From: Hormiphora californensis
Lineage: Eukaryota; Animalia; Ctenophora
DNA length: 64,000 nt
Assembly: GCA_020137815.1 (NCBI GenBank)
Contig: CM035358.1
Coordinates: forward strand, 5,828,001 to 5,892,000
Reading direction: 5' to 3'
Of the stretch, positions 1 through 64,000 are shown piece by piece. Under the pieces are notes generated by a model. That model was not told where the DNA came from, did not search any database, and was given only the letters and a program-made list of their open reading frames with translations. The stretch's first letter is position 1. Each line of letters begins with the position of its first letter. The position numbers and the translations under genes are program-made.

Positions 1-907
1 ATGTGGTCAAAACGCGCATTTGTCCGATAGGAATCCTCCGTTTTGAGGGGTTTTGCGCGATTTTGTTAGGCGCTTTCAGGGAACGTGCACGCTTGCGTGT
101 GTTGGCAAACACCCTGGAAATTGTGTAGCAGTTGTAGGTAATCGTCTAAAGGTCATTTTGCCACCCATAACTTGGCTGAAAGTGCGGCAGGTTTTGGACA
201 GCACGGCATCAAAGTTCGTCCTATAGCCCAAAAACTGGCTTCTGTTCAAAGCGCAACCTAAATTTTGGTATCAAAGGAAAGCTAGGGGGCTAGAGATTAC
301 TATGCAACCTTTCCACCGCAACCGGTCCGATGCGGTCATGTATTAAATGCGACATTTATGCTAAAAAAGCACTTGTCAGCGCTGGTTTTACACGTAAAAA
401 CGCGCAACGAGGTTGGATCTTGGTCAAAATTGAGCGTCTACTGCGCGTTTTCTATGAAAATCACTAGATCTCGCGAGCCTATCGGACATGACCACATAGT
501 GGGCCGATGAATTAGATAGAATTCGGATAGATAGACATGGGTGGAATCTCAAATTTTGACAAGTAACTAAATTGTCATTTCACTTGATCGCTCTTCGTAT
601 GTATTTGAAATCTTGCCTAATAATGTAACACATAATTTGCGGGACCCCAACTTTCGAGTTTTAATAGCTGTTGTCGTTAATAGAAATTAAAAGAGACATT
701 TTGACAAATTTTGGTTTTAAAACTTTATTCCTCCATTTTCCCTATATTTTCCTGATAATTTGCTTGACCAAGTATTTTCTAGTGACAGTCACGGTCATTT
801 GTTTCCGCTCTCTTTCTTTGTAACTCTCTTCTTTTCTCTGTCTATCGCTCTCTCTTTGTGTATTACCCTCTTTCTCTCACTATATTGCCCCTATCATTTA
901 GAGAGTC

Positions 908-1009
908 ATGTCGGTCGCACTCAAAGTGGCATTTATTGGTTGTGGAGCGTTAATGCTACTCCTGATCATCATGATAGGACTACCCTTCCTGGTCCTCTAC
1001 TACGTCTAA
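908..1009 (+). CDS. 33-aa hydrophobic micro-ORF (candidate single-pass microprotein or uORF exon)
   Basis: MSVALKVAFIGCGALMLLLIIMIGLPFLVLYYV*. It is preceded by a pyrimidine tract and an AG acceptor (900-901) and followed by a GTAAC donor. Confidence 0.3.
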   Translation: MSVALKVAFIGCGALMLLLIIMIGLPFLVLYYV

Positions 1010-1123
1010 GGTAACTTGTATATCCATATTTGGTCATCTCCATTCTCCATATATGGTCATATCTAACCACTCTCTCCACACACGTACACCTCTTGAAGTA
1101 ATGTCACACACCCACCCCACACT

Positions 1124-4100
1124 ATGTTGCTGCACATTTCGTTGCTCATCCTCCTCCTCCTACCTCATGACGTCATCACCTCTGAACACCAATCCCAGAA
1201 CCTCCTGGACTATCCCGTCATCTTGTCCTCCCAACGGACCGGGATCCACCGGACTCTCACAACCCCCGCTACAATATCCAGCACCCCCAGACTAACCCTT
1301 ACTACATGGATCTACCTCCGGGGTCACTGCCCAGAGGAGGGGAATGAGAGATGTGCGGTGATTGGGAGAGTGAATGATAGAGGAGAGAGTCAGACTCCGA
1401 CACTGTTTCTCAACAAGGAAGGAAAGTTAGTGTTCGCTTCAAGAATTCAGCCCGGAAAAGCAGCCGATTTGGTGGTATCAGGATTCACCCTTCCTCTCCA
1501 CCAGTGGCTATCAGTAATGCTGACACTGAATGGTGGAACTGTTGAAGTGCTGGTTAGGGATTCCAAAACCGCGGAGCTGGGCAAGATGGGGTATCAGTTT
1601 GGGTCTGATTTCCAGTTGGTATACGGCAGGTATGAGTGGGTTCTGGGTGGGGATCTTTGGCATCTGAGTGTGGACGGAGCGATGGGTCTCACTGATGTTT
1701 ATGTGGACAGTGTGGTGGATGCAGGGCTGATCAAGTGGCCAAACCCAATACACTCCATCTTCAAACTTGGTAGGTTACCTTGGTTACCAAACCCAATTCA
1801 CCCCATCTTCAAACTTGGTAGGTTACCTTGGTTACCAAACCCAATTCACCCCATCTTCAAACTTGGTAGGTTACCTGTAAATGAGTGATGTAACATTTTA
1901 ACTGCTTCGTAAGCCCTCTCATAAAAGAGCGAAGAAATGTTTTAAGCAGACCCCTTCTAGAAACTCCCCAGTTGCAAGGACTGTCAAATAATTTCCAAGA
2001 GATTCATAACTTTCTGGGTCAGATATTTCTCGGTCAGAGGTCATAAGATGTGTTGCGCCATATCAAACGACTGAGGAATCGAACAACAGACAACAACGTA
2101 ATGAGATAACGAGAGTAAACTACTGAGCACTACAGCTAATATCCGCTACGGCTCTCTCTTTCTCTTCTCTCTCTTTCTTCAGTTATTAATCTCTCTCATC
2201 AACTTTATCTCTATTTCGTCTATTGTATGACGTTCTAACCAAGTTAAATTAAACGGATCCTCAAAACCCAAATAGCCATTACATATCATCCTTTCAATAT
2301 AAACTAGGTATATGTTTTGATTACGCAACTGTCGTTTAAATCCTAACTCGGATCGTGACCGGTTATCTTAGAACCAGTAACTAAGTCTGATAATATGCAA
2401 TTTCATATTTAACTACTGATAACCACTTCTAAGATCAAGTGACGTCTGAAGAAAGTGATTTCCCTCAGACACCCCCTTTTTAGGAGAAACTCTGACGTCC
2501 GATCAGATAGTAACTAGATAGAGGAGCGAGACAGTTTAGCAGCTAGCGAACATGTGCATAAGAATATTTAGCTTGTACTAGATAATACTCTAACAGGTCC
2601 CTACTTAATATTTAAAGTATGGGGAGAGGGAGGGAGATAGAGAAAGATAGATTAAGCTTGGGCTAAATAACTGCAACAAATGCCCATCTCCTCCCATTAG
2701 ATGACTAAACTTTATATTCAATATTATCATACTCTAACACGTGTGTCCCTCCCAGGTAACGGTACAGAACATGCCTGTGAGCAAATGAGATACAACCTGT
2801 GGACGCTCCTCCGCAAAAAGGAGTACTCCAAAGATGGGAAAATAATCCACCGATCAGAAGAAGAAAAACAGAGTTTTGAGGAAACTGTAATTAAAGTTGG
2901 CGACCAACTCCTGCTTCAAGCATACCCACTACTGAACCACGGGAAAGTGGTGGAAGGGTATAGATTGTTGGCCCAAGCGGAGTGTTATGGAAATCTAAAT
3001 GCCAGTTTTACGAGAGCTGTCATCGAGGCACCTGATCTGACCCCTGATGGTGGTTCCTTCCTTCAATCTTCACTTCACGGTCACATCTTATCCGATCTAG
3101 CGCTTGCATTCCGACACCGATTTGACACAGACTCCCAGGTACCAGTTGATTGTGAGTGTGCACTGGTCTACTACGAACGGCTTGCCCTGGCCGCACATGA
3201 TACAATCCATAACGCAACTCTACACAACGTCTGGGCAGAGAATGTCAGATTGAGTAGTGAAAAGGAGTTGTTTGACCAGGAGGGGGAGAAGAGTGAGGTT
3301 CACAGGAGGAACGTTGAGCTCGCTCTCGAAGGAGATGTAGACGCTCAGAAGAGGTTGGGGTCACAACACAGATGGGGTTCCCAGGGTCGGTCAAAGGATC
3401 TGGATAAAGCTTATCAATACTTCAAAGCTGCAGCTGATAAGGGTGACCCACAAGCGTTACACGAAGCTGCTTTGATGAAGATTAATGGTGAGGGCACCGC
3501 TCAAGATAAACCGGGTGGATTTGAAATGTTGGTGAAAGCAGCGGAAGCGGGTTTCATCGGCTCTCTTGGTGGACTTGGCTGGTATCACAGTGAGCATACT
3601 GGAGATCTGACAGAAGCTCTAAAGTTTTATAAACAGGGAGCCGAGGCAGGTGATAAAAACTCCATGTACTCTCTTGGTATGGTGTATGTTCGACCAGATT
3701 TCCCGGGCGGACCTCAACATGCCGAGGCGCTGGTTCAGTTCGAGCTAGCAGCATCTAAAGGACACCTTGCCGCTGCTCTTGAAGCAGGCTCACTCCACAA
3801 ATTTGGGGTTGGAACTATCAGGAGTTGTAATCATGCTGTGAGATACTACAGCTGGATAGCTATAAAACATGATACCCTGGCTAGGGTTACCCGAGATGCC
3901 CTTGATTACTATTTCCAGAAGGAGTACCAGAAAGCATTTATTCGGTACCAGTTTGCAGGTGAGGCGGGGTGTGAGGTGTCTCAGTATAACGCAGCGTATA
4001 TTAGCGAGCTGGAGAGCAGCAAAACGTTCCATCCAAGCCCCCATGCCACTCTATACTACTATTCTATGTCCGCATTACAAGACAACAAACAGGCTATCAC

Positions 4101-5271
4101 GGCTCTCAGACTTTACAACCTCAATCTCGCAGCTGTGGACCGGGAAAAGGGCACAACGAAACTGCGGAGTGTCTCAAAGCCGGAAATCAAGTTCCGGGGT
4201 CACATTCACGAGATAATAACATCCGATCAGACGGAGTACAACGTCAGTATTGAGTACTCTAGTTCGGATAGGATGGTCGTGGGGGTGGAGTTCGCTTCGC
4301 TCGCCACGGACGGGTCAACACTACGGACTTGGACTCAAAAGATCATTCTGGCCGGTAAGAACACGTATAAGTCAAGGGCCAAGGCACGGTTACCCCTCCC
4401 TAGGAACCTACTTCACTTGCAGGATCGTGAGAATAATCTACTGGCCCAGAAAGTCGTTCTGCGGTGCTGGATCAGTAACATCGATACGTGGTCCGAGGAG
4501 GAAAGCAGTGCGTACGAATACGCTAAGGATAGAGATTGGATCGAAGTGATCGGACCCTGGACACCCAGATCAAAGGTGGAAGGAACGACAATGTGTCCAT
4601 CTTTTACCAGTTGGTTACTAGAATTCCAGTCGGTCAAGTTCCCGCAGTGTCCCGTGAAGCGGGAATGGGAGAACAAGGGGTTTCCGTTTATAATGAGTGG
4701 GGGTGGGAGATGTGGTGTGGCTATCAAGGATCCTGAGGTGTTCCCGGAGACCGATAATACTGTCACAATATCACTCTGGGTGAAATTAATGAACAAATGT
4801 CAGAAGGATTTGTGCAGTTTGGTGTATAGGTTTGATGATAAGGGACGCCTTTATTCCCCTCTTATCACCGTGGATCGGAAGATGCGGATCCAGGTGACGG
4901 TTTATTTTGGTGATGATGGGAAAATAGCCACCCTGGACCAGGGTATTGCCCTTGGAAAGTGGACTCATATCGCAATTTCGATACGAGATACTACTCTGGT
5001 GGGGTGTGTGGCGGTAATCAACCAGAAGAGCTCCTGTCAGTATTGGAAGTTTGCCAAGCCCATCCGATATGATGAGAATGAGGGGTTTTGGTTCTTGGGT
5101 GGAAATTATTATCTCCCGGCTGCTACCGGTTATTTCGGGAGTTTGAGGATCTACAGGGATGTGTTTTATGATAGTGACCGTCTCATGGGGTCAATTGGTC
5201 AGCCTGATAATGCACACGTGATGTGGGACACTAATACACGGAAGGGTTATCAAATGTGTCGTCAGAACTGA
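1124..5271 (+). CDS. SEL1L3-like protein (signal peptide, LamG, SEL1 repeats, second N-domain plus LamG); join(1124..1769,2756..5271)
   Basis: Signal peptide MLLHISLLILLLLP; LamG-like segments; SEL1 repeats (AYQYFKAAADKGDPQA, ALKFYKQGAEAGDKNS, AGCEVSQYNAAY). The phase-1 GT-AG intron joins the two ORFs in frame. Confidence 0.75.
1733..1876 (+). repeat. 48-bp tandem repeat x3 spanning the exon 1 splice donor
   Basis: Unit tggttaccaaacccaattcaccccatcttcaaacttggtaggttacct; each copy carries G|GTAGG. Confidence 0.9.
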
Positions 5272-5582
5272 GAAAAAGAAGAGAGATACTGAGAAAAGGC
5301 TGATCAGAAATTTTTGATGAGAGGGATAAAACTAATGAATCATTGTTGGGATTGTTTTGTGTCAGATTTAAAGTTGACTGTTTTTCACAAAATCCCTTCC
5401 TTTTTGTTTATTTCACAACCAACGTATCTAGAATACGGTGTTCCCTCTCCTTTTATCCCAATTCTTGGTTTTCTCTTGCACATGCACTTTCAATCTCTTG
5501 CACACAAGAGTTTTTATGAAAGTTGTGAGGGGCACAGTGAAACAGGGCCAATCAAGAGAAACTGTACGGTACTCCAACTTAC

Positions 5583-6094
5583 ATCAGGGGACAATATTGC
5601 CTGGATCTCGTATGCCCTCAGTAGCATGGCTCTGACTTGCATCCTCCTAGAATTATCACATCTTCCGGCCTGCATCTCGGCTAGTGCTAGTTCGTACTCC
5701 TGTATAGCAGCCTCTAGTTTTAAATTCCCAGACTCAATCTTAGATAGAATACTCTCGTCCGAGACTGAACCTCCTGCCTTTCCTGATAGCGAAACGATTA
5801 GTAATTACCTGGACCCTCACAGAGCTTATTGAGCTATACCTGGTAACCGGAAAATGTATCTGAGTTTACACAATTGATATTCAATCGAATGCTATACTCC
5901 TAACAACATTAACTAATATATCTTGCTCTGCCCCCTGTTTCTACTTGTAACTTCTACTCACCATGCTTATCCCTGTGATAGTAATATTCTAACAGAAGAG
6001 CGAGGGCGCCCGTTCCTGCCACTAGGAGGGAGAACGTTATCCTACTGTCCCTCGGAAGCAAGGCAGTTAACCCAGCGGGTATTAGGCTTGACAT
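5583..6094 (-). CDS. Mitoguardin (MIGA/FAM73)-like N-terminal part; exons 6094..5962 and 5782..5583, 3' end unresolved
   Basis: MSSLIPAG...FSLLVAGTGALALLLEYYYHRDKH|GKAGG...GNLKLEAAIQEYELAL...MLLRAYEIQ. GTGAGT donor, TACTAAT branch point, in-phase splice. Resembles the MIGA TM anchor and the E(E/A)A..W/YE.AL...LL.RAY..Q motif. Confidence 0.55.
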
Positions 6095-6632
6095 TTCACA
6101 TTTTATCAGCTCTCAACCTAATTATTTTCTGTATTAGAAATTAAGAAAATAAATCGGGTCAAATAAAACAGTTCCCCCATGAATAAATGGAAACCCCGTG
6201 ACCCATCCATTGCAAAAGTCAAAATGGTGGCCATTTAGATTTTTCCGGCCAAACTTTGACCGCCAAAGCTCTGTTATTTTACACTTTATCCTTAAGTAGT
6301 ACTAGTTTTTGTAACATTTCAGCATATCTAGAATAATTTAGGAAGCCTGGGGGCTGGGGTAGCCCTCCGCGCGTTTTGAGCTGTGATTGGTGGGCGTGAC
6401 TTGATTGTGCATGACTTAAACATTTCCGAGGGGCCTCATCAACTTCAAAAACCGAAAAAAAAACAGGAAAGGCTGATTTTTCACTTCTAAAGTCCAATTT
6501 TTTATTTAAGCGACAGGCCGCCGCGCATCAAAATGCAGCGCTTGAAATCGATTTCCGGTTCCTGATGAGCTAGCGACTTTTTCTTAGTGCCATTGGAAAG
6601 ATAAAAATTTTATCTTTCCAACGCATTTTATC

Positions 6633-6673
6633 TTTCAAACTTTTCAACACTACTTTAAACAAATTAATTTGAG
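6633..6673 (+). other. Ctenophore spliced-leader exon copy (SL variant 1) forming the LINE 5' end
   Basis: TTTCAAACTTTTCAACACTACTTTAAACAAATTAATTTGAG directly abuts the ORF1 ATG. An identical 40-mer lies at 17072-17111. It matches the Pleurobrachia SL as recalled. Confidence 0.85.
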
Positions 6674-8074
6674 ATGCCAGATATGACAAATATGGCTACA
6701 CCTACTGATGACAAAAGTGATGGTAATGCCCTTGCCGTTGGAAATCTTGTAAACGCAGCAGATCCCCTTACCAAAAAGATCCTGTCTGCCTACCGCCATG
6801 ATGTGGATTACACCAAGAATCTAGACATCATCCGCACATTCAACTGTGCTCACCTGGAAGCCGCTGCATCGTTTTTCGGTGCATCCCCCGGCTCACATGC
6901 AGATAAAACTAAGCGGTACCAGAACCGCACTACACTAGCCGACTACATCATCATTCAGCTGGAAAGTCATTTTCCTTGTGACTGTGAGGGCTGTGGCGAA
7001 GGGTATGCAGTTAAACCAGGTGAATCTCCTCGTGTCCGCTGTTTTCTTTGCCAGCAGGGGTCTCATGATTGCGAGGCTATGGATGGCACCCTTGGGTCAT
7101 TGACGGGGTCGGTCTGGTTGTGTCTGCCGTGCAAGGACAAAAACAACAAAATTGAAACCTTCATGTGCAACCGAAGTGCTGAAGATCCAGAATCAGTGTT
7201 ATCTGATGAGGAATACGAGTTCAAAATCAGTCCGAAGGCAGGCCGTAGCGGTAAGAAGAAGAGGAAGAAGAAACAAGCTCCTGTCAAGAAAGATCCTGAT
7301 GATCTGGTAACTCCTGTTGGTGGAGTGACAGTTCTAAAAGATGTGGATCTTGGAGACATATCTTCTGATGGAGAGGTGAAACCCCAAGGTGTTCCTAAAT
7401 TCAGCAATGTTTGTGAACGTTATCTACTGAGAGACTGTCCCCATGGCCCAAATGGTGACAAGTTGATCAGTGGTAAGCCTTGCAGCAAGGAACATCCTCA
7501 GAGATGCCTCCGTTATTGTCAGTTCGGAACGGCAACTCGTTCTGGGTGTAACTATGGTGACCAGTGCCAGGATTTTCACCCACCTCTCTGCCATAAGTCT
7601 GAGATCTCCCGAGTCTGTACCGACAAAGAATGTAAAGACACACATTTAAAGAACACTCGGAGAAGTGAAGTAGCCCCTACCAAGGGTAATTCATTGAAGA
7701 CTGCTGGTAACAAAACCAGTGGTGTCCCTCAGAAAGTGGAGCAGAAAGAGACCCCTCGCTCAGCTCCTCCAAACCCAAAGAAGAAGAAGAAGATTAACAA
7801 AACTGAGACCGATCCCCGTGCCGCGACCAATGACATCCGTTCACAAGAGGATTTTCTCATGGCATTGATGGCCTCAGTGAGGGACGAGATTCTTCGAGAA
7901 GTAAAGACGTCACTGAACTCATCTCTACAGTCCTTCAGGGAAGAGATGACGAGGGAACACACACCCCGGCCCAAACATCTGACACTCACACAACCAGGCC
8001 TGAACACCCCGACCAACTACCAAGGGGTTCTGGAACGGTTTCGGAATTACTCCTCATCAACGCCCGCAGTTTAA
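6674..8074 (+). CDS. LINE ORF1 protein (PHD-like finger, CCCH-type zinc fingers, Lys-rich)
   Basis: CDCEGC...VRCFLCQQGSHDC...WLCLPC; CERYLLRDCPHG...CSKEHP, CLRYCQFG..CNYGDQCQDFHP. Confidence 0.85.
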   Translation: MPDMTNMATPTDDKSDGNALAVGNLVNAADPLTKKILSAYRHDVDYTKNLDIIRTFNCAHLEAAASFFGASPGSHADKTKRYQNRTTLADYIIIQLESHFPCDCEGCGEGYAVKPGESPRVRCFLCQQGSHDCEAMDGTLGSLTGSVWLCLPCKDKNNKIETFMCNRSAEDPESVLSDEEYEFKISPKAGRSGKKKRKKKQAPVKKDPDDLVTPVGGVTVLKDVDLGDISSDGEVKPQGVPKFSNVCERYLLRDCPHGPNGDKLISGKPCSKEHPQRCLRYCQFGTATRSGCNYGDQCQDFHPPLCHKSEISRVCTDKECKDTHLKNTRRSEVAPTKGNSLKTAGNKTSGVPQKVEQKETPRSAPPNPKKKKKINKTETDPRAATNDIRSQEDFLMALMASVRDEILREVKTSLNSSLQSFREEMTREHTPRPKHLTLTQPGLNTPTNYQGVLERFRNYSSSTPAV

Positions 8075-10977
8075 CGCCTTCCGCGGCTAGTGACTGTCGG
8101 TGGAAGTTTTCTTTTATCAAGGACTCACTGGAGAATCCGTCAATACCCATCCTTTGCACCGGTATTACGGAGACCTGGTGGCATGATGATTTCTCTGATG
8201 CCCAATTGGAGATTGAAGGCTTTCACCTAACTCGTTGTGACAGAGCGGGTAGAAGAGGTGGCGGTTGTGCACTCTACATTAACAATCAACTGACCCCTTC
8301 CTCTGAGTTCAGATTCTCAGACACGTCCAATAGTGCGGCTGCTGTATACATCAAGGAGACTCACTCGGTTTTCTGTGTTGTGTACAGGGCGCCATCTTCC
8401 CCTGCGAATGATCTTTTTGATGATCTATCCCGTTTCATTGATCAGTGCGAACTCGACAAGGGTTGTCCTGACATCTATGTCATGGGCGACTTCAATATGC
8501 CAGACATAGACTGGGGGACACTCACTGGAGGACCTAGCTCACAGATGCTACTAAAATTTGTGAACTCATATTTTCTCACTCAGCTTGTTGACTCTCCAAC
8601 ACGGGGCTTGAATATTCTAGACCTCGTTCTCACCAACCGGCCAGACTATGTCTTCAAAACTGAGGTATCGGAGTCGTGTATTTCTGACCATAATATGATC
8701 AGCTCTACACTTGGGTTTGGTATCTTACCCACTCGTCAATCAGACCATCGATTCACAGACTTTGATATTTACAACTTTCACGAGGCTAACTTCCCTGAAA
8801 TGTGTAGGGAGTTGGACCAGATCGACTGGATAGCACTCGCCGACATCTGCGATGACGGTGATGGTTCTGATTTCGTTCAACTTTTCACCCTGACTGTTCT
8901 ACAGGTCTTATCTCACCACTCTCGTAAGAAGAAGGCCCGTAAAAAAAGAAGGGACCCTATTCTCAGGAAATTGAAAGTGAAACAGCGGAGTTTGAATAAA
9001 CGGATTACTCTTGCCCGGCAGAATAAACCTCACCTTTTGCCACAGCTAGAGGTTGGTGTTTCCAGAATTACTTGGGCCATCTTGTGTCACATTTCTCAGC
9101 GACTTGATTCTGATGAAAACGAGGCGTTGATAAAACTCAAAGCTAACCCAAAATTCTTCTGGTCATACGCCAACCGAAAGAGGAAGACCCGGTCACGTAT
9201 ACCTCCTTTACAGAAAAGTGATGGGTCACTTACGGACGTTCCCGAGATGAAGGCAGAACTATTTCAATCACAATTTACCTCTGTTTTCAGCACTCCTTCA
9301 AACTCCCCTTCAGCAGCTGCAGACAACATTACTCCTTCTACATGCAGCCTTTCAGACATCGTTTTCTCCACCGCTGATATTGAAAAGGCACTACATGACC
9401 TCAATCCCTATTCAGCCGGCCCTCCAGGAGATGTACCTGCCAGAATTTTACGTGACTGCCGATCATCGCTGTCCTACCCCCTATCCATCTTATGGGCCAA
9501 ATCGTTTGATTCTGGTATTGTACCACCCTGTCTGAAACTTCAGTACATTGCACCCCTCTACAAAAAGGGTCCTAAAATGAAAGCTGAAAATTACCGCCCG
9601 ATCTCCCTCACCAGTCACATTGCCAAGACATTTGAACGGGTTGTAAGATCTCAAATGGTGTCATACTTTGAATCAGAGAACTTGTTTAACGAGTCTCAGC
9701 ATGGGTTTAGAAGCAAGAGGAGCTGCTTATCCCAACTCACTCGTCACATTGACAATATTCTGAACAATCTCAACGACCTTCTTGAAGTGGATGTAATCTA
9801 CTTGGACTTCGAGAAGGCGTTTGATAAAGTTGACATCGGTATACTTCTCGAAAAGCTGCAGAGATATGGAGTTAAGGGCAAACTCCTTGAATGGATCCGC
9901 AGCTTCCTACTAGACCGGAAACAAACGGTCTTAGTCGACGGCGTAGCGTCTTCTTTTGCAGAAGTCAGAAGTGGGGTCCCACAAGGGACTGTTCTCGGTC
10001 CACTTTTATTTCTGATTTATGTAATTGACCTGGAATCCGTAATCAAACACGGTTCTTCTTTGTCGTTCGCTGATGACACTAAAATCTTCTCTGCTATCCG
10101 TACTATGGTTGACAAATTGAACCTACAGGAGGATCTGAACAGTGTGATAACCTGGGCTGACGCTAACAATATGTCCTTGCACCAGTCAAAGTTCGAGGTC
10201 ATGAATTTCACCCTGAATCACACCAGTTCGCTTAGAGAAGTACCGTTCAGTGCTGAGAACTATTCCTATCAACTGTCTGATGGGAGGTTCATCGATCCAA
10301 CAGACACTGTCCGAGACTTAGGTGTTCTACTCTCGAGTGATGGTCAATGGTCGGCCCAAATATCTCGAGTTGTTACCACGGCTAGTCGGGTTGCTGGATG
10401 GACGTTAAGTGCATTTAGATCCAGAACTCGCCGCACCATGATGACTCTTTACAAGTCACTGGTGCGTCCCCATCTTGACTACTGTTGCACACTGTGGTCA
10501 CCTTCCAAAAATGGGGATATCAGTCGTGTTGAGGATATTCAACGATCTTACACCCGTAAGATCGTTGGTCTCAAGGGGCTGAACTACTGGCAACGTCTTC
10601 AAACCCTGGGACTTTTGTCGCTTCAGCGCCGACGAGAGAGGTACACTATGATTCTTGTGTGGAAAGTGTACAACAATGAGATACCCAACAGTACTGACAT
10701 GTGTTTCGTCGACAGTCACCGCTCTGGCCCTAGAGCTGTCGTCCCTCGATACTCGTACGAGGCTCAACGATCTATCTTGTCGCTATATGAACAATCATTT
10801 GCGGTACTGGGGGCAAGGTTGTGGAACACTTTGCCTCGATCTGTAAAGGAGGCCCCAACTCTTTATCAGTTCAAATCTCAGCTAGGTAGTTTCCTCTCTA
10901 CCATTCCGGATACACCCCCCATCAGCGGTTATCCTGCTCAAGCAAACAGCAACTCAATACTAGAGTGGTGTCCATGA
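7834..10977 (+). CDS. LINE ORF2: APE endonuclease plus reverse transcriptase (frame open from 7834, overlapping ORF1)
   Basis: APE motifs LLINARSL, GITETW, VVYRAP, MGDFN, LDLVLTN, SDH. RT motifs YRPISLTS, QHGF, YLDFEKAFD, GVPQGTVLGP, FADD. No stops. Confidence 0.95.
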   Translation, partial: HPFTRGFSHGIDGLSEGRDSSRSKDVTELISTVLQGRDDEGTHTPAQTSDTHTTRPEHPDQLPRGSGTVSELLLINARSLTPSAASDCRWKFSFIKDSLENPSIPILCTGITETWWHDDFSDAQLEIEGFHLTRCDRAGRRGGGCALYINNQLTPSSEFRFSDTSNSAAAVYIKETHSVFCVVYRAPSSPANDLFDDLSRFIDQCELDKGCPDIYVMGDFNMPDIDWGTLTGGPSSQMLLKFVNSYFLTQLVDSPTRGLNILDLVLTNRPDYVFKTEVSESCISDHNMISSTLGFGILPTRQSDHRFTDFDIYNFHEANFPEMCRELDQIDWIALADICDDGDGSDFVQLFTLTVLQVLSHHSRKKKARKKRRDPILRKLKVKQRSLNKRITLARQNKPHLLPQLEVGVSRITWAILCHISQRLDSDENEALIKLKANPKFFWSYANRKRKTRSRIPPLQKSDGSLTDVPEMKAELFQSQFTSVFSTPSNSPSAAADNITPSTCSLSDIVFSTADIEKALHDLNPYSAGPPGDVPARILRDCRSSLSYPLSILWAKSFDSGIVPPCLKLQYIAPLYKKGPKMKAENYRPISLTSHIAKTFERVVRSQMVSYFESENLFNESQHGFRSKRSCLSQLTRHIDNILNNLNDLLEVDVIYLDFEKAFDKVDIGILLEKLQRYGVKGKLLEWIRSFLLDRKQTVLVDGVASSFAEVRSGVPQGTVLGPLLFLIYVIDLESVIKHGSSLSFADDTKIFSAIRTMVDKLNLQEDLNSVITWADANNMSLHQSKFEVMNFTLNHTSSLREVPFSAENYSYQLSDGRFIDPTDTVRDLGVLLSSDGQWSAQISRVVTTASRVAGWTLSAFRSRTRRTMMTLYKSLVRPHLDYCCTLWSPSKNGDISRVEDIQRSYTRKIVGLKGLNYWQRLQTLGLLSLQRRRERYTMILVWKVYNNEIPNSTDMCFVDSHRSGPRAVVPRYSYEAQRSILSLYEQSFAVLGARLWNTLPRSVKEAPTLYQFKSQLGSFLSTIPDTPPISGYPAQANSNSILEWCP

Positions 10978-11155
10978 TGCGTGTTAGTGTGTTATGTGTC
11001 GCTGTGCTGTAAGTGTACTGAGTATTGACTCTTTTTAGGAGGTTTATCTTTTTAAATATCCTGTGTGTTACGCAAATTTATGAATTTGAATTTGAATTTA
11101 TTTGAATTTGAAACCAGGATCAAGTCTTTATCTTATCAGGAACCGGAGATATACT

Positions 11156-11300
11156 CCATTTTTTTTCAACTGTTCACCCCCCAAAGTCGTGCGCGGAATT
11201 GTTTTGCGCGTCTATCACATGTTAACGTGTAGCGCGCGCAGCGTAAATTAAAATATCGCACGCGCACGAGTTGAGGGGTGAACAGTTGAATAAAAATGGA
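11156..11300. mobile_element. Small MITE-like inverted repeat
   Basis: tccatttttttttcaactgttcacccc ... ggggtgaacagttgaataaaaatgga. Confidence 0.5.
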
Positions 11301-12153
11301 CTTTATGACCAATTAACTAATTGTGTGCGCGGCGGCCTGTCGCTTAAATAAAAAATTCGACTATATGAGAAAAAGCCGCGCAAGAGGTGACGCGCAAATA
11401 AACAACGCGCAATGAGATCATATAAAACAACAGGTGGGTGATGTTTACTTGCGCGAACAGCTCCAACCCTATGTCGTCGCGCGTTACGTTGTTAAATGAC
11501 CCGAACCAGGGCGATGAAATTATGGTATCGGTGTCTTGCAGAGCTTGTTCCTGCAGCGAGAGGGAGAAGGGAAGGAGCTGCAGCAGCTGCGCCTGCAGTA
11601 GACAAAGCTGTAACATGACCCTACATTTTATGCATACATTCTTGTGGAGAGGAAAATATAGTTCAAGACTCAGAAACTCATTTGTTGTGTCATTTTGTGG
11701 GGCCCTGGATTGGGCAATTAATCACATGCTGAACAGTAAACATACATGGCTTACACTTAATAAAATTAACACTGATTTCTATGACCAATAAAACACAACG
11801 ACAACTAATACTTTGGGCACGTCGCGCCCTCTTTTTTCGCGCGCGATTTTTCGCGAACCCCTCACACTGCGGAGGGGCTGCTTCGCAGCCAAATTAATAC
11901 TAATAATTAAGGTTCATCGAGTGCCATGTAATCTCAACCTAGTAACCAACATTCACAGCCACACTTCATTTGTAGCCCTGATTATTTTCCTAGTTCTAGT
12001 AATTAATTTTTCAAAGAATTAGGGTAAAAAGGGTAACATGTCCTGGCTTACATTGTGTAGAAGGTATCCACACTCCCACAGACTGAACCAACACAATTGC
12101 GTCCATGTGTCCCTCTATTGTTCGCCCACTTCCACACATTTCCCTTTATACAT

Positions 12154-12925
12154 TTACTCAGCCTTCAGTGCCTTTCCGCCGCCATAAACCCGATACTGGA
12201 ACAGGAAAATATACGCAAAGAAAGCATTTATGGCAGATGGGGCAATAAAATCTGCTGCCCCTGACATGACAGCTGTGAAACATCTCCCGGAAAACTGGAA
12301 ACACTGCATGGCCAGTGTAGCACCACTCATGGCACCAGTACTCTTGGCTTTATAATGCCCCCATGTGGTTGAGATTTTGTTAAAGATCATAATGGGGAAG
12401 ATACATTTCAGAACGATTTGGAGATATTCCAATGGTGTACTGGCAAGGAGTACAGTGGTGGTAGTCTTGAATAGGATTGTTAGGAGTAGATTGCGATGTT
12501 GGGATAGATAGTATCGGGATAGGAGTTGGATAATAAAGACTTGAATGTTGGTTATTATCAGTTCCAGCCAATTACTGTAGTCTAGACCTGGAGAGAAGGA
12601 AGGAAGTGTCAGGACTCAGGATGAGAGTTCTCATTACATACATGTTACAATTGTAGGCAACATTTTGTTCAATGGTGATAGAATTTTACTACTAACCGGG
12701 AGCACAGAAAATTTATTAAAAGACGTCATAATGACTAAATAATTTACCTTGTTTGATGCAAAAAGCGCAAACTAAACTAGTTATAACATCAATGGTAATA
12801 AACATGTTGAAGTTTACCCCAGCCCCACTTTTGGATTGATATATTTTCTGGATTTGGGGCAGAAGGGAGGTGGACCCGACGACAGCGAGGAGGTAGCCAA
12901 ACACTTGCAGGAAAGTAACATCCAT
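12154..12925 (-). CDS. PQ-loop repeat membrane protein (MPDU1/SLC66A3-like); exons 12925..12748 and 12587..12154
   Basis: LLPQIQKIYQSKSGAGVN first PQ loop; second repeat HYKAKSTGAMSGAT; multiple TM segments; in-phase GT-AG intron. Confidence 0.75.
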
Positions 12926-13578
12926 TTTAATAATCAGCTAACCTGGAATGATTTCAGATTTAGTTTAGTTAGACTCTAAGTTGCCGAATAAGGAATAAAG
13001 GTTCATAAACTAAACTTGTGTTCGAAGTTAACAAAGAAGGTAATATGGGGGGGGGGCGGGTAAAAGGGGTTTACACTTTGTCTAGCGAGCTATATACCCT
13101 GCTAACTTAAATAATGCGCCAGTGGCGAGAAGTCCCACTAGCGCGCTCTCAGTAAACAGCCAGTCCAGCGGCAGATTATTTCCCACTGGCAGGTTATTTA
13201 TTTTTAACTCCTACGTAACATTCAAAGTGTGTGTAAATGATCAGTTCTTACTAAAATACAGAGGGAACACTATGTGCAACACTTACACACTACATTGGAG
13301 AGAAAGAAAGGACACATTCCGTCAATTACTCTCTCTTTATCTCCCCTTTTGTCTCACTATCTCTTTCTCTGTGTTATTTGTGACATGCCCCTTATCAGGC
13401 TATTTCTTTCACTCTCTTTCCTTAGCAACTGCTTAGTAACTGTTCCCAAACAGTGTACACTCAATTGTGACGTGTTTTTAACTATTTCTCAGTTCTCTTT
13501 GTGTGTTTTGATTAGTGTTCTCTCTCTTGTTGGTGTGTAATACTTGAAATAAACAACTAAAGCAGGGTATATAACCCA

Positions 13579-13762
13579 TAAACTCTGACCACTGGCACGT
13601 TATAGGTTTAAACCCCTCCGCCTCTCCCTCGGCTCCGCCTCGGGATCGTCGTCGTGATTTAAACCAGTTTATCCGCCAGCGGCGGATAAACTCCAGCTAA
13701 CTTCTCCCAGCGGCGCGCTGGGAGAAAGTTATCTGAAATAACGCGCCAGTGGCCAGAGTTTA
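13579..13762. repeat. Palindromic MITE-like element with nested hairpins
   Basis: taaactctgaccactggcacgttat ... ataacgcgccagtggccagagttta. Confidence 0.55.
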
Positions 13763-15259
13763 TGCCTCATATAAACAAATTACAAATCTAGCTCGATGAA
13801 TGATGGTATTATCAATCGGCTAATCGGCTATATTCTATAAGAATCTCACACTCAGCAGACTCATAACGTATGGTCCATTGTTTACCCACGGCTCTGCTCA
13901 GCCTAATTTGATTTTGTGGCAACCTGAGCCCACTGGAGGAAAGAGAGAAAGAGCTTTGAAGCGGCTCTACGGAATCTGATTTTTGTGCAATATATACGGC
14001 CTGTAAAATGGAATGATATGCCCAGCTAGAAATAATAATAATAAGAGAATAAATATATCGCACACACTCTCACAAGGTGCTACAGAGCAGGGAAATATAT
14101 ACCACACAGCTCCTCACACAGCCAAGAAAGAAAGCAATCAATGGTATCACTACCTCACACCATGTACAGGATGGTGTGAGAAAGAGAGGGTCAAGAAAGG
14201 TATAACACTGTACAGTGTATAGATTCATTAAGACATTAAATACTGGACATGACTCTTTTCAAACAGATCAGGCACATACAGGTCACAGGAATAGGGACCC
14301 ACACTATTTTACAAATCCTGCATGAACGATGTGGTATGTTTACACAGGGAGGAATATGTTTTGAGAGAGGGACTGAGGACGGAAAAGGAACTACATTGAA
14401 ATGAAATACTGATGCAGCTGACATGACTCTCCCTCTTTTTCAATGCCTTCCTCTCAGTCTCTCCCTCTCCCTCTCTCTCCCCAAACTGATTTCTCACTAA
14501 CTCTCTCGCTCTCTATGTGTATCTATCTTTCTCTCTTTTTCTCTCTCACTCCTTCTCTCTCCCACTCACTCATAGAGAGGAGTTATACAGTAAGGATCTT
14601 TGACATGTGATCCCCATGTGCTTTATCAGCGGTCAGTGGTTGGAGATACGTGGCACCGTTATCTCTCTAATCTCTCTGATCTCTCTCCCACTTGCTTGTA
14701 GCTCACTTTGGTATGTGTTCCTTTGTGCCCCTATCTTCTTCTTCTAGGTAGAAAACACTACGACTCCAAGAAGTACACCCCAGAAATCCCGAATTTCTGG
14801 ACGGGGTACCTCAAGGCTGTGGAACGTAACCATTGTGCTACATCCCTTCATCTTGGTGACGCAGTCACCCTTACAACTCGCGCGCGTAGCGCGCGAAAAC
14901 GAAGCCCGCGAAGCGGGCTGAGTTGTAAGGTGATGGCATCACCAACCCTTCATCTCAGCCCCTCACGGGGCTGAGACAGCCTCTAGTCTCTACGAAGAAG
15001 AAGCTCCCTATCACATCCATCCTCCGCTAAATTCAAAATTTTGTTCATTGTTCAGGCGAATAAAAATCACGTTTCTGAACAGCCTCAGCATCATCTTCTC
15101 AGGACGACCGGAGGTTAACCCTGCTTCCTGTTTCCTCTTTGTCAACAGACACACAGTGGGTCTGACCCACTGGCCACTTCACATATTCCTACCCAATCAG
15201 CAATCCAGTGACTGAGACTCAAACATTCCTCCATCCTCCTAGACTTCGTGGATGGTCCA

Positions 15260-16047
15260 GACACGCTCTACATGCAAGATCCAGCATGTTCAGTTTACTG
15301 AGAATCAATGCCTGTTCATCTACACGGAGCGAGAAAAGGGGACTTCCTACCGATCCATCAGAACACACAGTAGAGCCTGGTATTCCCTCCCCGCCCCGGA
15401 TTCCCAAACAGAACCCCTGAGGACAATGCGATCTACACCTCCTGGAAGCGGACCAAGGATTCTGGCAAAATCTCCAGCGACAATGAGGGGAACAGCGGGA
15501 GAAGAAGGACTGCTAGATCCCGCTCTAACATTTAACTACCATGTCCGCTAACATCCTAAAATGGGATCCAGCGTCTAGCTTTCTGGCAGAAAACGACAAA
15601 CGTGCTGCAGCCCTGGGGATTAAGCGAACCAGCCTGTGACGGATTCTGAGGAAAGACCTGCCCTTCAGGACCTACAGAGCGGACAGGAGGCAGACCCTTG
15701 TGCCCACCTTAGGAGGAGGCAGTTCTGCATCTGATTCGATAGCCAGTTACTCACCGACCACTACTTCCTCGACTTCATTCTTTGGACAGATGAGGCTAAC
15801 ATCCATCTCGAGTCTCAACGGATCCGTCTGTAGGAGTACCAACATATTCTGGGAAGCAACTCCACCTATAGGACACACCTGGACGAAGTCTAACTACTCC
15901 CAAAAGCTCGTCATGTGGGCTGGATTGAGCTCCGTCCTATATAGGCTTGATCTGATAGGCTCCTTATTCATACACAATGCTGCTGGTAACTCCGCTACAA
16001 TGAACTCTTCTCGATACCAGGATATGCTGCAAACCCTAGTCTTCCCC
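15260..16047 (+). pseudogene. Decayed Tc1/mariner (DUF4817-type) transposase
   Basis: RAAALGIKRTSL*RILRKDLPF (HTH), a DEA motif, SQKLVMWAGLS, MNSSRYQDMLQTLVFP; frameshifts and stops. Further fragments near 16670-16800, 18625-18720 and 19200-19430. Confidence 0.65.
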
Positions 16048-16440
16048 CGGGAATGCCAAGAGAACTGGGAGTAGTGGGAGTACTGTATTCCCAGGGAGCC
16101 AGCAGTGAAGGAGCCCCGCATCTCACTGACGTTCCGTAAGCTGTCCCCTATCCCCATCTCCGACACCCCTTCCCGTGTTCCCCCTGTTAAAGAACCCGAG
16201 ACTCCCCAGCACCCTCCTAAACGGGTTCTAATACTGTCGGACTCTATGTTCAGTGGCATCAATAGGGACTTCCCATCTGGTATTCCAGGTCTACAGGTGG
16301 TATACCGTCAGTTCTATCAGCTAACAGACCTGGACAAATACTCCCATATGTTTGAGGGCACTGATACAGTATTCATCTCGGCTGGCATCAACGACATCAC
16401 AAGATATGGTCACCGAGCATGGTCCCTTATGGAGGTAGTG
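16048..16440 (+). pseudogene. Fragment encoding an AlkB-like C-terminus fused to an SGNH-esterase-like domain (probable retrotransposon ORF1 remnant)
   Basis: CQENWE..WEYCIPREPAVKEPRISLTFR followed by KRVLILSDSM and VFISAGINDI. Confidence 0.5.
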
Positions 16441-17071
16441 GCCAGTGGGTCCGATAATCCGGCGCCTTTCCCTAATCATCTTCCACTGTGGTGGCAAGAC
16501 GGAGCATACCCCGGATACAAGCTACATGCGCTACGGAGTTCTCCCTGCCTCTTCCGCCATCTGGGAGCGGCTTTCATACATTCTCGGACACCACCACCTC
16601 CCTCAACCGGCGTGTTATTGCAATGGCCTCCACCAACACCCTCGAAGTCCTGAACCAACACCACTCTACCCTCTATCTGGATGGAACTTTCAACCTGTCG
16701 ACCACTTGACGCCCACCACCGGTTCCAGTCCAAAAGTAACAGTCTGGGCTGGAATTTCTACTATCACCGGAGTAATTGGACAATTTGTCTTCCGCGATGC
16801 TCCTCTCCCACCACCTGCATCTCAACCCCTCCTTAAAATCTGTTGATCAGTGGGCGTATCGCTACATGCTCGAAACCCAGGTCTTTCTAGCCCTTGGGGA
16901 CTTCTTCAACAACAACCCTCATCTCCTCCCCCTCCGACCACCGTTATTCTGACAACAGAACGGGGCACCTTGCCATTAACCGTACCACATCCGGGAGCTG
17001 CTGGAGATCTACTTCGGAAACAGGATCATCGCGAAATTCAACGGCAGACAGAGGAATCAGCCAGCTCCACC

Positions 17072-18302
17072 TTCAAACTTTTCAACACTACTTTAAACAA
17101 ATTAATTTGAGTTTCAGCAACATGTCGAAGTAACGGCCCCAAAGGGCAGAAAACGATACGATGCCAAAATATTGTGGAAACAGACGACAGTGCTGACCTG
17201 AAGGCGATCCTGGGGAAGTTGCACGAAGAAGCCAGTGATGAAGTGAAGCGATTGATCCAGGGGTATGATCCGACGAAGAAGCACAATACGAACCTCCAGA
17301 GAGACTTGAACTTGATAGAGGAGTGGAGCCGGAAGAACAACATGGCTCTCTCCACAGAGAAAAAGTTTCAGGTCCTGAATAAGGTTATAAACTCCACGAA
17401 GCCACTGAGAGATCTACCTTTCAATGCTGTGAATGCTATTTCTACTTCAACCCGAACGGAGATATCATCGAAGCAGAATTCGGAGTAAAAGACCTGGGAT
17501 ATACCTGACAGAGGATGAGAAAGTTCGATTTCCACATCGCAAACCATCGCAACAGAGGCCAAGAGGATCGCTGGATGGGCCCTCGGAGTGTTCAGAAACC
17601 GGTTTCGAAAACGACGATGAAACACTTTTCAAGGCATTGGTCAGGCCAAAGCTAGAATACTGTCGGCTCTCTGGGTCTCCCACGACGATTGGTAAACATC
17701 GCTAAGCTCGAGGGAGTCCAGAGATTTTACGCGGCGGATCGAGGAGTGATCGGGATGGACTACTGGGAGAGGCTCAAGTTCCTGGGGATCAGTCACTTCA
17801 ACGGCGACGGGAGCGATTCATGATAATCCATCTCTGGAAAGTAGATTCATGGACTCAGTCCCAGAAACATACCACCAGGCCCGTGGACGAGTCATTCAAG
17901 GTTCATCACACGGCGAGGTCTCCTAGCTGAATACCCGACCTTACACTTCGGCCCAAGATTCAATTGAGAACCATCAGGGAAGGAGGATCATCTCAGTGAG
18001 GTCAGTCAAGCTCTTCAATAGGATGCCGAAAGAAGTTCGAAGATGCGAAACACTAGAGGATCTCAAAGTTTCTCTCGGTAAGTTCCTGGATGGTATACCT
18101 GATCACCCTCCAGTTCGGGGCTACAGGAGTCCCAACGACAACTCATGGTTACACTGGCTCCCCCCTGGGTAGTGTATGTTGGTCACTGCATCATTCACAT
18201 CATGTTAGTCGAGAAGCAATGCTGAGAGAACGTGGTATATTTGTCTTTATGCATTGTATGCCGAATCTAATTTTGTAAACTTGTAAACTTGTAAACTTGT
18301 AA
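17072..18302 (+). mobile_element. Internally deleted CR1-group LINE starting with SL variant 1
   Basis: SL at 17072-17111. The ORF1 N-terminus (ILGKLHEEASDEVKRLIQGYD) is fused to the RT C-terminus (LQRDLNLIEEWSRKNNM, LFKALVRPKLEYC, DYWERLK). (TTGTAAAC)n tail. Confidence 0.8.
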
Positions 18303-19602
18303 TGGACACCCACATGGATACCCACAGCTACCTCTACGACAGCCTCCTCCTCCCGCTAGAGGACGACGCCCCGGTCAGAATCCTGTCCCTACACCACTAC
18401 ATGATTACCCGCAAGGAGCCCGGATTTAACGCCATGCGACTATTCTTTGTGGGGCTGCCACTCGGCAGTGCCCCTAACGTCCCTACACTGATCCAGGGGA
18501 TCGATTCCTCTTACTCTCCAGCCTTATCGATCCTTCAAGTGCCAACAACTGTACCCCAGCGATCCACCTGCCCGCCTTCGATACATCAACTGGTTCGAGA
18601 GTGAACTGCAACTGATCCCATCCTTTCTCTGACCACATCTTTTACACTGATGAAGCGGCCGTGCACATTAATGGAACCATCAACCGATTTAACAGATATA
18701 TCGCTGGTGTCCAGCCATTGGACCTTTCATCTTCCGGGCTGCTCCCCTCCCACCACCTGCACCTCAACCCCTCCTTGGAGCACTGCACCCTTGAAATCTG
18801 TTGATCATTGGGCGTATCGACTATCGCTACATGCTCGAGACCCAGGTCTTTCTCCATTAACCCCCAATTGTTGCTGTCAATTGTCATCTCAATTGTCATC
18901 TCATACCCTCCCCCATACCAACCTCGATCATGCTTCCCTTCTATAGCAGACTACCTTTGCCGAGGACTGAGGAGCTTGGGTCACCCTGAGAAGCCCTAGG
19001 CCTAGCTAGGGAGGGAGAGGAGGAGCGCTCCTCTCCCTCCCTAGCTAGGCCTAGGGCTTCTCCGGAGCCTTACATCCCCTATCCATACCAGAGGACTAAC
19101 CGTCACCATTATACCAGAGGAACCAACCCCGTGGGCTTTCGTCTCAACAAAATCAATAGCCTGGAACTGGTACCAGAAAGGAACCCGTCTCACCGACCAC
19201 CGTGATGGATCTGGAGGAAACGACCATAACAGCCGCCAACACGGAACAGCACCCCCGCCAATTTCGGAACTGTCAGAGCATCATTCTCCGGCCCTTTAAC
19301 CCACGTATGGGCCGGATTCAACACCCGCATTGGACCCTTCTTCCTGGAGGACCTTCCTGCAGTACAAGCTTCTGTCAATGAACAGTAACGGATATGAACA
19401 GCTGCTGAGGACTAAAATCATCCCCTTCATCTCATATTCTCATACCCTTTCCCGGCCCCAAAGGTACATACCTGCTTCCCTTCTATAGCAGACTACCTTT
19501 GCCGAGGACTGAGGAGCTTGGGTCACCCTGAGAAGCCCTAGCTTAGCCAGGAGAGGAGCCCTAACATCCCCTATCCATACAAGCGAACTGCCCGTCACGG
19601 AA

Positions 19603-19870
19603 AACGTTAAAATCTGGGTGCCTTTCATTGCTAACAATTCGTAGTTTTGGCGCGTGCGACGGGTTAGAGCTATCCGTTAGGGTCTGGTTAGGGTTTGGTT
19701 TGGGGTTATCGGTTAGGGCTATCGATCTCCTAACTGATACCCGTAGTTTACTCAAAACGGCCATGTTGTTCCATGGCTATAGCCGTTTGAAAAAAGTCGG
19801 TCTAAGGATACTCTTTTGGTAGCGTGCACCTGTAAACAGGCTGCAAGGCACCCAGATTATAATCGCGCCC
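19603..19870 (+). mobile_element. Non-autonomous element with GGGTTAG-like repeats; same family as 31708-31999 and 32267-32539
   Basis: Shared ends aaaatctggg... and cacctgtaaacagg...cacccagat. Confidence 0.5.
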
Positions 19871-20071
19871 ACCCGTCACCATGATACCAAGGGGCGAGAC
19901 ACACTGAAGTTGAGCACGCTCGTTCAAATCTCAACCTGGCCTCGCGACACACACTGAAGTTCGAAGTTCGAAGTTTCGCGAAAACCCATTTTCGGCTGAG
20001 AAATCATTTGTAAGAGGCTAACTTGTTTACTGGTACATCTCTCGAAGTGTCCTTTGTCCGTACCGAGTCAA

Positions 20072-20113
20072 TTTCAAACTTTCATCAACTACAACGTAAA
20101 ACTATTTATTGAG
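20072..20113 (+). other. Second spliced-leader variant at the 5' end of the L2-type LINE
   Basis: TTTCAAACTTTCATCAACTACAACGTAAAACTATTTATTGAG shares the TTTCAAACTTT start, ACTAC core and TTGAG end with SL variant 1. It is close to the second Pleurobrachia SL as recalled. Confidence 0.7.
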
Positions 20114-22509
20114 GCGGCATCCCCCCTCAATTGTTTCAGTCGTATGACCCTACAATAACTTGAGGAAGCTGATTAAAACAATGGACTGCACCAGTAGTGC
20201 AAACTGAAAAGCGGTGGCAGAGTTGGATTATTCGATCGAGTATCCCAGTGACCAAATCTCCTGCTCCCCTAAATCTCTGACTGAATCTACGCCTCCAGGT
20301 GTGTATATGCGGTAAGAAGCGAAGAAGGCTTCGATAAAATGTAGCGGCTGCAAACGCACATATCATGCAGAATGCGTCTCGCTGATTGGGCTTTCTCAAA
20401 CCACGCTCAATACCCTTACTCGGTCCTGGATGGGAAATGTCCCCTGTTTAGTGTTCAAAATGGCTTTGCGATAACTTCTTTCGCCATCTTGATCACTGAA
20501 AGTGTTAACCTGGTAACCCGTGAAATCAAAGAGGTGGAGCACATCCCATTTCCCCCGAGGCTGTTACCCAATCTCATGTTCTGATCCCACACTAACTTCT
20601 GTTAAACCACCCTCTAATCCTAACATTTCTTCCCCTGAAATCCCAGGCCCCTCCGTGGAGATTTCCCGGTGATCTACGTCTTCCTCAGCTTCGCGAGATA
20701 TCCGATTCTGATCGACCCACACATGCTGATCAGTAACCCGACAGTACTGCATGGCAAAACAGCCGGTTCTCGTGAGGAATAACCGTCACCTTCTCTCAAG
20801 TCCTCCTGCTTTACTTCCGCTACTAACCATGCCCTTCTCCAACACCATCTAACCACTGCTGCTAACCCTTCCCGCCTCCCATTCACAGGATATAAATGTT
20901 TTCTCTGATGATACCAAAGTTACCCTGCACAGATCAGAAGAATATGAAGGATACCCCGGTAAGAGCCCATGAGGGTGAAGGAAAAAAAGTTACTTCTCCT
21001 CTTTGGAGATGAGAAAACAAAGACAGATGCGCTGGAATACTAAGGGCTGAGATTGATGAATCAAAGCTACAGACAAACAGTGGGGGTAAAGGTTACTGTA
21101 TTCAACTTACCTGTCCCTGAAGAGGTATTAGACTCTGAAATTCCAGAATTCATCACGGATAACCTTGCTCGGAAAAACCCAGAAACCCTGAAAAAACCAG
21201 ATTTTAAAGTGGTGTACTGGAAACGACATGTTTAGAAGACCTGAGTCATGAATGTGAGGATCAGAGTAAGTGAAGGAGTTTCGGGAGACACTGCTGAGAA
21301 CGGGATGCTAATTTTGATCTGACCAGATGCAGAGTTGAGCCCTTTGCCTTCTTAAACAGTCACCATTGTCAACGACCGTCACAGTACAGACAAGTGTCCA
21401 TCAAAGGATAATCTGCGACATGCATGTATTGCTCAAAAACCACACAAGTGCTTCATGTCCCACAAAAGATCAGCGAGAAACCTATCAATGCTCCAACTGC
21501 AAGTCTACTGATCATCATGCAGCTTACCAAGGCTGTCCAGAACTACAAAAACATATGGATGAGATTTCAAAAAACCGGAATCGTACCTCCAGTTGCGAAA
21601 TAAACTGTTGCTCGCTGACAAGCCAGATGAGAGTCTTTGGTTATTGAGCCGCTCGTGACAGAGGTTGGATGTAGTTTGTCACAGGACTTGGCTGAGATGA
21701 GAGTGCTATTAGGGCACTGATAGGAGTTCGGAACACTCCTTAGTAAAGTCGGGGTATGAAGGAAAGGAGTGGAGTGGTTTGCACAAGGAATGTCATGTAG
21801 AAGACGAACCTAAGTGATCTGTAATGTAAGGCACTGAGGGGCGTTAGAAGCAAGGGCTAAAGGGGAGAGGGAAAGGGGAGGGAGGAAAAGCAAGCACTAT
21901 AACTCGATGAATCCTAGAGGCAACAATTAGTGGGAGCATCTCCAGGAAACAGTTTTAGCGTAGTCTACAGCTCACCGACCAGGCGAAGAAATTCAGTGTT
22001 CTTAGATGAGTGGGAGGACTTTCTCAGGCTTCACTGAACGCAAAGGATCCCTTTTGGGTTGGTGATTTTATTACGTTCACGTTGAGCGATCAAATGACAA
22101 ACTTCTACAGACCTCTTAGGAATACTGAAGACCATGGCTGGAACAAGTGGTTAAGTCCCAACTCACAATAAAGGGGAACTCTCGATTGTATATCACGTGC
22201 TTCACCTGAATCACCGGATAACCCAACATTGTGTCTGAGGAGAAAGTTTACTTACCTGATCACTATTTAGTGAGTTTTCGCTATCATCTGGTATACAACT
22301 CACGAGAAGAACCGAAGGTCGTTATAACCAGGTCCTTCAAGGATTTGGACATGACTCCTTTGTGGAGAGGATAAATATCTGATTGGTCGGTATTGATCAC
22401 AATGTCTTTAGAAGAGTGTATAGACTATACAACAGCGAATGCGAAAGTTTCTTGACAAAGAGGCCCCTGAAGTCCAGACGGTTTCACAGAAGGAAGGCCT
22501 GTTGGTACA

Positions 22510-25500
22510 CACGGTGCCCTGAAGGACGTTCCACCTCGACGAGCCCCCCAAAAAACGAACGTTGTGGTGACCCCTAAGGGGACCTCTGGGAACTACGCAG
22601 GACCGTGGGGGAAAAATATCATAGTAGGTAAGGAGAAAATCGCATTTTCCCTCACACTGGCCAAATTCTACATTCCACACTTTCAAATCTTATTTTTTGG
22701 CCCAAATCAATCACCTAGGGTTTTTTGACACGCCGAATCGATTGCCGCTGGAATTGGAACTACAAATCCACGGCAACATTGTTAAAATGGCGTTTTTTGG
22801 TTTTTTTGGCTTTTTGCCCTGAACTGCATTTATATGACGAGTGAGACTTCTGACTATATTTTAAAGTGTTCTCGGTCGATTTTCTTCCGATTCAAATTTT
22901 TGTGAAAATCGGTTACCAAGTAGATAAACGTTAAAAATACAGCACTAATGAAAATGACTGTTTCAGATGAGAACAATGTACGCTCATACCTTTCCAAGTA
23001 GATCTCTTCCCAGGCAAGAAACAGTGCTACTGGTCGATCAAAACATGACTTCTACATTCCCTAGAGGATGGAGGGAGTGGAACATGGTGAGTACAAAATT
23101 AAAATTGATTGCCAAGTTACATTAATTGTTAGACAGGATTAAAGTACGCAACCGGGTATAATATAAAGAAAATAGTTTTATAAAATAATCATAAATCATC
23201 ACTGTCCTGTGATCAGTACTTAAATATACAAATGGGTCCCGCCGAGATAGTACTGTCCCGTGGCACAAGTGCAGGTTGTGATGAAACAGGGACATCGTTG
23301 CTGGTGTTCCTGTTTCATGTCCCTAGGTAAAGGAGTCTCACCAAACCCAGCGTTTAAAATTGTCACAAATAGGGCATATTGATCTCCAGACCCACCAAAG
23401 CTTCACATTCTGTGGCTCAGCTGGCCAAACAATAACATTCACATTGGGGTTCTTTAATTTGTCCAGGTACCCATTCGTCATCGGAGTTATATGATGAATC
23501 GTTTATCCAAGCCAATTAATCATTACTTGCACTATCAAAATCATTCATTCTCCTCCATACTCATCTCGTCTTGTCTACATAGGTGATGAACCCGAAATCG
23601 ACCCTATTTCATTTTGCATGGTTTTCTAAACAAGCTAGCTGAATTGGTTCAAACTGGTTAGGTAGGCAATCTAAATTACTGATATTGAGAGCAAAATCGG
23701 AACAAAATGGAGGGAAAGGGTGTTAAACGGTTGTACAGGTCAGAAAGATTTCTAGAAGGCAGAAACAACATTAACCACATGCGATATACACTGTGGCCCT
23801 ATATTGCATTCCTGGATTTTAATTAGGAATGCTGGACATTCTCTCTCTCTCTATCATTATATATGATTCTCTCTGCTTGGGGTCTATATGTCTCTCCCAT
23901 TCTCTTTCTCCATTATTATGTATCTTGCTCTTCCTCTCTCGCTATCTCTCATTCTTTTTCTCTCCCTCTCTCCCTCTCCTTTTCATCTTTCTCTCACTCT
24001 GTCGAACTAAGAGGAGAAGTACTGGAGGGAAGAAGAAAGGTAGTTTTTCAGTCGAACGAATTTTGAGTTTGACCTGGACAACATATAAGATACCCAAATA
24101 AATCCGTTGGTAGGGTTCCAACAATCCAAAAAAAACAGGGGGAAGGGAAGTTAACAAGCTACTCGAAAAATTACCCCAGCTATCAGTTGATATTCCATCC
24201 GAATTGGGGCTATATGTCGAATTTGACATCCTACAAGAATGTTATCCACACTGTTTTGGAATGACTCTTTATCCCGGTAAATACTAGAAAACTTTTTCAC
24301 TGACAATTCTAAACTGTCCTTATTCTAATGCACTCCTTACATTGCAAATTCATACTACAGCATAAATATGCCCCAAATGTTTCGGAATTGTACTACAGTC
24401 GGACCTCGATTAGTGGCATCCTTGCGGGAAAGGGTTTTGACCATAAATCGGGATGCACACAATTGGGGTGCCACTAAATCATGGTCCGAATGTAGCATCT
24501 ACCACCCTCTCTCCAATCAGGATACAGGTCGGCAATACAGGAGTTCAGGGATTGCCTCTCCACACTTAGGGCCTACTATGGAACATCCACCACCACCAAG
24601 TTCCACATCATTGAGGAACATTTGGAGAGTTATAGATTATAACTGGGTAGGCTCTAGGGATGTTCTCCGAGCAGGAGCTGGAGAACGCACATTCTAGTTG
24701 GAATGCACTGTGGTCCAACACAAAGTGAACAACATGACCTCGCCCCACTACAAACTGCAGCTGGGAAGAGCGGGGCTAGCTTATAACGCTTCTCGTATAG
24801 ACTCACAGCATACAAAACTATTTATGACTATACCATTACACTTTTAATTTTTTATACCCGGTTGCGTACATTTAATCCTGTCTAACAATTAATGTAACTT
24901 GGCAATCAATTTAATTTTTTACTCACCATGTTCCACCCCTCCTATCCTCTAGGGAATGTAGAAGTATGTTTTGATCGACCAGTAGCACTGTTTCTTGCCT
25001 GGGAAGAGATCTACTTGGAAAGGTATGAGCGTCACATTTTCTCATCTGAAACAGTCATTTTTATTAGTGCTGTATTTTTTAACAGTTTATCTACTTGGTA
25101 ACCGATTTTCACAAAAATTTGGAATCGGGAAGAAAATCGACCGAGGAACACTTTAAAAATATAGTCAGAAGTCCTACTCGTCATATAAATGCAGTTCAGG
25201 GCAAAAAAAGCGAAAAAAAACCCCAAAAACGCCATTTTAACAATGTTGCCGTGGATTTAGAGTTCCAATTCCAGCGGCAATCGATTCGGCGTGTCAAAAA
25301 ACCCTAGGGTGACTTGATTTTGGCGAAAAAATAAGATTTGAAGTGTGGAAGTAGAATTTGGCCAGTGTGAGGGAAAATGCGATTTTCTCCTTAGGCTACT
25401 ATGATTATTTTCCCCCACGGTCGCTGCGTAGTTCCCAGAGGTCCCCTTTAGGTCACACAACCGTTCGTTTTTTTGGGGGGCTCGGTCGAGGTGGAACGTC

Positions 25501-25516
25501 CTTCAGGGGCACCGTG
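22510..25516. mobile_element. 3.0-kb non-autonomous DNA transposon with ~650-bp TIRs (Chapaev/CMC-like)
   Basis: CACGGTG...CACCGTG termini and 4-bp TSD TACA. Removing it rejoins the L2 ORF2 (KACWY | ..AKRKRRKAER). Confidence 0.85.
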
Positions 25517-28500
25517 TACAGGCTGACGTGTCAAGTAGCCAAGCGAAAGAGAAGGAAAGCAGAAAGGATGCTTATGGTTGTGAAGAAACGGTCCGGTGAT
25601 ATTTTGACAGCTCTTTATGAACTGAAAAAAGCGAACGCAGAAGCCACTGCTACTATCAAGACTGCAAGGCGTGATTTCTACCACAAGAAGATTAGTGAAT
25701 CCAAGAACAATGCTGCACGCCTTTTTCGTCTTACGAACTTATTCTGGGGAGGACTAAGAATCCAACAGAGAAACCTAGGGGTTGGAAGATGCAGAGCTGG
25801 CTGAGGCTTTGCGACTACTTTAAAAAGAAGGTGGACGACATCTATGAGAAGATTGAGATAGAGGTGAACGGTTGTCCTGTCCTGAATCCCTGATCCTGTA
25901 CTAAAGTGCAATTTGAAGAGTTCCAGAATCTAACAGACGAGGAACTTATCAAACTATCCGTTCTATGGCGCATAAGCATTGTGACTTGGATCCGATCCAA
26001 CTCGATGATATCGAACCTCCTACCTGAGCTGATAGAGATGGTGTCCCACATTGTCAATACCAGTCTCACCAGTGGAGGTTTTTCCGCTAATCTTAAAGTC
26101 GTCAAGTCAGACCGTCTTTTAAGCTAAAGCAAGGTGATAAAGAAGATCTGAAAAACTATCGACCGGTATCTAATTTAGTTTCATCTCAAAAGTGATAGAA
26201 AAGGTGTTTCCTTCAGCGACAGGGTACCTGGAGACAAACAACCTTCTAGGTAGATTCCAATCAGCATATAGGAGGGTCATAGTGTTGAGACCACAAATGT
26301 AAGATACTTGATGACTTGCTACTCCTCACAGATGATAACTCGAAGGCAGTGCTTGTTGTTGACTTAAGCGCTGCGTTTGATACTATTGACCACGAAAGGC
26401 TACTCAGGAAACTTCGTAACACCTATGGGATTGGTGGTAAAGCACTGGAGTGGTTCAGATCGTACCTCACAGGAAGATCATCGTCTGTGAAGATAGGTAG
26501 TGCATCCTCAACGCCCCGAGAAGTAACTATTGGGTTACCACAGGGTAGTATTCTGGTCCATTCTGTTCATAATGTACACCAAGGAGTTGGAGCAGATTGT
26601 CCAGTTGCATGGTATGAAGCTACATCTGTATGCTGATGACAGTCAGTTTACTGCTCTTTCAAGAATGCTGAGCTTGTGCAACCGAGGAAAAAATTAACAG
26701 ATGCCTACTTGATATACAAAAATGGATGGCTAAAAACCGCCTTATGCTAAACTCAGGAAAAACAGAAGTGTGTGTAGTAAGATCCGCATAGATCGTGAAC
26801 CAAGCCAACCAAACTCACTGTCTTTGGAACACGACTGACACAGTTGTGTCGGCGAGAAATCTTGGGGTGGTCTTTGATGAAAAACTTAGCATGGAGAAAC
26901 ACGATTCACGTCGTCCGTGGATGCAGGGCTAACTTACCAACCTTTGGAGGATAGGAGATATGCTGAACTGGCAATCTAAGATAAGGATGGTAAATGTGTT
27001 CAATGTTCATACATTCCAAGCTTGACTTCTGTAATTCGCTTCTTAATGGAATTTCGGCAAAGCAACTCAATAGACTACAGAAGATCCAAAATTCAGCTAC
27101 AAGGTACATATTCGAGTGGAAGAAGCGAAGAGGAGTTACGGCTCTCAGGCGATGGCTACATTTTCTGCCAGTTGAAGCTAGGATTCACTTTTAGGTCTGT
27201 CTGTTGATGCACCAAGTTGTTCATGGTTATGCACCTGACTATTTGAACCATGAGATCCAAAAAACGTCGACCAAAATCTGTCAATCTTCGTGCAAATAAC
27301 GACAAAACCTTGCTAGAGGAGAAGATTCATGGTGACCTAAAGCTGCGACATAAAATCACTGAAGAGGAATTTCCATTGGGGTCCAGTTATTTTGGAACAA
27401 TCTGCCAAGAAAAATCCGGCAACTGGAAACTGTTAATCTCTTCAAAAAGCAACTGAAGACCTATCTCTTTGTGAAGACCTATGGAGGCTCATACTCCGTG
27501 ATCTAATATGTTTCAATCACAATCAGCTCTGGGACCACCGCCTCAAGACACCCGTGGGTCCCTCTTTTCTGCAGTCTATGCCTCAGCTTCTAGTTCTCTC
27601 CTAATGGACCCCCCTCCCCCCCCTTGGTGCCCCCTTTCTACACTCCATTCTGTGCACCCCCTTCTATATCCTCCCTTGACCGTGGGCACCTTCTCTTTGG
27701 CAACTCCTTTTCAGCACCTCTCCCTGGAGCTCTTCTTGGGTACCCCCTTTTGACCATAAGTACCACCACCTTAGGCTTCCCTCCGCATCCTTGAACTTGC
27801 ACTTATCCTTCCTCCTGGAACCTGCTTCTGTACCCTCCCTTCTGGGTACCTGCTTCTTACACCCCCGCCCTCTTGGTACCTACTTCTGCACTCTCTCCCC
27901 CTCGAACCTGCTTCTCCTTATACATCTCCCTTCCTGGGTACCTGCGTCTGCACTTCCTTCTGGGCACCTACTTCTGCACCCTGCCTCTTGGTACCTGTTC
28001 CTGCACCTCCCTCCTGGTCCTGCTTCCACCATCTCCAGTCTCCCTCCTATGTCCTCCCTCTACACCCTTCCCTCCTGGAACCTGCTTTGCACCCTCCCTT
28101 CTGGGTACCACCGTTTCTAACACCTCTCCCTCCTGGTACCTGTCTGCACCTCCCTTCTGCATCCCATCCGGATTCATGTCTCCACATCCTTCCACTTTAT
28201 CATACCGGATCTTCCTCCCTGGACAGCTACAAAAACATTACTACCTTTGGTACGTATTTGTTGTGAAATCGGCATTTTCTCACCACCCACCTCCCTGCAG
28301 GGAGTGGTACTGGTTAGGGAGTGCGAACGAGAGACCGATATTTGCGAATGAAACACTAGTAATCCGTGCCGACGATGCACAGGCGCTTAGTAAGGGCCCT
28401 TACCGATACCAATACAAGCGTTTCGGACTTTTGTTGATCGGGGGCTAATTATTAACAATTTAATTTATTCTTTTTAGTGTTTTTAATAAGTTGTGTTTTG

Positions 28501-28821
28501 AAATTGCTCCGGTTGTTGCGAGCAAAATTGCGTTAAGTTCATAAAGACATTGTAATCCACTTGAGAAAGTGATACTTTAGAGAGTGCGTTGGCACCATTT
28601 TTCTGGGTATATATTCACTATTGAGTGGGATATTAAGTGCATAATTTACATTTACATTTACAATTCCACCGCTTTTAAATTTTTTGATGAATTGGGACAA
28701 CTGTGACCGAATTCACCAAAATTTTTAAAAACGGTGAAATTGACCCGGTATTGATAAAGGACACCTTGAGAGATGTACCGGAGGAGGCGTTCGTGAGCAA
28801 GATCCAGTTCCGGAGAACAAT

Positions 28822-28901
28822 CTGGCAGTGGCAGTGGCAGTTCGGCGAAAAACCATGTTCTCAGAACATGGTTTTTCGCCGAACTGCCACTGCCACTGCC
28901 A
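28822..28901. repeat. Near-perfect 80-bp palindrome
   Basis: tggcagtggcagtggcagttcggcgaaaaaccatgttct-c-agaacatggtttttcgccgaactgccactgccactgcca. Confidence 0.9.
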
Positions 28902-29050
28902 GGGATTTTGCATAATTGATCAAGATCATGTTGAGAGTGAGTCCATCTTCTGACTTCTCGGTTGAGGCGAGCTTCACCTGCTGGACCGATCGAGATGATT
29001 CAAAATTTTCGCAAAAACCAGTTGAGAAATGGACTTGAGCTTTTTATTTG

Positions 29051-30599
29051 ATGGTAATGTATTAATTGCACTGAACTGCTGTAGACATCACCCACTCACT
29101 TCATACACACAACACACCACACACCATGACCAAGCTGTACGAAAGGTTATTGATCACCGGCTGTTTTACAGCACGAGAGAGCCGTCACTAGTATCGTGCA
29201 GTGACGAGGATCATGATAACAATTAATATGACGTGATCAACTGCTATAGCCCAACTGTTCATTCTGAGAATTCTGATACAAAGATATTATTTGCCGTACT
29301 GTTATATGAGGTAACTCAACCCCCAGTTTCATCTCCTTGTTAACATGGGAGTTACCAAGGGAATCCACTGAGTTCGATTAATCTAGGCACATACCCACAG
29401 TACTATTGAATTGGCGTATCTTTATATCAGGAATCTCGGATAGCAACAATCCTTGGTTTTATTGCTATCTGAACAGATTAGGCTATAGACAGGGCTCTAT
29501 TATCAGCAGTACTCACGTTCAATGGTAAGTAGTAATTGCACTGAACTGCTGTAGACATCACCCACTCACTTCATACACACACAACACCCACACACATGAC
29601 CAAGCCTGTACGACAGGTTATTGATCACCGGCTGTATTACAGCACGAGAAGAGCCGTCACTAGTATCGTGCAGTGATCCGAGGATCATGATAACAATTAA
29701 TATGACGTGATCAACTGCTATAGCCCAACTGTTCATTCTGAGAATTCTGATACAAAGATATATTTGCCAGTACTGTTATATGAGGTAACTCCAACCCCCC
29801 AGTTTCATCTCCTTGTTTAACATGGGAGTTACCAAGGGAATCCACTGAGTTCGATTAATCTAGGCACATACCCACAGTACTATTCGAATTGGCGTATCCG
29901 AGATTCCTGATATAAAGATACGCCAATTCGAATAGTACTGTGGGTATGTGCCTAGATTAATCGAACTCAGTGGATTCCCTTGGTAACTCCCATGTTAAAC
30001 AAGGAAGTGAAACTGGGGGGTTGGAGTTACCTCATATAACAGTACGGCAAATAATATCTTTGTATCAGAATTCTCAGAATGAACAGTTGGGCATAGCAGT
30101 TGATCACGTCATATTAATTGTTATTCGATCCTCGGATCACTGCACGATACTAGTGACGGCTCTTCGTGCTGTAATACAGCCGGTGATCAATAACCTGTCG
30201 TACAGGCTTGGTCAGTGTGTGGGGTGTTGTGTGTGTATGAAGTGAGTGGGTGATGTCTACAGCAAGTTCAGTGCAATTAATACATTACCATTGATACGTG
30301 AGTACTTCTGATAATAGAGCCCTGTCTATACGCCTAATCTGTTCAGATAGCAATAAAACACAAGGATTGTTGCTATCCGAGATTCCTGATATAAAGATAC
30401 GCCAATTCGAATAGTACTGTGGGTATGTGCCTAGATTAATCGAACTCAGTGGATTCCCTTGGTAACTCCCATGTTAAACAAGGAGATGAAACTGGGGGGT
30501 TGGAGTTACCTCATATAACAGTACGGCAAATAATATCTTTGTATCAGAATTCTCAGAATGAACAGTTGGGCTATAGCAGTTGATCACGTCATATTAATT
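29051..30599. repeat. ~475-bp tandem unit arranged as a head-to-head foldback array
   Basis: Two forward copies (from 29051 and 29522), an inversion at ~29898, then ~1.5 reverse copies. Confidence 0.9.
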
Positions 30600-31489
30600 C
30601 TTTTTATTTGAGCTATTTAATTTTACTTCTTCGATAGCTGAGCTGCGCTACGCGAATAAATTTGGATTGCGCTGACGCGGCACGAGCCGCGCAATTTTGA
30701 AACTGAGCTGAACTCGCGCGTGGTCGCCACTCAGTCGTGTCGAAACTTTTGGCCAGCGTTAAAGTCGGATTTTTTGTTGGAATGCGCTGCAGCCCCCTCA
30801 TGCGCGCACCCCCGCAACGAGGGGACTGAAGGGAATGCCGCGCGCGCGTTTGGCCTGAGCTCAGGACGGGCCCGGCTGGGTCGAAGATAACTTTGCGAGC
30901 GAAAAAACGGCGGTGCTTATAACTTTGGCCCCTGAAGTCCGTTTGACTTGATTCTTTCACTAGCTGTTAGATCTGGACCAATTATTACCTTGTGCTGGTT
31001 TTTGAGAGAAGATTTTACTGTGCGGGTTTAAAATCAAAATTTTAATTTTAATTTTAACTTTGGGTGTGGTGACCCTAGGACTTCAGGAGGTCGAGCAAAC
31101 CGTTCAAAGATTGGTTGTTTCAAAAAGTGACGTCACAGATCCTGCAGGGACACTTTGTTTCAAAAAATTTGTTTAAAATCTCGAATTTTTTATTTTACCG
31201 CACTGATTTTGCGTGGTTGTGGTTCATACTCCTGTTCCTGATATGATAGAGACCTGAAACCGGTTGCATTTGAAAGCTGTTATCTTCCTCTTTCCAACGC
31301 TCCAAAACGATTTCTGTACCTTATCTGAAACCGGAGATATGATATGATATATGTATTCCCCCCAGCGCGGTATTCCCTCCAGGCCCTTATATTATATTAA
31401 GGGGCCTGCAACGTATGCCAAGATTTTTTTTTGAAAGCGCTGCCTATCCCGCGCTGGGTGCGCGGCGCGAACAGGGGGCACAACGTTTG

Positions 31490-31705
31490 CCAAGATTTTT
31501 TGAAACTGTCACCCCCCTAGAGTTTTCAAATTTTTTTTAAATGACCATAAGTCCGGTTCCTGATGAGATAGAGACTTGAAATTTGGAAGTTACGAAGATC
31601 TGGCTAAGTTCTTCCGAACCTCCAAATTTCAAGTCTCTATCTTATCAGGAACCGGAGATATGACAAATTTTTTATTTTAGGGGGGTGACAGTTTCAAAAA
31701 ATCCG
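31490..31705. repeat. Palindromic element containing the hairpin module also seen around the CR1 insertion
   Basis: gatttttttgaaactgtcacccccct ... agggggtgacagtttcaaaaaatc with an inner ccggttcctgat...atcaggaaccgg hairpin. Confidence 0.6.
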
Positions 31706-31707
31706 AG

Positions 31708-32539
31708 TATAAAATCTGGGCGTTTCGTGAGTGCTGACATAAATGTAAATGTAAATTATGCACTTAATATCCCACTCAATAGTGAATATATACAAACAAA
31801 CGGTTTTTTAGGGTTAGGGCAATAGTGGGTGGGGTAGGGAGGGGCTGGGGTTTCGGTGGGGTAGGTTGACATTTAAGATAAAACTTTGAATTAGCCAAAA
31901 GTTGGTTGGTTTGGCGGTTAGAGTCATTTTAGTGAATCAACTTTTTTGGCAGCGCGCACCTGTAAACAGGCCACCAAACACCCAGATCGTAACGGCGCCC
32001 CCAAAAAACGGCCATCTTGAAAGTTAAAACAATAAATTATAATAAATTACCCACACACCGTCATACTCTCATACTCCCTCTCTCTGCTCACTTGTCTCGA
32101 AAGTCTACATCTTCCACACTGACTGGGACAACCCTTCTCTTGGTTCCCCGAAGCGCAACAAGAGTTGATCTTAACAAACTGAATCGTGTCTTTTCTCGGA
32201 TGAAGGACATGGTTTCAGCGTAACTCTCCTTGTGCCTGTCACAGATCTTCCATCTTGAAAAGTTTCGGGCGCCGTTACGATCTGGGTGTTTGGAGGCCTG
32301 TTTACAGGTGCGCGCTGCCAAAAAGTTGATTCACTAAAATGGCTCTAACCGCCAAACCACTCAACCGTTTTGGCTGATTCAAAGTTTATCTGGTAGGGAA
32401 TGTCAAGGCCTAACCCCAACCCAAACCCCAACCCAAACCCCAACCCAAACCCCAACCCTAACGGCTAACCCTAACCCTACCTTAGCCCTAACCCTAAAAA
32501 ACCGTTTGTCAGCACTCCCAAAACACCCAGATTTTAACG
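31708..32539. mobile_element. Two inverted copies of the GGGTTAG-rich non-autonomous element
   Basis: 31708-31999 and 32267-32539 are approximate reverse complements. Confidence 0.65.
31740..31792 (-). mobile_element. 5'-truncated 3' tail of the L2-type LINE
   Basis: Reverse complement of ~28608-28660 including the (TTTACA)n tail; it is absent from the sister copy of the host repeat at ~32500. Confidence 0.75.
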
Positions 32540-32851
32540 CTGGCCCCTTCCCTTGGGCCTTGAGTCTTGACCCTTTTCCGTAAGAAGTCTCGGCTTCCTC
32601 TCTATTTCCTTCCTCTCAATTTCTAGTTCCTAGGTCAAACCCAAAATAAACTAGCGCTCAAAGTGATTTCGCCGGCACTGGTGCCTGGTGAAAAAGTTAA
32701 TAAGCGGCCGTGGTTGGCGGTTTGCTCGTACCGCGTGGTCGCACAAGAGAGAGGAAAAAGAAATAAACTCGGTTGTTTGCTGAATGTCAATTTTACAATC
32801 TTGTCCAAGATTATCTTGATTTCCCTTTTAATCCACTCTTTCTCCAAAGCC

Positions 32852-33718
32852 ATGAGTACAAGTCCAGTTCCGTCCACTGTGGAGCGAGAAAAGCTCTACC
32901 AATGGGTCCAGAACCTTCTCAGTCCCGAACACCGTGAAGAGGCACTTGTGGAACTGAGTAAGAAACGGGAACAGGTGCCCGATCTAGCACCCCTCCTGTG
33001 GCACTCATTCGGAACGATATCAGCTCTTCTTCAAGAAATTATCGCCATCTACCCCCTGATTACCCCTCCCCAGCTTACTGCAACTCAGAGCAACAGTGTC
33101 TGCAATGCCCTGGCATTGCTTCAGTGCGTTGCCTCCCATCCCGACACTCGATCATACTTCCTCCAAGCAAACATACCCCTGTTTCTCTATCCCTTCCTCC
33201 ACACGACCTCCAAACAGCGACAGTTTGAGTACCTCCGTCTCACAAGTTTAGGGGTCGTGGGAGCGTTGGTGAAACCCGATGACAAGGAAGTTATTCAGTT
33301 CCTATTAAACACAGAAATAATCCCACTGTTGCTGAGAATCATGGAACATGGCAGTGAGTTGAGTAAAACTGTTGCCACCTTTATCCTACAGAAGATTCTA
33401 CTAGACGACCACGGGCTATCTTACATCTGCTACACATTCGAGAGGTTTAAGAGTGTTACAAGTGTGCTTCAATCCATGGTGGACTGTCTCCAGAGAGAGC
33501 CCTCTGGAAGGCTCCTCAAGCACGTCGTGAGATGCTACCTCAGACTATCAGAAAACCCGAGGGCCAAGGAGGCCCTGAATAGGAATCTGATGCCAAGTCA
33601 GCTGAAGGATGGTACCATTATTCAGATGGTCAAGGCGGATGATAACTCCACCCGGAGGTGGATCCAGATGCTCCAGAGAAACCTCTCTAATGCTCCAAAA
33701 ACAGCGTCTCAGTTTTGA
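32852..33718 (+). CDS. CNOT9: CCR4-NOT subunit 9 (RQCD1/Caf40), intronless
   Basis: [87 protein letters not shown]. Confidence 0.97.
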
Positions 33719-34016
33719 GATGTATAGACCAGACTTGAGCCTCTCTCAGTTCGATTAAAAGTTGAACCAATAACAATGCCCACTGGATGTATTGAACACA
33801 TGTTTGTTTGTTTGTTTGTTTGTTTGAGATGCGCTTTATATTGGAAAATAACACGCTGTTTTATCAATATATCAACTATATTTCCCATGTTTTTTACTGT
33901 ACCAAAATATTTATGCAGTAGTTTTATTAATTCTCTCTCGCTCACTTTCACTCTCCCAATCTTCCCTCTCACTCTAGCTCTCCCTCAATCTCCATGAATC
34001 TCCCTTCTCTCAGACC

Positions 34017-35308
34017 ATGTTCAAGAGGAAGTTATCTCGGAAACCCAACTATGTGTTTGACGAAGAAGAGGAAGATGATTTTGTAGGTGCGGCAAAACCC
34101 AAACGGACCAAATCAACACACAAGGTAGGGAATGTGTTTAGTTACTAGGAGAGTAAATAGAATAAAATAGACCATTCACCTTACTGATACTGGCATACTA
34201 TTTTAGAAGGTTCAAAATCACAGTTTCATTTTTTATCCCAATAATATCCCTCCGCCCTTTTTAGATCAAGAGTTCATCTGAGGACGGGTCGTCTAGTTCC
34301 GAACCTCGACGTAAAAAGGACGCCAACAAAGAGAATAGCCCACTAACAATCAGCAAGTCAGCTAAAAAGAAGGTTCAGAATCAGTTGGGTACTATTAATA
34401 GTAGTGGGGAGGAAGTGGTAATTCCAGTAAGAAGGAAGAAGGTGGCTCAAATTATCATTGACTCTGATTCTGATTTTGATGCTGGGGGTAGTCAGAAAAG
34501 TAATGATGATAAAAAGATAGGTGTAACGAGTGAAACGAGAACAGAAAAAGATAGATCAGAGATAGATTCAGTTTCGCAGAATTCATCTACAAATCTTGCT
34601 CTTTGTTCCTCTTCTCCCTCAAAACAATCAGCTTCCTCAAAACCGACCTCTGATTCTACAGCTCCAGTTGCAATACAATCTGCTGATGACACCATGAAAT
34701 TTGATCCACCAACATCTGCCAAGTTACATAGTGATACTGCAGAGGCCGCGAGTGAGATAAAACCTGCCAAATCTGTTTCAAAACAAACTCAATCAAGTAA
34801 GTCAGTGAAGTCAATTAAAAAGGAGTCAGTGAAGAAATCCACAACAAAGAGTTCTCCGTTCAAGTTGAAGACAATGGAGAAAAGTTGCTCAAAACCAGCT
34901 GAGAAAGCTGTTCCTTCTAAAAGTACCGCTCCTTCCGTGAAACAAACTCCTGTTAACCCCACACCAGCTGGAGCATCCCGGACCCCAGCGACATCCCATG
35001 CTCCTAAAACCCCAGCGACATCCTATGCTCCTAAAACCTCAGCGACATCCCAGGCTCCTAAAACCCCGGCAACATCCCAGGCTCCTAAAACCCCGGCGAC
35101 TGGAACTCCAAGATCTCGATCATCTTACAAATCCCCTGTGACAGTATCAGGAAAGCCAGGTACCCGTGATGGGGGTATAGGAACACCAAACTACGCCTCA
35201 GTGACAGGAAAACCTGTCCTATCGCCGGGACAGCAGTCAACACCCATCAAAATAGGGCTGTCCAAGAACGCTAAATTCCGGACATTGCATAACGTTGTCA
35301 AGCGTTAG
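34017..35308 (+). CDS. RAD51AP1-like disordered protein; join(34017..34124,34265..35308)
   Basis: N-terminus RKPNYVFDEEEEDDFV and C-terminus IKIGLSKNAKFRTLH resemble the RAD51AP1 KPVNYSQF..DDDFV and LRLGLSRLARVKPLH motifs. S/K/P/T-rich middle with 27-bp repeats. Confidence 0.6.
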
Positions 35309-35555
35309 ATGTGACCCTAGCTCGTCCCTCTTTTCGCGAGCTCCGGGTTAGAACATAACAAGCGTCAAGTCATGTTTTATGTGAGTGATAAAGCATATTA
35401 TTATTCTTTTTTTGTAACATTTGTACAGTTAATTAAGCCTTATTTACTGAATTGTGTGATGTTCATTATCACAGCAGTCAACACATTGATTAGATTGATG
35501 AGATATGTACACTCTTCGTCACTAATTTGTGAAACGGTACATGTATAAATGTACC

Positions 35556-35688
<133 letters not shown>

Positions 35689-35754
35689 ATACACTATCGT
35701 TATTAGGATGTAAACTGAGAGAAAGAGAGATACACCTATCGGTTGATACACATC

Positions 35755-38700
35755 ATGAGTAGTGCTAAGGTTTTATTGGTGGTTCTTATTGGGTGCTTCC
35801 AACTGCTGGTACAGGGCGATGAACATAACCACAAGGTGGGTATTTGTTTGTTTGTTTGTTTCTTGTCCTTCTATTTAACCACCCCTCAGCCCCCACCCTC
35901 ATATCACTAACCCATCACTAACCTACTCAATGCACCACTTACATCTTTTAACTAACCACCCTATCTAACCACCCTATCTAACCACTAACCTCCCCTCAGT
36001 ACATGACAGGGGAGGAGGTGGTATTATGGATGAATACGGTGGGACCATACCATAACCAACAAGAAACATACAAATACTACTCTCTGCCATTTTGCAAGGT
36101 TAGTCTAGGGGGAATTTTTTTGCTCACACCGTCACTCGTCAGTCGGCGAGGGTTCGGTAGTGTTCGGAAAATACTAATTACAGTCGGACCCCGATATGCT
36201 TTGGGGATAGCAACCGAACAAAAGTTTACATCTTGTTATCATCATACTACATGACTGTCCCGCACGCTGTCTTTGTATTGGTTCGGAGAGGGCAGTATAT
36301 TGTGAGAAAAATTTTCTTTACAACTTACTAAAGTATAATTATCCTCTGGGGATTCTGCAGCCGGAGAATAGCTAAATTGAGATCGCTCAATGTGTGTGTT
36401 TACTTATAATCATCCTGTATAGGGTCCAAAAGTGAAAAGAGGGCATATCTCATTACCACGAAACACTTAGTAATACTGGTCCCTGATTGGCTGATAACCA
36501 GTCACGTGACCTAATAACGAGTTCTGATTGGTTGTTTACTTGTATAATCATCCTGTATAGGGTCCAAAAGAGGGCATATCTCATTATCATGAAACACTTG
36601 GGGAGAATATTCTTGGCGTGGAGCTTGCCTTCAGTGGTCTGGACATCAAATTCAGAAGTAAGTGGTAGGGGTGTATGTGATGTTTAGTTGTATGTGATGT
36701 CAAACCACTTAACTCTACCTAGATCTGAAGATCTATTTATCTCTTACTTCGCAAGCTGTTTCATCGGTGTTTTTCTAAACCCTCCCGCCCTGACCACTCC
36801 CTTTTCTAAACCTCCCTCCCTCCTCTAACCTCTCTCCCCTTTCCGCAGTGGACACGCACAACACAGTGTACTGCACCAAGACCCTCCCTCCCTCCCCTAA
36901 CCACTCCCTAAACCCTCCCTCCCTCCTCTAACCTCTCTCCCCTTCCCTCAGTGGACACGCACAACACAGTGTACTGCACCAAGACCCTCTCTAAAAAGGA
37001 TGTTGGGTTGTTTGTGTATGCCATTAAGAACCACTATTGGTACCAGATGTATCTGGATGATCTGCCAGTCTGGGCAATCGTCGGAGAGGAGGTTGAGAAT
37101 GAATTCTTTGTCTGGACTCACAGGTACACTAACCTGGCAGTGAAATATAGTTGGTTGCCTATAGCAACTACTAGTATAGATATTAGGTACTAGTAGTTGC
37201 TATAGGCAACTATATGCCAGTGTGGGCAATCGTCGGAGAGGAGGTGGAGAATGAATTCTTTGTCTGGACTCACAGGTATATGGTCATTTTTTTTTTAACT
37301 TGTGCAACTACCAAATTTTTTCAAATGATCATAGCAAAATAGCTGTGGCCACTGGAAATTTACTCAGCACCTCAAAAAATCGAGAAATATTAAAAGTTCA
37401 ATTTAGTGAAAGAACGGAGTCTCTAGCTTACTCCAGTGAGGTGCTATAGCATTTCTACGCCGTGAGGTGCTATCGTGAGGTGCCCCCGATTTGTAGAAAT
37501 ACCGTTTGATCAAAAATCTCCAAACTTTCAGAAATGGTGGGGATATTTCTCACTCATCAGATGAGGTGAAAACCATGGAAAAATTTACTCATTTGGTGAG
37601 GTGCAAGCCGATTTTAGAGCTAAAAGTTTACTCACTAGGGGTCAAATGAGTAAATAAAGAATTGAAACTTGGCATAAAGCAAGATTAGACAATTTCCCTC
37701 CTGATTTACCTAAAATTTGCCCTAAAAATTACTCAGCGAGTGAGGTGCAGACCCTCAAAAAATGACATATTTTACCTACTTCTCCAGTGCACCTCACAGG
37801 TTGAGCAATGACCTTGGAATCGATTAGGTAGTGTTTGGGGATGTCATATGAGCAAATTAAGGCCACTTTTAGAACTATATACTCACTGAGTGAGGTGCAA
37901 TTAGCGTTTGAAGAAAATACAGTTTTTTGGGTGCACCTCACTCATTGAGCAAAATTTTTGGAACTTTTTTGGTACAAATGATGGTTTTGAGTCTACTGCA
38001 AGTATCTAGCTAGGAAAAGTCGTGAAACGTGAGGTGCTACGGGCTTAAAAGTAGCTGTAAGTATACAGTGTAACTTTAAACACCGGTTGCACCTCATAGA
38101 TTGAGTAAGTTTGCTTACATATTTTAAAGGTGTTTATATTGGACATTTTTCAGCATATTTTCGAAAATTTTAGGAAAAAATATTAAAATTTGACGGAATG
38201 GCACACGCTTTTGCAAACATGGTCACCGGCACCTCACGAGATGAGTTTTTAATTTATTTTGCCTGTAAATCTATTCCCTATACACTTTTACACATAATAT
38301 TCGTTGGAAAATAATATTTTTTGACAAAAACTATGATAAAAGTCGAAAAAACTGAACTTATGTCATTTTCGGAAAAAATTTTGCACAAGTTAAAAAAAAA
38401 ATGACCATATGGTCAATCTATAGTTAGTTACTATGGGCAACCAACTGTTTCACTGCCAGTTTCTGCTGTGGTGTGGTTACATCATGTCATTGATCTGATG
38501 CTTCTCAAATCTGTAATACCCCTCCCCTGATGATCTGTAATACCCCCTCGCCTCCCAATTGGGCCTAATATGTAATACCCCCTCGGCCCTCCCCCAATAA
38601 GTTACTACCCCCTCCCTCTCGTATTACAGGAAGCTAGAGATAGGTTACAACAATGATCGAATAGTGGATGTATCCATGTCAATCGAAAAGAAGGTTCCAG

Positions 38701-41242
38701 TGACACCAGACACAGAACTTGAGTTTAGTTATGAAGTGATATGGCAACCCACTGAGACGCACTATGAGAAACGATTTGAGAAATATCTTGATGCCTCATT
38801 CTTCAAACACAAGGTATTTCACGACGCTTTTTGCAGTTATTTTACTATTTTTGACCTCCACCTTTTTTTCACTGTGTTCCCTCACAGCTACTACCCTATC
38901 TCGTTTTCAACAACCCCCACCCCTCCAGATTCACTGGTCTCTTCTAACACTCCCCCTCCCTAGATTCACTGGTTTAGTATCTACTAACACTCCCCCTCCC
39001 TAGATTCACTGGTTCAGTATCTTCTAACACTCTCAACCCCCCCCCCTCTCAGATTCACTGGTTTAGTATCTTCAACTCCTTTATGATGGTTATATTCCTG
39101 GTGGGACTGGTAGCCATGATCCTTATGAGGACACTGAGGAAGGATTACCAGAGGTAAAAACACAATTACACTCGAGACACAATTCTGAAATTGTTCTCCG
39201 TCTTGTACCCCTTTAATTCTGTGTTGGTATTACATAATTGCATGGTTACTACTTACGTTATAACTTATAACCTACAAGTTATTTCCTAGCCAATATCTTA
39301 CTTTAAACTAACTTGTTCACACTCTCTGTGCAGGTACAGTAAACACTGGTCCCTGATTGGCTGATAACCAGTCACGTGACCTAAATAACGAGTTTTGATT
39401 GGTTGTTTACTTTAAACTAACTCTCTCTCTGTACAGGTACAGCAAAGATGAGGAATTGGACGACATTGAGAAAGATCTGGGAGACGAATACGGATGGAAA
39501 CAGGTTAGTTGCATCAGAAATTAAGGAGGGTTACACCCTTTTCAGTATCATCATATATCCCAAGCTTTGCCTTATTCATTATTGCCCCACACTCTCACTC
39601 CGACAAACCCAAGTTAATTGACCCGTTGCATAATTAATTGCATAACAACTCTCCCCCTCCTCAGATTCATGGGGACGTGTTCAGGCCCGCCTCCAGCAGT
39701 TTCCTTTTCTCCACCCTAGTTGGTACAGGGTGTCAACTCTGTTTCTCGGCTCTCATTCTTATCATGTTAGCTGTTATGGAGAAACTGTGGACTGAGAGGG
39801 GCAGTATTCTGACTACAGCCATCTTTGTTTATGCGTCAACTTCACCCGTTAATGGGTCAGTAAATATTATTGGCATTTAGGGCAACATTACGATTTAGGG
39901 GCTCAGATTTAGGGATTGAGAAATGAGATGTGTCATAGTAAAGTTACAGAACACCTCCGGCCTGCAGCACTCATGTGCAGTCCTAACTGTTGGCTCCTTA
40001 GATCTGTGCATTATAAACTGACAGTGGTTGAGTCCACTCATAGTGCTATGTTAACGAGGTCTGAGCTCGTGTCAAATGATATTTAAATCACCGCTATATT
40101 TTATTCAACAACAACAACTATTTTATTCAGTTACGTTGGTGGAGCGCTCTACTCTCAGCTTGGTGGTAAGAGGTGGATCAGACAAAGTCTCTTTGGAGCC
40201 AGCTTCTTCCCCGGTCTAGTGTGCAGTACTTCTTTCTTTGTTAATTTCATTGCAATCAGCTACCACAGCGCCAAGGCCATCCCGTTTACTAGCATGGTGA
40301 GTGAAATTAATTAGTTACTAATTAAGTTAATTAAGTTAATTAATTAATTAATTAATTAATTAGTAATTACTAGTTAATTAGTAGCAGGGAAGAGCTAAGG
40401 TTACTGGTCAGTACTATCCCGATGAGTATTCCATTGTGTCACAGTAGTGTTATAATAGGTTTGGAGATGGGTGAGAGGGACGATCTAAAAATAGAAAATT
40501 AGGTAGGTGCGAAAAGTATGAGAGGATGAGATTAGTTAAAATATAGTTATAATATTGATTTTAGGAGGCATTGTACTAACTAGAGAGGCTTTTAGTGTGA
40601 GACTTTTCTAAAAAGAGACACATGTGTTTCTAGGAATGAGAAATAAGGAGGTGGGTGAGAGGGACAATCTAAAAATAGATCTAGGAATTACTTGCCTGGC
40701 TAGACTGTGTTTCGGGCGCCCCGCACAAATGTAAAGGGAGAGTTAGAACATAACAAGGAATTACAAATACTGGAAAGTAGAATTATTCTGGAAAGTAACT
40801 ACAATTTGACATCACATTTCAGATTGCGATTGCTGCAATTTGTCTCTTCATTGTACTACCCTTAACAATGATTGGAACCAGCTTTGGAAAGAACATCTCT
40901 GGAGCTCTTGAACCACCTTGTAGGATCAATCCGGTATGTGTGTAACATGTGTGTGTAACATGTGTGTGTAACATGTGTGTGTGTGTGTGTGTACCATCTA
41001 ACATGTGTATTTAACATGGACATTTATCACGTAACGTGTAAGATGTACATATGTGTAAGATGTAACATGTAATTATGTATCACATCTTCTGTTGCGTTTC
41101 CTTCATTCGGTGATTTATTGTTTTGATTTCTTTGAACTCTCCTACTACACCCCGACATTTTCCTGAGAAATTCTAACGCTTCAGCATCATGTTTACACAC
41201 ACACACGTTAACATGTACTTGCTTGCTAGCAGCAATTGCTAC

Positions 41243-41273
<31 letters not shown>

Positions 41274-43300
41274 CTGCTTATACACTTGTTCCATGGGCAG
41301 ATTTACGCCGCAGATTTACGCCTTGTGCATACGTTGGGCCTGATAATAAAAGGCGTAATTCAGCCTAAATTTTGCCGAATTCTGCCCATGGAACAAGGGT
41401 GTAACACCCTACTGGTTAATCCTGGTTAATCCTCTCCATTTCACCGTTCATCCATTCCACTTTCACAACTCTCATTTCCACAGTTGTATAAAATTTCCCC
41501 CTTCATTTTTCACTACGATATCGATGATCTTATATATATTGCCCCCTCTCTCTGCAGGTTCCAAGACAGATCCCTGAGAAACGATGGTTCATGGAGCCTC
41601 GATTTATCGCATTAGCTGGGGGAGTTCTACCGTTTGGTAGTGTCTTCATTGAAATGTAAGAATTTTCACTTTCATATATGGTCAATATTATGACCTCATA
41701 TGTCCATATATGGTCAATTTTATGACCTCATATGCCCATATATGGTCAATATTATGACCTCATATGCCCATATATGGTCAATATTATGTCCCACATGCCC
41801 ATATTATATGGCTCTATATTTCAGGTACTTCATCTTCACCTCGTTCTGGGCGTACAAGATTTACTATGTGTATGGTTTCATGTTGTTGGTGTACGCGATC
41901 CTGGCGATAGTTACTATCTGTGTAACCATTGTGTGTATCTACTTCTTACTAAACAGTGAAGATTACCGCTGGTAAGGGCCAAGGGGGATTTATGCGGGGG
42001 ATTTATCATGTTCTAATCCTTTTTACTTGCCTCGACCCTGTTTCACCACGCCCCGCATGGCGAAACTCTTTTACAAATGTAAGGGAGGGTAAGAACATTT
42101 TTTACGCAAAAAGAATAAAACAAAGCGAGGGGTGTAGCACATATGGTTGAGAGGTACATTTACGTACAACTGTACAGACGTAGAGGGAGGGGCGAGATGT
42201 CTCAATCACCTTCCCTGACCTCTCAATACTTCAATACCTCCCCTGCACTCTCTCACACACCCTCCCTCTCTCCCCTACACTCTCTCACCCTCCCTCTTAC
42301 TTCTCCAGGCAGTGGACTAGTTTCATCAGCGCAGCATCAACCGGTTTCTACATCTACCTCTACGCAGTCTACTACTTTATCTTCAAAACCAAGTAATGCA
42401 GCTAGAAAATAACAAGTAATACTATACACAGGTGTGTCTTGTGAATACATTACACACAGGATTACTGCAGCTGAAGTGTGTATTGCTCAGACGTGGCAGG
42501 AGCTGCATTGTAAACTTGATGTAACGCGCGAGACACAATTCTCCGGTGTACGTCTACCGGTTTGGCGCGTTCACGGACCATCCCGCGCGATGAGGCCTAG
42601 ATTTCTAGGGGCTTCATAATTAAATGTACATGAGAGTTATACATTGCATGTATACAGATGTATACATGTGATAAATAGTTTGTTATTTTCAGGATGTATG
42701 GCTTGTTCCAGACCGTATTCTACTTCGCCAACATGTTTATATTCAGTATAGGATTCGCCATCATGTGTGGTAAGTGAAAGAGGTAATCTGTGAGTAATAC
42801 TGATTAATGGGGTCTATTCTAGACCCAAATTCCCACTACCGCTGAAATTACAAGACTCAAAACTGATGTGAATACAGTATAAGTCAAGGCTCTCATATTG
42901 AATCTTTATAATGGTTGAGAATTGAGTTTACGTAACGTGTGTAGAAAATCCATTATCGTAATGTAACTTCTTTTCTCTCTCTTTATCTCTTTCTATCCAT
43001 CTATCTACTGCTGCAGCAGTAGTAATTAGTATTATGTCATTATATCTCTGCCTGACTTTCTCTCTCTACTACTAATTCATCTCTAGTCTCTACCCCTTCA
43101 GGACTCTCTCTGCCTGACTGTCTGATCTATCTATCATCTCTATCTCTTCTAATTCATCTCTTCTCCTTCCAAATCATCTCTAACCCTTCTAAATCTTTTC
43201 TACTTCCTTCTAATTCATCTCTACTCCTTCAGGAACAATTGGATACATTGCGTGCCGGATATTCGTCTACAAGATCTATGCTACAGTAAAAATCGACTAA
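35755..43300 (+). CDS. TM9SF3: Transmembrane 9 superfamily member 3, 15 exons (starts 35755, 36000, 36561, 36952, 38630, 39053, 39437, 39665, 40131, 40823, 41558, 41825, 42309, 42693, 43233)
   Basis: [93 protein letters not shown]-terminal VKID; GT-AG introns in phase. Confidence 0.96.
37281..38407. mobile_element. 1.1-kb TIR element in a TM9SF3 intron
   Basis: TIRs tggtcattttttttttaacttgtgcaa / ttgcacaagttaaaaaaaaaatgacca, flanked by TA; many internal TGAGGTGC motifs. Confidence 0.75.
41281..41403. mobile_element. Small MITE
   Basis: tacacttgttccatgggcaga ... tctgcccatggaacaagggtgta. Confidence 0.6.
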
Positions 43301-43615
43301 AAACACATTAGTTTATTAGAAACTGAAGAGAAAATACAATCAGAAAGCTACATTACCTTGGCAGAAAGTGGTCGCTGTAGTAGTAGTACAGTGTGTAAAT
43401 ACACAGGACAATAGCGGTATAATACAGATCTCTATATGAGAGTCCTAGAGTGATGTAACATATTATATCGGTTATATTTCCATTTGGGGGTAAAACATTG
43501 CATGCAGAAGGATGTTATTATTACACAATCTATCTCTCTCTCTCTAAATGGTATTCAGGAATGGTTCTATCATGTGGGCCTCGTGGGTAGAAACAACAGT
43601 CACACAGGTGTTTGG

Positions 43616-43724
43616 TAGGAACCGACCGACACAAGTAAACAACCAATCAGAACTCGTTATTTAGGTCACGTGACTGGTTGTCAGCCAATCAGGGACCAGT
43701 ATTTCCTGATTCGGTCGGTTCATG
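43616..43724 (-). mobile_element. 109-bp hAT-type MITE
   Basis: TIR (c/t)aggaaccgaccga; 8-bp TSD GTGTTTGG. Confidence 0.85.
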
Positions 43725-44786
43725 GTGTTTGGTATTTATTTTAGTTTTTGTTTTTGTGATGGCAGTGAATAATATGTATTACGGTTACACGTGGTGTGTG
43801 TAATGTGTGTGCGTTTACACGCATGTGTTTTTCAAGCGTGATCGTGTTACATGAGTGTCGCTAAATTCTGTTGAACCCATGTACCGATGTTTTACTCACC
43901 CTCCCCAGTATTTATGCCCCTCTATCTAGTGTTACTCAATCCCTCTAGCTCTCCCGACTCCCAACTTAATCACTAATTCTCTCTGTTTTTACTCTCAGAA
44001 CGACAGAACCTTCCCCATTACACCCCTGCCTCCCTCTCATCTTCCCCTTGATATTTCCCAACCTCCCTGATATATTCATCATTCCAACTTATAACCAACT
44101 CTTTCTCTCCCATTATAGCATGGCAGTATGACACGGTGTAACTACTGGTGATGAGTAGTACCGATAGTATGTTGTTTACTTTAGAGAGCACGTGACAAAG
44201 GTGCTTGTTATTGGTACGTACATAATTACACATCGATAATTTCTAAATATATTATAAAACAGTTACAAAATAATTAAAAAACGTTCCAACAGTTTTATTA
44301 ACCAAACTCCGGTCCAATATACATTCAACACTAAGCCTAGCTAATCCCATTTTTATTAATATGATAAAAACTTTGATAATAATTTTGGTTTGAAAAGATA
44401 GAGATAAAAACATCACATTTGTAATTAACAAAATCTGATTTTTTGAAGTTGTTGCCCTAAACTCGTTATTTATCGATATTTATATCTTTTTGACGTGCAC
44501 ACCACACGTTAACATGTCATAGGTGCACCAAAAAACGAGTAGACTAGGGGGGGGGGGGGCTGGGCAACTTCAAAAAATCCGACTTTAGTAATAAACTAAC
44601 CAAAAACTAAAAAGGCATATACATGACAAGTAAGTTCAGCATTAGCATCTTTTTATTTCTTGGTAAAGTTCAAAACGTCTATTAGTACTTCATATTTCTC
44701 TCTCTCTTTCCCTCTCTTTCTTTCTTCCTCTAAAAAAAGGGCGGTATGATATATACATTAAATAGTTCATTGTTCATTTACACATG

Positions 44787-47219
44787 CTACCTAAACACCA
44801 TGCTAGTCCCGACTCTCTGCAACATAAACCCTACCGGCTCATCATCACCCTCACTATCAGACACAAAATCAGAATCTCCACTACTCTCATCCACCACCAT
44901 CTCACTCTTATGGTCCACCCTAACCGTCCTTTTCTCGCCCTCGCCTCCTGGACTCTCCTCTGCTATGGGAGTTCCCATTTCCAACTGCGGTAACTCTGGT
45001 ATCGTACTCTCAAAGTTTAGCGACCCTCGAGAGTTGTAGATGTATTTCCCGATCTGGGTAACAGAAGTTGTGACTCGGTTCGCGATCACGGTCGCTCTCT
45101 CCGCCACTATTCGGAGCGGGTTCTTGTAGATGTTGGTCGTGCCCCGGCCATAGTACCCCGTGCATTTGTTCTTCTTACAGGCCGCCGAAACAGCCTTCCT
45201 GACCTGCCAAGAGCCCTGGAAAAACACCTGAGACCCGAGAGGGATCTCGGTCTCGAAATCAATCCTTCCCACCGTGTACCGGACTATATCAGGGTGGTTG
45301 TTCTGCTTCCGATAGGTTGACTCCACTTTCCCATTAGTGTGAGCGGATCTGATTCTTACAGCAGAGTCTGTGTTTGACATGAGAATCTTTAGATGAGTGT
45401 CTCCATTTGTAACAAATTTATCCACCATCCACCTCGCCCAATTAAACAGGGTGTTATCCCGTGTGGAGTAAATGATGACCAGTGGTTTGTCACCCGAGAA
45501 ATTGTACTGCATGGCGTCCAACAAGTAGTTGATACCCGACCCGGTTCCTATTAGTACCACTGTACCAGTGTTGGTGTGGACTGCCCGACTGAAGTTCCCC
45601 AGACAAGAGTGTAGCACTCCGAGGGGCAGACAGGAGCAGCTCCCATCACAGGGGAGAGTCTCATTTTGGGCATGTGTTATCAAGTCAGACATCTCTCCCT
45701 GGTAGGGACCGTAGGTGTCTAGCAGGATGGAATTAGCGGGGGTGTCCATGATTCGACCAGTATGGGACACCCTGTCCTTACCGCCCAGGGGATATTTCCT
45801 AGAATTCCGAAATACTTTTACCACAATACCAGTCGTCCATTCCCCGGCTAGACCGCCCAGGTTGGTGCCACGTCGGTTCTGGAAAGCGGTGAAAGGATGA
45901 GGGTTCTCAGACACGGAGCTGTCCCTCATTTTTAGGTAGAAGTTGGGTCCTAGAGTCTTACTGAAGTGTGACCCTGCATTCCACAGCAACACCATGTACT
46001 CACTGCCCAGTTTAACTCGATGGAACCTCCTCAATGGGACGTGGTTCCAGAAACTAAACACGATCTTATCAATGATCCACACCACAAACACGGGGATATT
46101 GAGGAGGATTGAGTGAGGGTGGGTGTGCCGCCGGACTATATCGATACAGAATATAGCAGCCATAACCCGGTGTACGTGTATGGCAACGTGCCATTTTCTA
46201 CGGTACCAAAAATAGGACAGGGGTAGGAGAACTCCAAATATAAATGTCATTTCGATGATCCTAAAGGCATCATCATATTGTAAACTTATCATCTCATTTG
46301 CCGCATCAGCATCTTTAAAACCAGGCGGTTTCCGTTCTGATAAAGGCCACTCTAGTGTTCCCAACAGCACCTGAACAGCATATCCGTCCACCAGACAGGG
46401 CAACAAGATACTCCACACGTGCAACAACATCATTACCACGAGTATCAGCCCATTGACCACATGTAATCTGATGTTAGCATTGACAATGTTACTGCAATCC
46501 AAGAGATATTTTGCGATCCAGCTGGTTGCCAGGTAACTCTCCACAACTCTTAGCCGCACTAACAACAACAGGTTAAGTGTGACTATGGAGTATCGCCCTG
46601 ATACCCTCGCACAAATGTCGTAGAACTGAACCGACCACGGGCCATCCATTATACCATCGATCTTATCACTTCCCGCTGACCCACTGCCAATTTTAAAAGT
46701 GTTTTGTCGGGGCCAGGCGTTCCAAACAAACCTATCAGCAATGGCTATCCCCGCAATAACCACATGTAAAACCCACACAAACAGCTCATAAGTGATAAAA
46801 GGTGCGTTCCGTCTCCCCAGAGTAGTCACAACCTCCTCCCCTGATCCTCCGTTTATACCGGCTGTCTCTACTGCGAACATTTCATCCCACAGTATCTCCT
46901 CATCCTTGGTATCGGTATCAGGGGTATCGATACCCCTCTCCCTCCCGTGGACCGTGAGTTTCCTTCTCCCGGGGGTTGGAGTTGCTGCTCCACCGCTACC
47001 AGGTGTATTGGTGTTCGGGATGATAAGGGTCCCGGGACGACGGACGGGGGCCGGGGTGGTGGTGGCTGTTGTGGTGTTCGGGATGATTAATGTCCCGGGG
47101 CGACGGACTGGGCTAGTGGTTGGGATAGAGAGGGTCCCAGGACGGCGAGTGGTGGGGGTGGTTGGGATAGAGTGGGTCCCAGGACGGTGGGTGGTGGGCG
47201 TGCCGCCATCAGGTGACAT
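44787..47219 (-). CDS. Ferric reductase / NADPH-oxidase-like flavocytochrome, intronless
   Basis: TM helices with heme-type His pair (RLHVVNGLILVVMMLLHVW), FAD motif HPFT, GPYQG, NADPH motif VLIGTGSGI; Thr/Pro-rich RRPGTL repeats at the N-terminus. Confidence 0.8.
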   Translation of the reverse strand: MSPDGGTPTTHRPGTHSIPTTPTTRRPGTLSIPTTSPVRRPGTLIIPNTTTATTTPAPVRRPGTLIIPNTNTPGSGGAATPTPGRRKLTVHGRERGIDTPDTDTKDEEILWDEMFAVETAGINGGSGEEVVTTLGRRNAPFITYELFVWVLHVVIAGIAIADRFVWNAWPRQNTFKIGSGSAGSDKIDGIMDGPWSVQFYDICARVSGRYSIVTLNLLLLVRLRVVESYLATSWIAKYLLDCSNIVNANIRLHVVNGLILVVMMLLHVWSILLPCLVDGYAVQVLLGTLEWPLSERKPPGFKDADAANEMISLQYDDAFRIIEMTFIFGVLLPLSYFWYRRKWHVAIHVHRVMAAIFCIDIVRRHTHPHSILLNIPVFVVWIIDKIVFSFWNHVPLRRFHRVKLGSEYMVLLWNAGSHFSKTLGPNFYLKMRDSSVSENPHPFTAFQNRRGTNLGGLAGEWTTGIVVKVFRNSRKYPLGGKDRVSHTGRIMDTPANSILLDTYGPYQGEMSDLITHAQNETLPCDGSCSCLPLGVLHSCLGNFSRAVHTNTGTVVLIGTGSGINYLLDAMQYNFSGDKPLVIIYSTRDNTLFNWARWMVDKFVTNGDTHLKILMSNTDSAVRIRSAHTNGKVESTYRKQNNHPDIVRYTVGRIDFETEIPLGSQVFFQGSWQVRKAVSAACKKNKCTGYYGRGTTNIYKNPLRIVAERATVIANRVTTSVTQIGKYIYNSRGSLNFESTIPELPQLEMGTPIAEESPGGEGEKRTVRVDHKSEMVVDESSGDSDFVSDSEGDDEPVGFMLQRVGTSMVFR

Positions 47220-48019
47220 AGGGAGGAGCTAAAAATAGTTTGAATATCAATACCAAAAACTGAAAACTACTGGGTGTTTAAACCTGGTTTTGAAATTGGC
47301 CGTACTTGCCTTGATCGACTTTCTCTCAAAAAGGGTTCGAACAAAACAGTGGACATGAACCAGACAAGAACACCAAAGCAGGATCAGCTGGTAGTTACCA
47401 CATTACTGTATGTGGTGTATGTGTCGGTGACAGTGTCGAGGCATTACTGTTGTTATGGTTGGTACTATTGCTAAGTAAATACAAATACCTGGGTATCCCG
47501 ACTCTCAGGTCGTTACTAAGTAAATACAACGGTGATTAGCACTGTACTAGGTATACTAAGTAAATACATAGGTAGTGTACCAGTGATTGGGTACCCGAAG
47601 GCAGTATTCCGGCCCTACTACCGGGGTCAATCATGTGGCTGCAGAGTTTAACATCTGTCAAACCTTGGGCACAGGTACATGTTATGTAATACAGGGAGTG
47701 GCAAATGTTAGCGCGGGGAGGTCTAAAAAAAGAGAAAAAAAGTAAATACACTGGGACCCATTTGTTAATGAAATTACCCCTCCGCGTTATAATGGCTCAC
47801 AGTATGCAATAAAAGGGGTGACTTCGTAACCAAGAGTCCCATACAATGATTGCAGTATAACAATGATAATTGATAACACCGCAACAGTACTACAGCAACG
47901 TTAGACACGTTTGAGTCGCTTGACTGTCAAGTTGACACTGTTTCCGTGCTCCGGAAAAAGAAAGTATGAACAATTCAAAGTGGGTACTGATGGTGAACAA
48001 ATCATTTTATTCCCACAGA

Positions 48020-48051
<32 letters not shown>

Positions 48052-48177
48052 GATGTATAACAAATAGGAAGTCTATTTGATCGATAATCGATAGCGCACC
48101 ACATACAGACAGATATATGCCGGATACTAAAGAATGGTTATGTCATTCTCTAGTGCGAGTTGGTGACGCTGTCACCC

Positions 48178-49420
48178 CTATCACTGCACTGGCAAGTGCC
48201 CCGTGGCCTTAGGGGGGTCTGGGGGCACAGCCCCCAGCATCAAAAATATCCCCAGTCATAACAAAACATGACTCTGAAACAATTAAGTCCGGCACGAGAA
48301 GTTCATTTGCCCCCCCCCCAGTGGGGGCCAGTGCAGTATACCATACGGATGCGACAAACGCCCTTTTTGAGCGCCTGTTTGACCATGTTCCCGATAAGCT
48401 AGCGAGCTGAAATTTTGTAGTTATAGGTACCTCTACCATTACTGTTAGTGATATAAATTTCAAGTGGATCGGTCGTTTCGTTCAAAAGTTACGAGGGGGG
48501 TCCCAAACACACCCTGTGTAGACACTATACACTATACATACACTATCACTGCGCTGGCAAGCGCAAAGGTTGCCATTCCCCCTCCCCCCAAAAGCGCCGC
48601 CAGAAACGCAGTTATACGTTTTATGGGTGTTCTGCCTGAAAAACCGGATTTCGAAAGGTTGTAGCGTCGCTCCCTTCCATCCGATTGACTTGAAATTTGG
48701 AATGTATACCCGGCTTGGGGTCTTTTACTTAAGTTTAAAATTTCAAGTCTCTATCTCATCTGGGACGGAAGTTACAGACTGGTCCCATTTGCTGAAGATT
48801 CAGTGTAACAGACCGCGCGCGCGCGCATAGGATAGACGCTTTTTATAAACCATATTCACGCCAAACGAAAAGAGATAGCAATTTCTCGTTTTCACAGCTG
48901 GTAGATCTACTGGATGTGTGTGTATTAGTTGAGGTGGGGTCCCTTTTCATCGACAGGAACGTCCTACAGAACGTCTTAAAGTCGTCATTTTTCAGACTCT
49001 GACCAAAATTCTTTGAGCTCAATTTACACCCTCAAGACGGGTTCTAATCGAAAAACGAAGACTATATCATGAAAAGAGAATTGTCTGAACTTTCAGAAGC
49101 TATATCGCGAATTTTCAAAACTAGACGTATAAGGGTCTTAAAACGCGTCTAAAGTGTTATGACTGTTTAAAAACAGATATGACGATATGGGTTTTTTCGC
49201 CATAGCGGACTCAAATCTCATCCAATCGATCTCAAACTTGGTCAATATGTTCATCTAGAAAATCCCGATGAGATTACGTACTTATAATGACGTCATAACG
49301 TCGTGACGTCGCGTTATGACGTCAAAATGACGTCAAAAATGAAAAATTTTCAACTTTCCGATTCCATCCTCTCCGTACTTTTTCTACTACATCTAAATGG
49401 ATAAAAAATCCCAAAAATGA
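48178..49420. repeat. Repeat region built from successive ~100-bp imperfect hairpin modules (probable DNA-transposon remnants)
   Basis: Repeated tatcactgc.ctggcaag starts and gacttgaaattt...aaatttcaagtc hairpins like those at 31550-31660. Confidence 0.45.
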
Positions 49421-49425
49421 TGCAA

Positions 49426-49628
49426 ATTATACCAAAACTAATTGAAATTAGTAGGCCAGAAAGGTTGCCCTATGATTTGATCTACCTTTGGCACCAGTAA
49501 ATTCCCTTTTGAAGCTAAATGAAGCATCTGTACCCTGTCTGTACCCTATGAAGGTTACGGTGGCAAAGGTAGCTCAAATCATAGGGCAACCTTTCTGGCC
49601 TACTAATTTCAATTAGTTTTGGTATAAT
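49426..49628. repeat. Palindromic MITE with ~70-bp arms
   Basis: attataccaaaactaattgaaattagtaggccagaaagg ... cctttctggcctactaatttcaattagttttggtataat. Confidence 0.8.
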
Positions 49629-49693
49629 ACAATATACATACAAGGCACGACCATTTTGCAAACATTCGCCTGGAAAAACGGCTAAAGCTAGAG

Positions 49694-51066
49694 GGGGGGG
49701 TTCCAACCTATTTCTTGTATGTTTGTACGGAAAAAAACAGGGCTTTCCTCAAACAAAAAAATACAAAAAAATACAAAAAAATACAAAAAAGTACAAAAAA
49801 ATACAAAAAAATAAAAACAGTTTTATATGGTAATTTACCATTATTGTTCGAACTTTTACTGTTTTTAAACATTCTTCGACGCTATTTCACGCAATTTAGC
49901 ACAAAATATATACATATTTTACATATTTAGCATGCCAAAATCGCGAGAGAAATTTCCCCGAATCGCAATTTCTTACCGAGAAAATTTTCTCGAATCGTAT
50001 TTTCTAAGCGAGAAATTTCCCCGAATCGCAATTTCTTACCGAGAAAATTTTCTCGAATCGTATTTTCTAAGCGAGAAATTTCCCCGAATCGCAATTTCTT
50101 ACCGAGAAAATTTTCCCGAATCGTATTTTCTAAGCGAGAAATTTCCCCGAATCGCAATTTCTTACCGAGAAAATTTTCTCGAATCGTATTTTCTAAGCGA
50201 GAAGTTCCCCGAATCGCAATTTCTTACCGAGAAAATTTTCTCGAATCGTATTTTCTAAGCGAGAAATTTCCCCGAATCGCAATTTCTTACCGAGAAAATT
50301 TTCTCGAATCGTATTTTCTAAGCGAGAAATTTCCCCGAATCGCAATTTCTTACCGAGAAAATTTTCCCGAATCGTATTTTCTAAGCGAGAAATTCCCCGA
50401 ATCGCAATTTCTTACCGAGAAAATTTTCCCGAATCGTATTTTTTAAGCGAGAAACTTCCCCGAATCGCAATTTCTTACCGAGAAAATTTTCTCGAATCGT
50501 ATTTTCTAAGCGAGAAATTTCCCCGAATCGCAATTTCTTACCAAGAAAATTTTCCCGAATCGTATTTTCTAAGCGAGTAATTTCCCCGAATCGCAATTTC
50601 TTACCGAGAAAATTTTCTCGAATCGTATTTTCTAAGCGAGAAATTTCCTCGAATCGCAATTTCTTACCGAGAAAATTTTCTCGAATCGTATTTTCTAAGC
50701 GAGAAATTTCTCCAAATCGCAATTTCTTACCGAGAAAATTTTCTCGAATCGTATTTTCTAAGCGAGAAATTTTCCCGAATCGCAATTTCTTACCGAGAAA
50801 ATTTTCTCGAATCGTATTTTCTAAGCGAGAAATTTCCCCGAATCGCAATTTCTTACCGTTTATGTATAGCTGGGTTCCGTTTATGTTCATGTACATGTAT
50901 TATTTATACTTTTTTTCACGCACCCACATCCTTCATTATTTTTTTGTATTTTTTTGTACTTTTGTGTATTGTTTGTATGAAAAAAAACAGGAATTTTGGA
51001 TACTTTTATGTATGGTCCGTACAAAAAAATACAAAAAAATACAAAAAAATAGGTTGGAACCCCCCC
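49694..51066. mobile_element. 1.37-kb TIR element carrying a 63-bp tandem array
   Basis: TIR gggggggttccaacctattt / aaataggttggaacccccc; 8-bp TSD AGCTAGAG. Confidence 0.85.
49944..50857 (+). repeat. 63-bp minisatellite, ~14.5 copies, itself a dimer of ~31/32-bp subunits
   Basis: gcgagaaatttccccgaatcgcaatttcttaccgagaaaattttctcgaatcgtattttctaa. Confidence 0.95.
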
Positions 51067-51399
51067 AGCTAGAGCCCTGAAATTTTAAACTTAGGTTACT
51101 CTAGCTATTCTGTGTGTAGTAGGCTATATGGCATCTTGATTAGAGATCATTAAGTCATTAATTATGCATAATTTATGTATAAATTTATGAATATCTCGGT
51201 AATGACACATACTAGAGATAAATCGACGGTTCTAACCGACGCAAAATATTTGATTTATGGGGGGTCTTACTCCGGACAATTTTCTGTAACTTTTACCGTT
51301 AAGGAGTTATATGCACATAATTATGACAATATGCATTATATCTGAATATCTCAAGTTCTACTTATGATAGCGGCTTTTCATTGGTCGCATTGGACGGAG

Positions 51400-53100
51400 A
51401 ATAGTCAATTTATGGGGGGTCGTCCCCCGGACAAAAAGTCATATCTTGCACCGTTTAGCCGTTATTTGCATATTTATGCACCGATTCATGATTTATGCAT
51501 TTTCTGAATATTTCCACTTCAGCTGGTCCTAGAAAGTTTTTATGGACATATTTCGACGCAGAATAGTCGATTTATGGGAGGTCGTCCCCCGGACAAAAAG
51601 TTGTATCTCCCACCGTTTAGCCGTTATTTGCATATTTATGCGCCGATTCATGATTTAGTGCATATTCTGAATATTTCCACTTCAGCTGGTCCTAGAAAGT
51701 TTTCATGGACATATTTCGACGCATAATAGTCGATTTATGGGGGGTCGTCCCCCGGACAAAAAGTCATATCTTGCACCGTTTAGCCGTTATTTGCATATTT
51801 ATGCACCGATTCATGATTTATGCATTTTCTGAATATTTCCACTTCAGCTGGTTCTAGAAAGTTTTCATGGACATAGTTCGACGCAGAATGGTCGATTTAT
51901 GGGGGGTCGTCCCCCAGACAAAAAGTTTTATCTCCCACCGTTTAGCCGTTATGTGCATATTTATGCGCCGATTCATGATTTAGTGCATATTCTGAATATT
52001 TCCACTTCAGCTGGTCCTAGAAAGTTTTTATGGACATATTTCGACGCAGAATAGTCGATTTATGGGGGGTCGTCCCCCGGACAAAAAGTTGTATCTCTCA
52101 CCGTTTAGCCGTTATGTGCATATTTATGCGCCGATTCATGATTTATGCATTTTCTGAATATTTCCACTTCAGCTGGTTCTAGAAAGTTTTCATGGACATA
52201 GTTCGACGCAGAATGGTCGATTTATGGGGGGTTAGTAGAGTCGATAACTACATCGACCTCTCCCAATTGTTCCAGTTTTTGTCACATCTGTTTGGAGCCT
52301 CGACACGACCTCTAAACAGGTGTTACTTTTTCACAAACTGTTTTCATCTTGGTGTAATCAGCAGTTGAAATGTTGCTAATCATAACAAAAACCTGACTAA
52401 ATTTTTTCAACTTGGGGTAAAACCATGGGTGTCAAAAGTTAGCTCTAGGTCCCCTGAGTAACCATCCGGAGACTCTAAGAGATATTTCAAGCCGTTCTCC
52501 TGTAATCATTAATCCCGGTGGAGAAAAAAATACAATGCGGACGTACGTGAGCGCTGGCAGGCTGTTTACATGTTACTGTATGTCTCTCACTCTCTCTGGA
52601 AAAACCGCACGTGCGGTTGCGCCGCGCGAGATAACTCTTTCTCAAGGGGGAGAAAAGAGAGAGACGCACATTAACGTTATACATTAAAGTTGAGGTTGTA
52701 GGCAATTGCACGTACGTCCATACTCAAATATGTGCTCTACCGGGATTAATGATTACAGGAGAACGGCTTGAAATATCTCTTGGAGTCTCCGGATGGTTAC
52801 TCAGGGGACCTAGAGCTAACTTTTGACACCCATGGTTTTACCCCAAGTTGAAAAAATTTAGTCAGGTTTTTGTTATGATTAGCAACATTTCAACTGCTGA
52901 TTACACCAAGATGAAAACAGTTTGTGAAAAAGTAACACCTGTTTAGAGGTCGTGTCGAGGCTCCAAACGGATGTGACAAAAACTGGAACAATTGGGAGAG
53001 GTCGATGTAGTTATCGACTCTACTAGGTCGTCCCCCAGACAAAAAGTTGTATCTCCCACCGTTTAGCCGTTATGTACATATTTATGCGCCGATTCATGAT
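51400..53100 (+). repeat. 162/163-bp satellite (~6 units), interrupted by a palindromic element
   Basis: cgtcccc anchor recurs at 51421, 51583, 51746, 51908, 52071 and resumes at 53029. Confidence 0.9.
52233..53025. mobile_element. Foldback-type MITE with ~285-bp near-perfect arms
   Basis: tagtagagtcgataactac ... gtagttatcgactctacta; GGT duplicated at the flanks. Confidence 0.85.
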
Positions 53101-53124
53101 ACCTGTTTACAAAAATCCTGAGAA

Positions 53125-53401
53125 ACTAGACCAAAAAACAAAAGAAATTTGTTTGGAACACCCGTGGCCTTTTGTCGATACTTGACGCTGCGGGAAATGC
53201 ACCCTTCGTCAGAGCAAGACGTGTGGAAGAGTGAGAGAGAGAGAGAGTGTGTGTGTACTGTGTGTGTGCGTGTGTTAGAACTTGGAGAGATGGCACAACG
53301 ATACCTAGTAGCTCAGATTATGGGTGCATTTCCCGCAGCGTCAAGTATCGACAAAAGGCCACGGGTGTTCCAAACAAATTTCTTTTGTTTTTTGGTCTAG
53401 T
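53125..53401. mobile_element. Palindromic MITE with ~80-bp arms
   Basis: actagaccaaaaaacaaaag...gcaccc / gggtgc...ttttttggtctagt. Confidence 0.8.
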
Positions 53402-53409
53402 AACACATA

Positions 53410-53726
53410 GGGGGGGGGTGACACGTAACACTTTGTAACACTTTGTAACATGTAACGTGCACAAAATATTTTCTGCACATGTTACAAAGTGTTACAAGTG
53501 TTACAAAGTGTTACAAAGTGTTACAAAGTGTTACAAAATGTTGCAAAATGTTACAAAAAATGCCCATTTTGTAACATTTTGTAACACTTTGTAACATTTT
53601 GTAACACTTTGTAACATTTTGTAACATTTTGTAACACTTTGTAACACTTTGTAACATGTAACGTGCACAAAAAGTTTTCTGCACATGTTACAAAGTGTTA
53701 CAAAGTGTTACGTGTCACCCCCCCCC
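53410..53726. mobile_element. G-run TIR MITE filled with 10-bp TTTGTAACAC repeats
   Basis: ggggggggtgacacgtaac ... gttacgtgtcacccccccc; ACATA repeated on both sides. Confidence 0.75.
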
Positions 53727-54004
53727 ACATAACAGCCGTGCTAAGGTGATAACATCACCAATAAGATAGTAAGAGGTGCAGTGTCAACTGTTAAACTACT
53801 GTATCATTGACTTGTCTCATAAATGACTGAGATAATGACAAACCCTGACAAAAGTCAAAGGGTAGTTCTCTGCCAATCACTGTGTAAGACTGCGGTGCTT
53901 ATCTCCTATTCTAAGCCCTAAGCGACTCAGTACCGAGGTATGTACTAAACTTACAGTAAGGGGGCCAGCCCTATACGTACAGGGGAGTGTGACTTTCCAG
54001 CCGA

Positions 54005-54232
54005 AGCTCGGTCAACTATAAACTGACACAGTAACTAGGTACAGTAACAGTTTCCTGGTGATCAAAGGCCCTAAATTATTATAGCTCGGTCAACTATAAA
54101 CTGACACAGTAACTAGGTACAGTAACAGTTTCCTGGTGATCAAAGGCCCTAAATTATTATAGCTCGGTCAACTGTAAACTGACACAGTAACTAGGTACAG
54201 TAACAGTTTCCTGGTGATCAAAGGCCCTAAAT
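54005..54232 (+). repeat. 78-bp tandem repeat x3
   Basis: agctcggtcaactataaactgacacag... at 54005, 54083 and 54161. Confidence 0.9.
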
Positions 54233-54742
54233 GGGGTGATGATTGACCCATGATTTGTATTGGTTGTTGTAACATAACCCATGATCAAACCTTTAAAAAA
54301 CAAACACTACACTAGTACTATCTATACCGCTGTTGAACTCGACAGATACAGATGATCCTTGTTGACTTACTCAACAAGATGATTCAACCCTTGCAGTTAA
54401 AATAAACAGCCACCACATACTGTACTAGTGCACCGAGCCACGACCCTCATGTAACAGACTGAATCACTGTCAGGCCAATGCTCTGACAGCTGAATCACCC
54501 ATGATCCAACCCTATTTAAATAAACAGCCACCACGACCCACGTACCCCCCAGTTATCAATTATACCTGTTCTCCAATTCTCTCACGAGATCCCACTAAAT
54601 CGGGAGCTGTTAACTTCAGATCCAACTAAAAAACCCAACAGACAGACCCAAATTTTACAACCACCTAACTAACAACTACAACGCTGTTATTTAGCAACAT
54701 GTAGAGAGGAGATATAATCAGAGCAGTAGATTCCGCAGTGAA

Positions 54743-57566
54743 ATGAGCAAGTTTCCTCTTCTCACTACCAACCACTGGAACGTATTCAGTAAGGAGCGGA
54801 ACAGGTGTGCTACAAGAAAACGACACATTGGACCTGTCAGTTACCGGCAAGATGATGTGAGTAGTTACCATGGTTACCATTATAGTTACCATGGTTACCA
54901 TGGTTACCATGATAGTTACCATGGTGTTCGTAGACCGCATTGTGTTTTGTTCGCGCTGAAATGCTATTAAAATGTGCTTTTATATCAGCTATATAGTTTA
55001 CTACCCAGTTACTTCCTGGATTATATCTTTCTTACCTTGTTGGGACTGTGCCAATTTGACACCCATTTTGACACCTTCACGCTAGTAGACAGTAGTAACC
55101 TACGTACAACATCTAGATGATCTAGTGCGAGGGCAAATCAGCACCACGCACCAGAACTAGGTCTAGATCCCGGGGTGACCCACATCAGGAACCGACCGAA
55201 TCAGGAAATACTGGTCCCTGATTGGCTGATAACGAGTCACGTGACCTAAATAACGAGTTCTGATTGGCTGTTTACTTGTTTCGGTCGGTTCCTGACCCAC
55301 ATCTAAAACTCTGGTCAGAACTAGTGGTCAGAGTTTTTGTGACCAAAGATGTGGGTAACCCTATCCCGGTATACAATTCTATATAAATTGAGCTCTCGAA
55401 TATTGTACGTCCCTTTCAGAGCCCAACCGTCCAAGTAACTAGCCCCGCGGCGCGAGTTAAGGTATGCTGCAGTAGACCCCCCTCAGTCCTCACCCCTGGT
55501 TACCATGGTTACCACACACATGGTTACCATGGTAACCGTAGTACAGGGTGCATTTGTGTGTGTGTGTGAGTTATAGCTGTGCTAAATAACATGTGTTAGA
55601 GTTGGCATGCTAGAGTATACTTGTCATATTGCTGCCCGGCTGATCTATCCCCCTTTCACGTACAAATATAGATGTTAGTAACAGCTGTAACTACTAGTAA
55701 CCAACATTCTATGTAACCATGGTAACCATTTGATATATGTTACAGACGGGAGCTGATAATGATAACTTGTTGGAGCGGGGTGGTGGAGGGAATTTCAGTG
55801 GAGCTGCTGGAGGAGAGGCGAGCATGTTACCACCTGCCTTTACTGATGAGCTAACTAGTATAGAGTTCGAGATGAGTGATATTAAGAGGAAAATGACACA
55901 ACTTCAGTCTCTTCACTCAAACCATCTCAGGTAACTAATTGGTAACTAATTGGTAACTTATTGTTCCCAAATTTGTAACTAATTGGTTATTAATTGGTTA
56001 CTAATTAGTAAACTAATTGGTATAATTAGTTTCCATAATTGGTAACTAATTTCCCCAATTGGTAACTGATTTCTCTAATTACCCTCCATTTTATCACATA
56101 TCCACTACTACTCTAGTCTCAGTAGATTATAGCTTCCCTCCAACAGCCAATTGTATCCCCTATATTATTCCCAGGAACGCATTTGATGACGAGTCGGACA
56201 AAGAGAATGAGATTGAGATCCTGACGAAGCAGATCACACGTGGTTTCTTCAAGTGTCAAAACAGTATCAAGTTGATCGGGCAGCGGGCCAAGAATAGTAG
56301 CACACAACAACAGAGGATGGCTGCTAATATTATGTCCTCCCTCGCTACCACGTTACAGGTTCGTTATTATTAGGAACCGATCACCGAACCAGTGAATACT
56401 GGTCCCTGATTGGCTGATAACCAGTCACGTGACCTAAATAACGAGTTCTGATTGGTTGTTTAATAGTAGCACACAACAACAGAGGATGGCTGCTAATATT
56501 ATGTCCTCCCTCGCTACCACGTTACAGGTACTTTATTATAGGAGTAACATGGGAAGGGGTACCGGTCAGGCCGGTTGAACCGGTTAAAATGATTTTGTTA
56601 GATGTATTGCGATTTACCTCCTTGTATTAAAAGAGGGTCTTAGCTGGGCGAGTCTAGGGTTGAAGTAACCTAGGACAGGAAACACACGGCAAGTATAATT
56701 ATGCATCTAACATGGTAACCATGGTAACATCTCCCTGCAGGATGAGAGTCAGGATTTTAGGAAGTTACAAAACAGTTATCTGAACCGTCTAAAGGGCCGA
56801 GAGGAGAGGGAGAGGATGTTAGGGGTGGGTGATGACTCCTTCAAGCCCTCCTTTGAAGAGGATGCCGAGTTTATTGACAGCAAATTCACCAATCAGCAGA
56901 TTCAGGTAAACATTAATTAGATGATCAATCAATTAACTAATTATAAATTAATTAACATGGGGGCAACTGGAATGCCATTTTCATGACAACATTACTATTA
57001 ATTCAGTATTTAATTCAGTATTTAGTTACCCCGCAAGGGATTCACGCCCATACAGCAACCGCTCTTATCAAACCAACCCCTCCTTGCCAGATGGTGGAGC
57101 AGAACTCCCGGCAAGTGGAACAACGTGACGAGGAGATAAGAAAGATAGTAGAGAGTATAGCGGGGTTACAGGGGATATTCAAGGATTTAGCTAATTTAGT
57201 AGCGGATCAGGGCACTATATTGGATAGGATAGATTACAATATGGAACAGACTCTAGTAAAGGTAATTTTATAGTTTTGGTGATATTATTTATACATGCTC
57301 TATAAGCAGCGTCCCTTTGGGTTATCATATCTACGACAAAATTTTAAATAATTCTACATCAAGACTAATTAATTAGTTAGTTAATTAATTAATAACTTAC
57401 TAATTGATAACGATAATTCTATTTTCAGGTAGAGGATGGTTTTGAGCAGTTACAAAAAGCAGAACAACACCAAAAACGAGGCCGGAAGTGCATTTTCATC
57501 ATCTTCCTAGCTCTCGTTGTGTTGTGTATGATTGTGGCACTCTTTGCAATAAAACTGAAGAAGTGA
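54743..57566 (+). CDS. STX16: Syntaxin-16-like Qa SNARE; exons ~54743-54856, 55746-55930, 56175-56358, 56741-56905, 57091-57261, 57429-57566
   Basis: LPPAFTDE, ENEIEILTKQITRGF, QRDEEIRKIVESI..FKDLANLVADQGTILDRIDYNMEQT, QLQKAEQHQK, C-terminal TM. Confidence 0.88.
55186..55294 (+). mobile_element. 109-bp hAT-type MITE
   Basis: TIR caggaaccgaccga; 8-bp TSD ACCCACAT. Confidence 0.9.
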
Positions 57567-57778
57567 AGCGAGTTACTATCACCATCACCATGGTTACTAT
57601 CACCTCGGGAATCCCCCGTGGAGGACTTCTAGGAAGAAACAATCGAGATATATATTTGAGTTGCGATATTTTGTGTCGAAATTATATGTCGTGATGCCAA
57701 TAGTGTTACTCTCTTGATAATATTCTGTTAAATGTCTTTCTGTAACTCTGAGTGGAGGTTGAAGCTGAGTCCTTTTAG

Positions 57779-57887
57779 CAGGAACCGACCGAATCAGGAA
57801 ATACTGGTCCCTGATTGGCTGATAACCAGTCACGTGACCTAAATAACGAGTTCTGATTGGCTGTTTACTTGGTTCGGTCGGTTCCTG
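57779..57887 (+). mobile_element. 109-bp hAT-type MITE
   Basis: Same family; imperfect TSD CCTTTTAG/CCTTTTTA. Confidence 0.85.
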
Positions 57888-59483
57888 CCTTTTATTTATG
57901 AAAATTGAACGTGAATCATGCTCGGGCACAAGTCAAGTAGTATTCAACTTTTTACGTAAACTAGCAGCAATCTAACTGTCTGCAGTGGTGCTGGCACCGC
58001 GACCGACCCTAATTTTGAAGGTTTGCCCAGGTTCAGTCGGTGCCGCTAGACCCATTATTTACGAGTCTCTGAAGTTTTGTTCTTGCTGGTCAAGTGATTT
58101 ATTGGTACAACTGTGAAGATGATGATGAACACCTAATTAACGTTTGTACATTTTGTGAATAACTGAGTTTTTGTTGTCTTCTGATAGTACAGCACAGTTG
58201 ACCCAAATGATTTACACTTTACAGCGCGACGGAACCTGTTTTGAAACGAAACCTAAAACCAGTCAACAGTGCGCTCGTAAATCAAACCAATCAATTTGGT
58301 GGTAAATCGAAAGGATCAGCTGTGCTGTCGTGCTATAACTGTTACGTGCTGGTCGACACTCGAGTCTGGACAAACTTTGATTCGAAGTAATCAAAATCAA
58401 ATCTCACATACGAAGCGAGAATAGGTTGCACTTTGTTGAGTAAGTTGCACTTGCAATGGGTCCAACATTGAGCTGTGACCTCAGCTCAGAGCGTACACCT
58501 CAATGTAGCCCCATACTTGTTGTGTACCTATACCCATACTTGTTGTGTACCCCATACTTGTTGTGTACCCCATACTTGTTGTGTACCCCTTACTCAATGT
58601 AGCCCCATGATACACCCTCTAGGTTTGAAGTGACATCGCATCGGACTCCTAATGGGCTATGAGTTGACATGCTATATACTGTCCCTCGCAGAGGAGAGAC
58701 AGTGTAGCCAAGTGTAGCCTGTCAGTGACAGACAGTGACTGCATTGACAACAATGGGATGGTATTATAATACTGGTATGATAATGAGATGGGGCCCTAGT
58801 TCTGTCTGTCTGGCGCCGCGACCCATCTGAGCGCACAGATTTGAGATTTGAGAATCAAATGGGGTATGGCGCACAGATGGCACGTCACACAAGTGGTTGG
58901 GTTTTGTGATCTGCGAATGTCTCGCTGTGGGCCGTGGGGACAATCCTTCTAGAAGACCGAGCAAGTGCACGTGCAGTCGCGGCGCGCACGGTAAGATAAC
59001 TGGAAGACATTCAGCTGTTCTGTTACACACACTTTCTTTGTTCGTGTATTCTTTGTTCGTGTATTCTAATTGTTCCTTCTTTTGTGCCACATTTTGTAAC
59101 CTAAACCATGGCTGCATCCGGTAAAGACATCCGGTTACTAGTCGACTTGAAGGTAAATGTTGACTGTTTTAAAATATTTAGAACCATTAATTAAATCCGG
59201 TTTATAATTTTGATAAGTTTAAACAATTCCTTAATGGGGCACTATGCACTCGCCCTATCAGTCTGTCACGGGTTTCTGACATCTCTAATTTATATTCTGT
59301 GAGATCGTTCAAATCGTTAATCCTCTTGAAATCGGGAATTCTAAAATATTGGGCGATCAACAAACAATTCTGATTCTAAAGTACAATGGTATAGTTCACG
59401 ATCTTCTATGATTTCAAATCCGAAAAACTCTCTAATTACTGGTCAACATTAACTAATCAATTAATTAGCTAATTAACTACAGC

Positions 59484-61856
59484 TCATCTATTTTCATCGT
59501 CCTCCGTACTCCTAATACTGGTCATACTATTTTGCCTTTTTCCACGCAGCACAAAGGATGGTTTAGGGGCGACTAAAGTACTGTTTTTAACTGGTTGTTG
59601 ATGATGATTCTCGCTGACCTGTTTAGTCCTCTTTTTCTTCTTCTTTTTTCCTCCCCCAGAATTATCTTCCTCGCTCTCTCGACCCGAACTAGTGTTCTTT
59701 TTGGACGACCGAAATGAGGAGAAAATAGAGGTTTTCTTCCGTGGTTTCTCTCTGATGTTGTTGTTGTTGTTACCATGGTGACGAGTGGAGTCTGTACCCG
59801 ATATTGGACATGATTTGGGTCGGTCTGGGTGGTCCTCGGGCTGCTGACACGAACTGAAATATAACCTATTTTTAGAACGGTCATCGACCAGTCTGAGTCT
59901 TGATCAATCAAGATGAAAATCTAAGAACACTTTCTGCCTACTACTATCCAAATATGATTTCCACTGATTTGTTTTGTTACCTGCTATCCTCCTCATTGGT
60001 TGGAAACCTCACTAACTTCCGCTTGCTCCTCAGCTCAGCTCCGTAACCACTGTCCTTATCCTCTACCTAAAATAATGCAGTTGTTGAGTTTGGAACAGTA
60101 TCTCTCCGAGACTGCACTCAGAACAAGTTTACGAATTTGATTCTGTCAAACAGTTACCATGGTAACCCCACTTGCCTAATGCCTGGTCTGTTACCATGGT
60201 AACACCACTTGCCTGGTCTGTTACGATGGGTGAAGATGGTATCTGTGTACTCTCTCTATCACTGCAGCCCTCGTCAGCACTCAGATCAGTTCCATCCTTG
60301 GTATGGTTGGGAGCCCGAAGAGAGCTGTTCATGGAACAATAACTACTTGCCCTCAGATCCAAACTGTCCTCATCTCCATCAGTCGTTACGAAACTGGCGT
60401 CCTTTCTCAATCTAGATGAGGAGGGAGTTGTACTGTGATATGTATGTTTGCGAATTGCCGAATCAGTACAAAAACTCTTGATTCTTGATCCTCGGCCTAT
60501 TTGTTTTTTGTCGAGTAACTAACTAACCCTTGTCTAACGATAGCGTCCCGTTCAGCTTGCCTCAGGTGTGACTGTCTGATCTCTTCCTGTTCCCTCTGCT
60601 GCCTTATGTACTCCTCTGCTATCTCCTTTAGTGTTGGCCGCAGCTTCACCGGCTTCCTGGAATTAATCAATGATTATTAACCTGTCAGAGCATGCATTGG
60701 CCTGCTGACTTGTTGAGTAAGGGGGACTCCTTACTCAACAATTGCTGACCCTTTTCTCATTTCTGCACTAAAACAGCGGTCAGTGCATCGGTCTGATAGA
60801 CAATTACAATACTAGGTCATCCAATATATTTGATTGCTAATAGGCTGCCGAGGGAAAGCGGTACAAGATATTGCCTTTTTGGCCTGTGAGTAGATCATAA
60901 TTGATCTATTCACAGGCCAAAAATAAGGCAATACTAAGTTTGATATTATCAAAATGATCTTATTTGACAATACATAACTTCCAATCTGGTCAAACTTCAA
61001 TGTCATATCTTATTTTAGTGCTAAAAGTTGCCTGTGTAAACAAGATTTAAATGTACCAGATTTGTGATCTAATAGACCCAAATTTGAGTGATCTAATTTT
61101 TCCAGTAAATAACAAACAAGTAGTATGTAAAATGGTAACCCGCTGTATCCAATCATATGATGCTAATTAATGATCATTATATGTAGGATGCACTATTGCA
61201 TGGACTAAACAAGACAATTTATTAGGAACCGACCGAATCAGGAAATACTGGTCCCTGATTGGCTGATAACCAGTCACGTGACCTTAATAACGAGTTCTGA
61301 TTGGCTTGTTTACTTGTTTCGGTCGGTTCCTGCAATTTATCTGTACACAAACTTAAATGTTCTGTGCTTTTGGCGACCGATTGCAATTATACCCATGCAA
61401 TTATGACCAATAAACGTTCTACCATTCCCCATGCCGTGACCGGAAAGTTAGTAAAGAGAAGTTAGCACATAACAAAGAGAGATCATGTGAGTTATCTATT
61501 TGCCTCTAGATACGGTATATGACTTCTGTAATCGACCAGGGTTAGAGTGATACGGTCTGAAGAAGGCGTGGAACTTATGCCATATAAGTAGTGGAAGACT
61601 AAGTCACTAAAAAACCGATATAAAAATGATCTTGCGAGAGTGCTCTATCCAGAGAAAAACTTGCTTTTTCTCTTTGTAAAAAAAACAGATATACATGTGA
61701 GTCAAAACATCCCAGGGTTACCTTATATCACACTGTTCCCATCCTCTGTGTTTCGTATCCTCCTCCGTCCCACTATGCCCCTCAATATCTCCACTGTGGT
61801 CCAGGTGATCTGGCCCATCATGGATCCCAGTGATCCCTGGTCTCCGAATCTTCCTC
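59484..61856 (-). CDS. Unidentified multi-exon, mostly low-complexity protein (5' end uncertain)
   Basis: In-phase exons such as ...WEQCDI|RKPVKLRPTLKEIAEEYIRQQREQEEIRQ...; exon-like blocks near 61720-61856, 60528-60657, 60175-60412, 59981-60066 and 59484-59855. Confidence 0.4.
61223..61332 (+). mobile_element. 110-bp hAT-type MITE
   Basis: Same family; 8-bp TSD CAATTTAT. Confidence 0.9.
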
Positions 61857-63126
61857 CTGAAAGAAAAGCAGAGTAGTAGGGACAGTCAGAGCATTGGCGG
61901 AGCGGGTGAGAACCGCGGGAGAGAAGAGAGTGGGGATGAAGAGATCAGGAGGATTGTATTCAAAATGGTAGGGACGGATAGAGTTGAGGTGGTAGATAGA
62001 ATAGTAGATGAATAGAAGATTATGGCCACTAGAGGGTGGCTTAACTAAAAAAGCCACCCTCTAGTGAGGCGTGATAGATCATGACCGATTCTTCCACTGT
62101 TCCACTTTGTCAACCCACTCTACAGCTGTCATGTTACCCCTAGAACTACACACCTTGGCCTTTGGTTTATCGGATGACTCTGTTCTAGTTCGATGGAAAG
62201 ATATAAAGATGCGGGGTATGGTTGGTAGATGACTTTCTTCTAAAGGGTAATCCATGTGGTATCCATCTAGAGATTGAATGTAATCTCAGCTCTGCAGTAA
62301 AAACATGTAAACTGGCACTATCATGCAATTCACGAGACTCAATAATTATAGTTTATGAGTTTATTGGACAAATTGATAGAATCGCTGGGTACTTAAAGAC
62401 CCATTTTATAAGAAATGAAAGGAGTCAATAGACGAATCTGAATCAGTAAGCTGCACAAAAGCAAACCCCATCAATGAAAAAAGGTCTAGTTTGTTACAAT
62501 TATACGGCAAGAGAAATGATCCGCCGCCCATGTCTAAATGTGCTATTTCTCAGAAATGCAATTTGTGTAGGCATATTCAACGGGTAATCTGCACACACAC
62601 ACACAAACGTACTGGTTGACGACGATCGGGTATAAGGCGACGGAAAATAGGGAGGGAGAGATTTAGAGACAGGGAGAGAGAGAGAGCCAGAGAAGGAGAG
62701 TGGCAGAGAGAGCCAGAGAAGGAGAGAGATAGAAAGAGAAGACGCATCCTTCGTGATTGCCTGCTAATACTGCCCTGGATAAGGTTATCATCATCTCTTC
62801 TTTTTCTCACACGATCATATCTGTTTCTCTTTCACTTTGCAACTTATCGAAATCATCCAAAAATAATTTCCTACCCTTATAATACTCTTATTTTTTTGTC
62901 GGCGGGGTGGTGTAGTGGTAACACACTGGCACGACTTAGTAGTATTATTTTTTTAATACTCTTACCAATGAAGGTGCTTAGGTGTTACCATGGTAGCCAA
63001 TAAGATACGTACCCCGGTAGGTGAGCAGGGTGGTTTATCGTTGGTATACCACCGGTTACAGCACAGGTACGTATCACACATGTCCGTCGCAAAGGCATTG
63101 AAGATCTGGTCCATGTGCGAGCACCT

Positions 63127-63266
63127 AAAACACAGATAGAGGGGTAAAAAATACAGATAGAGGGGTAAAAAACACAGATAGAGGGGTAAAAAATACAGAT
63201 AGAGGGGTAAAAACACAGATAGAGGGGTATAAAAACAACAACGAAAAAAGATAGAGGGGTAAAAAA
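63127..63266 (+). repeat. ~21-bp minisatellite
   Basis: (aaaacacagatagaggggtaa)n. Confidence 0.85.
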
Positions 63267-64000
63267 GGTTTAAAAACAACCTAAAGGTAATAGAAAAGAG
63301 TTGTAAAGCGGATATCGGCAAAACAATGAAGTATTGTACTTTTGAAACAGACAGATGCCAAAGTAAAGACAAAAGATGTTTAATCCAGAGTGACAAATAA
63401 AACAGGTTTCTAGCACGGCCTTCTATAACTACAGATTGAACATGTTGATGACCATGACCTGATTATGCTATGGGAAAGCTATAAAGTTTGGTAAAACACG
63501 ACGTACTAAAGAAGATCCATTCTTTAGAAACAATTAGCACAGAATATGAGAGACATTGGTAATTATGTTATAATTAGGTTGTCGACGGTATGATTATTTA
63601 ATTGACTCTTATAAGACGTCTTATAGTTTTGCCTAGCTCGACCCTCTTCGCGAGGAAGGGTTAGAACATAACAATTATAGTTATACAGACACACCTCGAT
63701 CTAACGGAATCTTTGGGGAAGGATAAATCCACGGAAAATTAAGGGTACGGTAAATCGAGATATAAATCAAAGACTAACATGAACGAATCAAAAGGTTTGA
63801 TAATTGATAATGCAAACTCGCTGTTGCATTATAGGAAGCAACCAAATCTATACACATATAATGGCCACGTTCGTGATAGGAAACGAATAATAATTTATGG
63901 ATATTTCTTCCCTAAAAGCTCTTTCATCAGCTGTGATGCACATGCTGCCGCGGGGCGGATGCTTTTGTTGGGTAAATTTATCCAGCTAGTCGACTGCACG

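Follow-up and report, generated by a model that had tools for sequence, protein, structure and literature searches.

Spliced-leader exons as 5' ends of LINE copies in the ctenophore Hormiphora californensis

The non-LTR elements NeSL, CRE and SLACS insert into spliced-leader (SL) genes and encode a restriction-like endonuclease. LINEs normally need an internal promoter, because copying via RNA loses everything upstream. In parasitic flatworms, SL sequences without the SL intron lie beside LINE or LTR elements and are interpreted, in the available text of the reports, as integrated trans-spliced RNA (597 loci and six loci; PMC12582326, PMC5832876). In Hydra, the SL is present on about 30% of transposable-element long reads, including full-length CR1 RNA, according to the accessible part of PMC12220107. 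In dinoflagellates, SL-capped RNA is copied to DNA, and transcripts of the copies may be re-spliced at an internal AG of the former leader, or that leader may itself act as a promoter (PMC3229502, PMC5585692, and Slamovits and Keeling 2008 as cited there). L1Tc/ingi and R2 LINEs carry HDV-like ribozymes at their 5' ends (PMC4035085, in the part available). Genomic leader copies have also been counted in ctenophores, 718 in Hormiphora and 491 in Mnemiopsis, and in the accessible text are treated as leader loci and not linked to LINEs (PMC8527503). No account of SL-headed LINEs in ctenophores appeared in the open literature that we searched, although Repbase, subscription journals or article supplements may contain relevant material.

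Leader-headed LINE copies in the window

The window, a 64-kb stretch of Hormiphora californensis DNA, contains three LINE copies (copies 1, 2 and 3), each starting at its 5' end with a 40-42-nt leader (n = 3). Their features are the following:

6626..6632, + strand: 5' junction filler of copy 1, 7 nt (from the sequence and from the empty-site continuation in DNA runs X1, X5 and X8)
6633..6673, + strand: SL exon variant 1, first 2 nt missing, directly abutting the ATG of ORF1
6674..8074, + strand: copy 1 ORF1, 466 aa, cysteine-rich
7834..10977, + strand: copy 1 ORF2, 1047 aa stop to stop, APE-type endonuclease and reverse transcriptase (RT), CR1-like
11084..11111, + strand: copy 1 3' tail, (ATTTGA)n
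17072..17111, + strand: SL exon variant 1, first 3 nt missing, head of copy 2
17112..17160, + strand: copy 2 short leader, with TTTCAG, a 3-codon upstream ORF and then a hairpin motif
17161..18300, + strand: copy 2 body, in which the beginning of ORF1 is fused near 17291 with the final ~290 codons of ORF2, with frameshifts
20069..20076, + strand: copy 3 left target-site duplication, its last 5 bases being the first 5 of the leader
20072..20113, + strand: SL exon variant 2, first 2 nt missing, identical to the exon of SL RNA genes L006, L007 and L014
20114..28662, + strand: copy 3 body, a frameshifted L2-like LINE
22509..25517, no strand assigned: 3-kb nested element interrupting copy 3 ORF2, with ~700-bp inverted ends 92% alike
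28661..28668, + strand: copy 3 right target-site duplication, 1 mismatch, where the palindromic repeat resumes

A degenerate pattern that covers both leader variants matched the window at exactly three sites, all on the + strand (6634-6673, 17072-17111 and 20073-20113), against 0.00 matches expected by chance (100 shuffles), which bears out the sequence-only reading that three LINEs are headed by a leader. A 13-nt leader seed alone gave matches no better than chance, and Rfam at gathering scores found no family anywhere in the window. The leader 40-mer is identical in copies 1 and 2, and it is followed directly by ATGCCA in copy 1 and TTTCAG in copy 2, the variant leader of copy 3 being followed by GCGGCA; as had been noticed earlier, none of the three is followed by a GT donor. 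When compared to the exons of SL RNA genes, however, the leaders lack 2, 3 and 2 nt at their 5' ends in copies 1, 2 and 3, respectively. This refines the earlier statement that the elements start exactly with an SL exon.

The identification of these leaders as ctenophore SL exons is supported. Variant 1 (copies 1 and 2) aligns as nt 4-44 of the published Hormiphora SL, which is found on 56% of long cDNA reads, and both it and variant 2 (copy 3) are present in SL RNA genes with a GTAAG donor. A scan of metagenome contigs recovered five matches to such genes in four loci, each with GTAAG and a 3' hairpin: L011 is a variant 1 gene located inside a 5S repeat, and L006, L007 and L014 are variant 2 genes. 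In all four the exon is followed by GTAAG and then by CTTTTGG and the hairpin, the heptamer being a candidate Sm-like site as judged by eye. Variant 1 also starts three intron-less host ORFs on mRNA-like contigs (L001, L005 and L012), which encode a cathepsin, a proteasome subunit and one unknown protein; variant 2 occurred at no host mRNA 5' end among the loci of the scan. Nor was variant 2 found in the published literature searched, although Derelle et al. 2010, outside that search, may list it.

Copy 1 has the complete layout of an APE-type non-LTR element, with ORF1, an ORF2 encoding endonuclease and RT, and a simple-repeat 3' tail. It interrupts a palindromic repeat that picks up again at 11112-11113, and contigs of three DNA runs (X1, X5 and X8) represent the empty site, running from 6625 into the letters of 11113. 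The filler at 6626-6632 lies between target DNA and leader and locally repeats the target sequence at 6608-6618; the final 4 bases of the repeat are shared with the beginning of the leader, suggesting a microhomology-type join at the 5' junction. Pfam recognized no family in ORF1, which is 31% identical to the ORF1 of SL-headed locus L010; neither this ORF1 nor the SL pattern matched viral or prokaryotic contigs.

Copies 2 and 3 retain the APE-type layout as remains only, and in both there are numerous one-base indels, possibly due to errors of assembly. In copy 2, which is 1.2 kb long, an internal deletion fused the start of ORF1 to the end of ORF2. Its hairpin motif, GCCC-N4-GGGC-AGA, is common to loci L009, L015 and L016, its tail is (AAACTTGT)3 at 18277-18300, and no target duplication was recognizable. 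The body of copy 3 holds a PHD-like ORF1 start, endonuclease-RT remains and a long 3' region, and ends in (TTTACA)3 at 28645-28662; it is flanked by an 8-bp target duplication with one mismatch (20069-20076 and 28661-28668). The three copies share the strand of the adjacent + genes, an agreement that is not significant (3/3).

By their C-terminal motifs we take copies 1 and 2 to be CR1 and copy 3 to be L2. The nearest named relatives of the copy 1 RT are frog, lizard and turtle RTs (31-33%, none labelled CR1), which fall on its side of the RT tree. In that tree, from which copy 2 was left out and which had no named L2 references, copy 3 (its row assembled from matches to L008) groups on a long branch with L003, L004, L008 and L017, apart from copy 1, with support values of 100/100; summed tblastn bits agree on this grouping (171-203 vs 56-90). 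Copy 3 belongs to another lineage than copy 1; the names CR1 and L2 depend on C-terminal motifs and a tree lacking named L2 elements, and are provisional.

Leader-headed elements in metagenome contigs

The scan yielded 17 SL-bearing loci: four with SL genes, the three SL-capped host ORFs, and 10 with a LINE-type ORF1 located 0-188 nt from the SL. The layout is a general one: every locus that was neither SL gene nor host mRNA-like (10/10) proved to be LINE-type. Six of the 10 have an endonuclease ORF behind ORF1, and four of these six an RT as well. The contigs of L009, L013 and L015 contain no ORF2, which makes the LINE label weaker for these three. The ORF1 of L016 did not match that of L003, but its relatives have a C-terminal end with three CCHC-type knuckles and we take them, and it, to be LINE ORF1. 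Since the loci were selected by presence of the SL, the share of full-length copies without one cannot be derived from them. With E values of up to 0.5 admitted, Rfam returned no family, and hence no ribozyme family, for any of the 10 element loci; folding four L2-like leaders together gave a weak consensus structure (-6 kcal/mol, four sequences).

Together with the window copies these loci provide 13 element heads. All 13 equal an SL gene exon exactly, with 0-3 nt missing at the 5' end; the agreement extends to every one of the 211 positions that the pattern did not fix. Immediately 5' of the pattern, the bases also match the SL above chance (T in 11/13, p 2e-5; GT in 4/13, p 3e-3). The sequences behind the SL tell a different story in the families of L002, L004 and L017, where leaders are 75-79% identical and ORF1s 59-61%, with the SL joined at the same homologous base. 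Related lineages can carry different variants: L009 has variant 1 and L013 variant 2, and copy 3 has variant 2 while its tree neighbours have variant 1. In six heads (copies 1 and 2, L009, L010, L013 and L016) the probable ORF1 start lies less than 50 nt from the SL, leaving little room for a classical internal promoter.

The ctenophore SL contains AG only at its two ends, the terminal one being GAG. Four heads (copy 2, L009, L010 and L015) keep a stronger YAG (CAG or TAG) 3-6 nt behind the SL. A relict second SL was absent from the 200 nt behind the SL in 12 of 13 heads. The exception, L013, has a borderline candidate with 26 of 44 positions identical (~0.05-0.15 expected by chance); it was the one stretch of 21 at p 0.003, a level reached by 2 of 174 control tiles, and gave p 0.012 in codon shuffles, with 4 of 410,586 position-variant pairs attaining 26 identities.

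DNA runs show a further form of copy 1's family. In five of eight runs (X1, X3, X4, X8 and X13) the listed contigs that extend upstream of copy 1's ORF1 carry a different stretch of 11-55 nt there. This stretch is pyrimidine-rich with two AGs and may be the outron of promoter-bearing masters. In the family's common form, ORF1 is preceded by 30 or more other letters, and among the contigs listed for the eight runs none bridges the direct SL-ATG join of copy 1. The longest upstream contig extends 55 nt before ORF1, with 30 letters read, a length that would accommodate a 30-nt leader preceded by 25 nt of SL, which is a fit and not a proof; in run X5, a different contig has exactly 25 nt of SL at its start. 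No RNA run was listed among the runs that matched. Run X22, only guessed to be RNA, contained the SL and no contig in copy 1 ORF1, and run X7 gave nothing on the second stretch; neither has a bearing on expression.

Origin and propagation of the leader-headed copies

The observed basis of our interpretation is the identity of the leader, its place at the 5' edge of the insertion, the lack of donor and SL intron, and the recurrence of this layout in 10 further elements from several families. The LINE RNA that served as template almost certainly carried an SL added by trans-splicing, with reverse transcription stopping 0-3 nt short. Copying from trans-spliced RNA is well supported because 13 of 13 heads are exact SL whereas sister leaders are 75-79% identical. 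This part of the sequence-only reading, SL trans-splicing of LINE RNAs followed by copying nearly to their 5' end, is therefore sustained.

Leader-headed copies are likely the form that propagates. A self-renewing, promoter-less cycle, in which a new SL would be spliced at the old leader, has in our judgement an even chance of being real. A LINE RNA would be trans-spliced to the host SL and copied by target-primed reverse transcription nearly to the cap. The resulting leader-headed copy would be transcribed from upstream, by read-through or by a start in the flank, and in that transcript its previous, A/T-rich leader would form the terminal part of an outron. Trans-splicing of a new capped SL, either to the final AG of the previous leader or to one shortly downstream, would again yield a capped RNA of unit length in which ORF1 lies near the cap; other LINEs are released from co-transcripts in a comparable way by self-cleaving ribozymes. 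GAG is the weakest splice acceptor, which counts against the cycle, as does the lack of a clear relict SL where dinoflagellate recycling leaves stacks. Furthermore, if copies were re-spliced, a downstream CAG or TAG should win and be trimmed, and the YAGs kept in four heads consequently count against re-splicing.

The strongest competing explanation is that leader-headed copies are dead-end products. Masters with a promoter and an outron would have most of their RNA trans-spliced, and the SL-headed offspring, lacking a promoter, would not propagate; spliced L1 copies in humans (SpIREs) offer a parallel. This explains equally well that the SL is perfectly preserved, that both variants occur and that the 5' ends are nearly complete, and it also accounts for the retained YAGs. 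In copy 1's family, the sequence that precedes ORF1 in the common form resembles an acceptor region, the direct join in the window being a minority form, and two of the three window copies are dead. On the other hand, the 55-nt contig and the X5 contig starting within the SL fit a leader-headed form (by fit only), and L013 assembles as a single unit that begins 10 nt ahead of the SL and runs through to the 3' tail. A rare unspliced route would, we infer, have to be kept separately by many families belonging to two RT lineages. We regard this explanation as doubtful, though it retains a substantial share of probability.

The SL could alternatively be a permanent DNA head, inherited like the tRNA head of a SINE without new trans-splicing and acting as, or beside, an internal promoter. 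In Ascaris, the SL exon functions as an internal promoter element within the SL gene itself, and the available dinoflagellate text proposes the leader as promoter of retrogenes. A permanent head would explain both the kept YAGs and the lack of relicts, and 4 of 13 heads, whose ORF1s are unrelated, share a motif located at +19 to +25 behind the SL. It requires, however, not one change at 211 free positions across distant families, together with switching of variants. With a loss of 0-3 bases in each round, the SL's first bases should also have disappeared for good, yet they are retained above chance. We consider it unlikely.

Insertion into SL RNA genes, as by NeSL, CRE and SLACS, or an RT template switch onto SL RNA, of the type exemplified by U6-L1 chimeras, is highly improbable. 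Some non-LTR elements do target SL exons (PMC4640811, in the part available), but in the eight heads with enough flank the upstream sequence matches that of SL genes at 1-7 of 17 positions, and the window has neither SL intron nor SL-gene upstream sequence (best match 14/20). In addition, copies 1 and 3 lie in palindromic repeats, the join coincides exactly with the end of the exon and in every case precedes an ORF1 start, and the endonucleases are APE-type and not restriction-like. The non-SL flanks, the absent SL intron and these endonucleases largely refute insertion into SL RNA genes. Finally, an assembly or polishing artefact that pasted SL letters from cDNA before the elements is scarcely credible: despite the one-base indels of copies 2 and 3 and the join of copy 1, which none of the listed contigs bridges, the leader of copy 3 lies inside a target duplication, flank-SL-LINE joins occur in independent metagenome contigs, and among contigs listed in three DNA runs 28-35 leave the SL 3' end and 24-30 enter its 5' end with unlike letters.

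More broadly, and tentatively, many ctenophore LINE families from at least two RT lineages may have given up their own promoter and adopted the host SL as a standard 5' end that becomes the outron end of the next round. Most dispersed leader copies would then be LINE heads, and the cycle could exist wherever trans-splicing arose. The leader copies of PMC8527503 have, in its available text, the same leader sequence as the LINE heads described here, suggesting that many of the 718 and 491 are LINE heads. Even dead-end copies would offer an identity for many of these unexplained sequences, make the SL a marker by which the 5' ends of full-length LINEs can be placed precisely, and advise caution in ctenophore SL-gene counts and cDNA mapping. 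If leader-headed copies do propagate, retrotransposon survival would be tied to trans-splicing, a mechanism of many origins whose purpose is debated.

Comparison with known systems

The contrast originally drawn with earlier work was justified for NeSL, CRE and SLACS, and overstated in that flatworm SL-bearing loci and the dinoflagellate re-splicing model came before. The former elements resemble the ctenophore LINEs in having an SL exon adjoining a non-LTR element (PMC4640811, part available); the ctenophore LINEs differ in being dispersed, APE-type and without SL-gene flanks. The flatworm loci likewise have a leader without SL intron next to a retrotransposon, but in the accessible text their leaders are called partial, the loci are filtered out and no life cycle is proposed (PMC12582326, PMC5832876), whereas the ctenophore leader is near-complete, constitutes the first bases of the element and is exact across families. 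The Hydra case, as far as the available text of PMC12220107 goes, concerns RNA only, with nothing on the SL in integrated copies. Dinoflagellate recycling involves host retrogenes, an internal AG and stacked relicts, while the ctenophore SL has AG only at its ends and the 13 heads show no clear relict. The proposed cycle is similar to that of L1Tc/ingi and R2 in that 5' processing frees the element from a longer host transcript; there the element cleaves itself, and here host trans-splicing would do so and add a cap as well. If leader-headed copies propagate, host trans-splicing would thus represent a third solution beside internal promoters and 5' ribozymes.

Spliced leaders at the heads of ctenophore LINEs

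The three LINEs of the window (copies 1 to 3) each begin with a leader. A pattern covering two variants of the spliced leader (SL) matched the 64-kb window three times, always on the + strand, with 0.00 matches expected:

6633-6673, +, head 1, SL variant 1, 40-mer identical to head 2
17072-17111, +, head 2, SL variant 1, 40-mer identical to head 1
20072-20113, +, head 3, variant leader (variant 2), pattern match

The letters directly 3' of the heads are ATGCCA, TTTCAG and GCGGCA, so that a splice donor is absent in all three; the sequence-only reading, in which each LINE starts with the leader and no GT donor follows, agrees with both the matches and these bases. It had also taken the leaders for ctenophore SL exons, and they are. 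Variant 1 is identical to nt 4-44 of the published Hormiphora leader, which is reported on 56% of long cDNA reads and in 718 genomic copies, with 491 leader copies in Mnemiopsis (PMC8527503).

A metagenome scan with the leader pattern gave 18 matches, spread over 17 loci (L001-L017). SL RNA genes account for five matches in four loci; behind the exon come GTAAG, a CTTTTGG box and a hairpin. Variant 2 was not found in the literature searched; it is also a real SL exon, because it is present in such genes. The variant 1 gene sits in a 778-bp 5S rRNA repeat, alternating with 5S (L011, 263-735), while two of the three SL gene loci with variant 2 have it upstream of 18S rRNA, about 1.6 kb away on the opposite strand (L006, 2033-2073; L007, 1683-1723). 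In three loci a complete variant 1 stands 1-3 nt before the start codon of a host ORF without introns; these loci resemble mRNA.

The other ten loci contain a short flank, the SL and then a LINE-type ORF1; the loci were picked by SL, with its 5' part required, and so describe what follows an SL, not the share of LINEs without one. An endonuclease ORF follows ORF1 in six of them (L002, L003, L004, L008, L010, L017), four of which have a reverse transcriptase (RT). Assignment as LINE-type is weaker for L009 and L013 (related coiled-coil ORF1s, 26%, with simple-repeat tails; L013 resembles large ctenophore protein clusters), L015 (PHD finger) and L016 (relatives with three zinc knuckles at the end). 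The SL-headed layout is genuine and a general trait of ctenophore LINEs. L009 and L013 are SL-headed and about 1.2 kb long; ORF1 is their sole ORF, followed by a short 3' region and the tail at the contig end, and they are possibly non-autonomous ORF1-only retroposons. A GT after the SL of L008 was rejected as a donor; the leaders of its sister families start in the same way, that of L008 being one base shorter.

The elements and their surroundings

Copy 1 has both ORFs intact, with endonuclease and RT domains in ORF2, and an (ATTTGA)n tail. It splits a palindromic repeat, and contigs from three DNA runs diverge at 6625 into the post-tail letters; seven filler bases 5' of its leader repeat nearby target DNA. 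Copy 2 is a deletion form of 1.2 kb, related to L010 at the start of ORF1 (E 5e-5) and to copy 1 at the end of ORF2 (28%). Frameshifts and a nested element of 3 kb disrupt copy 3. The numerous one-base indels of copies 2 and 3 reflect decay or assembly error. The names CR1 and L2 are presumed from motifs. In an RT tree of 22 rows, copy 3 and four loci separated from copy 1 and vertebrate relatives (100/100), copy 3 being long-branched and its row assembled from L008 matches. Other features are:

20072-28662, +, copy 3, 8-bp target duplication with one mismatch
31740-31793, -, 54-bp exact copy of the copy 3 3' end, same-family insertion heavily truncated at its 5' end
6488-6625 / 11113-11365, flanks of copy 1, palindromic MITE-like repeat
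20032-20076 / 28661-28779, flanks of copy 3, palindromic MITE-like repeat
15700-17070 and 18550-18850, either side of copy 2, degenerate DNA, parts sharing 137 bp at 75%
29051-30605, 1.4-kb nested palindrome, arms 94-98% alike, real or an assembly fold-back
1124-5271, +, host ORF, Sel1-repeat and laminin-G protein, long single exon
12154-12615, -, host ORF, short membrane-protein exon
32852-33718, +, host ORF, Rcd1, long single exon
44787-47219, -, host ORF, 810-aa protein without Pfam match, long single exon

L010 also lies within copy 1's repeat family, at another position; insertion of copies 1, 3 and L010 in such repeats may reflect target preference or mere abundance. By its motifs, the degenerate DNA beside copy 2 resembles Tc1/mariner transposase remains.

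Two motifs recur behind the SL. Four elements whose ORF1s are unrelated (copy 2 at 17122-17150, L009, L015 and L016) have, within the first 60 nt, an upstream ORF of 1-4 codons with its stop, two bases and then, at +19 to +25, GCCC-N4-GGGC-AGA, a hairpin of 4 bp. This motif occurs once in the whole window and may act in translation, in splicing or as part of a promoter. The leaders of L002, L003, L004 and L017 conserve GTGT(T/C)AG about 32-36 nt after the SL (33 in L004) and GGTGTTTTAGG directly 5' of the ORF1 ATG; GTGT(T/C)AG and GGTGTTTTAGG are acceptor-like and are kept across four diverged families.

Origin and renewal of the heads

All 13 element heads (three in the window, ten in loci) equal an SL gene exon, including all 211 positions free in the pattern. 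They lack no 5' nucleotide in one case, one in three, two in seven and three in two. The element joins the SL at the exon's last base, ahead of the ORF1 start, and upstream flanks match SL-gene DNA at 1-7 of 17 positions (8 heads). Insertion into SL genes is excluded by these flanks, the join at the exon end and the 13 exact exons. Neither random truncation nor a switch of template onto complete SL RNA fits these observations.

Exact exons, near-complete 5' ends and flanks unlike SL genes bear out the earlier suggestion that LINE RNAs are trans-spliced and copied to their 5' end, which is almost certainly how the heads arose: element RNA would receive the host SL, and complete reverse transcription would yield an SL-headed DNA copy. 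In Hydra, the SL is reported on about 30% of transposon long reads, full-length CR1 included (PMC12220107), a precedent for the RNA step.

In L002, L004 and L017, ORF1s are 59-61% and leaders 75-79% identical, yet the SL is unaltered and joined at the same place. SL variants differ between related lineages, and first SL bases are retained more often than flank composition predicts. Host genes thus supply the SL afresh, at least often. Such renewal speaks against inheritance of the leader as DNA alone; it would be seen whether leader-headed copies undergo re-splicing or are dead-end products.

Propagation and known systems

Support for the basic mechanism is good, and earlier publications anticipate part of it; the promoter-less cycle, as a proposal, is the interesting part of the finding. 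Propagation of leader-headed copies, whose RNA would be re-spliced and the leader renewed each round, has in our judgement an even chance of being correct. It is favoured by six heads with <50 nt before ORF1 and by L013, one assembled unit from SL to tail. That such copies are by-products of promoter-bearing masters and do not themselves propagate is a lesser possibility, and many families would then each need a rare unspliced route. The SL as a promoter inherited as DNA, proposed for dinoflagellate retrogenes, is improbable given the renewal from host genes.

Three observations count against the integrated SL as the next acceptor. It ends in GAG, a weak acceptor; CAG or TAG is retained 3-6 nt 3' of the SL in 4 of 13 heads; and none of the 13 heads has a clear relict SL behind it, one case being borderline. 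In that case, 44 nt of the L013 ORF1 (151-194 nt after the SL) match variant 2 at 26 of 44 positions, ungapped, from an initial AG to a final TGAG, possibly an old relict leader and borderline by chance. For the copy 1 family we examined the region upstream of ORF1 in contigs of eight runs, without SL selection. The contigs listed from DNA runs X1, X3, X4, X8 and X13 share another stretch of 11-55 nt before ORF1, pyrimidine-rich with two AGs; one X5 contig has 25 nt of SL, six extra letters and the ORF1 start. None of the contigs listed from the eight runs bridges the window's direct SL-ORF1 join. The 55-nt stretch, visible in its last 30 letters only, is consistent with 25 nt of SL followed by a leader of 30 nt, but could equally be the end of an outron.

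No report of SL-headed LINEs in ctenophores was found in the literature searched. In flatworms, leader fragments next to LINEs and LTR elements were read as integrated trans-spliced RNA at 597 loci (PMC12582326) and explained likewise at six (PMC5832876); both works note these loci without studying them. Dinoflagellate recycling proceeds by re-splicing at an AG of the old leader (PMC3229502). NeSL, CRE and SLACS target SL genes, and the ctenophore elements differ from them, as first proposed, in lacking both defining features. In its working, the proposed cycle resembles the ribozyme release of L1Tc and R2 (PMC4035085), but is of a different kind.
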